Virus record (IMG/VR): IMGVR_UViG_2695420763_000013
Strand: one strand, 5' to 3'
From: a virus
Lineage: Duplodnaviria > Heunggongvirae > Uroviricota > Caudoviricetes
Length of the DNA stretch: 34,806 bases
Position numbers and translations under genes: made by a program. Below the pieces are notes generated by a model, which did not search any database, was not told the origin of the DNA, and saw only the letters and a program-made list of their open reading frames with translations. How positions within the stretch are numbered: position 1 is the first letter of the stretch; every line of letters begins with the position of its first letter. Below, one piece after another: positions 1 to 34,806 of this stretch.

Positions 1-1362
1 ATGTTTAAACCGGAACTCCTTTCCCCGGCGGGAACGCTGAAAAATATGCGTTACGCTTTCGCTTATGGCGCAGATGCTGTTTATGCGGGCCAGCCGCGTT
101 ATTCCCTGCGTGTGCGCAACAACGAATTCAACCACGAAAATCTTCAGCTCGGCATCAATGAAGCCCACGCGCTGGGGAAAAAGTTTTATGTCGTGGTCAA
201 CATTGCACCGCACAACGCCAAGCTGAAAACCTTTATCCGTGACCTGAAACCGGTGGTGGAAATGGGGCCGGATGCGCTGATTATGTCCGATCCAGGGCTG
301 ATTATGCTGGTGCGTGAGCACTTCCCTGAAATGCCGATCCACCTTTCGGTGCAGGCTAACGCCGTGAACTGGGCGACGGTGAAATTCTGGCAGCAAATGG
401 GCCTGACCCGCGTGATCCTCTCTCGCGAGCTGTCGCTGGAAGAGATTGAAGAGATCCGCAATCAGGTGCCGGATATGGAGATCGAGATCTTCGTTCACGG
501 CGCGCTGTGCATGGCCTACTCCGGTCGCTGCCTGCTCTCTGGCTATATCAACAAGCGCGACCCGAACCAGGGCACCTGCACCAACGCCTGCCGCTGGGAG
601 TACAACGTCCAGGAAGGGAAAGAAGATGATGTTGGCAACATCGTACACAAGTACGAGCCGATTCCGGTGCAAAATGTTGAGCCGACGCTGGGTATCGGCG
701 CACCAACCGACAAAGTGTTTATGATCGAAGAGGCCCAGCGTCCGGGCGAGTATATGACCGCGTTTGAAGATGAGCACGGCACTTACATCATGAACTCGAA
801 AGATCTGCGCGCCATCGCCCATGTAGAACGCCTGACCAAAATGGGCGTGCATTCGCTGAAAATCGAAGGTCGTACCAAATCTTTCTACTATTGTGCACGC
901 ACCGCACAGGTTTACCGCAAAGCTATCGATGACGCCGCTGCGGGAAAACCGTTCGATACCAGCCTGCTGGAAACTCTGGAAGGTCTGGCGCATCGTGGCT
1001 ATACCGAAGGTTTCCTGCGTCGTCATACTCACGACGATTATCAGAACTACGAATACGGTTATTCAGTTTCTGACCGCCAGCAGTTTGTTGGTGAGTTTAC
1101 CGGTGAGCGCAAGGGGGACCTCGCGGCGGTAGCGGTGAAAAATAAATTCTCCGTTGGCGACAGCCTTGAGCTGATGACGCCGCAAGGCAACATTAATTTT
1201 ACCCTTGAGCACATGGAAAACGCCAAAGGCGAAGCTATGCCGATAGCACCAGGCGATGGTTATACTGTGTGGCTCCCGGTCCCGCAGGATCTTGAGCTCA
1301 ATTACGCGCTGCTGATGCGTAATTTCTCCGGGGAAACCACGCGTAATCCCCACGGTAAGTGA
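1..1362 (+). CDS. yegQ: Peptidase U32-family protein YegQ (TrhP)
   Basis: 453-aa ORF with the U32 signature E-x-F-x-x-G-A-L-C-x-x-Y-S-G-x-C (EIFVHGALCMAYSGRCLLS); lies immediately upstream of cyaR as in E. coli. Name from memory. Confidence 0.85.
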   Translation: MFKPELLSPAGTLKNMRYAFAYGADAVYAGQPRYSLRVRNNEFNHENLQLGINEAHALGKKFYVVVNIAPHNAKLKTFIRDLKPVVEMGPDALIMSDPGLIMLVREHFPEMPIHLSVQANAVNWATVKFWQQMGLTRVILSRELSLEEIEEIRNQVPDMEIEIFVHGALCMAYSGRCLLSGYINKRDPNQGTCTNACRWEYNVQEGKEDDVGNIVHKYEPIPVQNVEPTLGIGAPTDKVFMIEEAQRPGEYMTAFEDEHGTYIMNSKDLRAIAHVERLTKMGVHSLKIEGRTKSFYYCARTAQVYRKAIDDAAAGKPFDTSLLETLEGLAHRGYTEGFLRRHTHDDYQNYEYGYSVSDRQQFVGEFTGERKGDLAAVAVKNKFSVGDSLELMTPQGNINFTLEHMENAKGEAMPIAPGDGYTVWLPVPQDLELNYALLMRNFSGETTRNPHGK

Positions 1363-1446
1363 TTAATTTCGATTATTTTTCCCGGATGGAAAATTCTTAG
1401 AAACCGATCACATACAGCTGCATTTATTAAGGTTATCATCCGTTTC

Positions 1447-1533
1447 GCTGAAAAACATAACCCATAAAATGCTAGCTGTACCAGGAACCACCTCCTTAGC
1501 CTGTGTAATCTCCCTTACACGGGCTAATTTTTT
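1447..1533 (+). ncRNA. cyaR: CyaR (RyeE) Hfq-dependent small RNA
   Basis: About 87 nt beginning GCTGAAAAACATAACCC, with the CCACCTCCTTA motif and a 3' hairpin plus T-run (CCCTTACACGGGCTAATTTTTT). Matches my memory of E. coli CyaR. A TATCAT -10-like hexamer lies at 1434..1439. The 3' end coincides with attL. Confidence 0.7.
1507..1533. other. attL: Prophage attL core (P2 att 27-mer, 26/27 identical to attR copy)
   Basis: AATCTCCCTTACACGGGCTAATTTTTT. The reverse complement matches the remembered P2 attP core AAAAAATAAGCCCGTGTAAGGGAGATT except one position. A second copy lies at 34304..34330. Confidence 0.7.
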
Positions 1534-1597
1534 ACGCGTAATACAATGAAATAAAAGGATTTATTTCTGGTCACGTCCACACATTGACCACATCGAC

Positions 1598-1624
1598 AAA
1601 AAAGCCCCTCGACTGAGGGGCTTT
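1598..1624 (-). terminator. Rho-independent terminator downstream of ogr
   Basis: GC-rich hairpin GCCCCTC-GACT-GAGGGGC flanked by an A-run on the plus strand, giving a T-run after the stem on the minus strand, about 10 nt past the ogr stop. Confidence 0.6.
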
Positions 1625-1634
1625 CCATTTGTAA

Positions 1635-1853
1635 TTACATCCACATAATTTGCTGCCCTGACGGCAACGGGTGCGGTCTTACGGCGTGGACTTCTCCCGG
1701 CTTCACGATGTATCTCTGTACCGACTCATAGGTGATGAACGTGGCGCTGCAATTCACGTTCTGGCACTGGTGATAACGCTCTTTTGTCGTGTCAGTGATA
1801 TAGCGACTTGTACGCGCATGTGCGGCATGCTGGCATAAAGGACAATGAAACAT
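1635..1853 (-). CDS. ogr: Late-gene transcriptional activator Ogr (zinc finger)
   Basis: 72-aa product from the internal ATG at 1851..1853 (MFHCPLCQHAAHARTSRY...CQNVNCSATF), with CxxC...CxxC zinc-binding pairs. Same length as P2 Ogr. The 100-aa ORF-track version is an upstream extension. Confidence 0.9.
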   Translation of the reverse strand: MFHCPLCQHAAHARTSRYITDTTKERYHQCQNVNCSATFITYESVQRYIVKPGEVHAVRPHPLPSGQQIMWM

Positions 1854-1933
1854 CGCGAGCACCTCTTCCGGTTTTGTTGATGGTGCCATTTTAGTTAATT
1901 TATCCTTATAAAACAAACAGATAAAACAAAACA

Positions 1934-3097
1934 TCACTCATCATCTTCGGTTTCGTACTCCACATCAGAAAGCCTGACCTCAAGCTCCAGGGACGTCGTG
2001 AAGCCGCTATTATTCAGAAAATGTGTCACCTTAGTGATTGTCCAGTCCTGCTCGTCTATGACGCGCTTAAAGCCTGACACTTTGACCGGCGTTTCCGTGT
2101 AAATATCTGCCCGACCAGTGGCAAGGCTGATGGAGAACTCCGCAACGCCCCGTTGCAGTTTGTCCCACTTCGCCTGAGCGGCGCGCATGGCCTGCGCTTT
2201 CGTGGCATATACCGTGGTCAGGGCAAAAACGTTGTCAGCCTCACCGGCCATGTATTCACCTTCGCGCGCTTCCGGTACTTTTGGCGCTTTCTTCTGCGTG
2301 ACCGGTTTCGCTTTCGGGTGCTCCAGTGCGCGCAGGTGTTTCTCTTTCTTTTTGCGTTTCAGTTTTACCTTCTGCTTTTGCGGCTTCGGGTCTTTGGTGT
2401 GTAACCACTTTGCCGTTACGCCGGTGTAGGCTCCACGGTCAGCAATCGCAAAATGATGACGGTCACCGTCGCTGCGGGTGAGGGTAATCTGCGGGATTTT
2501 TTTACCGCTGGCAGTCACCCCCTGCCCCGCTTTGAGAAACAGCAGTTTTCCCATTTTTACCGACACCTCACCGCCGTTGCGTTCAGCAAGACGGGTCAGG
2601 AATTTCGCATCAGACTCCTGCGACTGGTCGATGTGCGGGATTTTAATTCCGGCCAGTGACGGAGCGACACTGGCTTCCAGCCTGTTACGGGTGGCTATCG
2701 CCTCAACAATCGCACCGAGCGTGGTGTCATGCCAGGAGCCTTCCCGGCGGGAATTGAGCGTCCCGCGAAAATCTGCACTCCGGGCGCGGATGGTGACCAC
2801 ATCCGGCGCGCCCCGGTGTTCAACCTCATCAACGGTAAATTTCCCTTTGCATACCAGGGCAAAACCTTTCCAGCCGATATACACCGTCAGGACAGCGCCA
2901 CGAACCGGCAGTCCGACCTGCCCGTCGGCATCGTTCAGTTCAATATCAAGCTGGTCAGCCTCAAAGCCCCGGTTATCCGTCAGGGTCATGCTCATCAGAC
3001 GGTCGCTGATATTGCCGGTAATATCCCTGCTGTCGAGCATCAGCATGTAATCCGGTGTCAGCGTACTGCCTGCATCAAATGTCAGCGCATCCAGCAT
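1934..3097 (-). CDS. D: Tail protein D
   Basis: 387 aa, the P2 gpD length, directly upstream of ogr as in P2; lysine-rich central linker. Confidence 0.85.
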   Translation of the reverse strand: MLDALTFDAGSTLTPDYMLMLDSRDITGNISDRLMSMTLTDNRGFEADQLDIELNDADGQVGLPVRGAVLTVYIGWKGFALVCKGKFTVDEVEHRGAPDVVTIRARSADFRGTLNSRREGSWHDTTLGAIVEAIATRNRLEASVAPSLAGIKIPHIDQSQESDAKFLTRLAERNGGEVSVKMGKLLFLKAGQGVTASGKKIPQITLTRSDGDRHHFAIADRGAYTGVTAKWLHTKDPKPQKQKVKLKRKKKEKHLRALEHPKAKPVTQKKAPKVPEAREGEYMAGEADNVFALTTVYATKAQAMRAAQAKWDKLQRGVAEFSISLATGRADIYTETPVKVSGFKRVIDEQDWTITKVTHFLNNSGFTTSLELEVRLSDVEYETEDDE

Positions 3098-3576
3098 TAT
3101 CCCGCCCCCGTCATACCCGTGAATCTGGTCGCCATACTGCCGGCCTTACCGATGAGCGATTCCGTCTGTTTACCGATATCGCCATAAAGCGCGGCCAGTG
3201 ATTCATCAACGCGGGTGAGCGACAGCGTAAAATCAATTTTTCGGGGTGTGCCGTCTGCAAAGAAAATACACCCTGTTTCACTCACCTTGCTGATGACATA
3301 CATGCCGTAAATCATTCCGGTGCCATCCAGCAACGGCCACGCCCGGCCTTCCTCTGCCATCAGTCTGAGCGTGGTCATCGTCAGCTTTCCGCCGGTCAGT
3401 TCGGGATAAAGCACACCGGCAAGCGTAATGTTTTCCTCACCCACACCGAGAAACTGAAAGGCATCCCGTTTGCCGATACGGGAATTTGACGGCCAGCGAT
3501 AATCTGATTCACGCTGCATGGTCTGGTGTGGCAGCGTCTGGCGCATAAAAACAAACATACCTAACGCGAGCATCAT
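3097..3576 (-). CDS. U: Tail protein U
   Basis: 159 aa, the P2 gpU length; 1-nt overlap with D start; conserved position between T and D. Confidence 0.85.
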   Translation of the reverse strand: MMLALGMFVFMRQTLPHQTMQRESDYRWPSNSRIGKRDAFQFLGVGEENITLAGVLYPELTGGKLTMTTLRLMAEEGRAWPLLDGTGMIYGMYVISKVSETGCIFFADGTPRKIDFTLSLTRVDESLAALYGDIGKQTESLIGKAGSMATRFTGMTGAG

Positions 3577-3590
3577 TTTTCGTCACCTCC

Positions 3591-6038
3591 TTAACCGTCA
3601 TGCATCATGCTGGCACGGGCACGCGCACGTTTATCCCGCTCGTATTTTTCGAGCGCATCCTGTAACTGGCGGTCAAGCTGTGTCCCCGGCGCAGTACCAC
3701 CCGTCAGGCTGATGTGATATTCGTTTTTACTCTGGTCCACATAAGAGCGGCCAGCCGGTGCCGTGACCGGCTGATAAGCCTGATAGCCTGCATAAGAACT
3801 GGTCGCCGGAATATAACCACCGGTGCCATACGTGGCGGCATGAGTTCTGGCGGCGGTCTGGTCAAGTGTGTCTGACTCTTTGTTGATGACCCCGAGCTTT
3901 TCCAGTACCCAGTCAATACCGCTGCGCAGTTTGTTGAACGCATTAAGCGGCAGCATCAGCGCGTCAGCCAGTGCCTGCCCGAACATGACGCCCGTGTCAC
4001 GGCAACGGTTCAGGGTGTCCTGTGTGGCTTTGACCGGGGCAATCAGGTTTTTAAACCACTGCCACGCGGCCTGTAACTTTTCGCCCAGCCAGTCAAACAC
4101 CGGTTTCAGTGGCGTGAACAGCTCCCCCACCGGCGCAAATGCCGCTTTCAGCCCTTCCACCACACCGCCAAAGAATGCGCTGACAGGCTCCCAGTATTTA
4201 CGGATAAGCAACGCCCCGGCGACAATGGCGGCCACCACGGCCACAACCGGCCAGCTAATCGCCCCGATGGCCGTCATAACAGCACTGCCAACCGTCATGA
4301 AGATTGCCCCCATTGCGCCTGCTGCCGCGATAATGGCATTGATGCCGGTGATAACCGGCCATGCTACAAGACCAATGGCACCGATGATGCCAATAAGCGC
4401 CAGCGCGCCACCGACAATGAGGCCGATGGTTGACGCCAGTGATTTGTTTTTCTGGATCCAGCCGTCGAGTTTTAACACATACTTTGTGGCCGTCTGAGTG
4501 AGTTTACGCAGTGCGCCTTCCTGCTGGTCAAACAGGTCTGTCCCCACCGCCTCATAAGCGGACTGAAACTCCTTAAAGTCACCGCCGAGGTTGTCCTGCA
4601 TGATATTTACCAGCTCGGCGGTCTTCCCGTCTGAGGCTTTAAACGCAGCGGTCAGTTTGTCCAGCTTTCCGGTTGAGGCGGCAGTCATCAGCACGGCGGC
4701 GGCTGAGCTGGCCTCCTCCCCGAAAATGGTTTTCATGTATTCAGCCTGCTGGGCAGTACCGAGCCGATTTTTCTCAAAACTGGCCTGCATTTCTTTCAGA
4801 ATGGTAAATATTGGTCGGGTGTTTCCCTTGCTGTCTGAGGTTTTCACACCAAGCTCTTTCAGTGCATCCCATGCTTTTCCCGTCGGTGCCTGCAGGCGGC
4901 TTAACACGGCACGGCTTCCCGTCCCCGCCATTGAACCGGTAATTTTTGCATCATGCAGCGCCCCGACCATTGCGGCGGTTTCTTCAATGCTGACACCGGC
5001 ATTTTTTGCCACAGGTGCGGCATAGGTCAGCGCATCGCTCATGCCGTCAAAATCGGCGGCGGTTTTGTTCATCGTCATGGAGAGAACATCCCCGATATGA
5101 GCGACCTTATCGTTTGAAAGCTGAAAGGCGGATTTCATCCCCATCAACAGGGCGGCGTTTTCTTCCATCGTGCGACGGTTCGCCAGCGCCATATTCAGCG
5201 TGACCGGCGTTGCCGCCTGAATGGCATCAACATCCCCACCCGCTTTCGCGATGATTATCTGTGCACCGGCCGCATCATCCGCCGAGGCGGCGGTATTGTC
5301 GCCGAGCTGGCGCGCCTGTTTGCGTAGTGCGGTCATTTCGGCGGAGTCTTTTGCCACTCCGAGCACGGCCTGCAATTCTGAGTTTTTCTGCGCAAACTCA
5401 TAACCGGGCATCAGCAACTTAACTCCGGCCATCGTTCCCGCCGCCGCAATCCCCACACCGGCAGCGCCTACTGAGGCCATATTTCCGGCCAGTTCCTTTC
5501 CGGCCTGATAACGCTGTTTGACTGCGTTAAGTTTTGCCTGTTGCGCACTGACACGCGCCAGCGCGTCGCGCTGACGGTTAAGCTGTGCGGTGGTTTCACT
5601 GATACGGTTTTTCAGTCCCTGCTCATCATGTGCAAGATTGCGGGTATTAATTCCCACAGCGGCCAGTTCCCGCTGCTGGCGTTTAACGGAATCCGTCAGG
5701 CGGTTATATTTCGCCTGTAAGTCCTCCGCCGCTCGCTTTGCGGATTCCAGCACTTTCGCCTGAGCACGGGTCGGACGTTCGGTGTTTTTAAACTGTGTGG
5801 CAAGGGCTTCGGCTTCCTGCCGTGCCTTTTCAAGTGCATGACCAGTCACGGCGAGCTGCGCACTGGTCTTGCGAAATCCCTCAATACGGGATGCGTGACC
5901 GTTCAGCTCGCGCAGTGATTTTTGTGTTTCCCGGATATCCCCCGACAGCGACTTGCTCGCTGTGCGGATGGATTTAAACGGGCGGGATGCCTGGTCAACA
6001 GCCCTGAGCAATACCTGTAATTTTACATTGTTACTCAT
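3591..6038 (-). CDS. T: Tail tape-measure protein T
   Basis: 815 aa, the P2 gpT length. N-terminal coiled-coil-like Q/R/A-rich region and a central Gly/Ala-rich hydrophobic segment. Its start overlaps the E' stop (ATGAGTAA). Confidence 0.9.
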   Translation of the reverse strand: MSNNVKLQVLLRAVDQASRPFKSIRTASKSLSGDIRETQKSLRELNGHASRIEGFRKTSAQLAVTGHALEKARQEAEALATQFKNTERPTRAQAKVLESAKRAAEDLQAKYNRLTDSVKRQQRELAAVGINTRNLAHDEQGLKNRISETTAQLNRQRDALARVSAQQAKLNAVKQRYQAGKELAGNMASVGAAGVGIAAAGTMAGVKLLMPGYEFAQKNSELQAVLGVAKDSAEMTALRKQARQLGDNTAASADDAAGAQIIIAKAGGDVDAIQAATPVTLNMALANRRTMEENAALLMGMKSAFQLSNDKVAHIGDVLSMTMNKTAADFDGMSDALTYAAPVAKNAGVSIEETAAMVGALHDAKITGSMAGTGSRAVLSRLQAPTGKAWDALKELGVKTSDSKGNTRPIFTILKEMQASFEKNRLGTAQQAEYMKTIFGEEASSAAAVLMTAASTGKLDKLTAAFKASDGKTAELVNIMQDNLGGDFKEFQSAYEAVGTDLFDQQEGALRKLTQTATKYVLKLDGWIQKNKSLASTIGLIVGGALALIGIIGAIGLVAWPVITGINAIIAAAGAMGAIFMTVGSAVMTAIGAISWPVVAVVAAIVAGALLIRKYWEPVSAFFGGVVEGLKAAFAPVGELFTPLKPVFDWLGEKLQAAWQWFKNLIAPVKATQDTLNRCRDTGVMFGQALADALMLPLNAFNKLRSGIDWVLEKLGVINKESDTLDQTAARTHAATYGTGGYIPATSSYAGYQAYQPVTAPAGRSYVDQSKNEYHISLTGGTAPGTQLDRQLQDALEKYERDKRARARASMMHDG

Positions 6039-6458
6039 TCGTGTTTCCGCTTCGCCGGAGCGCCTTTTCGCGCCATGTGATGAGTTCGGTCAGGCTCATG
6101 GGATACAGTTCTGATGGCGGCCAGTGAAATATCACTGCCACATCCGCCATCAGGTCATCGACCGAGAGATTTTTCGGAAACGTCACTGCACCGAGTTCGG
6201 CGACAAAAAACCGACCACCTTACCGGCCAGCGCCACAAGGTCAGGCAGTTCCAGCGCGGCGACTTCCTGCTCGGTCAGCATCGGTGCCGTCATGCGCGGC
6301 AGCACTTTAATCAGTGCATCGACTTCGGAGTTCGCGACTGCAGCCAGACTGACACCGCGCAGCGTCCCGGCATTGGGTTTCATCAGCGTGACCTGTTCGA
6401 TAACCTGCTCACCACGTTTGACCGGATTGTCCAGGGTAATGACGTTTTCTTTGTTCAT
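6031..6458 (-). CDS. E': Tail assembly chaperone E+E' (programmed -1 ribosomal frameshift product)
   Basis: Slippery heptamer T-TTT-TTG (minus strand, plus-strand 6204..6210) lies 7 codons before the E stop. The -1 frame continues open for 57 codons to a TAA at 6031..6033 that overlaps the T start. Predicted product is 142 aa, the P2 E+E' length. Confidence 0.75.
6183..6458 (-). CDS. E: Tail assembly chaperone E
   Basis: 91 aa, the P2 gpE length; located between T and FII. Confidence 0.85.
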   Translation of the reverse strand: MNKENVITLDNPVKRGEQVIEQVTLMKPNAGTLRGVSLAAVANSEVDALIKVLPRMTAPMLTEQEVAALELPDLVALAGKVVGFLSPNSVQ

Positions 6459-6514
6459 GGTTTTCTCACTTCTGAATCGGGGTTAACCGGTCAGCCAGGC
6501 TGACCGGATGAAAA

Positions 6515-7033
6515 TCACAGGCCGATATTGCGGCGGTGTTGCTCCAGCCGGTCGACGCCGTTCACCTTCTCAATCATGTTGATGGTGTCGATTTCGACCA
6601 GCTCCTTACCGTCCATCGTCAGCCGGAAATAGGTGCAGACCACGGAGATTTTCGACTCGGTGTCTTCTCCCTGTTTGCCCTCGCCGGTGTCGATTTCTTT
6701 CTGACGGCCACGCATGACCACCTCGACGGCCACCGTTTCGCCGGTATCGTCGCGCTGGTAAGAGCCGGCAAAACGAATCGGTACGGCATCCACACCGGTT
6801 GCGGCGTAAAGCTCCCAGATAACCGAATCCGGGAAGCCACCGAGCGACCACTCCATTGACAGCGCATCGTCATCAAGGCCGAGGTCTACCGGTGCGCTGC
6901 CGTTCATCCCCGCACCGCGATAGTTTTCGAGCTTACGGGTCAGTTTTGGCAGCGTGACGGACTTCGCGACGCCCTGATAGCTGTAGCCGTTCAGAAAGAC
7001 GTTCATTAACTTGAGTTTGCGCGGCATTGCCAT
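6515..7033 (-). CDS. FII: Tail tube protein FII
   Basis: 172 aa, the P2 gpFII length; immediately downstream of FI. Confidence 0.9.
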   Translation of the reverse strand: MAMPRKLKLMNVFLNGYSYQGVAKSVTLPKLTRKLENYRGAGMNGSAPVDLGLDDDALSMEWSLGGFPDSVIWELYAATGVDAVPIRFAGSYQRDDTGETVAVEVVMRGRQKEIDTGEGKQGEDTESKISVVCTYFRLTMDGKELVEIDTINMIEKVNGVDRLEQHRRNIGL

Positions 7034-7045
7034 CGGTCAGGCTCC

Positions 7046-8236
7046 TTAATTGCTGTTAACCGAGGTGACCAGATTTGCCAGGTATTTATCGGTAATACGC
7101 TGGCGCAGGGTCAGGTTTTCAAGAGGAGGCACCGGTGTATAGTCGTAGTCGATATACAGTTTTCCGGCCTTGAGGGTTTCCGCATCGTTGGATTCTTCGC
7201 TGAACCAGCAGGTCGCATCCACGATATAGCCGTTTGTTTTCAGCTCACGGAATTTGGCATTGATGCCGTCAACGATGTCGCGAATCAGCGTTGCGGTGAT
7301 GGGCTTGTCCACCGCCCACATGTGCGCCTCAGCCATCGTGTCGGCCAGCACCTGCGCGGTGCGGGTGTAGTTTTCAAAGAGGAACAGCGGGTCATCAGAG
7401 CAGGTACGGTTACCCCAGAAGCGGAAACCGTCGCGGCGAATCAGCGTAGTGACGCCTGACTCATTAAGCAAGTCAGCATCGGTGCCGGACTCCTGCAAAT
7501 CCCAGAATACAGAGGCGCTGATGCCGGTAACACCGTTCACCCCGACATTGGACAGCGTTTTATGCCAGCCCTGCTCCTGGTCGATTTTGGCACGCAGCCC
7601 CAGTGCACGGGCGGTGGCATACGCGGTGGCGGTGGTACTGGTGACCGTATCCCATGCGAGGAAATCCGGCCAGATGACCATCAGCTCACGCTGGCTGAAA
7701 TTCTGACGGTAGGCTTTCACCTCGGAAATGGTTTTACAGCCCCATGCGCTGATATACCCGAAAGCGCGCAGCTTCTGACAGACTGATGCCAGTGCAACAG
7801 CCACCTCTTTGGTGTCCAGTCCCGGCACGCCGAGAATACGCGGTTTAACACCGGTTACCGACTCTGCCGCCAGCAGGGCTTTCAGTCCGGTATACTGACC
7901 GTTTTCGTCGGTGGTGCCGATGATATTGGAAACGGTCTGCGCGAGTTTCGTTTCTTCGTCTTCGCCGGTGCCGTCTTCAACACGCACGACAACGGTGACC
8001 GGTTTTGACTGGTCAGCGATGGCCTGTAACGACGCCGCCAGCGTGCCTTTTTTACCGGCCTTTGCAATTGCGCTCTGCACATTGGTAATCAGCACCGGTT
8101 TATTGAGGGGGAAGATTTCCGCATCCGCATCGCTGGCCGTGCAGACCATGCCGACAATGGCAGTGGATACGGTGGAAATGACGCGGGTGCCGTCGTTAAT
8201 CTCCAGCACCTGCACGCCGTGATGATAGTCACTCAT
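7046..8236 (-). CDS. FI: Contractile tail sheath protein FI
   Basis: 396 aa, the P2 gpFI length; conserved synteny. Confidence 0.9.
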   Translation of the reverse strand: MSDYHHGVQVLEINDGTRVISTVSTAIVGMVCTASDADAEIFPLNKPVLITNVQSAIAKAGKKGTLAASLQAIADQSKPVTVVVRVEDGTGEDEETKLAQTVSNIIGTTDENGQYTGLKALLAAESVTGVKPRILGVPGLDTKEVAVALASVCQKLRAFGYISAWGCKTISEVKAYRQNFSQRELMVIWPDFLAWDTVTSTTATAYATARALGLRAKIDQEQGWHKTLSNVGVNGVTGISASVFWDLQESGTDADLLNESGVTTLIRRDGFRFWGNRTCSDDPLFLFENYTRTAQVLADTMAEAHMWAVDKPITATLIRDIVDGINAKFRELKTNGYIVDATCWFSEESNDAETLKAGKLYIDYDYTPVPPLENLTLRQRITDKYLANLVTSVNSN

Positions 8237-8295
8237 CCGTTTAACTCCGTGGTTAATGGGTGAGTGATATTTTCAGTTGTGCCGGAGATGTCAGG

Positions 8296-8889
8296 CTATT
8301 TGTCCCGGTTGGCTAAGGGATGACACAATTTATTCTTTGTCGCTGATGAGGGAAATTTTTTATAGAGCGTGGACAGGCCAATATCAAAAATCAGCGCCAC
8401 ACGTTGACGAGATTCCCCCGCAGCCAGCAACCGTCCGACCTGCTCCCACTCACTCGCGGTGAGTTTCGGACGTCTGCCACCAATACGACCTTTGGCTCTG
8501 GCCGCTTCCAGTCCGGCGCGTGTCCGCTCGACAATGAGTTCTCGTTCCATTTCAGCCAGGGCACCCATCACATGGAAGAAAAAACGCCCCATCGGCGTGC
8601 TGGTATCAATAGCATCCGTCAGGCTGCGAAAATTAATGCCGCGTTCGCGCAGTTCCTCGACCAGAATGACCAGATGCCGCATACTACGCCCCAGCCTGTC
8701 CAGCTTCCAGACAACCAGAGTGTCACCTTCCGATAATGTTCTGAGCAGTTTTTTCAGCCCCGGTCGGTCGGACTTCGTGCCGCTGATTTTATCCTCAAAA
8801 ATCAGCTCACATCCTGCGCACTCCAGCGCGTTACGCTGCAATTCCGTATTCTGGTCATTTGTTGATACGCGGACATAGCCAATAAGCAT
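8296..8889 (-). CDS. Serine recombinase, DNA invertase (Hin/Gin/Pin/Cin family)
   Basis: N-terminus MLIGYVRVSTNDQ carries the catalytic serine motif; resolvase-type catalytic domain and a C-terminal helix-turn-helix (LSTLYKKF); adjacent to the tail-fibre crossover sites. Confidence 0.9.
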   Translation of the reverse strand: MLIGYVRVSTNDQNTELQRNALECAGCELIFEDKISGTKSDRPGLKKLLRTLSEGDTLVVWKLDRLGRSMRHLVILVEELRERGINFRSLTDAIDTSTPMGRFFFHVMGALAEMERELIVERTRAGLEAARAKGRIGGRRPKLTASEWEQVGRLLAAGESRQRVALIFDIGLSTLYKKFPSSATKNKLCHPLANRDK

Positions 8890-8956
8890 GATGGATCCCC
8901 TGAATAAAAACCGGGGATGATGCCAGTTAGCCGTAATCTCTGCATTTTCTTAAACG

Positions 8957-8971
8957 TTGGTTTGGGAGAAG
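8957..8971 (+). other. Putative invertase crossover-site core, copy 1 (TTGGTTTGGGAGAAG)
   Basis: Identical 15-mer at 10579..10593 (same orientation) and 12416..12430 (inverted); in each copy it encodes G-L-G-E at the junction between constant and variable tail-fibre parts. Confidence 0.55.
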
Positions 8972-9318
8972 CGGCGAAAAGGGATGTGGGTACAGGAGAA
9001 AATCAGATACCGGATATGTCAGCCTGGAAAAGAAATCCGAGTTCTAATCGCTGGAGAAAATTGCCTGATGGAACCATCATTCAAATGGGAATATCAGCAT
9101 CAGGGCCATTAGGCTCACCTGTAAATATCACCCTGCCGATATCTTTCAGCAATACCAATTATTGTGTTGTTGCATCGTACGATAATGCACGGTCAGGTGT
9201 GTCAACAATGGTTAGTTTTGCAGCATTACCTGTTTCACCATCGCAATTTTCCCTGATGTCATCTGTGACTGAGCAAGGAATAAATCCTTTTGCTTACTGG
9301 ATTGCTTTTGGAGATTGA
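8959..9318 (+). CDS. Promoterless tail-fibre C-terminal cassette (exact copy of the H C-terminus)
   Basis: Translation from the crossover core (GLGEAAKRDVGTGENQ...AFGD) is identical to the last ~120 aa of H (12069..12430, minus strand). The upstream part of the ORF-track ORF 8917..9318 is out-of-cassette read-through. Confidence 0.5.
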   Translation, partial: GLGEAAKRDVGTGENQIPDMSAWKRNPSSNRWRKLPDGTIIQMGISASGPLGSPVNITLPISFSNTNYCVVASYDNARSGVSTMVSFAALPVSPSQFSLMSSVTEQGINPFAYWIAFGD

Positions 9319-9321
9319 TAA

Positions 9322-9741
9322 ATGGACAGATACTTCTATTCACAAAAAGAAAATGGTTTTTTTACCGATTTAAATAAAGCACCTTCAGATGCTGTTGAGA
9401 TAACCACGGATGAATGGCTATCACTACTGGATGGTCAGGATAATGGCATGAAAATAGTCAGCAATCAGGAGGGATATCCGGTTTTGACAGAGCAACCACC
9501 TTTATCAAAAGAAAACCTTATTGCATTGGTAGAGTTGAAAAAAGGAAAACTTATTAATGAAGCCAACGAGCACATGAACAGCAGGCAATGGCCTGGTAAA
9601 GCGGCTATTGGTCGTCTGAAAGGTGAGGAACTGGCGCAATATAATTTGTGGCTGGATTATCTGGACGCACTGGAGCTGGTCGATACTTCCAGTGCGCCAG
9701 ATATTGAATGGCCTACGCCTCCGGCAGTTCAGGCCAGATGA
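9322..9741 (+). CDS. Tail fibre assembly chaperone (Tfa family), copy of 11646..12065
   Basis: 139 aa with a Tfa-type C-terminus (WLDYLDALELVDTSSAPDIEWPTPP); identical to the chaperone immediately downstream of H. Confidence 0.7.
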   Translation: MDRYFYSQKENGFFTDLNKAPSDAVEITTDEWLSLLDGQDNGMKIVSNQEGYPVLTEQPPLSKENLIALVELKKGKLINEANEHMNSRQWPGKAAIGRLKGEELAQYNLWLDYLDALELVDTSSAPDIEWPTPPAVQAR

Positions 9742-10315
9742 TATCCGGCGCGGTGCTGGTATCTGTTACCGTCACCGCGTCAATGTAATCCAGCACGGCG
9801 TTAAGTCGGGTTGTTTCTGCCTGCGTCAACTTCCGTCCGGCCTGCAATTTCAGTTGAATCAGACTAATGGAAGCCATTGCAGTATCAATCAGTGACTGAC
9901 GTTGTGCTTCTGCCGCGTCTACTGCGGCGCTATGCTGTGCCTCGGTATCCGTCACCCATTTCTCACCATCCCATTTATCGTATGGCGTTAACGGGGCGAT
10001 AGTGGTTGTATTATCAGGGTAATCACCCGGAACTGTGATTTCTTTTGATTCTCCTGTTTCGGTGCTAAAGACGATTTCACCGCGATGGTCTGGCACATAT
10101 TCCCATGAGTTAAAATCTGCAGATCGGCAGATTGCATAACCAGCTTTGTATGCGCCTGGGGCATCTAAACAGGAATATGCCGGAATGCCGACACCAATAG
10201 CAAGATATTCAGTTGAAGCTGAAATATATTCCCGACTCATGACATCAAAGTTATAAACAGTAATTTCTCCTGCCATAGTGGCAATTAATTCACTGTTTAA
10301 TTCTGCGTTATTCAT
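9713..10315 (-). CDS. Tail fibre assembly chaperone (Tfa family), copy of 11072..11674
   Basis: 200 aa with a Tfa-type C-terminus (LDYIDAVTVTDTSTAPDIIWPELP); identical to the plus-strand copy. Confidence 0.7.
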   Translation of the reverse strand: MNNAELNSELIATMAGEITVYNFDVMSREYISASTEYLAIGVGIPAYSCLDAPGAYKAGYAICRSADFNSWEYVPDHRGEIVFSTETGESKEITVPGDYPDNTTTIAPLTPYDKWDGEKWVTDTEAQHSAAVDAAEAQRQSLIDTAMASISLIQLKLQAGRKLTQAETTRLNAVLDYIDAVTVTDTSTAPDIIWPELPEA

Positions 10316-10576
10316 TATGCAGCCCTCACAATATAGTTAAAAGCGACATTTCGTGGGCGTGTTTCATTCGCACCAGCAGGTTTAGTCGTTGCCGCAACAA
10401 CACCACCCTCTGTAATAGCCGGGTTGGGAATTGGGTAATTATCGAAGTCAATGGCCGGAGACAGGGGCGTGATTTGTTTTAAAATCGTGGTGCCTGTAAA
10501 ACTTTCCAGAGTCTGGTCGTTAGTTCGTGAAGTCCAGATTCCCCAATAGTGGTTATGACTGACAATCGCACCGTCC
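10315..10576 (-). pseudogene. Truncated copy of tail-fibre cassette B C-terminus (lacks N-terminal part and crossover site)
   Basis: Exact reverse complement of 10811..11072; the repeat identity ends at 10576, so this copy has no in-frame crossover core or start. Confidence 0.5.
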
Positions 10577-10578
10577 TA

Positions 10579-10593
10579 TTGGTTTGGGAGAAG
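10579..10593 (+). other. Putative invertase crossover-site core, copy 2
   Basis: TTGGTTTGGGAGAAG at the start of cassette B, 2 bp after the end of the left repeat arm. Confidence 0.55.
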
Positions 10594-11072
10594 GCTCTGC
10601 ATTACCTGTTGGTGTCCCTGTTCCGTGGCCTTCAGCCACTCCGCCGACAGGCTGGATGAAATGCAACGGTGCGGCTTTTTCTGCTGAAGAATACCCGGAA
10701 CTGGCAAAGGCTTACCCGACAAATAAATTGCCTGATTTACGCGGTGAGTTTATTCGTGGCTGGGATGACGGACGTGGAGTGGATAACGGAAGGGGATTAT
10801 TAACGCTTCAGGACGGTGCGATTGTCAGTCATAACCACTATTGGGGAATCTGGACTTCACGAACTAACGACCAGACTCTGGAAAGTTTTACAGGCACCAC
10901 GATTTTAAAACAAATCACGCCCCTGTCTCCGGCCATTGACTTCGATAATTACCCAATTCCCAACCCGGCTATTACAGAGGGTGGTGTTGTTGCGGCAACG
11001 ACTAAACCTGCTGGTGCGAATGAAACACGCCCACGAAATGTCGCTTTTAACTATATTGTGAGGGCTGCATAA
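10581..11072 (+). CDS. Alternative tail-fibre C-terminal cassette B (receptor-binding tip), promoterless in this orientation
   Basis: Begins in frame inside the crossover core (GLGEGSALPVGVPVPWP...). The pattern GW-KCNGA, LPDLRGEFIRGWDDGRG and C-terminal RP-NVAFNYI is typical of Mu S/P1 S-type variable tail-fibre tips. The ORF-track start at 10584 is a TTG. Confidence 0.6.
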   Translation, partial: GLGEGSALPVGVPVPWPSATPPTGWMKCNGAAFSAEEYPELAKAYPTNKLPDLRGEFIRGWDDGRGVDNGRGLLTLQDGAIVSHNHYWGIWTSRTNDQTLESFTGTTILKQITPLSPAIDFDNYPIPNPAITEGGVVAATTKPAGANETRPRNVAFNYIVRAA

Positions 11073-11674
11073 TGAATAACGCAGAATTAAACAGTGAATT
11101 AATTGCCACTATGGCAGGAGAAATTACTGTTTATAACTTTGATGTCATGAGTCGGGAATATATTTCAGCTTCAACTGAATATCTTGCTATTGGTGTCGGC
11201 ATTCCGGCATATTCCTGTTTAGATGCCCCAGGCGCATACAAAGCTGGTTATGCAATCTGCCGATCTGCAGATTTTAACTCATGGGAATATGTGCCAGACC
11301 ATCGCGGTGAAATCGTCTTTAGCACCGAAACAGGAGAATCAAAAGAAATCACAGTTCCGGGTGATTACCCTGATAATACAACCACTATCGCCCCGTTAAC
11401 GCCATACGATAAATGGGATGGTGAGAAATGGGTGACGGATACCGAGGCACAGCATAGCGCCGCAGTAGACGCGGCAGAAGCACAACGTCAGTCACTGATT
11501 GATACTGCAATGGCTTCCATTAGTCTGATTCAACTGAAATTGCAGGCCGGACGGAAGTTGACGCAGGCAGAAACAACCCGACTTAACGCCGTGCTGGATT
11601 ACATTGACGCGGTGACGGTAACAGATACCAGCACCGCGCCGGATATCATCTGGCCTGAACTGCCGGAGGCGTAG
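11072..11674 (+). CDS. Tail fibre assembly chaperone for cassette B (Tfa family)
   Basis: 200 aa; ATG overlaps the cassette B stop; Tfa-type C-terminus. Confidence 0.75.
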   Translation: MNNAELNSELIATMAGEITVYNFDVMSREYISASTEYLAIGVGIPAYSCLDAPGAYKAGYAICRSADFNSWEYVPDHRGEIVFSTETGESKEITVPGDYPDNTTTIAPLTPYDKWDGEKWVTDTEAQHSAAVDAAEAQRQSLIDTAMASISLIQLKLQAGRKLTQAETTRLNAVLDYIDAVTVTDTSTAPDIIWPELPEA

Positions 11675-12065
11675 GCCATTCAATATCTGGCGCACTGGAA
11701 GTATCGACCAGCTCCAGTGCGTCCAGATAATCCAGCCACAAATTATATTGCGCCAGTTCCTCACCTTTCAGACGACCAATAGCCGCTTTACCAGGCCATT
11801 GCCTGCTGTTCATGTGCTCGTTGGCTTCATTAATAAGTTTTCCTTTTTTCAACTCTACCAATGCAATAAGGTTTTCTTTTGATAAAGGTGGTTGCTCTGT
11901 CAAAACCGGATATCCCTCCTGATTGCTGACTATTTTCATGCCATTATCCTGACCATCCAGTAGTGATAGCCATTCATCCGTGGTTATCTCAACAGCATCT
12001 GAAGGTGCTTTATTTAAATCGGTAAAAAAACCATTTTCTTTTTGTGAATAGAAGTATCTGTCCAT
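11646..12065 (-). CDS. Tail fibre assembly chaperone for the current H variant (P2 G-like)
   Basis: 139 aa directly downstream of H on the same strand; Tfa-type C-terminus. Confidence 0.75.
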   Translation of the reverse strand: MDRYFYSQKENGFFTDLNKAPSDAVEITTDEWLSLLDGQDNGMKIVSNQEGYPVLTEQPPLSKENLIALVELKKGKLINEANEHMNSRQWPGKAAIGRLKGEELAQYNLWLDYLDALELVDTSSAPDIEWPTPPAVQAR

Positions 12066-12068
12066 TTA

Positions 12069-13256
12069 TCAATCTCCAAAAGCAATCCAGTAAGCAAAAG
12101 GATTTATTCCTTGCTCAGTCACAGATGACATCAGGGAAAATTGCGATGGTGAAACAGGTAATGCTGCAAAACTAACCATTGTTGACACACCTGACCGTGC
12201 ATTATCGTACGATGCAACAACACAATAATTGGTATTGCTGAAAGATATCGGCAGGGTGATATTTACAGGTGAGCCTAATGGCCCTGATGCTGATATTCCC
12301 ATTTGAATGATGGTTCCATCAGGCAATTTTCTCCAGCGATTAGAACTCGGATTTCTTTTCCAGGCTGACATATCCGGTATCTGATTTTCTCCTGTACCCA
12401 CATCCCTTTTCGCCGCTTCTCCCAAACCAAGGTATGCGAGAAGACCAGCTACATCCTTTCCACTCAAATGAGTCAGCGTCTCATCCAGTGGCTGCTTACC
12501 TGACAGCGCATTGTTAATGGTGGCGCTGAATTTCGGGTCATTGTTAATGGCTGCGGCAATTTCTTTCAGTGTGTCCAGCGTGGCTGGCGCGCCGTTAATC
12601 AGAGCGGTAATAGCAGCCTGTACAAACGCAGTGGTCGCAATCCGCGTGGTGTTATTTCCTGCATCAGGCGTCGGCGCTTTTGGTTCTCCGGTAAATGTCG
12701 GATTATGTTTCTGTGCATACTGGGTATGAGGATCCTGTGCGGCAATGTGGTTTCTCATCTGGTCATCCACATACAGCCTTAATTCCAGGACTTCATCATC
12801 CACGTATTTACGGGTCGCCAGTACCACCGACGGGTCGATTTTCAGCGTGATGGCTTCGGTATTCGTGACAACCAGAATCATGCGGATAGTCTGGGTACGA
12901 CCACTGCCTTCCTGTAACTGCGGTTTGTACGTTTCCGGGCAGTTCGCCACCGCAATGAGTACGCCTTCATCATCATAAAGCCCAATCTCACGGATCCAGA
13001 ATCCGCCCTCGTTCTCAGGGATGATTTGCTCCGCAATAATCTGGCTCTGGTTATTCGGGTCAACACTCAGAAGATTCAGCGGCGCGATGCGTTTCTGGTT
13101 AATAAGTTTTGTCTGTGCCGGGTCTGGTGTCGGCAAGACACCATTTGCATCACCAACGGCCATTTGCGTCAGATTCAGCTTACTGCCGAGCATCGTCGCG
13201 TTAGCCAGCCGTGCCGCGCCCTGATTAGTCAGAATGGCGTAGTATTTCACTGTCAT
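12069..13256 (-). CDS. H: Tail fibre protein H (constant N-terminal part fused to variable cassette A)
   Basis: 395 aa. The N-terminus resembles P2 gpH (MAVGD...GGFW.RE.GLYDD.G.LIAVAN....YKP...EGSGR). The C-terminal ~120 aa begins at the inverted crossover core 12416..12430. Confidence 0.85.
   Translation of the reverse strand: MTVKYYAILTNQGAARLANATMLGSKLNLTQMAVGDANGVLPTPDPAQTKLINQKRIAPLNLLSVDPNNQSQIIAEQIIPENEGGFWIREIGLYDDEGVLIAVANCPETYKPQLQEGSGRTQTIRMILVVTNTEAITLKIDPSVVLATRKYVDDEVLELRLYVDDQMRNHIAAQDPHTQYAQKHNPTFTGEPKAPTPDAGNNTTRIATTAFVQAAITALINGAPATLDTLKEIAAAINNDPKFSATINNALSGKQPLDETLTHLSGKDVAGLLAYLGLGEAAKRDVGTGENQIPDMSAWKRNPSSNRWRKLPDGTIIQMGISASGPLGSPVNITLPISFSNTNYCVVASYDNARSGVSTMVSFAALPVSPSQFSLMSSVTEQGINPFAYWIAFGD
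12416..12430 (-). other. Putative invertase crossover-site core, copy 3 (inverted, inside H)
   Basis: Reverse complement of TTGGTTTGGGAGAAG; encodes G-L-G-E in H. Confidence 0.55.
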
Positions 13257-13864
13257 GCGTTTACTCTCAGGTTATCAATTAAATGAATGGCCGAGGCCGG
13301 GAAATAATCCCCTCCGACAATAATGGCCTCCGGGGTGTAGGGATAAACCGTCAGGGCGTCGCCGTGATAGCATCCCGCACCGGCAAAAATGTTGCCGGTT
13401 GTACTTAAACTGATAGCCAGTCCCGTCAGATGGCGGCTTGCAGGTTTTGCATCAGCAACGAGACGCTCCAGCTCCTGATACATTTCCTCGGTAATACCCT
13501 GCTCAAGCACGCCAACAACGATGCGGAACGTCCCCGGCTCCTCGTTGAGCTGCCACCACTCCCTCACCTCAATCAGATAGCCGAGCGGCTCCACCACACG
13601 GCGAATCGCACCAATAGTGCCCTTATGGCAGTGAATGAAATACGCATCGCGGATAACAGCGCGTTTTGTCGCTTCCGGCCACTTATCATCCCAGCGGTCA
13701 ACCGAAAATGACCACGCCAGCCACGGCAGCAGATTTGCCGGGCAGGTGTCCGGGTTCCACAGCTCACGAATACTGACCGGCGTTTTTTCAATTTCCGCAC
13801 AGGCTTTTGCGGCGGCAACTTCAAGCGGTGATGAGCCGGTCGGCAGCAGGCGCGAATCACTCAT
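13253..13864 (-). CDS. I: Baseplate protein I
   Basis: 203 aa between J and H; overlaps both neighbours by a few nt. Confidence 0.75.
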   Translation of the reverse strand: MSDSRLLPTGSSPLEVAAAKACAEIEKTPVSIRELWNPDTCPANLLPWLAWSFSVDRWDDKWPEATKRAVIRDAYFIHCHKGTIGAIRRVVEPLGYLIEVREWWQLNEEPGTFRIVVGVLEQGITEEMYQELERLVADAKPASRHLTGLAISLSTTGNIFAGAGCYHGDALTVYPYTPEAIIVGGDYFPASAIHLIDNLRVNA

Positions 13865-14765
13865 CCGAGCCTCCGGTCACGACGCTGTATTCGGTGCAGA
13901 AAGACGCCTGCGTACTGTTGAGCACAATGTCAGCCAGAGGTGCGGCCAGCTCGACACGCTGCACGCCTTCCACATGCAACGCGGCATAAATGGCAGACAG
14001 ACGGATGTCGCGCCCCAGCCGGTGCTGTGCCGTGATATACGCTTCCAGCTTTTTCACGGCAGCAGCGCGGATGGGTTCGCTTTCGGGACCAGGGTAAAGG
14101 TAAAGCGTGGCGTTTATCTGGTATTCAACGATGGCGGCAGACTGCACGGTCACGCGGTCGGCCACCGGCCTGACGTCCTCGCCATTAAGGGCGTTACGCA
14201 CCACGGCCAGCAGGTCTTCGGATGCGACGCCGTTATTTTCACGTGACAGCACAGAGATAGTGACGCAGGCCGGAGACGGACTGGTGACAGAGATATCCGC
14301 GACACGCCCGTCGGCACTGCGACCATGATACTGATAGGCTCCCACCGACCCGGCGACGCTTAAGCCCTCAAACGCCTGCTGAATACGCAGACGATAATCG
14401 GTGTCAGACTCCATCACTGCCGGTGTCGGCGGGATGGTCGAATCATCTGCCGGGGTGATAATCAGGCGCGTGGTGTTGTAATTGGCACCAATCACATCAA
14501 GGTCATTACCGGCGGCACAGGCCAGCATTACCGCCCGTGCGGCCTCATTCACACGCTGACGCCAGATAAGCTCACGATAAGCATTTTCCTCCAGCAGTTT
14601 GACGAGAGGCTCGGATTCCAGCGTCAGGGTACGGGCAACCGCCTCCTGCTGGTCTTCCGGGTAAAGGGAAATCAGTGTCGCCTTGCGTTCGGCAAGAATG
14701 GTTTCAAAGTCCAGCTCCTCGACCACATCCGGTGCGGGTAGCTGGTTCAGGTCGATAATCGGCAT
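13857..14765 (-). CDS. J: Baseplate wedge protein J
   Basis: 302 aa, the P2 gpJ length; conserved position. Confidence 0.85.
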   Translation of the reverse strand: MPIIDLNQLPAPDVVEELDFETILAERKATLISLYPEDQQEAVARTLTLESEPLVKLLEENAYRELIWRQRVNEAARAVMLACAAGNDLDVIGANYNTTRLIITPADDSTIPPTPAVMESDTDYRLRIQQAFEGLSVAGSVGAYQYHGRSADGRVADISVTSPSPACVTISVLSRENNGVASEDLLAVVRNALNGEDVRPVADRVTVQSAAIVEYQINATLYLYPGPESEPIRAAAVKKLEAYITAQHRLGRDIRLSAIYAALHVEGVQRVELAAPLADIVLNSTQASFCTEYSVVTGGSDE

Positions 14766-14769
14766 GGTT

Positions 14770-15117
14770 TCAACTCACAGGGATGGTTAACGAAAGTGGC
14801 TGGCCGGTGTCGTTGTGCTGGCCGGTTAACGTGACCGTCATTCGCCCGTCAAAACTGCGCTCAGTGGTGACGGATGACAGGGTGACGCGGGGTTCCCATT
14901 TCAGCACCGCCATGTAACAGGCGACCTTAATCTGCAACTCAAGCGCCGGGGTCTGCGGCTGGTCAATCATTGACGCCAGCAATGAGCCGTAATCACGACG
15001 CATCACCCGTGAGCCGACCGGCGTGCGCAGGATATCGCCGATACTCTGGCTGATATGCTCAAGGTCAGTGACAGTCAGGCCATCACTGCGATTCATTCCA
15101 AGATAACGCGCTGTCAT
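14770..15117 (-). CDS. W: Baseplate protein W
   Basis: 115 aa, the P2 gpW length. Confidence 0.8.
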   Translation of the reverse strand: MTARYLGMNRSDGLTVTDLEHISQSIGDILRTPVGSRVMRRDYGSLLASMIDQPQTPALELQIKVACYMAVLKWEPRVTLSSVTTERSFDGRMTVTLTGQHNDTGQPLSLTIPVS

Positions 15118-15749
15118 AGAGGACTCCCGGTTGTGCCGCCGCTGTCGCCGGGGTGTTTATGGGTATGCAGTACCTTACCGTTTGATGAGAGTTCACCGCC
15201 GGTATGTTTAATGTTGCCGCGCATCGTCCCGCCCTTCTGCACTTCCAGCGTGCCGGTAATCAGTCTGTTGGTGCAGACCACCTCCGGGGTGTCCAGGGTG
15301 ATGCGGGTTGACGCTTTCACCATGACCACCGGCACCGTGGCAGTAACAGAATCAGAAGCCGTCACGCTGGCCGTTTTAATTCCGCTTACCGTGAGTGCAC
15401 TGGTTTCGGGTTCATACTCAATCACCGCCCCGTCAGGGAAACGGATATGCAGGGCATCCGCCGACGCAGACGGCGCGGGGTTATCGCCGGAATAAATCCC
15501 CGGCAGAACGAACGCCGTGTCGAGTTCACCGCCCACGGCCAGAATCAGCACCTGTTCCCCCACGGAAGGTGCCCACCATGTGCGCGAACGTCCGGCGCGA
15601 TGGGTCAGCCACTGAAGCCAGTCGGTGCACATGCCGCCGGTCTGCACACGGCAGCGACCGGCGTTAAGGTCGGTTTCGACGATAATGCCGGTGCGGATCA
15701 TGTTGCGCAGTGCGCGCGCGAGTTCCTGAATATTTGCGAGAGTGTTCAT
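15114..15749 (-). CDS. V: Baseplate spike/hub protein V
   Basis: 211 aa, the P2 gpV length; 4-nt overlap with W. Confidence 0.85.
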   Translation of the reverse strand: MNTLANIQELARALRNMIRTGIIVETDLNAGRCRVQTGGMCTDWLQWLTHRAGRSRTWWAPSVGEQVLILAVGGELDTAFVLPGIYSGDNPAPSASADALHIRFPDGAVIEYEPETSALTVSGIKTASVTASDSVTATVPVVMVKASTRITLDTPEVVCTNRLITGTLEVQKGGTMRGNIKHTGGELSSNGKVLHTHKHPGDSGGTTGSPL

Positions 15750-15815
15750 AACGGGAAGGATGCCGCCGGGTCATACCGGCGGCAATGTGCCGATGAGGTG
15801 TCGGGAATGGCACAA

Positions 15816-16268
15816 CTAACGGTCGAGGTGAGCCAGGATAATCTCTTCAATCATCTGCACATCCTCACCGGTAAAGCCGAGCAGAGGACGCGCCGGATAA
15901 TCAATTTTCTTACCGTCTTTCCGGTTTTCTTCCGACAGACCGAACTGATGCACACTGGCGATTTTCGGCGACTTCCCGCCGTAAAACTCCATTGATGCCT
16001 GCTCCGGGCTGGCGCGGATATGCAAAAAACGACTGGTGATAAGTTTCGCAAACATTTTTCGCTTAACGCGACCGGTCTTTTTTCTGGCGCTCTGCTGCTG
16101 GCGTGGTGCGTAGGGTGTGCCGTCCGGGGCTTTCTGTGCCATCACCCGGCGCTGCTGACTCTGACGCAGACGTTTCGCCAGTTCGGCGCTCAGTCGCCGA
16201 CGCCCTGACGGTGACAGCGACTCAATCAGTCCGGTCAGCCGGTCTTCAAAACGCTTAAACTCATTCAT
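15816..16268 (-). CDS. S: Tail completion protein S
   Basis: 150 aa, the P2 gpS length; follows R. Confidence 0.8.
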   Translation of the reverse strand: MNEFKRFEDRLTGLIESLSPSGRRRLSAELAKRLRQSQQRRVMAQKAPDGTPYAPRQQQSARKKTGRVKRKMFAKLITSRFLHIRASPEQASMEFYGGKSPKIASVHQFGLSEENRKDGKKIDYPARPLLGFTGEDVQMIEEIILAHLDR

Positions 16269-16728
16269 CCCACTTACTCACCAGTTCACCATTGATATAA
16301 AGCTCCATCGGGCGGGTGACCGGCTCCGGCGGCGGGGGTTCCGGGATATTCTTCACATGCAGCGCGCCGTCCACCTCACTGACCAGCGTGCGCTCGGTCA
16401 GCATCAGGCTGATGCTGATATCAAAGCTGCTGTCATTGTTGATGTCCGCATAAAACGTGAAGCCCTTTTTCTGGCCTGCGTCGGTGGTCATGATGTCGGG
16501 CTGATTTTCCCGCAGCCACGCCAGCACCGGCACGATGAGCAGGTCAAAATCACCGGTAAAGTCGGTCACAATCACATTGAGCGTGTAACGCTTTTCGAAT
16601 GACAGCGACGTCGCCAGTGTGGAGGCAATACTCCCGTTATCCACGAATATCCGCAACATATCGGGGTTAGTTTTCAGCACCGTGACGGCATCAGTCAGCG
16701 CCCTGCGCAGGCTGTCGGGTTTGAGCAT
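16261..16728 (-). CDS. R: Tail completion protein R
   Basis: 155 aa, the P2 gpR length. Confidence 0.8.
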   Translation of the reverse strand: MLKPDSLRRALTDAVTVLKTNPDMLRIFVDNGSIASTLATSLSFEKRYTLNVIVTDFTGDFDLLIVPVLAWLRENQPDIMTTDAGQKKGFTFYADINNDSSFDISISLMLTERTLVSEVDGALHVKNIPEPPPPEPVTRPMELYINGELVSKWDE

Positions 16729-16981
16729 CGTTTTCGTCCTGACAGTGTTTAATCATTTTTACCTGGCTGGCACAGCGTGCCAGCGCGTTCTCAAGCTGCC
16801 GGATATCGGCACTTAAATCGCCGTTCGTCTGCGGGTCACTGCCCGGCATCGGGCAAAGGCTCACTTTCGGGCAGGCGTTGGCGACAATCACTGGCGTCAG
16901 TGCAGGCGGGGCGCTGGTGCAACCGGCGCACAGCATCAGGCAGGTCAGCACCGTACCAGCGGCGAAAATCTTCGTTTTCAT
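16691..16981 (-). CDS. lysC: LysC, outer-membrane lipoprotein spanin (Rz1-like), embedded in lysB
   Basis: 96-aa product from the internal ATG at 16979..16981 (MKTKIFAAGTVLTCLMLCAGC), with a signal peptide and LCAGC lipobox; +1 frame inside lysB. The 166-aa ORF-track version is an upstream extension. Confidence 0.65.
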   Translation of the reverse strand: MKTKIFAAGTVLTCLMLCAGCTSAPPALTPVIVANACPKVSLCPMPGSDPQTNGDLSADIRQLENALARCASQVKMIKHCQDENDAQTRQPAQGAD

Positions 16982-17261
16982 TAAGTAACCTCGTGATGGT
17001 TTTCTCGCGCTGTGCTTCACGCTTCGCGGCGTTCTCCAGTTCCTGACGCAGTGCCACCTGCGCCAGCTCGTTTTTGTCTGCCCTGGTGATGGCAACATGA
17101 AGCTGATTTTGCAGCATGGTGATGGTCGTCTGCTGCCCGCTGGCGACGTTGTTCGCCCTGTCCAGCGAGGCGCGCAGGCTGGCGTTTTCATGCTTCACCA
17201 GAAACAGCCCCGCCACCGCCAGCGATAACAGCACAACCATCACAATCATCAGCTTTGACAT
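16836..17261 (-). CDS. lysB: LysB, inner-membrane spanin (Rz-like)
   Basis: 141 aa, the P2 LysB length; N-terminal transmembrane helix followed by a charged coiled-coil region. Confidence 0.75.
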   Translation of the reverse strand: MSKLMIVMVVLLSLAVAGLFLVKHENASLRASLDRANNVASGQQTTITMLQNQLHVAITRADKNELAQVALRQELENAAKREAQREKTITRLLNENEDFRRWYGADLPDAVRRLHQRPACTDASDCRQRLPESEPLPDAGQ

Positions 17262-17674
17262 GGTTCCCGCCCCTCAAAACGCTGACGGCAGGCCGTACGT
17301 ATCAGCCGGAAGAACACCGACGCCACGAGATAAATCAGCGCGGTAAAAATCCACCCGGCAGCGACCAGCGAGATAAACGTCGCCACCATCACCACCAGAG
17401 CCACCGCCCGTCTGCGCCACGGCACCGGCTGCAAAAACAGCGACGTGACAATCTTCACGGCCAGCGATTCCGGCGGCAGCTCCCGCCCGTAGCGTTCCAG
17501 CACATACTCAGTGGCATACACGCCGACACCACCGGCAACCACACAGATAACCGTCGCCAGAATCGCCCAGGCGGCGACAAAACTGACGGCCACGCTCTGC
17601 GGGTAAATCAGGGACAGTGCCAGCATCAGCGCCAGCGACACGTTCAGCATCAGTGAAAGGGATAATTTCTTCAT
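17249..17674 (-). CDS. lysA: LysA, membrane protein of the lysis cassette
   Basis: 141 aa, the P2 LysA length; several predicted transmembrane segments. Confidence 0.7.
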   Translation of the reverse strand: MKKLSLSLMLNVSLALMLALSLIYPQSVAVSFVAAWAILATVICVVAGGVGVYATEYVLERYGRELPPESLAVKIVTSLFLQPVPWRRRAVALVVMVATFISLVAAGWIFTALIYLVASVFFRLIRTACRQRFEGREPCQS

Positions 17675-17688
17675 GGTGTTTACTCCGT

Positions 17689-18186
17689 TTAAGCCGGTAC
17701 GCCGCCAGCGGTACGCCAGACGGTGACCAGTTTTTCCAGTGAATGCTCACGCTGACCGTAACCGGCACCCGGCAGGGACGCCCAGATATTGCGACAGCGT
17801 GAAATGGCGCGCTCAATGCGTCCCGCCCGGATGTCATCCAGTGCACCGCGTTCGCGGATCAACTGAATGGCAAGTCTGTCCTGTGACAACGGACTGAAAT
17901 CCGGCAGGGCAAGCTGTTTGCGGTAATGCGGCCAGAACAGGTAAAGCTGCTGATAGCGACCGGAGGCCGTGGATTTTTCACCGCGACGGTTAAACACCTT
18001 CGCCGGTCGGCCATGTGCGAACGGGTGGTCACTGTAGTCGGTGAAAATTTCCGGCTTCCCGTCCAGTCCGGTGACTATCACGTTATAGCCCCGGTTTTTC
18101 GTCAGCGGATGATTCGCCGTCCCTTCGGACACGGCCAGCATGTCGAGAAAGGCGGCGATATTCTGATGTGTGCTAATTACCGGCAT
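17689..18186 (-). CDS. K: Endolysin K (lysozyme)
   Basis: 165 aa, the P2 gpK length; lies between the holin and lysA. Confidence 0.85.
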   Translation of the reverse strand: MPVISTHQNIAAFLDMLAVSEGTANHPLTKNRGYNVIVTGLDGKPEIFTDYSDHPFAHGRPAKVFNRRGEKSTASGRYQQLYLFWPHYRKQLALPDFSPLSQDRLAIQLIRERGALDDIRAGRIERAISRCRNIWASLPGAGYGQREHSLEKLVTVWRTAGGVPA

Positions 18187-18467
18187 TACGGTTTCCCCCT
18201 GCCCTTAAAGCGGCGCTGAATGGCAATCTCAATCACCTGATAACCGGCGATACCCAGCATGGAGCCGATGCCGCACACCGCAGGCAGTGACAGGTCAGGA
18301 AACTGCACCAGAACAACACCGGCAACCATCGAGACAAAACCACCGAGCAACATGCGCCCGATAAACAGACGCGGAGTGATGGGTTCACCACCGGCAAGCA
18401 CCTTGCCGACAACAATCAGCACCCCAATCATGAAAAGCGACAGGACGCTTTTTTCTTCTGCTGTCAT
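18186..18467 (-). CDS. Y: Holin Y
   Basis: 93 aa, the P2 gpY length; hydrophobic segments with a charged C-terminus (RRFKGRGKP). Confidence 0.75.
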   Translation of the reverse strand: MTAEEKSVLSLFMIGVLIVVGKVLAGGEPITPRLFIGRMLLGGFVSMVAGVVLVQFPDLSLPAVCGIGSMLGIAGYQVIEIAIQRRFKGRGKP

Positions 18468-18470
18468 GCG

Positions 18471-18674
18471 TTACTCCCACAGATTGACAGTTTCAGCCAC
18501 GGGCGCGGTCTGAACGTCGGGCAGTTCGACGGCGGTGCCGTGTGGCAGCACCGCCCCCAGTTCAGCCAGTCCCGGATTTGCGGCGAGCACGGCCTCGACC
18601 ACGCCCTCAGTGCGCCCGTAATACCGGACACAAATGGCGTCGAGCGTGTCGCCCTGTAGCGCAAAGGTCTTCAT
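18471..18674 (-). CDS. X: Tail protein X
   Basis: 67-aa product from the internal ATG at 18672..18674 (MKTFALQGDTLDAICVRYYG), the P2 gpX length; TGATG start/stop overlap with L. Confidence 0.75.
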   Translation of the reverse strand: MKTFALQGDTLDAICVRYYGRTEGVVEAVLAANPGLAELGAVLPHGTAVELPDVQTAPVAETVNLWE

Positions 18675-19183
18675 CAGATTTGACTCACGATGCAGCGCGG
18701 CTTGTCCTGGATACGCGCCACCGCCCAGCGCATATCCCGCCACAGCTCATCAATGGTGCTGTCAATGCTGTCGGCCTTCTTGTCGCCCTTGGCACTGGCA
18801 TCCACGCCGCGATAACGCTCATAAAGCGACGCGGTCGCCATCGCACACACAGCGCGCTCGTAGTAAAAAACTTTGATGCTTTCACCGTCGATGTCGTCCG
18901 CCGGGACGTCAGCCAGACGCGAAAAACCGGCAGCAATTTTCTGTTCGCGGTACTCGTACAGCTCCGCATTCGTCTCCGCCATGCCTGACTTGATGGCCTC
19001 ACGCAGACGGGCGGGGGCGACGGTCTGCTCAAGGCGCATACGTTCCCGGACGCGCTTCGGGTCAATATCGGGAAAAAAGAACGTGTTTTTAATCACCGGC
19101 TCGTCGCCTGCCGGTTGCGGGATGACCACCGTACCCTCACCGGACACGGGAGTCTCCTTTCGCGGAATAATCAGCGTCATCAT
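18674..19183 (-). CDS. L: Head completion/stabilisation protein L
   Basis: 169-aa product from the ATG at 19181..19183 (MMTLIIPRKE), the P2 gpL length. Confidence 0.8.
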   Translation of the reverse strand: MMTLIIPRKETPVSGEGTVVIPQPAGDEPVIKNTFFFPDIDPKRVRERMRLEQTVAPARLREAIKSGMAETNAELYEYREQKIAAGFSRLADVPADDIDGESIKVFYYERAVCAMATASLYERYRGVDASAKGDKKADSIDSTIDELWRDMRWAVARIQDKPRCIVSQI

Positions 19184-19282
19184 GACTACCTCTGAAAAGT
19201 CGGGCGGTGGACGCCGGTACAGTGTCAGGTGATTCACCCACACTGACCGGCGTGCCGCCCTGGCGCGGGGCGCATTCGGTTG

Positions 19283-20026
19283 TTAACTGGCTTTCTTTTT
19301 CGGGCGTCCACGTTTTGCCGGTGTCACGCTCCGGGTCTTACGCGGGGTACGGGTGGCCGCTTTGGGCTGCGGCTCCGGCTTCGGTTTCAGCTCCCGCTCC
19401 AGTCGTTCAATCTCTTTTTTGACGCCTGCCTGACAGTCGAGCTGTGTCGCACGTTGCAGGTGAGCCAGCGCGCCGGCGGCATCACCAGCGTCACGCAGAA
19501 ACAGACCGGTGATTTTGTGCAGCTTTGCGCGCACTTCATCAGGCATGTCTGCCGTGGCGGTCAGTGCAAGGGTGTCCGTCAGCAGGCGGGGATCCACAGA
19601 CTCACCGGCAGCGTGAGCGCGCATGGCCGCAAGCGCCACCTCCTCGGTGAACATGTACGGCGGGGTGCGGCGGTGTTTACCCGGCATGGTCAGACCGTAC
19701 TTCAGGGCATAACGGGCAATCTCCAGCGCACCGGCAATATCGCCGGTATCCAGACGCCACAGCATGACCGTCATCAGAATGTCATCCTGTGCACCTTTGC
19801 CCTGCTCCAGCACGCCGTTCACCCACGGCAACCAGAACGGCAGCAGTTCGCGTTTTTTCGCGGCCTTCAGCTCTTTTGAATAAATCGCTTTCAGTGTGCG
19901 CTGGTCTGCGGCGAGCTTAACCAGCATCTGCTCATAGACAGTTGCATGTCGCAGCGGGGCGGCTTCCCGCTGCGCGGTCATCGCTGCCGAGACCCGCATC
20001 ATGTGGCGCTGTGCGGGACTCGTCAT
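19283..20026 (-). CDS. M: Terminase small (endonuclease) subunit M
   Basis: 247 aa, the P2 gpM length; basic C-terminal tail. Confidence 0.85.
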   Translation of the reverse strand: MTSPAQRHMMRVSAAMTAQREAAPLRHATVYEQMLVKLAADQRTLKAIYSKELKAAKKRELLPFWLPWVNGVLEQGKGAQDDILMTVMLWRLDTGDIAGALEIARYALKYGLTMPGKHRRTPPYMFTEEVALAAMRAHAAGESVDPRLLTDTLALTATADMPDEVRAKLHKITGLFLRDAGDAAGALAHLQRATQLDCQAGVKKEIERLERELKPKPEPQPKAATRTPRKTRSVTPAKRGRPKKKAS

Positions 20027-20029
20027 CGG

Positions 20030-21103
20030 TTACGCTCCCGGCTCTGCGGTCGCTTTAGCCAGTGTGGAGAAATCACCGACCTTAATTTTTTCCACCAGAC
20101 AACCGGCGGCGTAGTCTTCCACCACGTAATCAATGTTCATTGACTCGTAGTTCTCCACGCGGTCGAGTTTCGGGTTTTCCTCAATCACGCGGCGATGGCT
20201 GTCATCCATGTAGTAGATGGACAGGTTTTCCAGCTTTGTGATGAGCATCGCATCCGCCGGGAAGTACGGGACGCGTACCGCCGGCAGGTTACCGATGCGT
20301 TTCTGGCTGATGATGACGTCAGCGGCCAGCATTTCGCTGTTGTCCTGCTCCTTGTTGACGATGGGAAAATACTTGTCCGCCAGTAGCTGACGTCCCACAA
20401 TCACCACAAGGTCAGGGTCTTCCTGATACCACGGCTCAATCAGGTTGTTGGTCGCATCCATCACCAGTGCGTCAAGGCTGGCATAATCACCGCCCTTACC
20501 CACGCGGATAACCTCAGAGGTGGTGTGCCCTTCCTCGTCAGTGACCTTGCTCATCACGCGCGCCGGTGCTTCATTGCGGTATTTCTGCAGCCAGCCGACC
20601 GCCACATCCTGTAGCATCGGATTACTGCTGCGGTCAGAGGTTTCGGCACGCCTCACGCCGTTAAAACCGGCCATGATTAAATCAAGGGACTGGCGTTTGA
20701 TAATGGCGTTACGGACACGGAGCTGGAAATCCTGATAACGCGCCCACAGGTCAAGCGTTTTGTAGCGGATATAAAAATCGAAGTTAATCTGGTCGCATTC
20801 GTACTTGTTTGACGCCAGCTTCGAGAAGTCCTTCGGCTGACGCTCGGTGCCACCGGCGGTGTCGGTGGTGCTGGCGATGGAGCCGGTGACACCGATACCA
20901 ATTTTTTCCCCTTTCATTTCGCTGACCGGCACAATATTGATGCGGGTCAGAAAGTCAGAGGACTCCTGCATGGTGTTCATCAGGGTCTGGGTGACCGACG
21001 GTTCAACGGTGAATTTTTTCGACACATCACCGGCGTCGATGCCGTTCAGTTCGGCAACACGGGACAGGTAGGCATTAAATTTTAAGCGGGTTTCCTGGCG
21101 CAT
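20030..21103 (-). CDS. N: Major capsid protein N
   Basis: 357 aa, the P2 gpN length. Confidence 0.9.
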   Translation of the reverse strand: MRQETRLKFNAYLSRVAELNGIDAGDVSKKFTVEPSVTQTLMNTMQESSDFLTRINIVPVSEMKGEKIGIGVTGSIASTTDTAGGTERQPKDFSKLASNKYECDQINFDFYIRYKTLDLWARYQDFQLRVRNAIIKRQSLDLIMAGFNGVRRAETSDRSSNPMLQDVAVGWLQKYRNEAPARVMSKVTDEEGHTTSEVIRVGKGGDYASLDALVMDATNNLIEPWYQEDPDLVVIVGRQLLADKYFPIVNKEQDNSEMLAADVIISQKRIGNLPAVRVPYFPADAMLITKLENLSIYYMDDSHRRVIEENPKLDRVENYESMNIDYVVEDYAAGCLVEKIKVGDFSTLAKATAEPGA

Positions 21104-21161
21104 AGTTTTTCCTGAAATTAAGGGTTAATCGTGAAGGTTTTCCCGGACTGACTGACGCCGG

Positions 21162-22016
21162 TCAGCAGTTCGTCATCAGGGCGTCACCGCCACCGCCGGT
21201 GGCTTTGCTGCGGCGCTGCTGGGTCAGACTTTCGGTGTGGTCGAGACTGTTTTTCAGGCGGGTGAATGCCTGACTGGTTTCATCCGCCCTGTCAGTCACA
21301 TCCTGCTTAAGTGCGGAAAAGGCGGTTTCCATCTCAGCAAGGCGCTGCTCAGTGGCGCTCAGTTTTTCCTGCACATGCTCAGCGACAGCGGTCACCGCTT
21401 CATGCACGTCATTCAGACGGGCGTCATCGCTGGCCTGTTTGCGGCCAAAAATGGATTTCACCTTTTCGGTCAGGGCGGTGAACACGGTTTCAGGCAGGTC
21501 TTCAAATTCCAGCTCAACAGGCGTTGCCACTGAAATCAGGTTTTCAGGGCTTAATTTGAAGCGGTTCAGGGGGTTGTGTTTTGCCGTGCGGCAGAATTCC
21601 AGGTATTCCGTGCCGAGGCTTGCCGGGTCATCGGTGACGGCCAGACCCACCAGATAACATTTGCCGGTGTTGGCAAAGTTCGGCTGAATTTCCATTGAGG
21701 TGTAGACCTTCTGCGCGGCCTTGTTCATCGCGATAAGGTCATCGGTCGGGGTGATTTTCGCAAACAGCGCCCATTTGCCTTTCAGCGCCGAATCATCGTC
21801 AATCTTTTCGGCCTTCAGTTCGGCCACATCGCCATAACGTTTAAAAATGCCGTCAGGCAGGATGCCGCGCAGATGTTCCAGGTTAATGCGGCAACCATAG
21901 ACACGCGGGTCAAAGGTTTCGGCTATTTCCTGAATATCCTGCGCACTGATGACACGCCCGTCACAGGTGTCACCCTCAACGCCGATACGAAAGAATTTTG
22001 AGACTTTTTTTGCCAT
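21162..22016 (-). CDS. O: Capsid scaffolding protein O
   Basis: 284-aa product from the ATG at 22014..22016 (MAKKVSKFF), the P2 gpO length; divergent from P. Confidence 0.8.
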   Translation of the reverse strand: MAKKVSKFFRIGVEGDTCDGRVISAQDIQEIAETFDPRVYGCRINLEHLRGILPDGIFKRYGDVAELKAEKIDDDSALKGKWALFAKITPTDDLIAMNKAAQKVYTSMEIQPNFANTGKCYLVGLAVTDDPASLGTEYLEFCRTAKHNPLNRFKLSPENLISVATPVELEFEDLPETVFTALTEKVKSIFGRKQASDDARLNDVHEAVTAVAEHVQEKLSATEQRLAEMETAFSALKQDVTDRADETSQAFTRLKNSLDHTESLTQQRRSKATGGGGDALMTNC

Positions 22017-22189
22017 TGTCAGGAGTCCTGAATAGTGATTAGAGGAGTCACATGTCGGCATCAGTTTCCCGACGATGCGCATCCTCCGCCATCAGTCCCG
22101 GATGGCTTATCACTGACACAACAGCACCTTAGCGAATCGCAGGGCGCGACTCAGTAGCCTTGCCGTGTATTCATCACGGCGAGGTATTC

Positions 22190-23962
22190 ATGACCATCAC
22201 CACAGACACCACTCTTTTACACGACCCGCGTCGTCAGGCGGCGCTGCTGTACTGGCAGGGGTTTTCCGTGCCGCAGATTGCCGCCATGTTGCAGATGAAA
22301 CGCCCGACGGTGCAGAGCTGGAAACAGCGCGACGGCTGGGACAACGTTGCCCCCATCAGCCGTGTCGAAATGAGCCTGGAAGCGCGGCTGACCCAGCTCA
22401 TCATCAAACCGCAGAAAACCGGCGGTGACTTCAAGGAAATTGACCTGCTGGGACGCCAGATTGAACGACTGGCACGGGTAAATCGTTACAGCCAGACCGG
22501 CAACGAGGCAGACCTTAATCCGAACGTCGCTAACCGCAACAAAGGCGGGCGGCGCAAACCGAAAAAAAATTTTTTCAGCGACGAGGCCATCGAAAAGCTG
22601 GAGCAGATTTTCTTTGAGCAGTCTTTCGACTATCAGTTGCACTGGTATCGCGCCGGGCTTGAGCACCGCATCCGCGATATCCTGAAATCCCGCCAGATTG
22701 GCGCGACGTTTTATTTTTCCCGCGAGGCCCTGCTGCGCGCCCTGAAAACCGGTCATAACCAGATTTTTCTGTCGGCCAGTAAAACGCAGGCGTATGTGTT
22801 CCGCGAATACATCATCGCCTTTGCCCGTCTGGTTGACGTTGACCTGACCGGTGACCCGATTGTCCTGGGCAATAACGGCGCAAAACTGATTTTTCTCGGC
22901 ACCAACTCCAACACCGCACAGAGCCATAACGGTGACCTGTACGTCGACGAGATTTTCTGGATCCCGAATTTTCAGGTACTGCGTAAGGTGGCATCAGGTA
23001 TGGCCTCACAGAGTCACCTGCGCTCGACCTATTTCTCCACCCCGTCCACGCTGGCGCACGACGCCTACCCGTTCTGGTCGGGTGAACTGTTCAACCGGGG
23101 TCGCGCCAGCGCCGCCGAACGCGTGGAAATCGACGTCAGTCATAACGCCCTTGCCGGAGGTCTTCTCTGTGCGGACGGCCAGTGGCGGCAGATTGTCACC
23201 ATTGAGGACGCGCTGAAAGGCGGCTGCACGCTGTTCGACATTGAGCAGCTCAAACGTGAAAACAGCGCCGACGATTTTAAAAACCTGTTCATGTGTGAAT
23301 TTGTTGACGACAAGGCGTCGGTGTTCCCGTTCGAGGAGCTGCAACGCTGCATGGTCGACACGCTGGAAGAATGGGAAGACTATGCGCCGTTTGCCGCGAA
23401 TCCGTTCGGCTCCCGACCGGTATGGATTGGTTACGACCCGTCACACCGTGGCGACAGCGCTGGATGCGTGGTACTGGCACCGCCGGTGGTGGCCGGTGGC
23501 AAATTCAGAATACTTGAGCGTCACCAGTGGAAAGGCATGGACTTTGCCACTCAGGCTGAATCCATCCGCAAACTCACCGAAAAATACAACGTCGAATACA
23601 TCGGAATTGATGCCACCGGCCTCGGTGTCGGCGTGTTCCAGCTCGTGCGCTCGTTCTATCCCGCCGCGCGCGATATCCGCTACACGCCGGAAATGAAAAC
23701 CGCAATGGTGCTCAAGGCAAAAGACGTTATCCGCCGTGGCTGTCTGGAATATGACGTCAGCGCCACCGACATCACCAGCTCGTTTATGGCTATCCGCAAG
23801 ACCATGACCAGCAGCGGACGCAGCGCCACCTATGAGGCCAGCCGCAGCGAGGAAGCCAGCCACGCCGACCTCGCCTGGGCGACCATGCACGCCCTGTTAA
23901 ATGAGCCACTCACCGCCGGTATCAGCACCCCGCTGACATCCACCATTCTGGAGTTTTACTGA
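22190..23962 (+). CDS. P: Terminase large (ATPase) subunit P
   Basis: 590-aa product from the ATG at 22190 (MTITTDTTLL) preceded by GAGG, the P2 gpP length. Confidence 0.9.
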   Translation: MTITTDTTLLHDPRRQAALLYWQGFSVPQIAAMLQMKRPTVQSWKQRDGWDNVAPISRVEMSLEARLTQLIIKPQKTGGDFKEIDLLGRQIERLARVNRYSQTGNEADLNPNVANRNKGGRRKPKKNFFSDEAIEKLEQIFFEQSFDYQLHWYRAGLEHRIRDILKSRQIGATFYFSREALLRALKTGHNQIFLSASKTQAYVFREYIIAFARLVDVDLTGDPIVLGNNGAKLIFLGTNSNTAQSHNGDLYVDEIFWIPNFQVLRKVASGMASQSHLRSTYFSTPSTLAHDAYPFWSGELFNRGRASAAERVEIDVSHNALAGGLLCADGQWRQIVTIEDALKGGCTLFDIEQLKRENSADDFKNLFMCEFVDDKASVFPFEELQRCMVDTLEEWEDYAPFAANPFGSRPVWIGYDPSHRGDSAGCVVLAPPVVAGGKFRILERHQWKGMDFATQAESIRKLTEKYNVEYIGIDATGLGVGVFQLVRSFYPAARDIRYTPEMKTAMVLKAKDVIRRGCLEYDVSATDITSSFMAIRKTMTSSGRSATYEASRSEEASHADLAWATMHALLNEPLTAGISTPLTSTILEFY

Positions 23963-24996
23963 TGAGCAAGAAAAAAGGGAAAACACCGCAACCTGCGGCA
24001 AAAAAAATGACCGCCAGCGCCCCGAAAATGGAGGCATTCACCTTTGGTGAGCCGGTGCCGGTACTCGACCGCCGTGACATTCTGGATTACGTCGAATGCA
24101 TCAGTAACGGCAGATGGTATGAGCCACCAATCAGCTTTACCGGTCTGGCAAAAAGCCTGCGTGCTGCCGTGCATCACAGCTCACCGATTTACGTCAAACG
24201 CAATATTCTGGCCTCGACATTTATCCCGCACCCGTGGCTTTCCCAGCAGGATTTCAGCCGCTTTGTGCTGGATTTTCTGGTGTTCGGTAATGCGTTTCTG
24301 GAAAAGCGATACAGCACCACCGGTAAGGTCATCAGACTGGAAACCTCACCGGCAAAATATACCCGCCGTGGTGTGGCAGAGGATGTTTACTGGTGGGTGC
24401 CGTCCTTCAACGAGCCGACACCTTTCACGCCCGGCTCCGTGTTTCACCTGCTGGAGCCGGATATTAATCAGGAGCTGTACGGCCTGCCGGAATATCTCAG
24501 CGCCCTTAACTCTGCCTGGCTGAATGAGTCGGCCACGTTGTTCCGCCGCAAGTATTACGAAAACGGCGCACATGCCGGATACATCATGTACGTCACTGAT
24601 GCCGTGCAGGATCGCAACGATATCGAAATGCTCCGCGAAAACATGGTGAAGTCGAAAGGCCGCAACAACTTTAAAAATCTGTTTCTCTATGCCCCACAGG
24701 GGAAAGCCGACGGCATTAAAATTATCCCGCTCAGTGAAGTCGCAACGAAGGACGATTTTTTTAATATCAAAAAAGCCAGCGCCGCTGACCTGCTGGACGC
24801 GCACCGCATCCCCTTTCAGTTGATGGGAGGCAAGCCGGAGAACGTCGGGTCGCTGGGCGATATTGAGAAAGTGGCAAAGGTCTTTGTCCGCAATGAGCTT
24901 ATCCCGTTACAGGACAGGATTCGGGAAATAAACGGCTGGCTCGGTCAGGAGGTCATCCGCTTTAAAAACTACTCACTGGACACTGACAACGGCTGA
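23962..24996 (+). CDS. Q: Portal protein Q
   Basis: 344 aa, the P2 gpQ length; start overlaps the P stop. Confidence 0.9.
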   Translation: MSKKKGKTPQPAAKKMTASAPKMEAFTFGEPVPVLDRRDILDYVECISNGRWYEPPISFTGLAKSLRAAVHHSSPIYVKRNILASTFIPHPWLSQQDFSRFVLDFLVFGNAFLEKRYSTTGKVIRLETSPAKYTRRGVAEDVYWWVPSFNEPTPFTPGSVFHLLEPDINQELYGLPEYLSALNSAWLNESATLFRRKYYENGAHAGYIMYVTDAVQDRNDIEMLRENMVKSKGRNNFKNLFLYAPQGKADGIKIIPLSEVATKDDFFNIKKASAADLLDAHRIPFQLMGGKPENVGSLGDIEKVAKVFVRNELIPLQDRIREINGWLGQEVIRFKNYSLDTDNG

Positions 24997-25001
24997 ACAT
25001 C

Positions 25002-25024
25002 GCCGCCTGCGGGCGGCTTTTTTA
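25002..25024 (+). terminator. Rho-independent terminator after Q
   Basis: Hairpin GCCGCC-TGCG-GGCGGC followed by TTTTTT, starting 6 nt after the Q stop. Confidence 0.6.
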
Positions 25025-25164
25025 CACCCCGCCATCACGCCCTCACACGCTCATCACCGCACAAAAAATCCCGCAGACACACCAACGCCCAGCAGGCCAA
25101 GTAAACGCCTTCACGACGCTCTCAGACGCTGAAAAAATAAAATCAGCACCACCGCCAGCGCGCA

Positions 25165-25183
25165 GTGCTTTCCCCGCCTCGCC
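25165..25183. other. cos: cos site (19-nt cohesive-end sequence)
   Basis: GTGCTTTCCCCGCCTCGCC is the reverse complement of the remembered P2 cohesive end GGCGAGGCGGGGAAAGCAC; sits between Q and the cargo, as cos does in P2. Confidence 0.6.
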
Positions 25184-25340
25184 CGCCCGCTTCGTGGGGC
25201 GGTTTTAATGCAGGTGTAAATTCAGTCTAAATACATACCTGTCGGGTCATCAAGCTTGTGCGCTCACTCAATAAAACACATGCAAATAAATGCATATAGA
25301 CATGTGCTACCAACTTGCACTAGCCATGTACATCAGGTAA

Positions 25341-27173
25341 TTAACAACGTAATTCTGTACAATTAGCCCATTCTTCAGAAAAAACAGCATCTGAAGATTT
25401 TGGCCCTGGCCTTGCTTGATTAATTGAAATTCTTACAGGCAAATTAAATGCAGAACCAAATGCAACAGCATCACCTCTTGGTAAACCTGATATTTGTTTT
25501 AAGATTTGTTCATTACCGCTTTCCATTGCATATCTGAGAGCCTGTAAATCTCTTTCATTAGTCAAACGTAACGAAAACCAGTTTGAACACATTGCCAAAA
25601 CAGTAGGAGAAAGCTCTGAGGGTCGCTGAGTACTGACAATTAAAGAGCATTTGAATTTCCTACCTTCTTTAGCAAGTCGTTCATATGCTTTAATCTGTGA
25701 GTCAATTTCAGCATAAGGGTCACGCAGGTAATGATGCGCTTCTTCCAACAAAAGTACCGTAGGATACGAACGTTCCTGCCCACGTCTAAATAGTATCTCA
25801 GCAAACATCTCCAACAATGCACTAAGTAACATTGGAGCATGATCTTGTGCCAAATTTTTCATATTAACTATATGAACATTCCAATCATTTTCTTGTCCTT
25901 TTTCCTTACCAAAGAAGTAATCAACTTCATCACTCATAGCTTTATCCCAATGCGTTCCACCATCTGCTAGCTCACCCCCTCCATTTAAATTAACAATAGA
26001 TTTAAATCTTATATCCTCTGCAAGTTGTTGTATGATTTTTACCAATGGCAACACGTTACTAAAACCAAACGCGTCACGTTTACTTCCATTAGAACGGTCA
26101 GCAGCTACACATCCAAATTCAGCAACCAAAGTCGCTAAACTTTTAAACGGTGGCCATACATTCGTTCTTTTAAGACGTCTACGCCTTAATAAATCCAACC
26201 ACTCAGCCAATTTACTTTGATTTGTGTCACGACAATCATCATACAAAAGAAAAGTTTCACCATCATCTTTTTCCAAGTAAATATTACGGCTTTTAAAATG
26301 AGTCCGATTAATTGCACTTAATGCATTTCTTAATGCGGGCAATTGTGTTTTATCACTTGGTCTTAATAATTTAATTAACCCAGCAAAACCTAATGCCTGA
26401 TATGGTATCTTTTTATAACAATAATACTCTTCACTATATAGCTCACCCTTTTGCTGCTTTTTTTCCAAACTATCAACATTTGGGGATTCCCCTAGAATAG
26501 TGTGCTTTACATTTGGAATACCTGTAAAAGCTTGCGCGTATTCACCATTTATGTCAAAAATAACTATTCTTGAGTTAGGGTATTTTTCAGAAACCTTCCT
26601 CGTTAACAAAGCATTGAAATTTGATTTACCATATCCTGTACTACCAAGAACGGCTAAGTGTCGCGACAATAATTTATCAACACTTGCAAATATCTTAACG
26701 GTTTTAGTTCGAGAATCCACACCTAATTCAACCGCTTTTGGGAGTTCTTCTTTATCAATACTATAAATGATGTTCAAAAAATCTGAAGTCAAAGGAACAG
26801 CAGAAGAACCCAATGCAGGTAAGCGCCAATCTTCTGATATAAAAACATAACCATTTAACTCCCTTTTCACAAAGCCAATTGCATAGGCGATAATTTGTCT
26901 TAGAGGTATATCAGCTAAATCAGATGTGCCTACATTTGCCTTATGCGCTTTATCCGCTTCAACAAATGCCATATCTGTCACTCTTGCGACAACTAATATA
27001 TTACCTGCATCGAACCCAATAAGATCTCCTGGTTGCGTTACTGAGCTCACCCCCTTTCTATGCGATGCTAATCTGCCTTGCAACCCCTCATGCAGGTTTA
27101 TCCTAATTCTTTCCCCTTCTAATCCTACAACGTATCCAATAGCCGAGATTTCAGTAAGTTTAAAAAGGGACAT
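25341..27173 (-). CDS. HerA-like ATPase/helicase (defence cargo, gene 2 of 2)
   Basis: 610-aa product from the ATG at 27171..27173, preceded by AAAGGAG 6 nt upstream. Walker A GSTGYGKS (about residue 183), Walker B-like VLLLEEAHHY, and an IVSTQRPSEL motif typical of HerA/FtsK-type ATPases. AT-rich. The ORF-track start at 27224 is a TTG. Confidence 0.85.
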   Translation of the reverse strand: MSLFKLTEISAIGYVVGLEGERIRINLHEGLQGRLASHRKGVSSVTQPGDLIGFDAGNILVVARVTDMAFVEADKAHKANVGTSDLADIPLRQIIAYAIGFVKRELNGYVFISEDWRLPALGSSAVPLTSDFLNIIYSIDKEELPKAVELGVDSRTKTVKIFASVDKLLSRHLAVLGSTGYGKSNFNALLTRKVSEKYPNSRIVIFDINGEYAQAFTGIPNVKHTILGESPNVDSLEKKQQKGELYSEEYYCYKKIPYQALGFAGLIKLLRPSDKTQLPALRNALSAINRTHFKSRNIYLEKDDGETFLLYDDCRDTNQSKLAEWLDLLRRRRLKRTNVWPPFKSLATLVAEFGCVAADRSNGSKRDAFGFSNVLPLVKIIQQLAEDIRFKSIVNLNGGGELADGGTHWDKAMSDEVDYFFGKEKGQENDWNVHIVNMKNLAQDHAPMLLSALLEMFAEILFRRGQERSYPTVLLLEEAHHYLRDPYAEIDSQIKAYERLAKEGRKFKCSLIVSTQRPSELSPTVLAMCSNWFSLRLTNERDLQALRYAMESGNEQILKQISGLPRGDAVAFGSAFNLPVRISINQARPGPKSSDAVFSEEWANCTELRC

Positions 27174-28413
27174 TACCTTCTCCTTTAGAAAGATTAGCAA
27201 TTGCTTCAACCAACTCATCAACAATATTATCTCGTGGAAAGAGCACAGGGTATGGTAGATGTTCTACGAAACTATTAAAATATGCCTTGCTTCCTCCCCC
27301 AACTACAGTTACTTGATTGAAAGCCATATTTTTTAAAGTAACAATAGCTTTCTCAGCTTCCGAACCGCCACCCTTACTTACTTTGGTAATTGCTTCTTTC
27401 AATTCAGGATAATATATAACAACATGGAAAGATGGATTCAGTAACGCGCCTAATATTATTCTATTTATATGATAATCACCGAAACCAAACCCATTTATGA
27501 ACAACGCTGTTTGAGGTTTCGAAATAAACTCCCCAAAACGTCTAAACATCTCTCCATAAACGAAGCCGATTGTATGGCTATATTTATTCGCCCCTGGATA
27601 AATCAAATGTTGACCGCGATAAAAGTCATCTTTATTGATTATGTCATTAATATATTCATCATATGCTTGAGATGCACTAACTTCGTTAACAGTCAAGCTA
27701 TCATTTTGATACCACGTAAGTGAGCCATGTAATTTATAGAGATACGCATGATAATGTCCGAATCTTGCTTCGCCCTTCGCATTTACATTTCTGAAAGCCA
27801 AATCAAAATTCTGGGGATAAAACTGCCGTGTATGTAGCCCAGAAAAACCATTAAACAACTGTATTCCTAAATCTTCTGCAGCCCACTCTAAGGCCAAATC
27901 ATAATTTGTTGTAAAAATTGCCGGAGCCGACTGACCGGGCTGTCTATTTGAAATTAATTTTGAAATTAACTCTTTGTGATATTTAAACGCATCTTTTTTA
28001 CCCTGATTTTTCTCTCTAAACTGTTCTCCTGTTAATAATGCAGCCTTCGTAACCTCTTTATATAATGAACTTAATATCTTCCTGAATTCCTCCTCTTCAT
28101 CTTCACATCGTCTAGTTTTAGCTACAGAAAGAAATTTAGTTGCTTCATCTATCAAAAGTTCAACATTGACCAAATTGTTATCAGAATCAATTTGCGAAAC
28201 CAGAAGATATTTATCAATAAGTGCTCCCAAAAGCTCAGGGTAGTTTTGCTTAAACGATTTCCATACATCTTTCATCGTTTTCCCACCACAACCGACAGAA
28301 GCACCAGCACCTAACAGAACGCCAACATTATCTAATTGACACAAGGAATAAACGTGAGAACGAAAATCATCCTCATTTAACTTGTTACCACCTTGATAAA
28401 TCGACATAAACAT
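27160..28413 (-). CDS. SIR2-like (sirtuin-fold) NAD-binding protein (defence cargo, gene 1 of 2)
   Basis: 417 aa. Glycine-rich GAGAS(V)GCGG near the N-terminus, TTNYD motif (Asn about 170) and KLHGS motif (His about 229), as in prokaryotic defence SIR2 domains. A second ATG at 28405..28407 has better SD spacing, so the true start may be 2 codons in. Confidence 0.85.
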   Translation of the reverse strand: MFMSIYQGGNKLNEDDFRSHVYSLCQLDNVGVLLGAGASVGCGGKTMKDVWKSFKQNYPELLGALIDKYLLVSQIDSDNNLVNVELLIDEATKFLSVAKTRRCEDEEEEFRKILSSLYKEVTKAALLTGEQFREKNQGKKDAFKYHKELISKLISNRQPGQSAPAIFTTNYDLALEWAAEDLGIQLFNGFSGLHTRQFYPQNFDLAFRNVNAKGEARFGHYHAYLYKLHGSLTWYQNDSLTVNEVSASQAYDEYINDIINKDDFYRGQHLIYPGANKYSHTIGFVYGEMFRRFGEFISKPQTALFINGFGFGDYHINRIILGALLNPSFHVVIYYPELKEAITKVSKGGGSEAEKAIVTLKNMAFNQVTVVGGGSKAYFNSFVEHLPYPVLFPRDNIVDELVEAIANLSKGEGNVPF

Positions 28414-28448
28414 CCTTTTACAAATTTTAAAATTAGCTAAGTTACTAC

Positions 28449-28477
28449 ATTAAAAATCAAATATTAGAAAAAGTCAT
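28449..28477 (-). promoter_or_regulatory. Candidate sigma70 promoter for the SIR2/HerA operon
   Basis: Minus strand reads ATGACT-17 nt-TTTAAT in a 115-bp AT-rich intergenic region upstream of the SIR2 start. Hand-matched hexamers only. Confidence 0.25.
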
Positions 28478-28528
28478 TACTCATAATCACACAATAGATT
28501 CATATGGTTAGCATAGTCACAATAGCTA

Positions 28529-30652
28529 TCATTGTTGATTATCAGCATCCTGTACATTGAAAATCGCGGTTGACTCGCCAACTATGCCTGCTCGTGTGTC
28601 TCCTTTGTTTGTACATTTACGTGATGCTTCTATTTTCAATGCCAGATTAAGCACTTTCAAGACCTCCGGGTCATTCCATTCGATAACACCGTCATCTACC
28701 AGATTAAGCACTGCTGCGGCGTGCTCAGAAGGTGTGGGAGCCGGTAACGAAGTATCACCACCGGTGAGCTTTCCACAGTTATTGACAGGACTCCGAGGCG
28801 CGGCGATGCCGCTTTTTAAAGTTAAAGGCTCCACGACCGGAACTTTCGGAACAATGCGCCAGTCCGTCGTTCTGGTGATATGAATATGACGCGCGCCGAG
28901 ATGCGGCGCGTAAATGCCGACCACTCTCTCGACTTCTTCCTCGTACTCGTTAACTTCATCCGACGGGCTACGGGCGACTCTGACAGTCTGGCAATCGCGC
29001 GGAACATTTGCCCCACCCTGCGCACTGATATACAACGCAAAATCGCCACTGTCTGCGGCAGCGCGTGCAGCCTCGACGCGTTCGTCAAACTCATCAGCTA
29101 TGCTGACGCCGCGAGGCAATTTGCGTAGTTCACGGTAAGCCCCCATTGTCGGCAGACCAACCGTTTTAAATTGCGGGATGCGCCACGTTGACGCCCATGC
29201 AGTAACAGCCGCGGCAGTATCTTTCAGAGGTCTGCCGGTATCGTTATCGAGCTGACCATCCAGTGCATAGCCGTCGATATTTTTTGAAATGTATTTCGCG
29301 ATATACCCCGCAGCACCGCCCCGATTAAGATGTTTTGCCTGAAAACGGTTTCGCGCAGCTCCTCTTTCGTCGCCATCCTCTTTGAGCGCGTAGCGACGCA
29401 TGATTTCGATAATCTGGTTACGCTGGCGTGGATTACAAAAAAGCATCATATGCCAGTGCGGCGTTCCGTCGTGGTGTGGCTCGACGACTCGCAAACCGTA
29501 GACCTGTAAATCATTATCCTTGAATGCCGTGCGCATCAGGCTCCAGATACGGCAGAGATAACGCTGCGCATCCTTTGGATTAAATGCCTCATCGTTCCAG
29601 CCGTGATTTAGCTGGACGGTTTTACTTTCGCCTTTTCCAACCTGACGTGTCGGGTGATACTTTGACGGCGCGGTCAGCGTGATAAACATCCCCACATCAC
29701 CTTCTGCGGCGGCGTAACGCTCAATACCGGCAATGGTGTTCATCAGCTCCATCCGGCGAATTTCAGGATTAGAAATACTGCCCATCACCTTACTGATAAG
29801 GTCGATGCGCTCGCCTGTTTCCCTGTTTTCGAGATCACACGATTTAAGAAATTCCAGATTTGCCTGGCGGCGTGCACGCACATCACGAATGGCATGTTTA
29901 CTGGCATAAGGAGAACGGTCTTTATTGACCTCCCCGACAGCAATCAGTAACGCCTCATGCCAGCGCATACGCTGGCCTTTAAGCTGACTAATCCACCACT
30001 CATCGTTAAACAGACGGGCAATGGCAGAATATGCCTGCCTCGTGGTCATCTGTCCTTTACGGTATTTTTTCCAGTAGAGAGGGGAAATATTGAAAGCACG
30101 TGCAGCGCCAGCAACATGACCATACAGATGCGCCTGAGCCTCATCCGTAAACAGCGATTCTTTCTCGCCATGTGCATCAACCCATGCATCGCAGAGTTCC
30201 TCATACATCATGAAAAGCTGCGATGAGATACGGGCGGCAAACTTTTTCAGTTCCTTGTCATTCATCCCCGGCAGACGCGCATAATGGTCACGCTCTGCCA
30301 GAAACAGCAACGACGCGTCGGTGTTCATTTCATGGCGCTGATTCACGCGCTCAATGCGCGGCCATAAACGACGCTGAAAAGTGGATGTGAGGAAATAAAA
30401 CCCGTGCACCGGGCTTTTATTGCGCCGGATGTAGTCATAGCGTGAAGTAAACAGCGAGCGCAAAAAGTAAGGCAGGCGGTTAATCGTGGATAAAACACCT
30501 TGCACCTGACGCATCTCGTCACGTGTAAGGGGTCTTTCGCGCCCGACAGCCTCGCGTGGCGCGTTCCATGCATAAGCACCGGTAAACGCCTTACCGGTGC
30601 CTGCGGCAAATGCTGATGGAGGGACAAAACGCCCGGAGGCTTTAACGGCCAT
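28529..30652 (-). CDS. A: Replication initiation protein A (rolling-circle HUH nickase)
   Basis: HUH-like HWHMMLF and a two-tyrosine GYIAKYISK motif typical of superfamily rolling-circle initiators. Start set at the ATG 30650..30652 (MAVKASGRF) from memory of the P2 gpA N-terminus; the ORF track extends to 30694. Confidence 0.8.
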   Translation of the reverse strand: MAVKASGRFVPPSAFAAGTGKAFTGAYAWNAPREAVGRERPLTRDEMRQVQGVLSTINRLPYFLRSLFTSRYDYIRRNKSPVHGFYFLTSTFQRRLWPRIERVNQRHEMNTDASLLFLAERDHYARLPGMNDKELKKFAARISSQLFMMYEELCDAWVDAHGEKESLFTDEAQAHLYGHVAGAARAFNISPLYWKKYRKGQMTTRQAYSAIARLFNDEWWISQLKGQRMRWHEALLIAVGEVNKDRSPYASKHAIRDVRARRQANLEFLKSCDLENRETGERIDLISKVMGSISNPEIRRMELMNTIAGIERYAAAEGDVGMFITLTAPSKYHPTRQVGKGESKTVQLNHGWNDEAFNPKDAQRYLCRIWSLMRTAFKDNDLQVYGLRVVEPHHDGTPHWHMMLFCNPRQRNQIIEIMRRYALKEDGDERGAARNRFQAKHLNRGGAAGYIAKYISKNIDGYALDGQLDNDTGRPLKDTAAAVTAWASTWRIPQFKTVGLPTMGAYRELRKLPRGVSIADEFDERVEAARAAADSGDFALYISAQGGANVPRDCQTVRVARSPSDEVNEYEEEVERVVGIYAPHLGARHIHITRTTDWRIVPKVPVVEPLTLKSGIAAPRSPVNNCGKLTGGDTSLPAPTPSEHAAAVLNLVDDGVIEWNDPEVLKVLNLALKIEASRKCTNKGDTRAGIVGESTAIFNVQDADNQQ

Positions 30653-30917
30653 ATGAGCCAAAAGCCTCTGAACAACGCTTGCTGAGTTGCTCAACCTGCG
30701 CGTTTAAATCAGCAAAAGACTTTGCGCTTCCGGTCAGAATATCGTGATGCATCATGCCGGAAACGAGCTGGCTTAATTTCGGGTAATAACCAACCACCGA
30801 CAGCCATTCCTGACCGGCGTTTTTACCGCTTTCCGCTCTCTTTTTCTCGTGGAGAATAAACTGAAAGCTGTCACTGGTAACGACATAACGTTCGCCAATT
30901 TCAATACGAATACTCAT
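30642..30917 (-). CDS. Early-region small protein (P2 orf83 position)
   Basis: 91-aa ORF immediately upstream of A on the same strand; 4-nt overlap with the next ORF. Confidence 0.5.
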   Translation of the reverse strand: MSIRIEIGERYVVTSDSFQFILHEKKRAESGKNAGQEWLSVVGYYPKLSQLVSGMMHHDILTGSAKSFADLNAQVEQLSKRCSEAFGSYGR

Positions 30918-31138
30918 GCCGTTCTCCGGTAATGTTTGTTTTTTGCTTCAAAGACTGACTGACAGGAAACACAACGCGTGGCTGACGGATAAGCCGCACG
31001 ACGGGCAGCAGGTATTGGCACGTCACACTCTTCGCAAACCAGCGCAGAAACACCGCAATGTTTTACCCTTGCCGCGTTAATCTGGCGCTCCAGTAATTCA
31101 GCCTGTTGTTCCTGAATGAAATCTACGTTGTCCGGCAT
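30914..31138 (-). CDS. DksA/TraR-type C4 zinc-finger protein (P2 orf82 position)
   Basis: 74 aa with CxxC-(17)-CxxC (CEECDVPIP...RCVSCQ). Confidence 0.6.
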   Translation of the reverse strand: MPDNVDFIQEQQAELLERQINAARVKHCGVSALVCEECDVPIPAARRAAYPSATRCVSCQSVFEAKNKHYRRTA

Positions 31139-31443
31139 TACCAGTTCCTTTTGTCGTTCAGTTTCTTAAATTCATCAGCGCAATAGCTGACGATTTCTGT
31201 CGTTAATTTTGTCAGTTCATCCACGGAGGAAATTTGCTTGTGGAATACAGCGCGTTTAACAAGTAAATTGACCACATCAGACAGGAGGTTTAATTCATTC
31301 TGATAAATCGCGATAACAGATTCAGTTATGTCGCGTTTTTCTTTATCAAGACAAAGTTGAATAAGAGATAAATCACCATTTTCCATAACGGCGATTTTTA
31401 AGGCGTTATTCAGTAATACAACTGAATGAGAACAGGACATCAA
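31138..31443 (-). CDS. Early-region small protein (P2 orf81 position)
   Basis: 101-aa ORF in a tightly overlapping same-strand series. Confidence 0.5.
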
Positions 31444-31664
31444 AGCACCTCCCCGCGAGACAATCCGATATTGTGAAATTTTTCCGACTCCTGACTGAGC
31501 AGCTCGACTATCTCCACGCGGGATAACTCCGCCTTTGTGATATGGCGAATCATGGCGTCAAGATGAGAAGAAAAGCGCGTCGCAGCGTCGGCCTGTGCTT
31601 CGGTTCTGGCCTGTTGCAGCAGTAATGCGTATTTACCGCACTGATTTTCAGAAACTGTATGCAT
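31440..31664 (-). CDS. Early-region small protein (P2 orf80 position)
   Basis: 74-aa ORF with 4-nt overlap to the next gene. Confidence 0.5.
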
Positions 31665-31727
31665 GACTTTCTCCAGGCAAAAAGAAGCCCCGCACGATTA
31701 AGTGCGTTAAAAACTCTGGTTAATTAT

Positions 31728-32234
31728 TTAATGCAGATATTGCTCTGGTTTTACCGACGTCAGAATTGTCGGTGCATACTCAAACAGACTGAATAATTCA
31801 CGTAATGCACGGAATAAAGCATCACGCCAGTAACATGATTCTTCATTAATTCGCCAGTACGGCTGGTTGAATTCTTTTTCTGTCAGTCGTGCGTGCATAA
31901 ATAAAGTACGTCGCTGGCTGACTGTTAAAAAACTAATATATGCATACTCACTTGCACCGACCTGACGGCGTTTTGAGAATGCCCCACGCAATTCATCAAT
32001 TGCACAAACCAGCCGTTCACGTTCGACGTCGTTCATTTCTTCAAAACGCATCGTTGCGTGACGCTGTTTTAACTGTGCATGAAAGCAAACCGTTAGCCGT
32101 TCGCGCTCCATCATCTGATTATAATAATCACATGTATCCTGCCAGCGAGGGACGGCAAGATGCTTGCCAATTATCCGGCGCATAGCTGCTGGCTGTTTTT
32201 CAACGAGATTGAGCGTCATCACTGTCATTTCCAT
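31728..32234 (-). CDS. B: Putative replication protein B (helicase loader)
   Basis: 168 aa at the P2 gene B position between cox and A. Call based on position and size only. Confidence 0.55.
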   Translation of the reverse strand: MEMTVMTLNLVEKQPAAMRRIIGKHLAVPRWQDTCDYYNQMMERERLTVCFHAQLKQRHATMRFEEMNDVERERLVCAIDELRGAFSKRRQVGASEYAYISFLTVSQRRTLFMHARLTEKEFNQPYWRINEESCYWRDALFRALRELFSLFEYAPTILTSVKPEQYLH

Positions 32235-32419
32235 ACCCTCCGGCTTTTCAGAAAGGTCAGAGCCTTTTTTAACGGACTCTGTTTTTTGGTGCGGATAATG
32301 ATTCCCTTACGCCCCTTACCGTGGGTGATGGTGAAGTCAATCGCCCTGGGGCTTTCGTTACGCAGTAACTGAGCAATACAACGAGGCTCATTCATACGGT
32401 TCTCCTTAACGTGGTTCAC
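32225..32419 (-). CDS. Small early protein (P2 orf78 position)
   Basis: 64-aa ORF, possibly starting at the internal Met MNEPRCIAQ; overlaps the cox stop. Confidence 0.4.
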   Translation of the reverse strand: MNHVKENRMNEPRCIAQLLRNESPRAIDFTITHGKGRKGIIIRTKKQSPLKKALTFLKSRRVWK

Positions 32420-32681
32420 CGAGACCTAACCACATCAACCAGCCGTCACGAATCTCTTTAGGGCGGCTTTCATAAGCCAGTTTTAGTCCGTTATTCCATG
32501 CCGGAAGGTATACCCAATATTCACCTGCACGACCTGAAGCTGATTGTGGATCGGTCATATCAATTACAGGCAGCTTTCCTTTATCGATCATCCGACGAAC
32601 CGCTCCTGTCGATTTTCCTATTAGTTTTGCGAACTCCTGATAAGGAATCGCATCAGTCATGAGTGTTACTTGCTTGCTCAT
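32406..32681 (-). CDS. cox: Cox (excisionase and regulator of the lysis-lysogeny switch)
   Basis: 91 aa (MSKQVTLMTDAIPYQEFAKLIGKSTGAVRRMIDKGKLPVID...), the P2 Cox length; divergent from C. Confidence 0.85.
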   Translation of the reverse strand: MSKQVTLMTDAIPYQEFAKLIGKSTGAVRRMIDKGKLPVIDMTDPQSASGRAGEYWVYLPAWNNGLKLAYESRPKEIRDGWLMWLGLGEPR

Positions 32682-32795
32682 GTCGTCCTCTAGCCCTCAT
32701 GAATTGCGTTTAATGTCTTATAATGCCTTTTAGTGCCCACATCCAAGCACTAAACAATCTACATCTAAACTAAATACTATTGAGATCTAAACACC
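32682..32795. promoter_or_regulatory. C/cox switch region (Pc/Pe promoters and operators)
   Basis: 114-bp divergent intergenic region with a TATAAT hexamer at 32719..32724, an inverted repeat TTAGTGC-N11-GCACTAA at 32730..32754, and two direct TCTAAAC repeats before the C start. Confidence 0.45.
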
Positions 32796-33095
32796 ATGTC
32801 AAACACGATAAGCGAGAAGATAGTCTTAATGCGAAAATCAGAGTATTTGAGCAGACAACAACTTGCTGATTTAACAGGGGTTCCGTATGGCACGCTGAGT
32901 TACTATGAAAGTGGTCGTTCAACACCTCCAACAGATGTCATGATGAACATCCTGCAGACCCCACAATTCACCAAATACACTTTATGGTTCATGACCAATC
33001 AGATCGCTCCTGAGTCCGGGCAAATTGCGCCCGCTCTCGCACACTTTGGGCAAAACGAAACAACGTCGCCCCACTCCGGTCAAAAGACTGGTTAA
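32796..33095 (+). CDS. C: Immunity repressor C
   Basis: 99 aa, the P2 C length; HTH-like segment LSRQQLADLTGVPYGTLSYYESG. Confidence 0.85.
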   Translation: MSNTISEKIVLMRKSEYLSRQQLADLTGVPYGTLSYYESGRSTPPTDVMMNILQTPQFTKYTLWFMTNQIAPESGQIAPALAHFGQNETTSPHSGQKTG

Positions 33096-33210
33096 CAATT
33101 CATCGTGAATATATTCATCACAAGTGCCTACTATTGGTGGCTAAATTTCAGCCACCACGAAAAAAGCGATTAGTAGTCGCAAAAAAACACACCACTCGGA
33201 GGGTTTTCTG

Positions 33211-34224
33211 ATGGCAATCAAAAAACTCGATGATGGTCGATATGAAGTGGACATCCGCCCTACTGGACGTAATGGAAAACGCATCCGTAGGAAGTTTGAT
33301 AAGAAAAGCGAAGCTGTCGCTTTCGAGAAATACACGTTGTACAACCACCACAATAAAGAATGGCTATCAAAACCAACAGACAAGCGACGTCTGTCGGAGC
33401 TGACACAGATCTGGTGGGATTTAAAGGGTAAACACGAAGAGCATGGGAAATCTAATCTTGGGAAAATTGAAATCTTCACAAAAATAACGAATGACCCATG
33501 CGCATTTCAAATTACGAAATCGCTTATCAGCCAGTACTGCGCCACCCGAAGAAGTCAGGGTATTAAACCTTCGAGTATCAATCGTGATTTAACATGTATT
33601 AGCGGCATGTTTACAGCCCTGATTGAAGCGGAGTTATTCTTTGGTGAGCACCCTATCAGAGGGACAAAAAGGCTTAAGGAGGAAAAACCAGACACAGGCT
33701 ATCTCACGCAGGAAGAAATTGCCTTACTGCTTGCTGCTCTTGACGGCGACAACAAAAAGATTGCGATTCTTTGCCTGAGTACTGGAGCACGTTGGGGAGA
33801 AGCAGCTCGTTTGAAAGCAGAAAATATCATCCATAACCGCGTCACGTTTGTTAAAACGAAAACAAACAAACCACGCACCGTCCCGATCTCAGAGGCTGTT
33901 GCCAAAATGATCGCGGATAACAAACGAGGTTTTTTATTCCCTGATGCTGATTACCCTCGCTTCAGACGAACAATGAAAGCAATAAAACCGGATTTGCCAA
34001 TGGGGCAAGCTACACATGCACTAAGGCACAGCTTTGCCACTCATTTCATGATTAATGGAGGAAGTATTATCACGCTACAACGGATACTAGGTCACACGCG
34101 GATTGAGCAAACTATGGTTTACGCTCATTTTGCGCCAGAGTACCTTCAGGACGCCATTTCTCTTAATCCGCTAAGAGGTGGTACTGAGGTCGAGAGTGTC
34201 CACACAGTGTCCACAGTAGAGTAA
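33211..34224 (+). CDS. int: Tyrosine integrase
   Basis: 337 aa, the P2 Int length; catalytic-domain motifs (TGARWGE, HALRHSFATH, LGHT-IEQTMVYAH with the terminal Tyr); directly precedes attR. Confidence 0.9.
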   Translation: MAIKKLDDGRYEVDIRPTGRNGKRIRRKFDKKSEAVAFEKYTLYNHHNKEWLSKPTDKRRLSELTQIWWDLKGKHEEHGKSNLGKIEIFTKITNDPCAFQITKSLISQYCATRRSQGIKPSSINRDLTCISGMFTALIEAELFFGEHPIRGTKRLKEEKPDTGYLTQEEIALLLAALDGDNKKIAILCLSTGARWGEAARLKAENIIHNRVTFVKTKTNKPRTVPISEAVAKMIADNKRGFLFPDADYPRFRRTMKAIKPDLPMGQATHALRHSFATHFMINGGSIITLQRILGHTRIEQTMVYAHFAPEYLQDAISLNPLRGGTEVESVHTVSTVE

Positions 34225-34303
34225 CGTTTAAGGGCTTTCAGTGGTAATTTATGCCGCTCAAACCCGCATTGTACCGTTGAAAGCCCCTACTGGTGACACC
34301 CTA

Positions 34304-34330
34304 AATCTCCCTTACACGGGCTTATTTTTT
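34304..34330. other. attR: Prophage attR core (exact P2 att 27-mer)
   Basis: AATCTCCCTTACACGGGCTTATTTTTT, the reverse complement of the remembered P2 attP core; 80 bp downstream of the int stop. Confidence 0.75.
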
Positions 34331-34488
34331 ATGCATAAGCCCTATCCCTGGTCACCGTCTTCCATTGACCACATCGATAGAATCTCCCTTCATAGCACGA
34401 TGCCTTTCACGTAACGGCATCGTGCTCGCACAGGTTCCGGCTACGCACAGCCAGAACGCGCATATTTGACGCTTACCAAAAAATATTC

Positions 34489-34806
34489 TCACTCTCCACA
34501 TTTGAATGTCAGACGAGCGACGCCATGTAATCCTGCACCTTCTGTCTTCAGGTCAACTATCTGCATTTTTTTGCCCTGAGTAACACAGAAATGGGCTGCA
34601 TCATTTTTTACTATATTTTCTGCACCAGATATTCTACCCCTGGCTAAAGAAGCTTCGGCTTCGGTGTAGTATTGGTTATCGAGTTTACGCTGAATATTAC
34701 TTTTATATGCAAGACCAAATTTACCGATACTTGTCTCATCATTATGCACAGCACAACCAGACATAATAAAAATACTAATTAATGATATAGCAGCTATCTT
34801 TTTCAT
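34489..34806 (-). CDS. yegR: Small lipoprotein YegR
   Basis: 105 aa with signal peptide and lipobox (MKKIAAISLISIFIMSGC); host flank beyond attR. Name from remembered E. coli synteny. The start codon is the last triplet of the window. Confidence 0.6.
   Translation of the reverse strand: MKKIAAISLISIFIMSGCAVHNDETSIGKFGLAYKSNIQRKLDNQYYTEAEASLARGRISGAENIVKNDAAHFCVTQGKKMQIVDLKTEGAGLHGVARLTFKCGE

Follow-up and report, generated by a model that had tools for sequence, protein, structure and literature searches.

Judged from its sequence, the segment at positions 1507-34330 of the 34,806-nt stretch of DNA analysed here (the window) is an ordinary, essentially complete temperate prophage of the P2 family (Peduovirus). 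The best explanation overall, and one we consider likely, is a P2-type prophage at cyaR that is probably viable and is released spontaneously at low frequency, without SOS input. The element shares its gene order, 36 proteins, the att core and the class of chromosomal site with P2 itself (NC_001895, Peduovirus P2). These 36 proteins are full length and free of gaps, at 82-100% identity to P2, with C, Cox and Ogr each 100% identical. The E+E' product is also intact, having a slippery site at 6193-6213 and agreeing with P2 at 142 of 143 positions, stop included. A full P2 gene set without obvious disruption had been claimed in the first-pass annotation; this held for int, C, cox, terminase, portal and cos, all of which are intact, but not for gene A, whose product has had its C-terminal tail replaced. 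Identity to P2 is 26/27 or higher across cos, ori, the Int arm sites, the Cox boxes, Pe/Pc and the operators, the IHF site alone being weaker. The predicted excised genome of 32,797 bp fits the capacity of the P2 capsid (33.6 kb). Coordinates are collected in the table.

Table. Features of the prophage and its host flanks (positions in the window; identities are to P2 unless stated otherwise)
Feature	Position	Strand	Details
yegQ/trhP, host left flank	1-1362	+	ORF; annotation at empty-site matches and in LR9-2
CyaR sRNA gene	1445-1530	+	Rfam RF00112, model positions 1-85 of 85
attL core	1507-1533		26/27 to P2 attP core, A for T at 1526
Phage P-arm side of attL	1532-1624	-	IHF site 29/34
Int P arm	1569-1596	inside attL	28/28
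ogr/F-operon terminator	1601-1624	inside attL	24/24
ogr, late-gene activator	1635-1853	-	72 aa, 100%
F operon: D, U, T, E+E', E, FII, FI	1934-8236	-	98-100%, full length; tail sheath, tube, tape measure, related
Gin-family serine DNA invertase	8296-8889	-	197 aa; Pfam Resolvase 2.9e-52 + HTH_7
Crossover site a, adjoins invertase	8945-8970	+	TTTTCTTAAACG TT GGTTTGGGAGAA
Insertion relative to LR9-2	8957-10578		1,622 nt; inverted copy of 10810-12430 + one orphan A
Silent Hv1' end	to 9318	+	
Chaperone G1'	9322-9741	+	
Chaperone G2	9713-10315	-	
Truncated Hv2 C-terminal fragment	10316-10577	-	
Crossover site b	10567-10592	+	CGCACCGTCCTA TT GGTTTGGGAGAA; good match in right half-site only
Ordinary invertible segment	10581-12065		Pfam Collar + Caudo_TAP; same layout in pro483; inverted in LR9-2
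Hv2' alternative fibre end	10581/10584-11072	+	
Chaperone G2'	11072-11674	+	
Chaperone G1	11646-12065	-	
H tail fibre, current fusion Hc+Hv1	12069-13256	-	395 aa; Pfam Phage_tail_fib N-terminal domain 2.1e-62 + Gp53-like_C
Crossover site c, within H	12417-12442	-	encodes ...YLGLGE
V operon: I, J, W, V (baseplate)	13253-15749	-	I 203 aa, 82%
O operon: S, R, lysC, lysB, lysA, K, Y, X, L, M, N, O	15816-22016	-	94-100%, full length; capsid, small terminase, lysis, tail completion
Ogr activator site common to PO + PP promoters	22096-22126		31/31
P (large terminase) + Q (portal)	22190-24996	+	590 aa, 99.8%; 344 aa, 98.3%
cos, 19-nt cohesive-end sequence	25165-25183		19/19
HerA ATPase	25341-27173	-	610 aa from solved-structure start; PADLOC HerA 2.1e-277
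SIR2 NADase	27160-28407	-	415 aa; PADLOC SIR2 4.3e-190
Gene A, rolling-circle replication initiator	28529-30652	-	707 aa; ori nick context 28781-28806, ori 26/26
Early genes orf83, orf82, orf81, orf80, B, orf78	30642-32395	-	92-100%, full length
Immunity switch	32406-33095		cox + C 100%; promoters/operators identical
cox	32406-32681	-	100%
Pc	32699-32724		26/26
Pe with operators	32774-32802		29/29
C repressor	32796-33095	+	100%
int, tyrosine integrase	33211-34224	+	337 aa, 99.4%
attR: Int P' arm + Cox boxes	34190-34287		26/27; 74/74
attR core	34304-34330		27/27 to annotated P2 attP core
Host flank, P-arm-like	34331-34440		88/113 aligned identity to phage P arm
yegR, host right flank	34489-34806	-	ORF; empty-site matches; LR9-2

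The P2-type tyrosine integrase would have inserted the element at the 3' end of cyaR, which is the classical P2 site, duplicating the 27-nt core. The two cores, AATCTCCCTTACACGGGCTAATTTTTT on the left and AATCTCCCTTACACGGGCTTATTTTTT on the right, are 26/27 identical and spaced 32,797 nt apart. They had been described from the outset as P2 att cores, the left with one mismatch and the right exact, and comparison with P2 attP agrees. A chance repeat as their source is excluded by the flanking arm sites, Cox boxes and IHF site, which lie in the P2 arrangement. The left core overlaps the CyaR terminator (Rfam score 97.6 bits; gathering cut-off 47), and attL rebuilds this terminator with one base changed. 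When both flanks joined by one core were used as an "empty site" query against 5,426 complete E. coli genomes, the yegQ-yegR flanks matched as a single uninterrupted locus in 4,565 of them. K-12-type strains have only ogrK and a D-gene fragment at yegQ-cyaR-yegR, which together with the Rfam match upholds the placement at the cyaR terminator and the P2 remnant that the first-pass annotation had named for K-12. This cryptic remnant shares the site and orientation of the prophage, and its post-core sequence is that of the window's attL arm, but only ~0.6 kb of it survives and its core has T where attL has A. The P-arm-like host flank to the right belongs to the "empty" site of most E. coli and, by this resemblance, is what remains of an older P2-like element.

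Departures from P2 fall in three regions: the tin/old position, fun(Z)/G with the C-terminal part of H, and the C-terminus of gpA. The prophage has none of P2 orf91, orf30 (missing from the S-V interval), tin, old, fun(Z) and G; its H shares only the N-terminal part (42%) with that of P2, and P2 I has 176 aa, shorter than the I protein found here. In the phage collection the best match for the late region is Escherichia phage pro483 (NC_028943), with 91% coverage and 97.1% identity. It has an invertase at the same position beside FI, the same four-gene invertible cassette layout and no orf30. The PV region is 100% and the PF region 98% identical to pro483, and each carries a TGT-N12-(A/C)C(A/C) motif (TGT-N12-CCA in PF). 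However, pro483 differs in its hotspot cargo (a DUF4238 protein), in its immunity region, where the protein at the Cox position has 123 aa, and in its Hv1 end, and it has no duplication.

In place of fun(Z)/G and the C-terminal part of H, the prophage has a Gin-type invertase, which aligns with Mu Gin (PDB 3UJ3) at 316 bits, and alternative tail-fibre ends. Flipping of the cassette by this invertase would yield two alternative H C-termini, each with its own chaperone. The Gin/Cin/Pin systems (the Mu G, P1 C and e14 P segments) share the serine invertase close to Gin, the 26-bp TTCTCCCAAACC-AA-type sites and the alternative fibre C-termini with chaperones; the window's repeats, 1,621 nt long, perfect and with 232 nt between them, set it apart.

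The tin/old position is taken by a SIR2-HerA pair. The SIR2 protein is identical at 415/415 positions to that of the solved E. coli structure (PDB 8J4U_A/8SU9), and HerA matches 8J4U_M with 1378 bits over 610 aa. On the strength of these matches the pair is a known anti-phage system, E. coli SIR2-HerA (Nezha, PDB 8J4U/8SU9), from which SIR2 shows zero sequence difference and whose natural setting is seen here in the P2 gpA-gpQ hotspot. In its published mechanism, NAD+ depletion coupled to nucleic-acid processing leads to abortive infection. In the prophage, the pair would act as an NAD+-depleting abortive-infection module placed in this cos-proximal hotspot.

The same phage, with the same site, cargo, gpA allele and A variant of the attL core, occurs in E. 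coli LR9-2 (NZ_CM188245.1, 2809.5-2840.7 kb). Aside from the extra 1,622 nt in the window, the two prophages have 19 differences in ~31.2 kb (0.06%), none of them within 25306-34324. The host flanks are 1.5-2.7% diverged, with 23 differences in 1,506 nt on the left and 13 differences plus an indel in 476 nt on the right. Because the prophages differ so much less than the flanks, the phage has probably spread recently. In the LR9-2 copy the invertible segment is single and faces the other way, H has 439 aa (Hc+Hv2), the invertase carries R135C, and the 1,622-nt duplication is missing.

This comparison admits other readings. The near-identity to LR9-2 might reflect homologous-recombination transfer of a prophage-bearing chromosomal segment rather than infection, in which case it would say nothing on viability. 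E. coli does exchange chromosome segments, and the left breakpoint is not finely resolved, the last flank difference lying 157 nt from the core. However, on the right the differences begin inside the T-run of the core and again 17 nt past it, and both breakpoints would need to coincide almost exactly with the att cores, so that we regard such a transfer as quite improbable. The inverted duplication, for its part, could keep the fibre switch locked, or could result from misassembly. Since the repeats are perfect over 1,621 nt (0 mismatches to 10810-12430) and 232 nt apart, inversion between the two good sites would always re-create the same fibre. An artefact of assembling a culture that held both orientations of the segment is a serious possibility, if one to which we give somewhat less than even weight. 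Cultures are heterogeneous for invertible segments, the two copies match at 100%, LR9-2 has no duplication, and neither the 5,426 complete E. coli genomes nor three large collections (viral, genome and metagenome) contain the junction. Against this, at the inner junction the interior of Hv2 meets an inner half-site, with no common sequence to mislead an assembler. The inserted block begins at the central dinucleotide of one crossover site and stops 1 nt short of that of the next, its junction lying 1 nt left of the central TT of site b; placement exactly at the crossover point of the invertase points to the enzyme. Moreover, long inverted repeats occur naturally in the P1 C segment, their outer ends likewise carrying crossover sites.

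Viability turns mainly on gene A. P2-like identity of gpA fades between residues ~665 and ~673 (codons from ~666/674 onward are no longer P2-like, and DNA homology to P2 stops at 28657), and the conserved C-terminal ~90 residues are swapped for an unrelated tail of roughly 35-40 residues. It is conceivable, though unlikely in our view, that acquisition of the SIR2-HerA cassette truncated gpA, that the lost tail is needed for initiation, and that the prophage is replication-defective (cryptic) and kept for the benefit of defence to the host. The gpA protein is 759-768 aa long in nine further P2-like phages whose cargo varies, and the allele found here is flagged by NCBI PGAP as a pseudogene ("missing C-terminus") in four other genomes, among them LR9-2. 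Neither the cargo nor its combination with this gpA tail occurs in any of 50,697 phage records, and two further carriers of the cassette show signs of decay, O18 through a J-to-O deletion and XH987 through frameshifted lysis genes. On the other hand, the gpA core conserved across the family and ori are intact, as is every other gene. P2-versus-186 conservation of gpA reaches to about residue 640, ahead of the replaced tail; the gpA of coliphage 186 (Eganvirus), a phage with related late genes and gpA core, has 694 aa and an unrelated tail, and that of pro483 is shortened to 723 aa, lacking the last ~40 residues. A helper phage could not supply the protein, because P2 gpA acts in cis. The near-identical copy at the same att site, between host flanks 25-45 times more diverged and with the switch in divergence at the att cores, calls for recent infection and integration, and the phage is therefore probably viable despite its unusual shortened gpA tail. 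That it also "looks inducible", as first proposed, did not survive comparison. The genes for the switch, replication and packaging are all there, and some P2-family prophages are SOS-inducible, depending on tum and LexA cleavage: 186 owes this to a LexA-controlled tum together with CI/Apl/CII. However, neither the Tum antirepressor of 186 nor its CI, Apl or CII has a homologue in the window, which also lacks a LexA box (CTGT-N8-ACAG), the looser CTG-N10-CAG motif occurring 7 times against 8.8 expected by chance. The repressor is identical to that of P2, the textbook non-inducible temperate phage (Bertani; Christie & Calendar 2016 review). Lytic growth in answer to DNA damage or another signal is thus very improbable, and DNA-damage inducibility is not supported.

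With this in mind, a P2-like life cycle may be outlined for the prophage. Lysogeny would be held by the C repressor at Pe, and a stochastic C/Cox flip would constitute the lytic switch. Excision would require Int, Cox and IHF, gpA would nick ori within its own gene to start rolling-circle replication, and Ogr would in turn activate the four late operons. Spontaneous release of P2-type prophages is Cox-dependent, and the intact switch accordingly predicts rare release of this kind rather than induction. Since there is no SOS input, the prophage would be expected to leave its host spontaneously at low frequency, with no response to mitomycin C or UV.

The prophage is bounded by two copies of the P2 attachment core, identical at 26 of 27 positions and spaced 32,797 nt apart. 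Both 27-nt cores were found where the first-pass annotation had placed them, the left one with a single mismatch and the right one exact (27/27 to the annotated P2 attP core). The repeat is no chance match, as the setting of the cores shows: each has the fitting half of the P2 attachment region at its side. Within attL these are an IHF site (29/34 identical to P2), the P-arm site of Int (28/28) and the terminator of ogr (24/24); attR holds the P' arm (26/27) together with the Cox boxes (74/74). The integrase is 99.4% identical to that of P2, with arm sites at the P2 positions. The element combines a tyrosine integrase with a duplicated core and these arm, IHF and Cox sites, and its host flanks are contiguous elsewhere. 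Since the Rfam match to CyaR extends into the left core, this core is the cyaR terminator; the window contains no tRNA genes and no Rfam families besides CyaR.

The single difference between the cores falls at position 1526, which is A in the attL of the window and of LR9-2, an E. coli strain carrying a near-identical prophage, and T in P2 attP, in the K-12 remnant and in all recovered attR copies. The A appears to be phage-derived, because LR9-2 carries the same variant. On the simplest reading, the phage attP probably has A at this position, and strand exchange to its left leaves the phage base in attL and the bacterial base in attR. In the tail of the cyaR terminator the variant turns one U into A and leaves six U's, and CyaR is still full length by Rfam.

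The window begins in yegQ/trhP and finishes in yegR. When the empty site was reconstructed as left flank, one core and right flank, it formed a single continuous place (80% or more of its length covered, pieces joined over gaps of up to ~1 kb) in 4,565 of 5,426 complete E. coli genomes. In the other ~860 (16%) the yegQ and yegR flanks do not come together as one such place, which suggests that the site is frequently occupied in E. coli, the sites being counted here by their split flanks, whatever the occupant. K-12-type strains carry an extra ~0.6 kb at the site, annotated as ogrK and a fragment of a D-family gene, which bears out the statement in the first-pass annotation that K-12 holds only a P2 remnant there. 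A further class of E. coli genomes (e.g. TUM13881) has an extra piece of ~170 bp. The host flank just beyond attR resembles the phage P arm, with a 15-nt exact match (CATTGACCACATCGA) and 88/113 aligned identity. Since this P-arm-like flank belongs to the "empty" site of most E. coli, attB seems itself to be what is left of the attL of an older P2-like element. Nilsson 2011 makes no mention of yegQ or cyaR.

Coordinates of the attachment sites, cis elements and replaced or rearranged segments of the prophage
Feature	Coordinates	Strand	Remarks
CyaR	1445-1530	+	Rfam, 97.6 bits (gathering score 47)
attL core	1507-1533		AATCTCCCTTACACGGGCTAATTTTTT
Gin-family invertase	8296-8889	-	Resolvase and HTH_7 domains; 316 bits vs Mu Gin (PDB 3UJ3)
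Fibre/invertase replacement	8317-13427		in place of P2 I C-terminus to fun(Z)
Crossover site a	8945-8970	+	
Extra block	8957-10578		1,622 nt; absent from LR9-2
Crossover site b	10567-10592	+	
Spacer of inverted repeat	10578-10809		232 nt
Source of extra block	10810-12430		
Crossover site c	12417-12442	-	
Baseplate protein I	13253-13864		203 aa (176 aa in P2)
S-V spacer	15750-15815		66 nt only; identical to pro483
cos	25165-25183		19/19 to P2
SIR2 (415 aa) and HerA (610 aa)	25213-28656		in place of P2 orf91-tin-old
Gene A 3' end	28529-28657		conserved ~90-residue C-terminal tail of the P2 subgroup replaced together with the cargo cassette
ori nick context	28781-28806		26/26 to P2
attR core	34304-34330		AATCTCCCTTACACGGGCTTATTTTTT
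P-arm-like host flank	34331-34440		

Between the cores lies nearly the whole of P2. All 42 annotated P2 proteins were searched against the window by tblastn, and full-length, gap-free matches were obtained for all late genes but H, G and E', and also for int, C, cox, orf78, B and orf80-83 among those of the early region and the switch. The late genes keep the order of P2 (Q P, O N M L X Y K lysABC R S, V W J I H, FI FII E E' T U D, ogr). The matched proteins are 92-100% identical to P2, except for I (82%); H is replaced in its C-terminal part and G has given way to analogous chaperones. The E+E' frameshift product agrees with that of P2 at 142 of 143 positions, the stop counted, and its slippery site at 21/21. 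The immunity switch has C and Cox divergent from Pc and Pe with two operators, Pe with both operators being identical to P2 (29/29) and Pc likewise (26/26), as is the activator site of PO and PP (31/31). PV and PF differ from P2 in their promoter regions, which are instead 100% and 98% identical to those of the P2-like phage pro483 (NC_028943), and both regions retain an activator-type motif, TGT-N12-(A/C)C(A/C). For packaging there are cos and the intact terminase and portal genes P, M and Q, and the genome expected upon excision is of a size that suits the capsid (32,797 bp vs 33,593 bp in P2). The claim of a full and undisrupted P2 gene set stands for int, C, cox, terminase, portal and cos, and needs qualifying at the tail of gpA, which is replaced. 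Apart from that tail, every sequence feature open to comparison places the element in the P2 group.

DNA homology to P2 is interrupted at three places. At one of them, between S and V, the window lacks orf30 of P2, as does pro483. Another is the fibre/invertase replacement, into whose pro483-type module the longer baseplate protein I fits. At the third, adjacent SIR2 and HerA genes overlapping by 14 nt were recognised by PADLOC (4.3e-190 and 2.1e-277). SIR2 is identical at 415 of 415 residues to PDB 8J4U_A/8SU9 and HerA matches with 1378 bits over 610 aa; judged by this identity, the pair is the structurally characterised SIR2-HerA (Nezha) anti-phage system of E. coli. The E. coli system depletes NAD+ upon infection, coupled to nucleic-acid processing, and given the sequence identity the pair in the window very likely protects in the same way, so that the host would gain NAD+-depletion immunity from its prophage. 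The genes sit beside cos in the gpA-gpQ hotspot of P2-like phages described by Rousset et al. Cargo and fibre switch alike are known modules in known positions, the hotspot being published and the SIR2-HerA structures solved.

P2 is the classical non-inducible phage. The C repressor and Cox of the window are both 100% identical to those of P2. SOS-inducible members of the P2 family depend on a LexA-repressed tum antirepressor, as was shown genetically for a prophage of E. coli HS. Such a tum gene is annotated in coliphage 186, whereas the window lacks a LexA-repressed tum acting on a CI-type repressor: tblastn returned no homologues of 186 Tum, CI, Apl or CII in the window (short fragments only, E >= 0.016), the CTGT-N8-ACAG LexA box does not occur in it, and the looser CTG-N10-CAG motif occurs 7 times against 8.8 expected by chance. 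The suggestion in the first-pass annotation that the element "looks inducible" was thus not upheld, and on its gene content it is not a 186-type inducible phage. P2 lysogens do release phage spontaneously, in a Cox-dependent manner.

Strain LR9-2 (NZ_CM188245.1) carries the same prophage at the same site. Between it and the window there are 23 mismatches in the left host flank (1-1506; 1.5%), only 19 over ~31.2 kb of prophage (0.06%), with none at all in 25306-34324, and again 13 mismatches and one indel in 476 nt of right host flank (2.7%). On the right side the differences begin in the T-run of the core and 17 nt beyond it. A switch in divergence at the att cores is what one phage lysogenising two hosts independently predicts. 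Homologous transfer of a chromosome segment could in principle also produce such near-identity, but the divergence would then hardly change at the att cores, and we consider this route unlikely. The comparison points to recent spread of the phage, and such spread would be indirect evidence that the prophage excises and yields infectious particles. Three further strains, O121, O18 and XH987, carry the SIR2-HerA cassette at the same site; in these the cassette and the gpA tail are 99.5-99.8% identical to the window and the backbone only ~97.7%, which indicates that recombination has brought the cassette into more than one P2-like backbone. Of these three prophages two look degraded, that of O18 by a J-to-O deletion and that of XH987 by frameshifted lysis genes.

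The one departure that might bear on viability is in gpA. The protein has 707 aa, follows P2-like gpA closely until about residue 665, loses recognisable similarity by residues 673-675 and ends in an unrelated tail of roughly 35-40 residues. The mismatch could be read as the mere edge of a variable hotspot, the listed tblastn matches ending at 673-675. This reading was rejected, as a tail alignment showed that P2, 9W, S164, R18C and 720R8 share a conserved gpA tail to about residue 755 despite different cargo. In PhiR44_1, STYP1, 12474III and 569R9 gpA has 760-768 aa, and the only shorter one among the P2-like phages compared is that of pro483 (723 aa). PGAP labels the same gpA allele "incomplete; missing C-terminus" or pseudogene in LR9-2, O121, O18 and XH987.

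Against a defect of gpA speak three observations. The gpA of 186, with 694 aa, has an unrelated tail, and conservation between P2 and 186 stops near residue 640 (SPVNNC), so that the part replaced in the window lies outside the family-wide core; both gpA to residues ~665-673 and the ori context are conserved; and the phage has apparently spread recently. The comparison with 186 and pro483, along with this spread, argues that the gpA tail is dispensable, and the pseudogene label on gene A in the related genomes may be wrong. Because the gpA of P2 is cis-acting, no helper could have supplied it. Together with the switch in divergence at the att cores, this favours replication competence, which we regard as quite probable on these comparisons.

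The inversion cassette forms a Gin/Cin/Pin-type switch with the serine invertase next to it. It encodes two alternative C-terminal ends of H, the fibre protein, and with each of them goes a Caudo_TAP chaperone. Its 26-bp crossover sites are of the TTCTCCCAAACC-AA type, and sites a and c, inverted relative to each other, flank the alternative ends. The cassette layout of pro483 is the same as that of the window. Both orientations occur in nature, the segment being inverted in LR9-2, where it gives an in-frame H of 439 aa. The LR9-2 invertase (11316-11909 in L003, our handle for LR9-2) carries R135C relative to the window and pro483.

The window and LR9-2 are collinear but for the inverted segment and for 1,622 additional bases in the window. 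This block repeats a neighbouring stretch in inverted orientation, with no mismatch over 1,621 nt, and contains one further base, an orphan A; a repeat search gave arms of 1,633 nt at "100%", and direct comparison put the exact identity from 8957 at 1,621 nt. The duplication thus makes a perfect inverted repeat of 1.6 kb that has a good crossover site at either outer end. When these two good sites recombine, the inversion always restores the same fibre (the constant part Hc joined to the end Hv1, 395 aa), and the 439-aa form of LR9-2 now requires the half-defective site b. The duplication thus probably locks the fibre in its Hv1 form.

Whether the duplication is a real, invertase-associated rearrangement or an assembly artefact is about evenly balanced. 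The position of its junctions favours the enzyme: the block begins exactly where the crossover site nearest the invertase has its central dinucleotide and ends 1 nt short of that of the hybrid site, the outer half of which is interior Hv2 sequence. The perfect identity of the copies and the uniqueness of the junction, for which no match was found in 5,426 complete E. coli genomes, IMG/VR, GTDB genomes or JGI metagenomes, fit either explanation. A clean invertase exchange with the quasi-site 10795-10820 was rejected, since the central dinucleotides are AA and TT and one orphan base is left. If the rearrangement is real, a break at the crossover site may have been joined to a quasi-site or to a broken end inside Hv2; integration of an excised segment is another conceivable route. 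The overall proposal, that the 1,622-nt inverted duplication is real, was made by the invertase and has phase-locked the fibre, and that, separately, the 707-aa gpA shows the tail to be dispensable, is tentative, and we give it slightly less than even weight.

That a P2-type prophage occupies the cyaR site is a correct but ordinary finding, already known and unlikely to surprise a specialist. P2-like prophages are common at this site, and beyond correct annotation the importance is small; in curation, P2-type is the right label for the prophage and SOS-inducible is not. The unusual inverted duplication bears on any host-range interpretation of the tail-fibre region and, if real, would show in the act the origin of long inverted repeats like those of the P1 C segment. 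If the 707-aa gpA is functional, the conserved C-terminal ~90 residues of P2 gpA would be dispensable.

Follow-up and report, generated by a model that had tools for sequence, protein, structure and literature searches.

Why should the likeness between the two ends of a P2-like prophage run past the crossover core, with host DNA beside yegR resembling an arm of the phage? The question is raised by a window of 34,806 nucleotides (the whole stretch of DNA that was analysed, IMG/VR record IMGVR_UViG_2695420763_000013), which holds, in this order, yegQ/trhP, a P2-like prophage with ogr and D at its left end, and yegR. By P2 convention the name attR (P-O-B') goes to the junction beside ogr, on the left of the window, and attL to the one beside int; left and right are used here as they lie in the window. 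The answer proposed is that the attachment site of P2 in E. coli is very probably itself one junction of an ancient, gutted P2-like prophage, and that the block of host sequence beside the core is the fossil P arm of that element. The features on which the argument draws are collected in Table 1.

Table 1. Features of the window that bear on the attachment site. L001 denotes the stretch of P2 record AF063097 used for comparison; window positions equal L001 + 906 on the left side and L001 + 33703 on the right side.
Feature	Position	Strand	Basis
yegQ/trhP, host gene upstream of the attachment site	1-1362	+	ORF; trhP/yegQ annotation in E. coli records
cyaR (ryeE) sRNA gene; its intrinsic terminator contains the att core	1445-1533	+	Rfam RF00112
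Left 27-nt P2 att core (AATCTCCCTTACACGGGCTAATTTTTT)	1507-1533	.	Same as attP misc_feature of AF063097
IHF-binding spacer of the phage arm (predicted)	1532-1565	.	By position: AF063097 protein_bind IHF 24324-24357 = L001 626-659
Int P-arm binding site, phage copy	1567-1596	.	AF063097 protein_bind 'Int, P arm' and repeat scan
Rho-independent terminator of ogr and the F operon	1598-1624	-	AF063097 regulatory feature, L001 695-718; hairpin GCCCCTC/GAGGGGC
ogr, late-gene activator, first prophage gene on the left	1635-1853	-	P2 CDS by position; tblastn, translation
cox	32406-32681		Prophage right end
Repressor gene	32796-33095		Prophage right end
int, P2-type tyrosine integrase, toward the right junction	33211-34224	+	ORF; P2 int CDS end equivalent; 'site-specific integrase' in E. 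coli genomes
Int P'-arm binding site within the 3' end of int	34190-34216	.	AF063097 'Int, P' arm' = L001 487-513
Cox-binding region of attP (predicted)	34214-34287	.	By position: AF063097 protein_bind Cox = L001 511-584
Right 27-nt att core, same as P2 attP core	34304-34330	.	Direct comparison
Host flank between core and arm relic	34331-34347	.	ATGCATAA matches phage ACGCGTAA at 6/8
Probable fossil P-arm site, host copy	34348-34377	.	Alignment, shuffles, repeat scan; also in empty sites
Partial extra core copy AATCTCCCTT (AATCCTCCTT in some strains)	34381-34390	.	Second-best core match in the core-to-yegS segment
11-bp hairpin (AGCACGATGCC ... GGCATCGTGCT) downstream of yegR	34394-34426	.	Fold z = -3.5; no T-run
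yegR, small lipoprotein-like orphan gene in the relic segment	34489-34806	-	ORF; yegR annotation

Two observations on the body of the prophage stand apart from this question. The tail-fibre region holds a perfect (100%) inverted repeat of 1633 nt (8945-10577 and 10810-12442) with arms 232 nt apart, and a serine invertase gene (Pfam Resolvase plus HTH_7; 8296-8889, minus strand) adjoins it. An invertible fibre segment would normally have short inverted repeats and two alternative ends that differ; identical arms of 1.6 kb are odd, and gene conversion or an assembly artefact is possible. Elsewhere, on the minus strand at 25341-28413, lies a predicted anti-phage defence pair of SIR2 (417 aa) and HerA (627 aa), for which PADLOC returned matches to PDLC02186 (4e-190) and PDLC02185 (2e-277).

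The left junction falls in a gene for a small RNA. A match to the CyaR/RyeE covariance model (RF00112) at 1445-1530 spans the full model (positions 1-85) at 97.6 bits against a gathering score of 47, and a terminator-like site has its stem at 1496-1527, with TTTTTT after it. The att core coincides with the 3' half of this terminator hairpin plus the T-run, so that a terminator for CyaR is restored at the left junction. That the 3' end of cyaR and the attachment site of P2 overlap has reportedly been remarked upon in the CyaR literature. The initial annotation of the window was silent on this identity, as it was on the identity of the arm block as an Int arm site.

Several variants of the core and terminator can be recorded here. 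Position 1526, in the left core copy, is A, as against T at 34323, in P2, in P22H1 and in the P2 remnant of E. coli K-12 (GGGCTAATTTTTT); the A also falls on, and changes, the base with which the U-tract region at the 3' end of CyaR begins, and the same A occurs natively in the cores of Leclercia and Pseudocitrobacter. If the A at 1526 is phage-derived, the strands were exchanged left of core position 20. In E. coli the CyaR terminator stem (1496-1527) has ACACGGG as its right half, a sequence of the P2 core type that Kluyvera shares, whereas Escherichia sp. E1V33 (L004 3797-3830) and most genera have ACGCAGG or ACGCGGG. The 3' end of E. coli CyaR may itself have come from the ancient phage. 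In one E. coli sequence (L095, NZ_LR536430.1; locus 160-1491, junction near 1500) an IS4-family transposase lies within the cyaR terminator and att core, an insertion that should disrupt CyaR termination and the P2 attachment site alike.

The resemblance that raised the question can be read directly from the window, where the 30-mers at 1567-1596 and 34348-34377 are identical at 24 of 30 positions without a gap, in the order of an exact CTGGTCAC, six mismatches and an exact 15-mer, CATTGACCACATCGA. A repeat search pairs 1562-1610 with 34343-34391 (family D2) and pairs the cores, with their first neighbours, as 1507-1541 and 34304-34338 (family D10; 32/35 identical), and the offsets of the two pairs differ by 16 nt because the phage carries 16 more bases between core and block. 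When gaps are allowed, the alignment from core start to block end has 63 identities over 74 host bases. Set against each other, the 113 nt that follow the left core and the 158 nt that follow the right core gave a best ungapped score of 21 and a longest exact word of 15, values reached in none of 5000 dinucleotide-preserving shuffles (maxima 15 and 14, respectively). A chance likeness in AT-rich intergenic DNA, in favour of which there is nothing but the shortness of the block, can therefore be dismissed with near certainty, the more so since phage and host agree in the orientation of the block and in the side of the core on which it lies; the similarity that the initial annotation had pointed out, just downstream of each copy of the core, is genuine.

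On the phage side, the block is, by the GenBank annotation of the identical P2 sequence, a P2-type Int arm site, which would be bound by the N-terminal domain of Int. The feature 'Int, P arm' of AF063097 (24293-24320; GGTCACGTCCACACATTGACCACATCGA) corresponds base for base to 1569-1596 of the window, and the block sits between the core and IHF site on one side and the ogr terminator on the other, matching the features of the P2 record position for position. Comparison with the P2 attP arms, proposed in the initial annotation as a check, thus gave the block a name. Int arm sites of the P2 type have the consensus tgTGGaCa (PMC3448106), and a repeat scan found that all four arm repeats of the prophage fit it. 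The two in the block (CGTCCACA at 1574-1581 and TGACCACA at 1585-1592, spaced 11 nt) each match the reverse-complement consensus at 7/8, and the P' arm has two TGTCCACA repeats (34197-34204 and 34208-34215), likewise 11 nt apart and oriented as those of the P arm. The distribution of the block is also that of a phage sequence: the P2-like Yersinia phage vB_YpM_46 carries it at 30/30 identity together with a different core and a different P' arm, and variants of it are present where P2-like elements occupy the cyaR core of Citrobacter- and Enterobacter-like genomes. The P-arm block belongs to the phage and not to the cyaR locus.

The host copy, to judge from its sequence, is probably a decayed P-arm site and not a working one. 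It differs from the P2 site in having a single repeat, the TGACCACA that is intact at 34366-34373, and in lying 16 nt nearer the core; at the position of the first repeat the scan found no window that matches the consensus at 5/8 or better, so that two repeats at the correct spacing are lacking. The spacer from core to arm measures 17 nt in the host as against 33 in the phage, and the 16-nt deletion removes most of the IHF spacer, leaving no AT-rich stretch of the kind that IHF binds. The post-core ATGCATAA is nearer to the ACGCGTAA type (the window, the K-12 remnant and P22H1) than to P2 proper, the left end of the relic prefers 'ACGCGTAA ... CATCGATA' types among the attP-type sequences compared, and a host 17-mer, CATTGACCACATCGATA, is identical to the arm of a C. 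youngae phage. Shortly beyond the block lies a partial extra copy of the core (P of a shared word of at least 10 = 0.003), which might tentatively be taken as the scar of a further occupation, and hence of more than one round.

The block adjoins the core even where no prophage is present. In strain A19 the empty site consists of the cyaR core followed by ATGCATAAGCCCTATCC and CTGGTCACCGTCTTCCATTGACCACATCGA..., and a 170-nt query spanning the empty junction was found in 4208 of 5426 complete E. coli genomes; the suggestion in the initial annotation that the host flank is a relic has therefore withstood inspection of the empty site. A sensitive blastn search of 50,697 phage records with 34331-34500 and with the whole E. 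coli-specific segment found the host-type variant in no phage, the only two records matched, Phage TP and vB_EcoM-720R8, both including host DNA. These two records (AY639599.1 and ON470606.1) contain the E. coli flank, with yegR and the fossil arm, and their ends are those of a prophage plus host DNA, not phage termini.

How the flank came to differ from that of other bacteria is seen when the region downstream of yegQ is compared among 80 Enterobacterales genomes, a sample with only one Escherichia other than E. coli (sp. E1V33), so that any timing rests on E1V33 plus more distant genera. A core (at least 22/27) lies about 146 nt past yegQ in 51 Enterobacteriaceae loci, and the stem of the CyaR terminator shows paired substitutions on both sides across genera; the sequence after the T-run differs among genera from the first base. 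In 31 loci, including that of E1V33, yegS follows about 75-145 nt past the core, and there is neither yegR nor any arm-like block. In E. coli the interval from core to yegS is about 893 nt, and the extra segment of about 0.8 kb, which contains yegR, is AT-rich (40% GC, as against 54% for yegQ and 50% for yegS). Only the last ~85 nt before yegS (cgactttcatcctgttctgac...) are shared with E1V33, and the insert therefore starts exactly at the crossover core of P2. E1V33 and 30 other loci thus represent precise empty sites of the kind expected for a prophage remnant, and among the compared loci the host block is restricted to E. coli.

The same comparison bears on whether the likeness is an extended functional att homology, in which the shared site would be some 90 nt long and the block would be kept for recombination or for restoring a host function, as in phages that integrate in tRNA genes. 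The likeness does run past the 27-nt core, first at 32/35 and then in the block, and the core does restore the end of a host gene, the CyaR terminator. However, CyaR stops at the T-run, and the 31 loci with the same core continue with unrelated sequence straight to yegS; in Citrobacter- and Enterobacter-like hosts the same core is occupied although the native flank has no block. The host copy, moreover, has lost one of its two repeats to the 16-nt deletion and six mismatches, and the P2 block is an arm-type protein-binding site that lies outside the crossover region. Extended homology, the first of the two readings offered in the initial annotation, is thus a most unlikely explanation, and the reading as a relic is preferred.

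If the segment is the remnant of a prophage, its other end should also be recognizable, and this end lies outside the window; its analysis drew on strain A19 (L002) together with 17 further sequences of E. coli. The left core of the segment is perfect (27/27), and the best forward core match in the 893-nt segment (L002 2304-2330) falls at the right boundary of the insert, at 18/27 (P = 0.016 segment-wide, 0.0015 locally). When the 31 P'-proximal nucleotides of the prophage are joined to its core (window 34273-34330), the match to L002 2275-2330 extends to 39 of 58 positions (67%) with two 1-nt gaps, a score that none of 20000 fixed-location shuffles reached, and no other place in the 893-nt segment matches as well. 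The right-hand relic was noticed on inspecting the boundary, and the segment-wide test, which is independent of that choice, gave a local score of 20 against a shuffle maximum of 18 (0/3000). The P'-proximal 31-mer by itself matches at 21/31 (P = 1e-4), and a MAFFT alignment places the degenerate right core in register with the real core of E1V33 and with the shared spacer to yegS. Local alignment of the wider int/P' region (230 nt) to the right boundary returned a 38-nt match alone (P = 0.036), which made the in-register comparison necessary, and in this wider search no likeness to P'-arm repeats or int was found further in from the right relic.

The segment thus has a direct repeat of the core at both ends and, inside each core and in the correct orientation, phage arm sequence. 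With core and P arm at one end and P'-proximal sequence and core at the other, it is therefore the skeleton of a P2-type prophage, and the second reading of the initial annotation, that the host flank by yegR is a relic of an earlier P2-like element, gains an Int P-arm site at one end and a P'-proximal and core relic at the other.

Similarity alone gives no direction, and aberrant excision is a known process; the P arm might then be host-derived, an ancestor of P2 having taken up the E. coli DNA to the right of the core. Such a transfer in reverse leaves the P'-proximal and core relic, at the other end of the segment with yegR, without explanation. It also sits badly with the 30/30 identity of the block in a Yersinia phage with a different core, with the match of the block repeats to the P' arm and to the family-wide consensus, and with a host copy that, of the two, is the degenerate one and occurs in E. 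coli alone. That the phage took its arm from the host is accordingly rated as highly improbable, and the decayed prophage is retained.

The age of the relic is a separate matter. P2-type int-side junctions precede the same flank in 817 genomes (15% of 5426), and in such lysogens the prophage has the P arm on one side and the host block on the other, as direct repeats. It could be supposed that P2 prophages repeatedly copy their arm into the adjacent flank by gene conversion, in which case the block would be young and recurrent. Yet all 18 E. coli sequences compared, from diverse lineages that include K-12, O157 and ST131, share the derived mismatches and the 16-nt deletion, and this shared derived state points to one old event. 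Variation among the 18 is minor (CTGGTCACC, CTGGTAACC or CTGATAACC at one place, AATCTCCCTT or AATCCTCCTT at another). A synthetic query in which phage arm and host flank were joined at the 15-mer, as would follow from loss of a prophage by recombination between the arms, found no single-piece chimera among the best matches, which were only two-piece sequences of the K-12 type. Recent gene conversion is therefore very unlikely, and an old relic remains the preferred account. One ST131 strain (4433; L096) has an AT-rich insertion of ~180 bp in the relic segment, between the hairpin and the yegR stop, and a G-to-A change in its core (TTACACAGGC).

The sole gene of the segment, the rest of which lies past the end of the window, is yegR; recognizable phage genes were looked for in the segment and none was found, a point against the relic. 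With tblastn, no homologue of YegR was found in the 50,697 phage records other than in Phage TP and vB_EcoM-720R8, where the host flank is included. Members of the YegR family (PF27694) occur almost only in E. coli and Shigella, and a Pfam scan of the YegR of the window gave no match; the 'homologues' of 78-88% identity found at the yegR locus itself are from assemblies in which genes are fragmented, and were uninformative. YegR-family genes (PF27694; 47-81% identical) were seen at unrelated loci in other bacteria (L084-L090, L099), one of them in an IS-flanked island of Enterobacter sp. BIDMC 29 and others paired with a conserved neighbour of 108-110 aa, and the gene looks mobile. A link to P2 by way of YegR homologues was dropped, the distant members being at unrelated loci, and on the same ground yegR could have arrived independently.

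The position of yegR is nevertheless one that phage cargo can take. In the P2-like prophage of C. youngae at cyaR a cargo gene lies between the P arm and ogr; a layout with cargo next to the P arm is therefore already known, and the place of yegR is equivalent. The gene may be cargo of the ancient element or have arrived within it. In P2-like elements and relics of other genera, cargo genes beside the P arm at cyaR were seen in L017 (4139-4744), L040 (4198-5350 and 5723-6328) and L050 (4775-5380), with products that include a T5orf172-domain protein (C. youngae prophage) and a WapI-like immunity protein (L040). On the minus strand at 34394-34480 there are two strong hairpins downstream of yegR (fold z = -3.5) without a U-tract; a role as terminators was rejected, as the T-run is absent and no terminator-like site was called.

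The E. coli segment is probably one of several decayed occupations of this site. In the case of K-12, the ogrK/D' remnant lies at the same site, and its deletion extends into the core copy on the right, next to the same fossil flank. Where cyaR and yegS are separated by an insert, a second core-like copy 105-110 nt before yegS is found in several loci, L034 (23/27), L040 (19/27), L023 (18/27), and L037 and L050 (16/27 each), comparable with the second copy of E. coli, 114 nt before the yegS start. Two of these loci, the Enterobacter-like L040 and L050, have good P arms, matching at 22/30 and 25/30 and preceded by AT-rich spacers of the phage type, and a second core-like copy 105-106 nt before yegS; ogr and D are absent from both, and a few small cargo genes are all that is present. 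A 201-aa membrane protein is common to these two relics. A further locus, L041, has an arm-like block (21/30) in an insert of ~200 bp. The repeated occupation of the site that the initial annotation had supposed is thus borne out by the K-12 remnant, by the live P2-like prophages of the 817 genomes and by the relics in other genera.

Some of these elements were known before. The Int P-arm site of P2 attP was reportedly defined by Yu and Haggard-Ljungquist in 1993, and the cryptic P2 remnant of E. coli K-12 (ogrK and a truncated D gene, yegZ) is said to have been described by Barreiro and Haggard-Ljungquist in 1992. The K-12 remnant is likewise a decayed P2-like prophage at the cyaR core, with one junction intact and an internal deletion into the other core. 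It is, however, young and strain-specific, and retains ogr and part of D, whereas the present relic is older, occurs in every E. coli sequence that was compared, has no recognizable phage gene and underlies the K-12 remnant.

Temperate phages and islands integrate in the 3' ends of tRNA, tmRNA and sRNA genes and supply a replacement 3' end. The P2 core likewise rebuilds a 3' end, that of the CyaR terminator, at a site used across genera; the target differs in being the terminator of an Hfq-dependent sRNA and not a tRNA, and the duplication is only 27 nt. A similar mixture of likeness and difference is seen with lambda: by the P2 annotation and PMC3448106, the lambda attP (P1, P2, P'1-3) and its attL and attR intasomes would follow the same heterobivalent logic, although the consensus, number and arrangement of the repeats are unlike those of P2.

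Thus the P2 arm sites, the K-12 remnant and integration at the 3' ends of RNA genes are already established. A full-text literature search for cyaR with P2 or attachment site, within a reach that did not extend to the primary P2 att papers, returned nothing relevant. What appears to be additional is that the empty E. coli site is the junction of an older, species-wide relic of P2 type, that this relic has an identifiable far end beyond yegR, and that similar relics lie at cyaR in other genera.

The phage block has been identified, the host block stands in empty sites and only in E. coli, and both relic ends are seen; from this a history can be proposed, in which a single ancient integration followed by internal deletion would have made the skeleton. 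A P2-like element would have established itself as a prophage in an ancestor of E. coli, at the 3' end of cyaR. Internal deletions, such as K-12 shows under way, would then have removed nearly all of the element, and drift would have followed. The skeleton of ~0.8 kb, now carried by every E. coli, would consist, in order, of the cyaR core, the decayed P arm, perhaps a partial core, the hairpin, yegR, AT-rich DNA, the right relic, the ancestral spacer and yegS, the right relic being a decayed P'-proximal sequence plus a decayed core. The left core would have been kept because it terminates CyaR, and this intact core would serve as attB for present-day P2-like phages. With the left core of the skeleton used as attB, a new prophage would therefore be bordered by its own P arm and, past the far junction, by the fossil arm. 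The int-side junction of the window resembles P'-core-half-P.

Whether the fossil arm still acts in recombination can be considered from what is known of the integrases. Heterobivalent tyrosine integrases bridge arm and core across a bend made by IHF (PMC3448106). In the P arm of P2, two repeats one helical turn apart would be bound by the N-terminal domain of Int, with IHF bending the spacer. The host copy has one repeat and no IHF spacer, and assembly of an intasome on it is therefore unlikely; the fossil would no longer support assembly of Int and IHF. The alternative is that the fossil is active, in that the repeat 36 nt from the core could recruit Int and favour the site or could alter the excision intasome, with yegR as selected phage cargo and the 3' half of the CyaR terminator derived from phage. 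This is regarded as unlikely, and the reading of the block as an inert fossil of an ancient P arm is preferred.

If the E. coli site is indeed such a junction, the attB of P2 in this species would not be a naive bacterial sequence, and the relic would explain the origin of the neighbourhood of the orphan gene yegR. Since older scars can produce similarity beyond the core, the calling of prophage boundaries needs care, as an attachment site deduced from repeats in the flanks may be made too long. For studies of P2 recombination, 'attB' substrates cloned from E. coli would carry an arm-type half-site that needs control. More generally, the 3' end of cyaR would represent a long-lived integration hotspot and prophage graveyard across the Enterobacteriaceae.

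Follow-up and report, generated by a model that had tools for sequence, protein, structure and literature searches.

Tail-fibre host-range switches of the Gin/Pin type are well known. In phages Mu and P1, which encode the invertases Gin and Cin, respectively, a constant fibre part, two opposed cassettes (Sv-U and U'-Sv'), and the invertase gene lie together, and the crossover sites are 26 bp long with a 2-bp centre; the locus described below has the same layout and the same type of site. Serine invertases of the Gin/Hin group cleave at this central dinucleotide. Multi-site inversion regions also occur naturally, an example being the Min region of p15B, and in p15B Min as well as in the R64 shufflon several complete sites separate different cassettes. 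The P segment of the e14 element carries the inverted repeat TTGGTTTGGGAGAAGG, which matches the crossover core found here, and it was shown experimentally that PinE, PinQ, and PinR all invert this segment (PMC12529663).

Here we analyse a switch of this kind in a stretch of 34,806 nt from a tailed phage (IMG/VR record IMGVR_UViG_2695420763_000013), designated the window in the following, which is colinear with the chromosome of E. coli LR9-2 (NZ_CM188245.1) from trhP (yegQ) to yegR at 99.7-99.9% identity. In the window, most of the invertible segment is present twice and in opposite orientations. With a probability of roughly 0.92, we regard this perfect 1.62-kb inverted duplication as an assembly artefact that arose when contigs from a culture containing both inversion states were joined.

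The prophage and its fibre switch

The window consists of a P2-like prophage and short host flanks and is located between trhP and yegR of E. coli. The switch is found downstream of gene H and upstream of the sheath gene, and its components are listed in Table 1. For a protein identical to the invertase, Pfam reports the domains PF00239 (Resolvase) and PF02796 (HTH_7), and a phmmer search against PDB aligned residues 1-182 with Gin of phage Mu (3uj3, E=4e-94). The N-terminus MLIGYVRVSTNDQ has a serine at position 9; the protein thus combines an N-terminal catalytic domain having its serine near residue 9-10 with a C-terminal helix-turn-helix domain. The two genuine crossover sites, siteL on the invertase side and siteR on the H side, are inverted relative to each other, share the TT centre, and have identical inner halves; siteL is unchanged in the relatives L001 and L002. 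Between them lie two opposed fibre C-termini, each with its own chaperone gene (Sv with U, Sv' with U'), and the Pfam domains of the products are Gp53-like_C for Sv, Collar for Sv', and Caudo_TAP for U'. A scan of the invertase gene with a degenerate Fis motif gave AT-rich candidates at nt 82-108 and 131-145 and no clear pair with 48-bp spacing in this region. The underlying locus is an ordinary host-range switch of the Gin/Cin/Pin type and as such already known.

Two gene pairs outside the switch were observed as well. An anti-phage defence pair composed of SIR2 (417 aa; PADLOC PDLC02186, E=4e-190) and a HerA-type ATPase (627-aa ORF; PDLC02185, E=2e-277) is encoded on the minus strand at 25341-28413, flanked by the portal and replication genes, in the position of a P2 accessory hotspot. 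A ParE/ParD toxin-antitoxin pair adjoins trhP (L007 16141-16735, beyond the window) in the source strain and in SRR21970536, which is described below, and is not found in LR9-2.

Table 1 Features of the switch region, with positions in the window
Feature	Position	Strand	Basis or remark
DNA invertase gene, 197 aa, serine recombinase of the Gin/Cin/Pin/Hin group	8296..8889	-	real feature
siteL, genuine invertase-proximal 26-bp crossover site, TTTTCTTAAACG TT GGTTTGGGAGAA	8945..8970	+	sequence context
Left arm, invertible segment in flipped orientation	8957..10577	+	colinearity with LR9-2; mirror of right arm
Left arm: Sv tip	8917/8957-9318	+	
Left arm: chaperone U	9322-9741	+	
Left arm: chaperone U'	9713-10315	-	
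Left arm: 3' part of Sv'	10316-10577	-	
Contig join	10578..10578		A in the window, N in CYCV01000001.1
Invertible segment, unflipped, 1852 bp including both cores	10579..12430	+	matches LR9-2 in reverse orientation
Unflipped segment: core	10579-10593	+	
Unflipped segment: Sv' collar-type tip	10584-11072	+	
Unflipped segment: chaperone U' (200 aa)	11072-11674	+	
Unflipped segment: chaperone U (139 aa)	11646-12065	-	
Unflipped segment: Sv tip fused to H	12069-12415	-	
siteR, genuine H-proximal 26-bp crossover site, TTCTCGCATACC TT GGTTTGGGAGAA on the minus strand	12417..12442	-	sequence context
Constant N-terminal part of tail-fibre gene H, about 275 codons	12431..13256	-	PF12571 (Phage_tail_fib)
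Whole H ORF, 395 aa	12069-13256	-	ORF list

The inverted duplication

The original prediction, according to which 8957-10576 and 10811-12430 are exact reverse complements of each other and the overlapping ORFs have identical translations, was reproduced: the two stretches agree over 1620 nt with 0 mismatches, and the duplicated ORFs of 139, 200, 90, 58, and 51 aa have the same translation in both arms. Its description of the genes in the left arm is correct as well. An exact inverted repeat of about 1.6 kb cannot have arisen by chance. In a repeat search, the arms extended over 8945-10577 and 10810-12442; the 12 nt gained at their outer ends are the partly similar outer half-sites. The centre between the arms comprises 234 nt and is non-palindromic. 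A fold-back or palindromic chimeric read was considered as a source of the repeat and ruled out, as the centre is not a palindrome and the left end joins its correct flank.

The 15-nt core TTGGTTTGGGAGAAG is present in three copies, which start at 8957 (+), 10579 (+), and 12416 (-) and of which the one at 10579-10593 is termed core 2. The original prediction had the left arm stop 2 nt before core 2, and this agrees with our reading. Of these two nucleotides, the T at 10577 still continues the arm, i.e., the flipped isomer, and the second, 10578, is an N in the public record. The prediction also had the left copy start at a third crossover core. A core on the plus strand is indeed present at 8957, but the term is misleading, since the site to which it belongs (site 1, 8945-8970) is the ordinary invertase-proximal site. 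It is core 2 that lacks an outer half-site: the 12 nt in the corresponding position, CGCACCGTCCTA, with the position of the N among them, belong to the interior of Sv' and do not resemble TTTTCTTAAACG or TTCTCGCATACC. With only the inner half-site at core 2, the number of complete crossover sites in the window does not reach three. Judged by its sequence context, core 2 appears to be the inner half of siteL as it occurs in the unflipped isomer, severed from its flank. Core 2 and site 1 would then be the same physical site in the two isomers, and therefore the real locus would have two sites rather than three.

The source record and the junction

The window was compared with CYCV01000001.1, a 724-kb contig of the draft assembly GCA_001286025.1. 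Over the 22.4 kb compared (window positions 1-20256 and 6.4 kb of host flank), both sequences are the same base for base with the sole exception of position 10578, which is also the only N in these 22.4 kb. The junction reads ...CGCACCGTCCT-x-TTGGTTTGGGAGAAGGCTCTGC, x being 10578. The natural continuations at this position are G in the flipped isomer, G in the invertase-side half-site, and C in the H-side half-site. As none of them is an A, the A of the window looks like a placeholder introduced when the window was prepared. This substitution hid the one clue to the join, and windows of this kind should keep or flag Ns; silently replaced Ns are possible in other windows, too.

On the left of the N, the natural sequence of the flipped isomer extends up to 10577, and on the right, the sequence of the unflipped isomer begins with the first base of the core. 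The N thus marks the only novel junction, and the isomer sequence is unaltered on either side of it, so that no sequence supports a novel junction. Two natural sequences abut at the N, and the junction possesses no sequence specific to it. The first base of the 15-nt core, with which the right-hand piece begins, is the point where siteL and siteR diverge leftwards; an assembly graph built from reads of both isomers would consequently branch there.

Orientation of the segment in related prophages

Near-identical prophages carry the segment in either orientation in nature, with the endpoints of the inversion at the cores. The LR9-2 prophage is in the flipped state and encodes a 439-aa H protein with the collar tip, and the prophages of RM8385 and CP148523 are unflipped and encode a 395-aa H protein with the gp53-like tip. 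Against LR9-2, the window is colinear from 1 to 10577 in the flipped state; 10579-12433 corresponds to the same segment in the opposite orientation, with 99.8% identity between the two cores; and from 12416 to 34806 colinearity is resumed. The gene order in the unflipped copy is that of RM8385 and CP148523. Since both orientations occur in near-identical prophages and since the e14 repeat is inverted by PinE, PinQ, and PinR, cultures with a mixture of both states are to be expected.

The comparison with related prophages that the original prediction had suggested shows a single segment with two cores and no duplication in the relatives examined. In five of them (L001-L004 and L006), two inverted cores are 1837 bp apart from start to start, exactly as siteL and siteR are here, and two further ones (L009 and L011) have two inverted cores enclosing slightly larger segments. 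The exact 395-aa H protein is encoded on four contigs, three of which have the normal single segment, the fourth being CYCV01000001.1 with the duplicated architecture. Six distinct architectures were shown for the 14 contigs with the identical tape-measure protein, and among these, three cores are present in the source record only.

The arrangement was also searched for in larger collections. Among 5,426 complete E. coli genomes, not one matches 80% or more of 8200-13300 or spans the junction; the best matches among them extend over 3479 bp in their own records, which is 5101 minus 1622. With a 161-nt query centred on the junction, matches stop at the junction in all 1,400 cassette-bearing genomes of this set. 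A junction 40-mer was not found in the genome and viral contig collections, nor a junction 27-mer in the metagenome contig collection. The ORF across the junction, translated with Q, E, K, or X at its ambiguous codon, had no exact match in a set of 15 billion proteins, a result of little weight since such a match requires an identical gene call. The gene-position index contains the truncated Sv' gene call of 162 aa just once, on the source record, and CYCV01000001.1 is the only public record with the duplicated arrangement; independent genomes did not reproduce it.

The locus is prone to misassembly, and other short-read assemblies break down at it, too. The Logan short-read contig SRR21970536_31 (L012 1-31) of a related strain, which has the same ParDE flank and the identical tape-measure protein as the source strain, ends exactly one 31-mer across siteL, this 31-mer combining a single nucleotide of flank with the 15-nt core and 15 nt of Sv. 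Such an end is typical of a graph branch at the site and indicates that both inversion states are present in that read set. In JAEDAP010000008.1 (GCA_046589655.1), two cores stand back to back (TTGGTTTGGGAGAAG directly followed by CTTCTCCCAAACCAA; L010 7056-7085) and form a perfect palindrome of 30 bp, and the entire invertible segment is missing together with the fibre tip. This arrangement is probably another misassembly at the same switch.

The collar-type cassette itself is composite. Around 2,000 E. coli genomes, K-12 among them, share its first 200-240 nt or so (10579-10822) at 90-96% identity. This homology ends at about 10772-10822, and the full collar cassette is found in only 181 genomes. 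A mosaic boundary is thus apparent inside the fibre tip, near the position where the left contig stops.

Origin of the duplicated arrangement

In the window, the invertase gene is followed by siteL, the flipped segment without its last 217 nt, a single base, a core, the unflipped segment, siteR, and H. According to the explanation that we prefer, the chromosome would carry a single invertible tail-fibre segment of 1.85 kb between two inverted 26-bp sites next to the Gin/Pin-type invertase, and its inversion would exchange the C-terminal tip of H (gp53-like or collar-type) along with the chaperone gene that follows H. Flipping is expected from the resident invertase and might also be brought about by Pin enzymes, if the host has any, so that the sequenced culture presumably held both orientations. 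Coming from the invertase side, one contig would then have crossed siteL, been extended into the segment with reads of the flipped isomer, and ended at 10577; another would have run from the crossover core at 10579 through the unflipped segment into H, with conflicting reads preventing its extension beyond the core. In a scaffolding or gap-closing step, the two would have been linked by a single N, shown as A at 10578. In this manner, the same DNA would have been written twice in opposite orientations, and the resulting perfect inverted repeat of 1.62 kb would have no counterpart in the cell. The stop of the left contig, 217 nt before the end of the segment, coincides with the entry into the widely shared collar module.

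Assemblers based on de Bruijn graphs normally do not output one unique segment twice, which is a point against this explanation, and a read-extension or gap-closing step must therefore be assumed. An unresolved join is marked by a single N in the output of SSPACE and GapFiller. What the paper on GapFiller describes is a majority-vote rule for extension, together with the remark that IMAGE over-extends the edges of scaffolds; a statement on a residual single N was not found in it, and no paper with the assembly method of GCA_001286025.1 was found in the literature. The early stop of the left contig speaks against an artefact as well, and so do two further points: an N may denote an ambiguous base call instead of a gap, and the right-hand breakpoint is at the central TT dinucleotide, the cutting point of serine invertases, as a real invertase-initiated rearrangement would predict.

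Of the two alternatives put forward in the original prediction, the joining of both inversion isomers by an assembler is borne out by the N at the sole novel junction with intact isomer sequence on either side, and the same N and the absence of the arrangement from other assemblies argue against a real, recent duplication. Such a duplication could be the product of an unequal exchange in which two sister chromosomes or phage genomes, one flipped and the other unflipped, took part: siteL of the unflipped molecule, cleaved by the invertase, would have been joined to an internal point of Sv' in the flipped one, and the N would be a poor base call. One novel junction would suffice to build the structure from the two isomers, and the lack of any divergence between the arms, like the position of the right-hand breakpoint, fits a recent event of this sort. 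It would have created a three-core switch with perfect inverted arms of 1.62 kb in which fibre H is locked onto one tip. We nevertheless consider it very unlikely. The junction base is an N in the record, and hence no read-derived junction exists; the left partner, CGCACCGTCCTG AA GCGTTAATAATC, hardly resembles a crossover site; no other assembly among thousands shows the arrangement; and H would no longer be able to gain the Sv' tip via a complete site. In E. coli, a long perfect inverted repeat is unstable if its spacer is short, and this would apply to a 1.6-kb repeat with a 234-bp spacer; to our knowledge, E. coli is also devoid of end-joining. A quasi-crossover site at the left breakpoint was sought as support for an invertase-mediated event, and the resemblance proved negligible.

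The N, which can represent a gap of any length, might also conceal a larger unsequenced region, the true locus being a more complex array of many cassettes, similar to p15B Min, with additional sites and cassettes between the two copies. Multi-site inversion regions do occur in nature, but here the two copies are identical instead of being different cassettes, a single segment with two cores is found in the relatives that occupy the same chromosomal site and are 99.7-99.9% identical, and the 5,426 complete E. coli genomes contain no such array with these cassettes, so that we hold a concealed array to be extremely improbable. To a similar degree, we doubt that two co-resident near-identical prophages, or cassettes shared with e14-like elements, were fixed in opposite orientations and became fused in the assembly, which would still be an artefact. 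Many E. coli genomes have several places that match the region (median 2, up to 14), and the first 200-240 nt of Sv' are widespread among the elements of some 2,000 genomes; paralogous cassettes in other genomes, however, typically share 90-96% identity, and the arms are identical over 1620 nt.

If the duplication is an assembly artefact, as we assume, nothing new follows for the biology of these switches, and its value is cautionary. Where segments flip in culture, draft assemblies can write both orientations or lose the segment, as in JAEDAP010000008.1, and false large inverted repeats may result. In scans of draft genomes for invertons or palindromes, gaps at the boundaries of repeats need to be checked.

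Comparison with known inversion systems

The switch resembles the P segment of e14 and its invertase Pin in E. coli K-12 in several respects. The 15-nt core is identical in both (PMC12529663), the sizes are similar (1797 bp for the P segment and 1.8 kb here), both segments contain two opposed cassettes for tail-fibre C-termini next to a serine invertase gene, and the first 200 nt or so of the collar-type cassette are 95-96% identical to K-12. Because the core is identical to the e14 repeat, invertases of cryptic prophages in the host could flip this fibre segment in trans. In contrast to the cryptic e14, the switch described here is part of an apparently intact P2-like prophage, and its gp53-like cassette and chaperones differ from those of e14. 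With the G segment of Mu, it shares an invertase of the Gin family (the E=4e-94 match over 182 residues), but its length of 1.85 kb is below the 3 kb of Mu G and the 4.2 kb of P1 C (PMC12529663), and its fibre tips differ from those of Mu and P1. Among P2-like elements, Escherichia phage pro483 and the O157 and O103 prophages have the same gene order and a single-segment architecture with 96-97% identity, and none of them has the inverted duplication. By its number of cores, the window superficially looks like p15B Min or the R64 shufflon, which possess more than two crossover cores per region; unlike in these systems, however, the surplus core is missing its outer half-site, the additional cassettes repeat the others exactly, and an N stands at the join.

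Follow-up and report, generated by a model that had tools for sequence, protein, structure and literature searches.

The analyzed DNA (the window, 34,806 nt in full) comes from a P2-like prophage, and the locus described here occupies positions 8296 to 13256. An invertase gene on the minus strand lies at the left end, the constant part of the tail-fiber gene H lies at the right end, and two opposed tail-fiber tips, each with its own chaperone, lie in between. The features are listed below by position. Domain assignments are Pfam matches with their bit scores, and crossover sites were scored with a position weight matrix (PWM) of the half-site.

8296–8889, minus strand: Gin/Pin/Cin/Hin-type serine DNA invertase, 197 aa (Resolvase, 177 bits; HTH_7, 49 bits).
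8945–8970, plus strand: s1, the true invertase-proximal crossover site, TTTTCTTAAACG TT GGTTTGGGAGAA (28.0 bits, the best PWM score in the window).
8957–10577, unstranded: probable artifactual inverted copy of 10810–12430, with 0 mismatches to its reverse complement and with the N join as its boundary.
10578, unstranded: putative scaffold join, N in record CYCV01000001.1 and A in the window.
10579–12430, unstranded: the genuine invertible segment (1,852 bp, crossover TT through crossover AA), in the unflipped state.
10579–11072, plus strand: tip 2, the silent alternative tip (Collar, 57.8 bits).
11072–11674, plus strand: tip 2 chaperone, 200 aa (Caudo_TAP, 112.7 bits).
11646–12065, minus strand: tip 1 chaperone, 139 aa (Caudo_TAP, 89.5 bits).
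12069–12415, minus strand: tip 1, the currently expressed variable 3′ part of H (Gp53-like_C, H residues 310–394).
12417–12442, minus strand: s3, the H-proximal crossover site, TTCTCGCATACC TT GGTTTGGGAGAA on the minus strand (27.2 bits, the second-best PWM score).
12431–13256, minus strand: constant part of H, outside the segment (Phage_tail_fib N-terminal domain, 210 bits).

The product of 8296–8889 is a complete recombinase with an N-terminal catalytic domain and a C-terminal HTH, and its motif YVRVSTNDQ holds the catalytic residue, Ser9. The first-pass annotation had called this gene a Hin/Gin-family serine invertase, and the Resolvase and HTH_7 matches bear this out. It had also named a mutated catalytic serine as an observation that would count against a switch; this residue was checked, and Ser9 is intact. 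The protein matches the Gin structure 3UJ3 in the PDB over residues 1–182 (E = 4e-94), and it is identical to Mu Gin at 148 of 193 residues (77%). The 5′ region of the invertase gene aligns with that of Mu gin in long identical blocks, and the 68 nt between the crossover TT at 8957–8958 and the invertase ATG at 8889 equal the distance in Mu. A loose Fis-motif scan of this 5′ region, run without a reference enhancer sequence, detected no pair of motifs at the expected spacing.

The complete H gene occupies 12069–13256 on the minus strand and encodes 395 amino acids, with a Phage_tail_fib amino terminus and a Gp53-like tip. The open reading frames and Pfam matches uphold the earlier description of two cassettes between the cores, one with the current tip and its 139-aa chaperone (minus strand), the other with an alternative tip and its 200-aa chaperone (plus strand). 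The constant 5′ part of the gene is outside the segment, two opposed promoterless 3′ ends are inside it, each accompanied by a chaperone, and both fusions are in frame. The residues GLGE, predicted to be encoded by the core in either context, are present as ...AYLGLGEAAKRD in the current H and as ...AYLGLGEGSALPVG after in silico inversion. Inversion was also expected to join the constant part of H to the alternative tip. The in silico product is a 439-aa H-tip2 protein that has natural counterparts, and it is 1 residue off the annotated proteins of two relatives (L001 and L171; L numbers designate the loci compared). The label "Mu S-type" for the alternative tip did not survive comparison. 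No similarity between tip 2 and either Mu S or S′ could be detected (E ≥ 0.7), and the analogy is one of organization only.

Exact matching located the 15-bp core, TTGGTTTGGGAGAAG, at three places in the window, compared to 0.08 expected by chance. Two of them, at 10579–10593 (+) and 12416–12430 (−), are the inverted pair reported before, and the other is at 8957–8971 (+). A half-site PWM was built from 92 natural sites, taken from 159 related loci, and the whole window was scanned with it. The sites are laid out as 12 + 2 + 12 nt. Both s1 and s3 are imperfect palindromes of 26 bp that flank the segment in inverted orientation, each with TT as the central dinucleotide on its own strand, and the best score elsewhere in the window is 11.5 bits. 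The s1 site aligns column for column with Mu gix, with equal spacing to the invertase start codon. The third site, at 10567, reads CGCACCGTCCTA TT GGTTTGGGAGAA; its left half, CGCACCGTCCTA, matches 3 of 12 half-site positions and is not a half-site. Two sites in the window pass the PWM, and the three or more complete crossover sites of a multiple-inversion system were not found. The core at 10579 had been proposed as the invertase-proximal site, a role that belongs to 8945–8970. The 10579 core appears to be a repeat sighting of that site, where another assembly piece begins. The invertase had been described as adjacent to the switch, which is accurate for single-copy relatives, where it lies beside the segment, and inaccurate for the window, where it is ~1.7 kb from the 10579 core because of the inverted copy at 8957–10577.

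Positions 8957–10577 and 10810–12430 form a perfect inverted repeat of 1,621 nt with 0 mismatches and a 232-nt spacer. The left arm presents, in the layout of the flipped state, tip 1, both chaperones (139 aa and 200 aa), and the 3′ part of tip 2. This 1,621-nt repeat and the third core at 8957 were overlooked in the first-pass annotation.

A look-up of the exact 395-aa H protein identified the source of the window as NCBI assembly GCA_001286025.1, contig CYCV01000001.1 (724 kb; locus L162). Three places encode this protein: L161 (CP148523.1) and L163, which are both single-copy, and L162, which has the duplicated arrangement. Comparison of L162 with window positions 6069–19256 revealed a single difference, the A at window position 10578, which is an N in the record. 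A second stretch of CYCV01000001.1 (L173) covers window positions 1–13097 and 8 kb beyond. Over window positions 1–19256, the span covered by the N count of the source record, position 10578 is the sole difference between record and window, and it is the lone N in ~27 kb of the record. For the rest of the window, on the right, comparison with another locus (L183) showed collinearity.

The joint at this position was searched for in other sequences. Not one of 5,426 complete E. coli genomes covered a 101-nt probe (10530–10630); where the right half of the probe is matched, the match begins at the core. Exact-pattern scans of viral, genome, and metagenome contig collections did not detect the joint either. 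The region homologous to a 5,101-nt query is ~3,479 bp in complete E. coli genomes and phage records, which equals the query minus 1,622 nt, and no record in these two sets covers 80% or more of the query. The copy at 8957–10577 is missing from every single-copy relative and from the 5,426 complete E. coli genomes. A genuine inverted duplication should give continuous determined sequence over the novel joint, reproducible in independent data. Since the joint base is N in the record and the joint is absent from the collections, this was not found. As read from the assembled sequence, position 10578 appears to be a one-N join of two assembled pieces, a joint that would never have been read across. 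The right-hand piece starts at the crossover TT, where the path from the invertase flank through TT and the core into tip 2 and the path from the H flank through TT and the core into tip 2 part ways. The two orientation states branch at the TT, and the coincidence of the joint with the cleavage point is therefore only apparent. The sequence gives no explanation for the end of the left piece at 10577; a stalled gap-filling extension is only a guess at the cause.

Close relatives with 99.7 to 99.9% DNA identity over the region are found in both orientations. The unflipped relatives are L161, L163, and L172, and the flipped relatives are L001 and L171. L161 and L163 encode a 395-aa H-tip1 identical to that of the window, and L001 and L171 encode the 439-aa H-tip2. 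Deletion of 8957–10578 alone makes the window collinear with L161 and L163. The corrected window is 33,184 nt long and has the order invertase, s1, 1,852-bp segment, s3, and constant part of H. When 8957–10578 is deleted and 10579–12430 is inverted in silico, the product is collinear with L001 (E. coli LR9-2, the closest relative), without gaps and with 6 mismatches over 9,479 nt. Both orientations thus occur among near-identical prophages. The left piece of the window contains the flipped-state junction (invertase, s1, tip 1), and the right piece contains the unflipped-state junction (tip 1, s3, H). Because a single chimera holds both junctions, the simplest inference is that the two orientations coexisted in the DNA of the sequenced culture and that the switch was active.

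These data point, with a probability of about 0.9, to a standard Gin-type inversion switch of a P2-like prophage in which the extra 1,622 nt (8957–10578) would be an assembly artifact. The artifact reading is based on the N at the joint, the failure to find the joint elsewhere, the lack of a quasi-site, the recurrence of the N signature in other contigs, and the single-copy relatives in both states. The segment consists of two opposed, promoterless tip-plus-chaperone cassettes between s1 and s3. In the proposed mechanism, the invertase would cut both 26-bp sites at the central TT/AA and rotate the segment. H would then be completed by either tip 1 (Gp53-like, giving a 395-aa protein, with the 139-aa chaperone) or tip 2 (Collar, giving a 439-aa protein, with the 200-aa chaperone). 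Inversion is likely to have taken place in the source strain, and the exchange of tips would presumably alter receptor specificity and with it the host range. In a culture containing both orientations, the first assembled piece would have passed the invertase, crossed s1, and entered the segment in its flipped state. The second would have begun at the crossover TT and reached H by way of the unflipped segment. The two pieces would probably then have been linked by a single N, put in by a scaffolder or gap-closer.

A survey covered 159 loci carrying related invertases. Six other public contigs (L003, L009, L049, L064, L071, and L080) have long inverted or direct repeats of 100% identity beside the invertase. 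The repeat ends coincide with true sites, and each of the six contigs has a single N located 1 nt from the repeat boundary. In three contigs (L071, L080, and additionally L091), an N lies immediately next to the same core. Across 1.85 Mb of loci, Ns are confined to the six repeat contigs, L091, and the source record. Many draft contigs terminate at the invertase. Evidently, invertible segments from mixed cultures break and confuse assemblies. Cultures of mixed orientation would repeatedly yield perfect inverted or direct duplications with a single-N join, in 7 of about 160 loci, and once the N has been swapped for a base the artifact resembles an exotic three-site locus. Single-N joins therefore call for caution when databases are mined for invertons, palindromes, or "multi-site" shufflon-like loci. 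A flipped and an unflipped junction within one assembly can also serve as indirect evidence of switch activity in the sequenced culture.

The two pieces could also come from two near-identical P2-like prophages or tail-fiber modules that are fixed in opposite orientations, rather than from one switching locus. Shared tail-fiber modules within one genome are common: among the E. coli genomes that match the region, the median number of matching places is 2 and the maximum is 14. Against such a chimera, the scaffold puts both pieces in a single prophage whose flanks are unique, the invertase is intact, as are both sites, and mixed orientation in clonal cultures is documented for such loci (PMC4272514). 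These points make a two-prophage origin quite unlikely.

A real inverted duplication, with the N as one uncertain base at the true junction of a three-core locus, is a very unlikely explanation. Its origin would be either fold-back priming or template switching, as an illegitimate event where the invertase had cleaved a site, or tandem duplication of 10810–12430 followed by two inversions. The right side of the joint starts exactly at the crossover TT, as a cleaved site would predict, but this boundary is equally expected from an assembler because the orientation states diverge there. By topological reasoning, a simple tandem duplication and two inversions do reach the observed isomer. However, the lone N in ~27 kb sits exactly on the joint, the combination of N and repeat recurs in six unrelated contigs, neither a quasi-site nor microhomology is present at 10810, and the joint was seen nowhere else in the E. 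coli genomes and the viral, genome, and metagenome collections searched. If the duplication were true, recombination between the two good sites would flip the 232-nt center only, H would be locked to tip 1 with an intact silent tip 2 retained, and the locus would be a natural case of a serine invertase making a duplication and a self-locking switch. The N could still be one ambiguous base at a real junction, as the join is seen in assembled sequence alone.

Specific origins of the inverted copy were considered individually and set aside. Unequal exchange with a quasi-site was not supported by the score of the breakpoint at 10809/10810, which is that of random sequence (17th to 65th percentile of random scores in the PWM). 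The route through tandem duplication of 10810–12430 and two inversions works on paper and needs an illegitimate joint, which is the N. Fold-back priming or template switching that starts at a cleaved site would likewise yield the isomer on paper and needs an illegitimate joint too, but the joint shows no microhomology, and its supposed 1-nt filler "A" is not a real base. A p15B-like multi-site system was discarded on finding that the third core is without a left half-site.

A fossil switch, in which no inversion is left in the strain and the flipped left junction derives from contamination or misjoining, deserves almost no weight: nothing positive favors it, and it is opposed by the full-length invertase with Ser9 and 77% identity to Gin, by two sites that score far above background and have a common central dinucleotide, and by near-identical relatives in both states.

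The preferred reading, an ordinary inversion switch with an assembly artifact, places the locus among well-described systems. Canonical P2 (NC_001895) shares the backbone, in which the baseplate genes J and I are followed by H and then by FI, FII, E, T, U, and D. It differs in that its H is fixed (record positions 12734–14743); it has one chaperone (G) as well as fun(Z), and it lacks both an invertase and an invertible segment. The gene order H-G-fun(Z)-FI in this record agrees with the earlier statement that canonical P2 is without such a switch. The G segment of Mu, with Gin and gix, is a close counterpart. Both systems have a small serine invertase, a 26-bp imperfectly palindromic site with equal spacing to the start codon, and a constant 5′ fiber part outside a segment that contains two variable 3′ ends in opposite orientations, each with a Caudo_TAP chaperone after it. 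At 1.85 kb, the segment is shorter here than in Mu (about 3 kb), and the central dinucleotide is TT/AA here and GA/TC in Mu at the aligned position. The tip sequences are not related to those of Mu S and S′, and the host element, unlike Mu, is a P2-like prophage, in which the switch occupies the G/fun(Z) position.

The Pin system of e14, Cin of P1, and Min of p15B have invertases of the same family and follow the same logic of swapping tail-fiber carboxy termini. The e14 inversion system is discussed in PMC4272514. The p15B Min system has several genuine sites and many isomers, whereas two sites pass the site model here.

Invertible tail-fiber switches in P2-like prophages are already known, published, and common in E. 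coli, most genomes of which carry them, and the biological gain from another Gin-type example is small. Invertible P2-like loci of E. coli, including those of EPEC E2348/69, phage pro483, and many others, are the same kind of element at the same genomic position. In the annotation of phage records, that of pro483 for example, a DNA invertase neighbors two tail-fiber and two assembly genes, and parts of the region are matched by 3,842 of the 5,426 complete E. coli genomes. A 2024 survey found that the P2 Z/fun hotspot often holds a DNA invertase with adjacent genes inverted (bioRxiv 10.1101/2024.10.15.618418). Goldberg et al. (2014; PMC4272514) showed experimentally that two P2-like prophages of EPEC undergo inversion, with coexisting variants. 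The EPEC locus with three repeats and four variants is genuine, whereas the third site here is most probably artifactual; the present locus has its own pair of tips and is otherwise essentially the same.

Perfect long inverted or direct repeats lie near the invertase genes of six IMG/VR contigs (L003, L009, L049, L064, L071 and L080). A crossover site borders every one of these repeats, with a single N located 1 nt from a repeat end, and in some of these contigs a duplicated invertase flank is part of the repeat. These repeats are scaffolding artefacts of the same kind as the inverted duplicate and N join in the window, and the artefact is recurrent at invertase loci across public viral contig sets. 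The source record of the window (CYCV01000001.1) carries a gene called straight over this join.

10315-10602, minus strand: gene for a 95-aa protein, running across the N join

In the window, the A substituted for the N produces a TAG stop at this point. Because the gene spans the join, the annotated 95-aa protein in the public collection is the product of an assembly artefact.

Short-read contigs are routinely terminated by the invertible segment. Many draft-genome contigs (genome_contigs) end within about 100-200 nt of the invertase gene, among them those carrying loci L085, L086, L089, L094, L095, L098-L101 and L110. In a related prophage (L170; GCA_045574545.1; region 1243-4209), an IS21-family element (IstA/IstB) has inserted between a 146-aa chaperone and the invertase. 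The tail-fibre protein H of L170 is a 442-aa Collar-type fusion, and no tip-1 (Gp53-like) cassette was called in the locus. Taken together, these features of the L170 sequence indicate that its switch has probably been locked by the insertion.

The first base of the window (1-1362) is the start of the ATG codon of a peptidase U32 gene; the right end (34806) is the boundary of a yegR-like gene. These edges place the prophage between the two host genes. A ParE/ParD toxin-antitoxin pair lies directly outside the left end in the source strain (L173, a stretch of the source record, 13200-13794); the pair is absent from the equivalent place in L170 and in the flipped relative L171.

The window also carries a two-gene cargo of low GC content (36-43%), flanked by replication gene A on one side and the portal gene on the other.

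25341-28413, minus strand: two-gene cargo
Within 25341-28413, minus strand: SIR2 protein, 417 aa (PADLOC SIR2, 630 bits)
Within 25341-28413, minus strand: HerA ATPase, 627-aa ORF (920 bits)

The longest SIR2-carrying contig was just 2-5 kb in 42 of the 45 index blocks of the SIR2 protein look-up, and those shown were about 4.2 kb. These lengths suggest that the cargo is often flanked by assembly breaks at both ends. The cargo occupies the position of the P2 old/tin hotspot, and its two predicted products identify it as the known SIR2-HerA anti-phage defence pair.

What the first reader, a model, noticed from the sequence alone, without database searches (positions are those of the whole stretch)
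25184..28528. Compositionally foreign cargo island bounded by cos and the 3' end of gene A
Hand-counted 60-nt stretches in 25320..28520 are roughly one-third G+C, while the surrounding phage genes are clearly GC-richer. The shift begins just after the cos match and ends at the A stop codon. This marks a horizontally acquired cassette swapped into a conserved backbone. The last ~40 codons of A lie near the junction and may be partly cargo-derived, which is inference.
Basis: partly seen in the sequence, partly recalled or inferred. Interest (0 to 1): 0.4.

Follow-up and report, generated by a model that had tools for sequence, protein, structure and literature searches.

The report
Known SIR2-HerA defence cassette in P2 prophage
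The AT-rich block between the packaging site (cos) and the replication gene of this P2-like prophage is the already well-studied two-gene "Nezha" SIR2-HerA anti-phage system, sitting in a known swap-in hotspot for defence genes, so the finding is correct but ordinary.

Summary
G+C is 0.365 across 25217-28649, against 0.531 for the rest of the window. Third-codon-position G+C is 0.25-0.27 in the island genes and 0.53-0.71 in the backbone genes.

The island holds one two-gene operon on the minus strand: SIR2 (27160-28407) and HerA (25341-27173), overlapping by 14 nt. [quoted passage not shown]

The locus is the known gpA-gpQ hotspot next to cos in P2-like phages. P2 itself carries tin/old there. 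Rousset 2022 already lists "SIR2 + HerA" as system #14 at this hotspot, with 188 loci.

Five relatives carry five different cargos between the same breakpoints. The left breakpoint is at 25212-25216, about 30 nt past cos (25165-25183). They replace about 96 canonical residues, and NCBI's annotation pipeline (PGAP) calls the gene truncated. The replication-origin nick site (28794) is kept, 137 nt inside the backbone.

Verdict: already known, low interest.

The parts
23962..24996 (+). gpQ portal gene: conserved left flank of the hotspot
   Evidence: Pfam Phage_portal and NCBIfam portal_PBSX, 249 bits. 95.8% DNA identity to P2 Q.
25165..25183 (.). cos: the 19-nt cohesive-end sequence
   Evidence: Exact match to the reverse complement of the cosL/cosR sequence annotated in P2 record AF063097.
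25184..25212 (.). Conserved flank of cos. The backbone ends here; the left breakpoint is at 25212-25216.
   Evidence: Homology to P2, PhiR44_1, P2-O157, pro483 and pro147 stops at 25211-25216. G+C falls from 0.58 to 0.37 at about 25201.
25213..25340 (.). 128-nt island-specific spacer downstream of HerA
   Evidence: Not alignable to relatives or to the Scandinavium locus. No further records beyond the 20 carriers, a whole-island query that needs 28-nt exact words; the spacer was not searched on its own.
25341..27173 (-). HerA-type ATPase of the Nezha Sir2-HerA system (610 aa; true start is the ATG at 27171-27173)
   Evidence: 100% identical over residues 1-610 to PDB 8j4u_M. PADLOC HerA E=2e-277. 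Pfam DUF87. A Shine-Dalgarno-like AAGGAG precedes the ATG.
27160..28407 (-). SIR2-family NADase of the Nezha system (415 aa; true start is the ATG at 28405-28407); overlaps HerA by 14 nt
   Evidence: 100% identical over residues 1-415 to PDB 8j4u_A. NCBIfam SIR2_antiphage 507 bits, cut-off 500. PADLOC SIR2 E=4e-190.
28408..28528 (.). 121-nt very AT-rich spacer (G+C 0.22-0.28); presumed promoter region of the operon
   Evidence: G+C. The promoter role is inferred only: the consensus scan found no site here above chance.
28529..28656 (-). Replaced 3' end of replication gene A: 42 codons plus stop, part of the swapped module
   Evidence: DNA homology to six relatives resumes only at 28650-28657. 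The protein diverges after ...VIEWNDPEV. Third-position G+C is 0.29. Present only in the 20 genomes that carry the cargo.
28657..30652 (-). Conserved core of gene A (replication initiator/nickase): right flank of the hotspot
   Evidence: Pfam Phage_GPA E=8e-124. 96.9% DNA identity to P2 A.
28774..28814 (-). Replication-origin nick-site context (nick-equivalent base 28794), retained 137 nt inside the backbone
   Evidence: The 41 nt around the 'nick site at ori' annotated in P2 (AF063097 position 29892) are identical here.
28642..28655 (.). Copy of an exact 14-nt direct repeat (CCAGATTAAGCACT; second copy at 28699-28712) lying on the right breakpoint
   Evidence: Both copies encode VLNL in gpA.

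Best explanation
The low-G+C block is a defence cassette carried in the variable locus between the packaging site (cos, next to portal gene Q) and replication gene A of a complete P2-like prophage integrated between trhP (yegQ) and yegR.

The cassette is one minus-strand operon, SIR2 then HerA, with the HerA start overlapping the SIR2 stop. It encodes exactly the E. coli 'Nezha' Sir2-HerA system. The published mechanism for these same proteins is as follows. [quoted passage not shown] ATP keeps the complex inhibited in healthy cells. Infection lowers ATP, the activities are released, NAD+ collapses and the infected cell stops growing before the phage completes its cycle (abortive infection). 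A lysogen is thereby protected against other phages, which also benefits the prophage.

The cassette reached this backbone by recombination in the conserved flanks: the cos flank on the left and the 3' part of gene A on the right, just downstream of the replication origin. The swap therefore also rewrote the C-terminus of gpA.

Shown here: identity of the proteins, the locus, the breakpoints, the composition and retention of the origin. Taken from the literature: the biochemistry and the anti-phage phenotype. Inferred: the recombination route, the promoter in the 121-nt spacer, and whether the shortened gpA still works.
For: Protein identity:
- SIR2 and HerA are 100% identical over full length to PDB 8j4u/8su9/8sub/8suw/8uae/8uaf.
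- 8J4U is named as Nezha, and its activities and ATP gating are described, in PMC13434337.
- PDB chain counts fit a 12 SIR2: 6 HerA complex: 84 chains in 7 entries and 33 chains in 6 entries.
- Family models agree.

Locus:
- The gpA-gpQ hotspot next to cos is described in PMC9122126 and PMC13586616.
- Its table lists 'SIR2 | DUF87 = SIR2 + HerA', 188 loci, as system #14.
- Relatives share the breakpoints but carry different cargo.
- P2's own cargo at this locus is equally AT-rich: tin 0.33, old 0.35.

Other evidence:
- The prophage gene set is complete in a near-identical genome.
- Composition and codon contrast.
- Origin retained.
- Nezha homologues give phage resistance in their natural host V. 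cholerae (PMC11559045).
Against: The HerA protein scores 710 bits against NCBIfam HerA_antiphage, below the curated cut-off of 800, and PGAP names it only 'ATP-binding protein'. The 100% identity to the solved Nezha HerA outweighs this.

No promoter or terminator above chance was found for the operon.

No expression or phenotype was measured here. No isolated phage in the phage collection carries this cassette, so its activity in a viable phage context is untested.
Confidence: 0.93

Rival explanations
1. The prophage is replication-defective because gene A lost its normal C-terminus. On this view the element is a domesticated carrier of a defence system, not a live phage that swaps cargo.
For: gpA is 707 aa, against 761 aa in P2. 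About 96 canonical C-terminal residues are replaced by 42 unrelated ones. PGAP marks the gene 'incomplete; missing C-terminus' in three carriers. No isolated phage record carries this cassette. The copy in E. coli O18 is visibly degraded elsewhere.
Against: The catalytic Phage_GPA domain is complete (residues 147-476) and the origin nick site is identical to P2's. All other P2 genes are annotated intact in MEI2BO-21 and NCTC11129. Phage pro483 has a 723-aa gpA that also diverges from about the same point. The tail is 100% conserved in 18 of 20 carriers from varied hosts, although that is uninformative over so short a time.
Confidence: 0.3
2. The cassette is a recent direct import from an AT-rich bacterium, for example a Vibrio- or Shewanella-like gammaproteobacterium, into an E. 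coli P2 prophage.
For: Homologous SIR2-HerA pairs in Vibrio, Shewanella, Photobacterium, Marinomonas and Paraferrimonas have G+C of 0.39-0.41. That equals their own flanks, so they have native composition there, and they are not next to gpA or gpQ.
Against: Those homologues are only 56-61% identical in protein sequence. The closest non-E. coli relative (86% identity, Scandinavium lactucae) is again between gpA and cos/gpQ of a P2-like prophage. Its cargo DNA is as diverged (77.6%) as the backbone genes (77.0% and 75.7%). That fits long co-residence in P2-like phages.
Confidence: 0.1
3. The low G+C is a local property of the P2 backbone (mutational bias near cos) rather than a sign of exchange.
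For: Every cargo examined at this locus is AT-rich, including P2's tin and old.
Against: The sequences themselves are unrelated between relatives, while the flanks are 95-97% identical. The breakpoints are sharp to within a few bases.
Confidence: 0.01

Closest known systems
Nezha / E. coli Sir2-HerA anti-phage system (PDB 8J4U, 8SU9, 8SUB, 8SUW, 8SXX, 8UAE, 8UAF)
   Same: Both proteins are 100% identical over their full length. Gene order is the same and the genes overlap.
   Different: Nothing at the protein level. This window adds only the native genomic setting.
Defence hotspot next to cos, between gpA and gpQ, in P2-like phages (Rousset et al. 2022, PMC9122126; the P2 tin-old region)
   Same: Same flanking genes and the same position next to cos. 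The cargo is AT-rich and interchangeable. 'SIR2 + HerA' is listed as system #14 with 188 loci.
   Different: The representative HerA in that table is a variant, not identical. I did not find the papers I read stating that the right junction lies inside gene A, downstream of the origin; the older P2 literature could not be searched here.
Sir2-HerA of Paenibacillus sp. 453MF (PMC11472057; I recall it as the system of Gao et al. 2020, which was not checked here) and E. coli types I-III (PMC13434337)
   Same: A two-gene SIR2 NADase plus HerA ATPase architecture with an abortive-infection outcome.
   Different: Types I-III are only about 13-22% identical to Nezha and have different phage spectra. 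Type III uses a nickase rather than a helicase/nuclease.
Nezha of classical-biotype Vibrio cholerae (PMC11559045)
   Same: A homologous SIR2-HerA pair. V. cholerae ATCC 14035 locus L016 is 57% (SIR2) and 61% (HerA) identical. NAD+ depletion and phage resistance were shown in the natural host.
   Different: It lies in a 25-kb chromosomal defence island between tonB and trmA, not in a P2-like prophage. Its G+C matches its surroundings.

Membership tests
Sir2-HerA (Nezha) defence system | Adjacent, co-oriented SIR2-family and HerA-family genes forming one operon | tested here: met
   SIR2 at 27160-28407 and HerA at 25341-27173, both on the minus strand, with a 14-nt overlap.
Sir2-HerA (Nezha) defence system | The SIR2 protein reaches the curated anti-phage SIR2 model | tested here: met
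   NF042942 at 507 bits, cut-off 500. PADLOC PDLC02186 E=4e-190.
Sir2-HerA (Nezha) defence system | The HerA protein reaches the curated anti-phage HerA model | tested here: not met
   NF042943 at 710 bits, below the cut-off of 800. However, PADLOC HerA gives E=2e-277, and the protein is 100% identical to the solved Nezha HerA chain 8j4u_M, which settles membership.
Sir2-HerA (Nezha) defence system | Sequence identity to the experimentally characterised complex | tested here: met
   100% identity over 415 and 610 residues. 8J4U is named as Nezha in PMC13434337.
Sir2-HerA (Nezha) defence system | NAD+ depletion and phage resistance | not testable with these tools
   Reported for Nezha in the literature. 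Not measured here.
P2-like phage gpA-gpQ (cos-adjacent) defence hotspot | Located between replication gene A and portal gene Q, next to cos | tested here: met
   gpQ at 23962-24996, cos at 25165-25183, gpA at 28529-30652.
P2-like phage gpA-gpQ (cos-adjacent) defence hotspot | Conserved flanks with unrelated cargo in close relatives | tested here: met
   Five relatives carry five different cargos, and the breakpoints agree to within 7 nt.
P2-like (Peduovirus) prophage | Full P2 gene set with integrase, C/cox switch, A, Q-L capsid operon, tail genes and ogr | tested here: met
   Annotation of the 97-99% identical prophage in MEI2BO-21, between trhP and yegR.

The most novel reading that the evidence does not exclude
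The part of replication gene A downstream of the origin nick site may itself belong to the swappable module. Cargo exchanges would then repeatedly rewrite the C-terminus of an essential protein (707 to about 770 aa among the relatives seen here), with the origin marking the true edge of the conserved backbone. In this lineage the rewrite removed about 96 canonical residues. That may have produced either a tolerated short gpA or a replication-dead prophage kept for its defence cassette.
Probability: 0.3. Interest if true: 0.3.

Novelty: already known. Interest (0 to 1): 0.1.

Why it matters
The finding adds little that is new. It places the exact proteins used for the Nezha structures in their natural setting, a complete P2-like prophage between trhP and yegR, and gives base-level breakpoints for the swap.

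The one point of modest interest is that the exchange boundary lies inside the essential replication gene, 137 nt beyond the origin. Annotation pipelines therefore flag gpA as a pseudogene in every carrier inspected. Anyone judging whether such prophages are alive should not rely on that flag.

Tried and rejected
- **Promoter and terminator scan of 24900-28800.** It found 11 promoter-like sites against 11.2 expected by chance, with none in the SIR2 upstream spacer. The operon's promoter therefore stays inferred. The terminator-like sites it found are the known tQ site after gene Q and hairpins around cos.
- **Origin of the replaced gpA tail.** I used tblastn against phages, plus short-word blastn and tblastn against the canonical tails of P2, pro483, PhiR44_1 and Scandinavium. 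Only the first 9-12 residues past the breakpoint (LKVLNLALKIE against VRALRGALKYD) still resemble gpA. The last ~30 codons and the spacer match nothing. MAFFT's gapped alignment to Scandinavium suggested a deleted canonical tail, but BLAST did not support it (E>0.1).
- **Literature on the P2 origin.** Three searches or look-ups failed or returned nothing useful. The P2 GenBank record supplied the nick site instead.
- **Flanking repeats or att/dif-like sites at both island borders.** Only the 14-nt repeat at the right junction stood out. Nothing is shared between the left and right borders.
- **Cassette in isolated phages.** None found.
- **'Bacillota MAG' contig L007 as a possible donor.** Rejected, because it carries the E. 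coli P2 gpA tail and gpQ at 98.5-100% identity (SIR2 99.5%, HerA 99.2%) and is most likely mis-binned.
Full report
**Observation.** The composition shift is real and large.
- In 500-nt windows, G+C is 0.33-0.39 between 25501 and 28500 and 0.50-0.61 on both sides.
- Over 25217-28649 it is 0.365, against 0.531 for the rest of the window.
- No 500-nt window inside the block exceeds 0.40. Windows outside it average 0.531 (sd 0.054).
- The next-lowest 3.4-kb stretch in the window is 0.447.
- Third-codon-position G+C separates the two gene sets cleanly: SIR2 0.27 and HerA 0.25, against gpA core 0.53, gpQ 0.65 and gpP 0.71.
P2's 19-nt cohesive end lies at 25165-25183.

**What is in the block.** Two minus-strand genes fill it.
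- The upstream gene (27160-28407, 415 aa) matches PADLOC SIR2 (E=4e-190), NCBIfam SIR2_antiphage (507 bits, cut-off 500) and Pfam SIR2_2.
- The downstream gene (25341-27173, 610 aa) matches PADLOC HerA (E=2e-277) and Pfam DUF87. It scores 710 bits against NCBIfam HerA_antiphage, below that model's cut-off of 800.
- Both proteins are 100% identical, end to end, to chains of PDB 8j4u, 8su9, 8sub, 8suw, 8uae and 8uaf. This also fixes the true start codons at the third and eighteenth codons of the mechanical ORFs.
- The SIR2 stop (TAA, 27160-27162) lies 14 nt inside HerA, whose ATG follows an AAGGAG Shine-Dalgarno-like sequence. This is a typical coupled operon.
- A 2026 paper names PDB 8J4U as the 'Nezha' Sir2-HerA system (PMC13434337).

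**How it works (from the literature, for these same proteins).** Nezha is a multi-enzyme abortive-infection system.
- ATP inhibits these activities. ATP falls during infection, the block is relieved, NAD+ is depleted and the infected cell stops growing (PMC13434337).
- PDB chain counts fit twelve SIR2 subunits per six HerA subunits: 84 SIR2 chains in 7 entries and 33 HerA chains in 6 entries. The Paenibacillus homologue has this architecture (PMC11472057 abstract).
- In classical-biotype V. cholerae a homologous Nezha protects against phages ICP1-3 in its natural host. Both the SIR2 active site and HerA are needed (PMC11559045).

**Where it sits.** The window is a whole P2-like prophage between the host genes trhP (yegQ, 1-1362) and yegR.
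- The block lies between portal gene Q (23962-24996) plus cos on one side and replication gene A (28529-30652) on the other.
- This is the defence hotspot next to cos that Rousset et al. 2022 described for P2-like phages. P2 itself has tin and old there (PMC9122126; P2 record). A 2026 survey revisited it (PMC13586616).
- Rousset's table of P2-hotspot systems lists 'SIR2 | DUF87', 188 loci, annotated 'SIR2 + HerA (Gao et al., 2020)', as system #14. Its representative HerA is a close variant of the window's.

So both the cargo and its location are already catalogued.

**Breakpoints.**
- Megablast against the phage collection finds 94 records that match only the flanks; none covers more than 49% of the query.
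- Five relatives were compared directly: P2 (tin/old), PhiR44_1 (ParaMORC3+Dcm), the O157:H43 P2-like phage (cdtABC), pro483 (a DUF4238 gene) and pro147 (retron-type reverse transcriptases). All are 95-97% identical to the window up to 25211-25216 on the left and from 28650-28657 on the right.
- The variable segment is therefore 25213-28656, about 3.44 kb.
- On the left, the backbone keeps 29-33 nt beyond the cohesive end.
- On the right, the junction is inside gene A.

**The tail of gene A.**
- The window's gpA follows relatives up to ...VIEWNDPEV and then diverges.
- Its last 42 codons (28532-28656) replace about 96 residues of P2 gpA, giving 707 aa against 761 aa.
- These codons have cargo-like third-position G+C (0.29).
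- In a sensitive search they occur in exactly 20 of 5,426 complete E. coli genomes. These are the same 20 accessions that carry the cassette.
- Only the first 9-12 residues after the DNA breakpoint still resemble gpA. The rest, and the 121-nt spacer before SIR2, match nothing.
- PGAP marks gpA 'incomplete; missing C-terminus' in all three carriers inspected.
- The P2 record places the origin nick site inside gene A (position 29892). The 41 nt around it are identical at window 28774-28814. The origin is therefore retained, 137 nt from the junction.
- pro483's gpA also departs from the canonical sequence at nearly the same point (28650). Its tail resembles that of a Scandinavium P2-like phage. 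This suggests recurrent crossovers in this stretch of A between diverged P2-like phages.
- Whether the shortened gpA still works cannot be decided here.

**Origin of the cassette.**
- Only 20 of 5,426 complete E. coli genomes carry it. In each it is single-copy, chromosomal and at least 99.5% identical.
- The closest relative outside E. coli (86% protein identity, Scandinavium lactucae) is again between gpA and cos/gpQ of a P2-like prophage. There the cargo DNA is as diverged (77.6%) as A (77.0%) and Q (75.7%). The cassette has probably travelled with P2-like phages for a long time while staying AT-rich.
- More distant homologues (56-61% identity) in Vibrio, Shewanella, Photobacterium, Marinomonas and Paraferrimonas have G+C of 0.39-0.41. 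That equals their surroundings, and they are not in P2-like elements. This is compatible with an ultimate origin in AT-rich gammaproteobacteria but identifies no donor.
- P2's own cargo is equally AT-rich (tin 0.33, old 0.35). Low G+C is the rule at this locus.

**Verdict.** The feature is a textbook instance of a published hotspot carrying a published, structurally solved defence system. Novelty: already known. Interest: low. The only mildly new points are that the junction lies inside A just beyond the origin, and the resulting 'pseudogene' flag on gpA.

Noticed in passing
window 8945-10577 and 10810-12442 (centre 10578-10809); invertase gene 8296-8889 (-): A perfect 1,633-nt inverted repeat (100% complementary) lies in the tail-fibre region next to a resolvase/invertase gene. 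In strain LR9-2 the same prophage type has a single 1,855-nt invertible segment with two alternative tail-fibre ends and their assembly genes. The window holds that segment once complete, in the flipped orientation, plus a partial copy in the other orientation. The two are joined at 10577/10578, which is not the ~18-nt crossover site. No complete E. coli genome has that junction. The likely cause is an assembly chimera of the two switch states, or else a rare inverted duplication.
   Followed up: partly
window 28642-28655 and 28699-28712: An exact 14-nt direct repeat (CCAGATTAAGCACT), spaced 57 nt apart. One copy lies exactly on the right exchange breakpoint, and both encode VLNL in gpA. By my own rough arithmetic, about 0.001 such repeats within 100 nt are expected by chance. 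It may be a recombination footprint.
   Followed up: partly
L004 (pro147) 1524-3418; L008 (Scandinavium) 9673-10878: Some relatives carry extra cargo on the other side of cos, between gpQ and cos. pro147 has a retron Ec48-type effector plus a reverse transcriptase there, and Scandinavium has a 401-aa ORF. The window has no insert there.
   Followed up: no
L007 (JAEYGZ010000011.1, 'MAG: Bacillota bacterium'): This 7-kb contig labelled Bacillota carries this E. coli P2-type gpA tail, SIR2-HerA and gpQ at 98.5-100% protein identity. It is almost certainly a mis-binned or contaminating contig.
   Followed up: partly
L005, L006 and L018 (E. coli NCTC11129, O18, MEI2BO-21): PGAP annotates gpA as a pseudogene ('missing C-terminus') in every carrier inspected. 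It names HerA only 'ATP-binding protein', because the protein falls below the NCBIfam cut-off.
   Followed up: yes
L006 (E. coli O18) 1825-2816: This copy of the prophage is degraded: partial baseplate J and GPO capsid-scaffold genes are fused and the head and tail genes between them are missing. It still keeps intact SIR2-HerA.
   Followed up: no
window 31001-34500: The early and immunity end of the prophage (orf80-83 homologues, cox, C repressor, integrase) is also below the window's average G+C, at 0.42-0.48. The dip is much milder than in the island.
   Followed up: no

What the first reader, a model, noticed from the sequence alone, without database searches (positions are those of the whole stretch)
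25341..28413. Two-gene SIR2-like plus HerA-like operon in the P2 tin/old hotspot: candidate NAD-targeting anti-phage system
Where P2 carries tin/old (between cos and gene A) there are two co-directional, overlapping genes. The first, 417 aa, has the sirtuin-fold hallmarks GAGAS, TTNYD (Asn about 170) and KLHGS (His about 229). The second, about 610 aa, has a HerA/FtsK-type ATPase core: Walker A GSTGYGKS, Walker B-like LLLEEAHH and a TQRPS motif. From established knowledge, this P2 position is a hotspot for defence cargo, and SIR2 paired with HerA is a described defence family that acts by NAD depletion. Whether this pair is a known subtype or a divergent one cannot be decided without a search.
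Basis: partly seen in the sequence, partly recalled or inferred. Interest (0 to 1): 0.85.

Follow-up and report, generated by a model that had tools for sequence, protein, structure and literature searches.

The report
Known E. coli SIR2-HerA phage defence

Summary
On the minus strand, a 415/417-aa SIR2 gene (27160-28407/28413) overlaps a 610-aa HerA gene (25341-27173) by 14 nt. They lie in a low-GC island (0.37 against 0.53). Both proteins are 100% identical, end to end, to the chains of PDB 8J4U, 8SU9, 8SUB, 8SUW, 8UAE and 8UAF (SIR2 also 8SXX). These are the cryo-EM structures of the E. coli SIR2-HerA complex. RefSeq carries them as WP_021577683.1 and WP_021577682.1. Those accessions are encoded in E. 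coli NCTC11129, the strain cited as the source of the system shown to protect against lambda, and they were expressed and assayed in later biochemical work. The cassette sits between the exact P2 cos sequence (25165-25183) and gpA, which is the tin/old position. Rousset et al. 2022 list "SIR2 + HerA" as system 14 of this P2 hotspot, with 188 occurrences. Twenty of 5,426 complete E. coli genomes carry the cassette at 99% identity or more. Two small points are not obviously in print. The cargo module replaces the last ~88 codons of gpA, and the prophage has a perfect 1.6-kb inverted duplication in its tail-fibre inversion region. Interest is low.

The parts
27160..28413 (-). SIR2 NADase effector gene. 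The longest ORF gives 417 aa. The published and RefSeq protein WP_021577683.1 starts at the ATG at 28407 and is 415 aa.
   Evidence: ORF. Pfam SIR2_2 E=4e-10. PADLOC SIR2 PDLC02186 E=4e-190, full length. NCBIfam SIR2_antiphage scores 507 bits against a cut-off of 500. 100% identical over 415 aa to PDB 8J4U chain A and 8SU9/8SUB/8SUW/8SXX/8UAE/8UAF. Motifs GAGAS, TTNYD and KLHGS.
25341..27173 (-). HerA-type ATPase/helicase gene, 610 aa, WP_021577682.1. The longest ORF extends to a TTG at 27224.
   Evidence: ORF. Pfam DUF87 (HerA central domain) E=2e-20. PADLOC HerA PDLC02185 E=2e-277. NCBIfam HerA_antiphage scores 710 bits, below its cut-off of 800. 100% identical over 610 aa to PDB 8J4U chain M and related entries. 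Walker A GSTGYGKS (Lys183), LLLEEAHH and TQRPS.
27160..27173 (-). 14-nt overlap between the SIR2 stop and the HerA start. The HerA Shine-Dalgarno sequence (AAGGAGAAGG) lies inside the SIR2 3' end, which implies translational coupling.
   Evidence: Read directly from the sequence.
28414..28528 (-). AT-rich 115-nt spacer between the gpA stop and the SIR2 start. This is the presumed site of the cassette's own promoter, which has not been demonstrated.
   Evidence: Sequence. The consensus scan found no sigma-70-like site here, and across the whole region it found no more sites than in shuffled sequence (11 against 11.2). The promoter is therefore an inference, not a finding.
25217..28656 (.). The whole cargo module, about 3.44 kb with GC about 0.37. 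It is bounded by the points where homology to P2-like backbones stops.
   Evidence: Alignment to Peduovirus P22H4 resumes at window 25175-25216 on one side and at 28657 on the other. Backbone matches in about 1,546 E. coli genomes end at window ~28650-28662, and only the 20 genomes that carry the cassette continue through the junction. GC profile.
28529..28633 (-). Divergent 34-codon 3' tail of gpA, supplied by the cargo module in place of the canonical last ~88 codons.
   Evidence: tblastn of gpA matches P2-like phages at ~99% over residues 1-673 of 707 only. Canonical gpA is 761 aa. PGAP marks the gene 'missing C-terminus'.
25165..25183 (-). P2 cos cohesive-end sequence, GGCGAGGCGGGGAAAGCAC.
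   Evidence: Exact match, with 0.01 expected by chance. The sequence itself was recalled from memory. That it lies next to the right end of a linear P2-like genome is confirmed.
28529..30652 (-). gpA replication endonuclease, the hotspot flank on one side.
   Evidence: Pfam Phage_GPA E=8e-124. RefSeq annotation.
23962..24996 (+). gpQ portal protein, the hotspot flank on the other side.
   Evidence: ORF. The nearly identical E. coli prophage region (98.7% over 19 kb) annotates this gene as phage portal protein.

Best explanation
This is the E. coli SIR2-HerA (Nezha) abortive-infection defence system, carried as moron cargo in the gpA to cos/gpQ hotspot of a P2-like prophage integrated next to yegR. 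The mechanism below is taken from published work on these exact proteins, not from my own analysis. SIR2 forms a dodecamer and HerA a hexamer, and together they build a complex of about 1 MDa. Assembly with HerA switches on the SIR2 NADase. ATP at or below physiological concentration holds the NADase and the nuclease activity in check. On infection the complex is released from this inhibition, NAD+ is hydrolysed, and the HerA ATPase/helicase and a nuclease activity also contribute, so the infected cell stops supporting phage growth. Shown here: the identity of the proteins, the operon anatomy, the location and the distribution. Shown by others: complex formation, the enzymatic activities, inhibition by ATP and protection against lambda. 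Still inferred: the physiological trigger (a fall in ATP, or a phage DNA structure engaged by HerA), and the promoter that expresses the cassette in the lysogen.
For: Both proteins are 100% identical over their full length to the chains of 8J4U/8SU9/8SUB/8SUW/8UAE/8UAF, and SIR2 also to 8SXX. RefSeq assigns WP_021577683.1 and WP_021577682.1 to these genes in records 99.9-100% identical to the window cassette, including strain NCTC11129. The window proteins match the PDB sequences exactly, which supports their being the same proteins. PMC11472057 expressed exactly those accessions and reports nuclease specificity and inhibition by ATP for EcSIR2-HerA. PMC11514289 states that Sir2-HerA of E. coli NCTC 11129 protects against lambda, that assembly activates the NADase, and that 0.5 mM ATP inhibits it. 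It cites Tang 2023 and Shen 2023 for the structures. Full-length profile hits: PADLOC E=4e-190 and E=2e-277, and NCBIfam SIR2_antiphage above its cut-off. The genes overlap by 14 nt. The location between cos and gpA is shown. The hotspot and SIR2+HerA within it are catalogued in PMC9122126. Phage NAD+-regeneration genes act as counter-defence against Sir2-HerA, which supports NAD+ depletion as the effective blow.
Against: Nothing argues against the identity. There are three caveats. First, the two primary structural papers (Mol Cell 2023) were not readable here, so mechanistic details come from papers that cite them and from my own recollection. Second, no convincing promoter was found upstream, so expression from this prophage context is assumed. 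Third, HerA scores below the NCBIfam equivalog cut-off (710 against 800), which is why RefSeq calls it only 'ATP-binding protein'. This concerns how that model is calibrated and casts no doubt on what the protein is.
Confidence: 0.97

Rival explanations
1. The cassette is the known system, but in this prophage it is silent or not independently expressed. It would be transcribed only by read-through from the repressed P2 early operon (cox-B-A), so it would not protect the lysogen.
For: The consensus scan found no sigma-70-like site in the 115-nt spacer 28414-28528, and promoter-like sites across the region are no more frequent than in shuffles. The cassette is co-directional with gpA and lies immediately downstream of it.
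Against: The cassette is kept intact at 99% identity or more in 20 genomes from unrelated sources, with no frameshifts reported. Cargo at this hotspot, such as old/tin and the AC1 system, protects lysogens in its natural context. The spacer is AT-rich, and a simple consensus scan misses many real promoters.
Confidence: 0.1
2. The system protects mainly by degrading DNA (the nuclease activity together with HerA helicase/translocase) or by burning ATP. NAD+ depletion would then be secondary.
For: Four activities (NADase, nuclease, ATPase, helicase) are reported for SIR2-HerA complexes. The nuclease specificity and its inhibition by ATP were also seen for the E. coli complex. An analogy to HerA-NurA end resection has been proposed.
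Against: Deleting either of the NAD+-regenerating genes of phage Bas63 lowers plating on Sir2-HerA cells by 10^4 to 10^6, which indicates that NAD+ loss is the limiting insult. NAD+ depletion is the mechanism that papers citing the primary work attribute to the system.
Confidence: 0.12
3. The pair is a housekeeping HerA-type DNA-repair or DNA-translocation module, or belongs to another SIR2 defence family (Thoeris ThsA, DSR1/2, SIR2-APAZ/pAgo), rather than being SIR2-HerA.
For: There are weak secondary hits to helicase_HerA (95 bits), FtsK/TrwB and Aga_SIR2 models.
Against: The DNA-repair HerA equivalog scores 95 bits against a cut-off of 970. The Argonaute-associated SIR2 models score E=7e-18 against E=4e-190 for the SIR2-HerA model. 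There is no NurA, ThsB/TIR, pAgo or APAZ partner in the module. Identity to the solved SIR2-HerA complex is exact.
Confidence: 0.01

Closest known systems
E. coli SIR2-HerA / Nezha (EcSir2-HerA; WP_021577683.1 + WP_021577682.1; PDB 8J4U, 8SU9, 8SUB, 8SUW, 8SXX, 8UAE, 8UAF; Gao et al. 2020, Tang et al. 2023, Shen et al. 2023)
   Same: Everything is the same. Both proteins are 100% identical over their full length. The RefSeq accessions are the same, and so is the P2-like prophage context in strain NCTC11129.
   Different: Nothing at the protein level. The window's cassette DNA is 100% identical to three complete genomes and 99.9% identical to NCTC11129.
Paenibacillus sp. 453MF SIR2-HerA (Garb et al. 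2022; PMC11472057) and Staphylococcus aureus Sir2-HerA (PMC11514289)
   Same: The same two-gene architecture and the same family. In both, HerA binding activates the NADase, ATP inhibits it, and a nuclease activity is reported. ATPase and helicase activities are reported for the Paenibacillus complex.
   Different: Only 28% (SIR2) and 23% (HerA) identity to the Paenibacillus proteins. EcSIR2 has a C-terminal extension and stays a dodecamer, whereas the Paenibacillus SIR2 becomes a tetradecamer on binding HerA. S. aureus Sir2 alone is a dimer, and that complex shows no ATPase activity.
P2 old and tin, and other cargo of the P2 gpA-gpQ hotspot (Rousset et al. 2022, PMC9122126)
   Same: The same genomic slot next to cos, and the same role as prophage-borne exclusion or defence cargo. 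SIR2|DUF87 is row 14 of their Table S5B, with 188 occurrences.
   Different: No sequence relationship to Old (ATPase-TOPRIM nuclease) or Tin. The mechanism differs: an NADase-based abortive infection. The representative HerA printed in Table S5B is a related variant, not the identical sequence.
Archaeal and bacterial HerA-NurA DNA end-resection complex
   Same: A hexameric HerA ATPase/translocase docked through its N-terminal barrel layer onto a partner enzyme.
   Different: The partner is a SIR2 NADase rather than the NurA nuclease. The repair-type HerA equivalog model scores only 95 bits against a cut-off of 970.

Membership tests
SIR2-HerA (Nezha) anti-phage system | A SIR2-family protein with the NAD-binding Rossmann motif and the catalytic Asn and His | tested here: met
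   Pfam SIR2_2 E=4e-10. NCBIfam SIR2_antiphage equivalog scores 507 bits, above its cut-off of 500. PADLOC SIR2 E=4e-190. GAGAS, TTNYD (Asn170) and KLHGS (His229) are present.
SIR2-HerA (Nezha) anti-phage system | A HerA/FtsK-clade P-loop ATPase with Walker A and Walker B motifs | tested here: met
   Pfam DUF87 (HerA central domain) E=2e-20. PADLOC HerA E=2e-277, full length. GSTGYGKS and LLLEEAHH are present. One caveat: NCBIfam HerA_antiphage scores 710 bits, below its cut-off of 800.
SIR2-HerA (Nezha) anti-phage system | The two genes are adjacent, co-directional and form one operon | tested here: met
   The genes overlap by 14 nt, and the HerA ribosome-binding site lies inside the end of SIR2.
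SIR2-HerA (Nezha) anti-phage system | The proteins assemble into a supramolecular SIR2 dodecamer plus HerA hexamer complex | tested here: met
   This was not modelled here. Both proteins are 100% identical to chains deposited together in 8J4U, 8SU9, 8SUB, 8SUW, 8UAE and 8UAF. The dodecamer and hexamer stoichiometry is as described in PMC11472057 and PMC11514289.
SIR2-HerA (Nezha) anti-phage system | Protects cells against phage and hydrolyses NAD+ on activation | not testable with these tools
   Reported by others for these same proteins: protection against lambda by the NCTC 11129 system, and an NADase that is activated by assembly and inhibited by ATP. Phage NAD+-regeneration genes counter the system.
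Cargo of the P2-like gpA-gpQ (tin/old) hotspot | Located between the replication gene gpA and cos/portal gene gpQ of a P2-like phage, as a variable insert in a conserved backbone | tested here: met
   gpA at 28529-30652, cos at 25165-25183, gpQ at 23962-24996. Backbone homology stops at ~25216 and ~28657. GC is 0.37 against 0.53. The hotspot is defined in PMC9122126.
HerA-NurA DNA repair module | A repair-type HerA equivalog with an adjacent NurA nuclease | tested here: not met
   helicase_HerA scores 95 bits against a cut-off of 970. No NurA gene is present, and the partner is SIR2.
Other SIR2 defence families (Thoeris ThsA, DSR1/DSR2, SIR2-APAZ with short pAgo) | SIR2 fused to SLOG, to a long C-terminal sensor or to APAZ, or partnered with TIR/ThsB or pAgo | tested here: not met
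   The protein is a 415-aa stand-alone SIR2. The only other gene in the module is HerA. The Argonaute-associated SIR2 models are far weaker (E=7e-18) than the SIR2-HerA model.

The most novel reading that the evidence does not exclude
The SIR2-HerA module did not simply land in the hotspot. In every carrier it replaces the last ~88 codons of gpA with 34 unrelated codons. About 90% of E. coli P2-like prophages keep the canonical gpA 3' end. If that C-terminus is needed for replication, these 20 or more prophages are grounded, replication-defective elements retained by the host for their defence cargo. In that case the cassette spreads by recombination between P2 backbones rather than by phage transfer. 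The cassette is 100% identical between records whose backbone is only 98.7% identical.
Probability: 0.25. Interest if true: 0.25.

Novelty: already known. Interest (0 to 1): 0.08.

Why it matters
It matters little as a discovery. The proteins, their structure, their enzymology, their anti-phage phenotype and their home in the P2 hotspot are all published. The result is useful as a calibration point: a reader working from raw sequence alone correctly recognised a SIR2-HerA defence operon and its hotspot context. It also places the widely used model EcSir2-HerA system in its natural setting, a ~32.8-kb P2-like prophage next to yegR whose gpA has its 3' end truncated at the cargo junction. That setting could matter to anyone asking how the system is expressed and mobilised in nature. 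The real open question for this family is the phage-derived trigger, and this window does not make it more tractable.

Tried and rejected
1. I tried to read the two primary Molecular Cell 2023 papers by PMC id and by DOI. They are not held, so the mechanism is cited from papers that describe them.
2. A megablast of the cassette against 50,697 phage records found nothing. The cassette is seen only in prophages of complete E. coli genomes.
3. The promoter and terminator consensus scan of 24900-28700 gave no more promoter-like sites than shuffles and none in the SIR2 upstream spacer. I therefore do not name a promoter. Reading the spacer by eye gave only candidates matching 8 of 12 positions, which I rejected as evidence.
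4. I searched Rousset et al.'s supplements for the exact accessions WP_021577683 and WP_021577682 and found no hit. The table was cut when stored, so this is uninformative. The system class is listed.
5. I considered running AlphaFold, fold searches and the large homologue searches, and chose not to. Exact identity to solved structures makes them pointless, and they are costly shared resources.
6. I considered the HerA-NurA repair, Thoeris, DSR and pAgo-SIR2 readings and rejected them on profile scores and on the absence of the required partners.
7. A tRNA scan of the window found none. The prophage is not integrated at a tRNA gene.
Full report
OBSERVATION. The region 25341-28413 contains two long minus-strand ORFs. 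One runs 27160-28413 (417 aa from its first ATG). The other runs 25341-27224 (627 aa from a TTG, or 610 aa from the ATG at 27173). They lie in a sharply AT-rich island. The cassette has GC 0.367, against 0.53 for the rest of the window. In 417-aa numbering these are GAGAS 35-39, TTNYD 168-172 (Asn170) and KLHGS 227-231 (His229). In 610-aa numbering they are GSTGYGKS 177-184 (Lys183), LLLEEAHH 474-481 and TQRPS 515-519. The HerA ATG at 27173 is preceded by AAGGAGAAGG and lies 14 nt inside the end of the SIR2 gene, so the two genes are translationally coupled. For SIR2, the second in-frame ATG (28407) is better spaced from the AAGG ribosome-binding site. It is also the start used in RefSeq and in the PDB sequences, which gives 415 aa.

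WHAT IT IS. Profile searches are unambiguous. Pfam gives SIR2_2 (E=4e-10) and DUF87, the HerA central domain (E=2e-20). PADLOC gives full-length hits to SIR2 PDLC02186 (E=4e-190) and HerA PDLC02185 (E=2e-277). NCBIfam gives SIR2_antiphage at 507 bits, above its cut-off of 500, and HerA_antiphage at 710 bits, below its cut-off of 800. The decisive result is the search against solved structures. The SIR2 protein is 100% identical over all 415 residues to chain A of 8J4U and to 8SU9, 8SUB, 8SUW, 8SXX, 8UAE and 8UAF. The HerA protein is 100% identical over all 610 residues to chain M of 8J4U and to the same set of entries apart from 8SXX. In complete E. coli genomes the 3.35-kb cassette occurs in 20 of 5,426 genomes at 99% identity or more, always on the chromosome. 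It is annotated there as 'SIR2 family anti-phage-associated protein' (WP_021577683.1) plus 'ATP-binding protein' (WP_021577682.1). Strain NCTC11129 encodes exactly these two accessions in the same context. PMC11514289 names Sir2-HerA of E. coli NCTC 11129 as the system shown to protect against lambda. It cites Tang et al. 2023 and Shen et al. 2023 (Mol Cell) for the EcSir2-HerA structures and enzymology. PMC11472057 synthesised and assayed exactly WP_021577683.1 and WP_021577682.1. The window therefore carries the model E. coli SIR2-HerA ('Nezha') system itself, not a relative of it.

CONTEXT. The window is a complete P2-like prophage. A 19-nt direct repeat, AATCTCCCTTACACGGGCT, lies at 1507-1525 and 34304-34322. 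From memory, this is the P2 att core. The element is therefore about 32.8 kb, between a U32-peptidase gene (1-1362) and yegR (34489-34806). The order of late genes, terminase, portal, cargo, gpA, early genes and integrase matches the annotated, nearly identical prophage of strain MEI2BO-21 (98.7% over 19 kb). The exact P2 cohesive-end sequence is at 25165-25183. The portal gene ends at 24996, and gpA occupies 28529-30652 (Pfam Phage_GPA E=8e-124). Rousset et al. 2022 (PMC9122126) define this locus as a defence hotspot. Their Table S5B lists 'SIR2 | DUF87' as system 14 with 188 occurrences, annotated 'SIR2 + HerA (Gao et al., 2020)'. Alignment to a free P2-like phage (Peduovirus P22H4) and to about 1,500 E. 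coli prophages places the module boundaries at about 25217 and about 28656.

HOW IT WORKS. The shown and inferred steps are kept apart here. Others have shown the following for these same proteins, as reported. EcSIR2 is a dodecamer, and EcHerA binds it as a hexamer. A C-terminal extension of EcSIR2 and the N-terminus of EcHerA form the interface. Complex formation activates the NADase. ATP at about 0.5 mM inhibits the NADase, and ATP also inhibits the nuclease activity. ATPase and helicase activities are present. The system protects against lambda. Independent genetics shows that two phage genes that regenerate NAD+ are needed to plate on Sir2-HerA cells, with a 10^4 to 10^6 drop when either is deleted. 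This supports NAD+ depletion as the effective mechanism. Still inferred or open is the trigger in vivo. Candidates are a fall in ATP during infection, or a phage DNA or protein pattern engaged by HerA (one search states this explicitly as unknown). Also open is how the cassette is transcribed in the lysogen. I found no convincing promoter in the 115-nt AT-rich spacer upstream of SIR2, so a dedicated promoter is an assumption made by analogy with other lysogen-expressed hotspot cargo. My recollection of the Tang and Shen abstracts agrees with this: a ~1 MDa 12:6 assembly, a staircase-like HerA hexamer, and four cooperating activities. That recollection is my own knowledge and not a tool result, because neither paper could be opened.

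RIVALS. A repair-type HerA-NurA module is excluded, since the helicase_HerA equivalog scores 95 bits against a cut-off of 970 and there is no NurA. Other SIR2 defence families are excluded by the architecture and by much weaker profile scores. Two minor rivals remain. One is that the cassette is silent in this context, which I put at about 0.1. The other is that DNA degradation or ATP consumption, rather than NAD+ loss, is the main protective activity, at about 0.12. The counter-defence genetics argues against the second.

NOVELTY AND VERDICT. This is already known. I set interest at 0.08.

NOTICED IN PASSING. First, the cargo module overwrites the 3' end of gpA. The protein matches P2-like gpA at ~99% only to residue 673 of 707, whereas canonical gpA has 761 residues. 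PGAP flags it as a pseudogene lacking its C-terminus. The canonical 3' end is present in 1,344 of 1,496 E. coli genomes that have this gpA region, while the truncated junction is found only in the 20 cassette carriers. I could not test whether this inactivates the phage. Second, the tail-fibre region holds a perfect 1,633-nt inverted repeat (8945-10577 and 10810-12442), with arms 232 nt apart, next to a serine invertase gene at 8296-8889. No complete E. coli genome covers 80% or more of the 8200-13300 region. The listed closest relatives align over about 3.3-3.5 kb, and 5,101 minus 1,633 is 3,468 nt, the length expected if one arm is absent. This is either a real duplication or an assembly artefact of an invertible segment. 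Third, the closest relative, MEI2BO-21, has extra hypothetical genes at two other variable sites that this window lacks.

Noticed in passing
window 28529-28656 (3' end of gpA, minus strand): The SIR2-HerA cargo module replaces the last ~88 codons of the canonical 761-aa gpA with 34 unrelated codons. PGAP flags gpA as a pseudogene ('missing C-terminus') in MEI2BO-21 and NCTC11129. The canonical 3' end is kept in 1,344 of 1,496 E. coli genomes that have this gpA region, and the truncated junction occurs only in the 20 cassette carriers. The prophage may be unable to replicate.
   Followed up: partly
window 8296-12442: A perfect 1,633-nt inverted repeat (8945-10577 and 10810-12442, arms 232 nt apart) duplicates a tail-fibre C-terminal segment and two tail-fibre assembly genes. 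It lies next to a serine invertase gene (8296-8889, Resolvase + HTH_7). No complete E. coli genome covers 80% or more of this region, and the closest listed relatives align over only ~3.3-3.5 kb, about the length of the region without one arm. This is either a real palindromic duplication of an invertible host-range segment or an assembly artefact.
   Followed up: partly
window 1507-1525 and 34304-34322: A 19-nt direct repeat, AATCTCCCTTACACGGGCT, brackets the element. From memory, it matches the P2 att core. It defines a ~32.8-kb prophage between a U32 peptidase gene (1-1362) and yegR (34489-34806). The window holds no tRNA gene.
   Followed up: partly
window 25341-27173 (HerA): The structurally characterised EcHerA scores 710 bits on NCBIfam NF042943 HerA_antiphage, below that model's cut-off of 800. 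RefSeq therefore names it only 'ATP-binding protein', while its partner gets the anti-phage name. This is a gap in annotation calibration, not a biological anomaly.
   Followed up: yes
L001 3184-4167 and 9759-10544 (E. coli MEI2BO-21 prophage) against window ~8296-8889 and ~15749-15814: The closest related prophage carries two extra 'hypothetical protein' genes, on the opposite strand, at two other variable sites: between the sheath and tail-fibre genes, and between gpV and the virion morphogenesis gene. The window has an invertase at the first site and only ~65 nt at the second. These are further cargo hotspots in the same phage lineage, and I did not examine their contents.
   Followed up: no
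window 25200-28550: The cassette is absent from all 50,697 deposited phage genomes but present in 20 complete E. coli chromosomes. It is 100% identical between records whose surrounding P2 backbone is only ~98.7% identical. This fits exchange of the module by recombination between prophages.
   Followed up: partly
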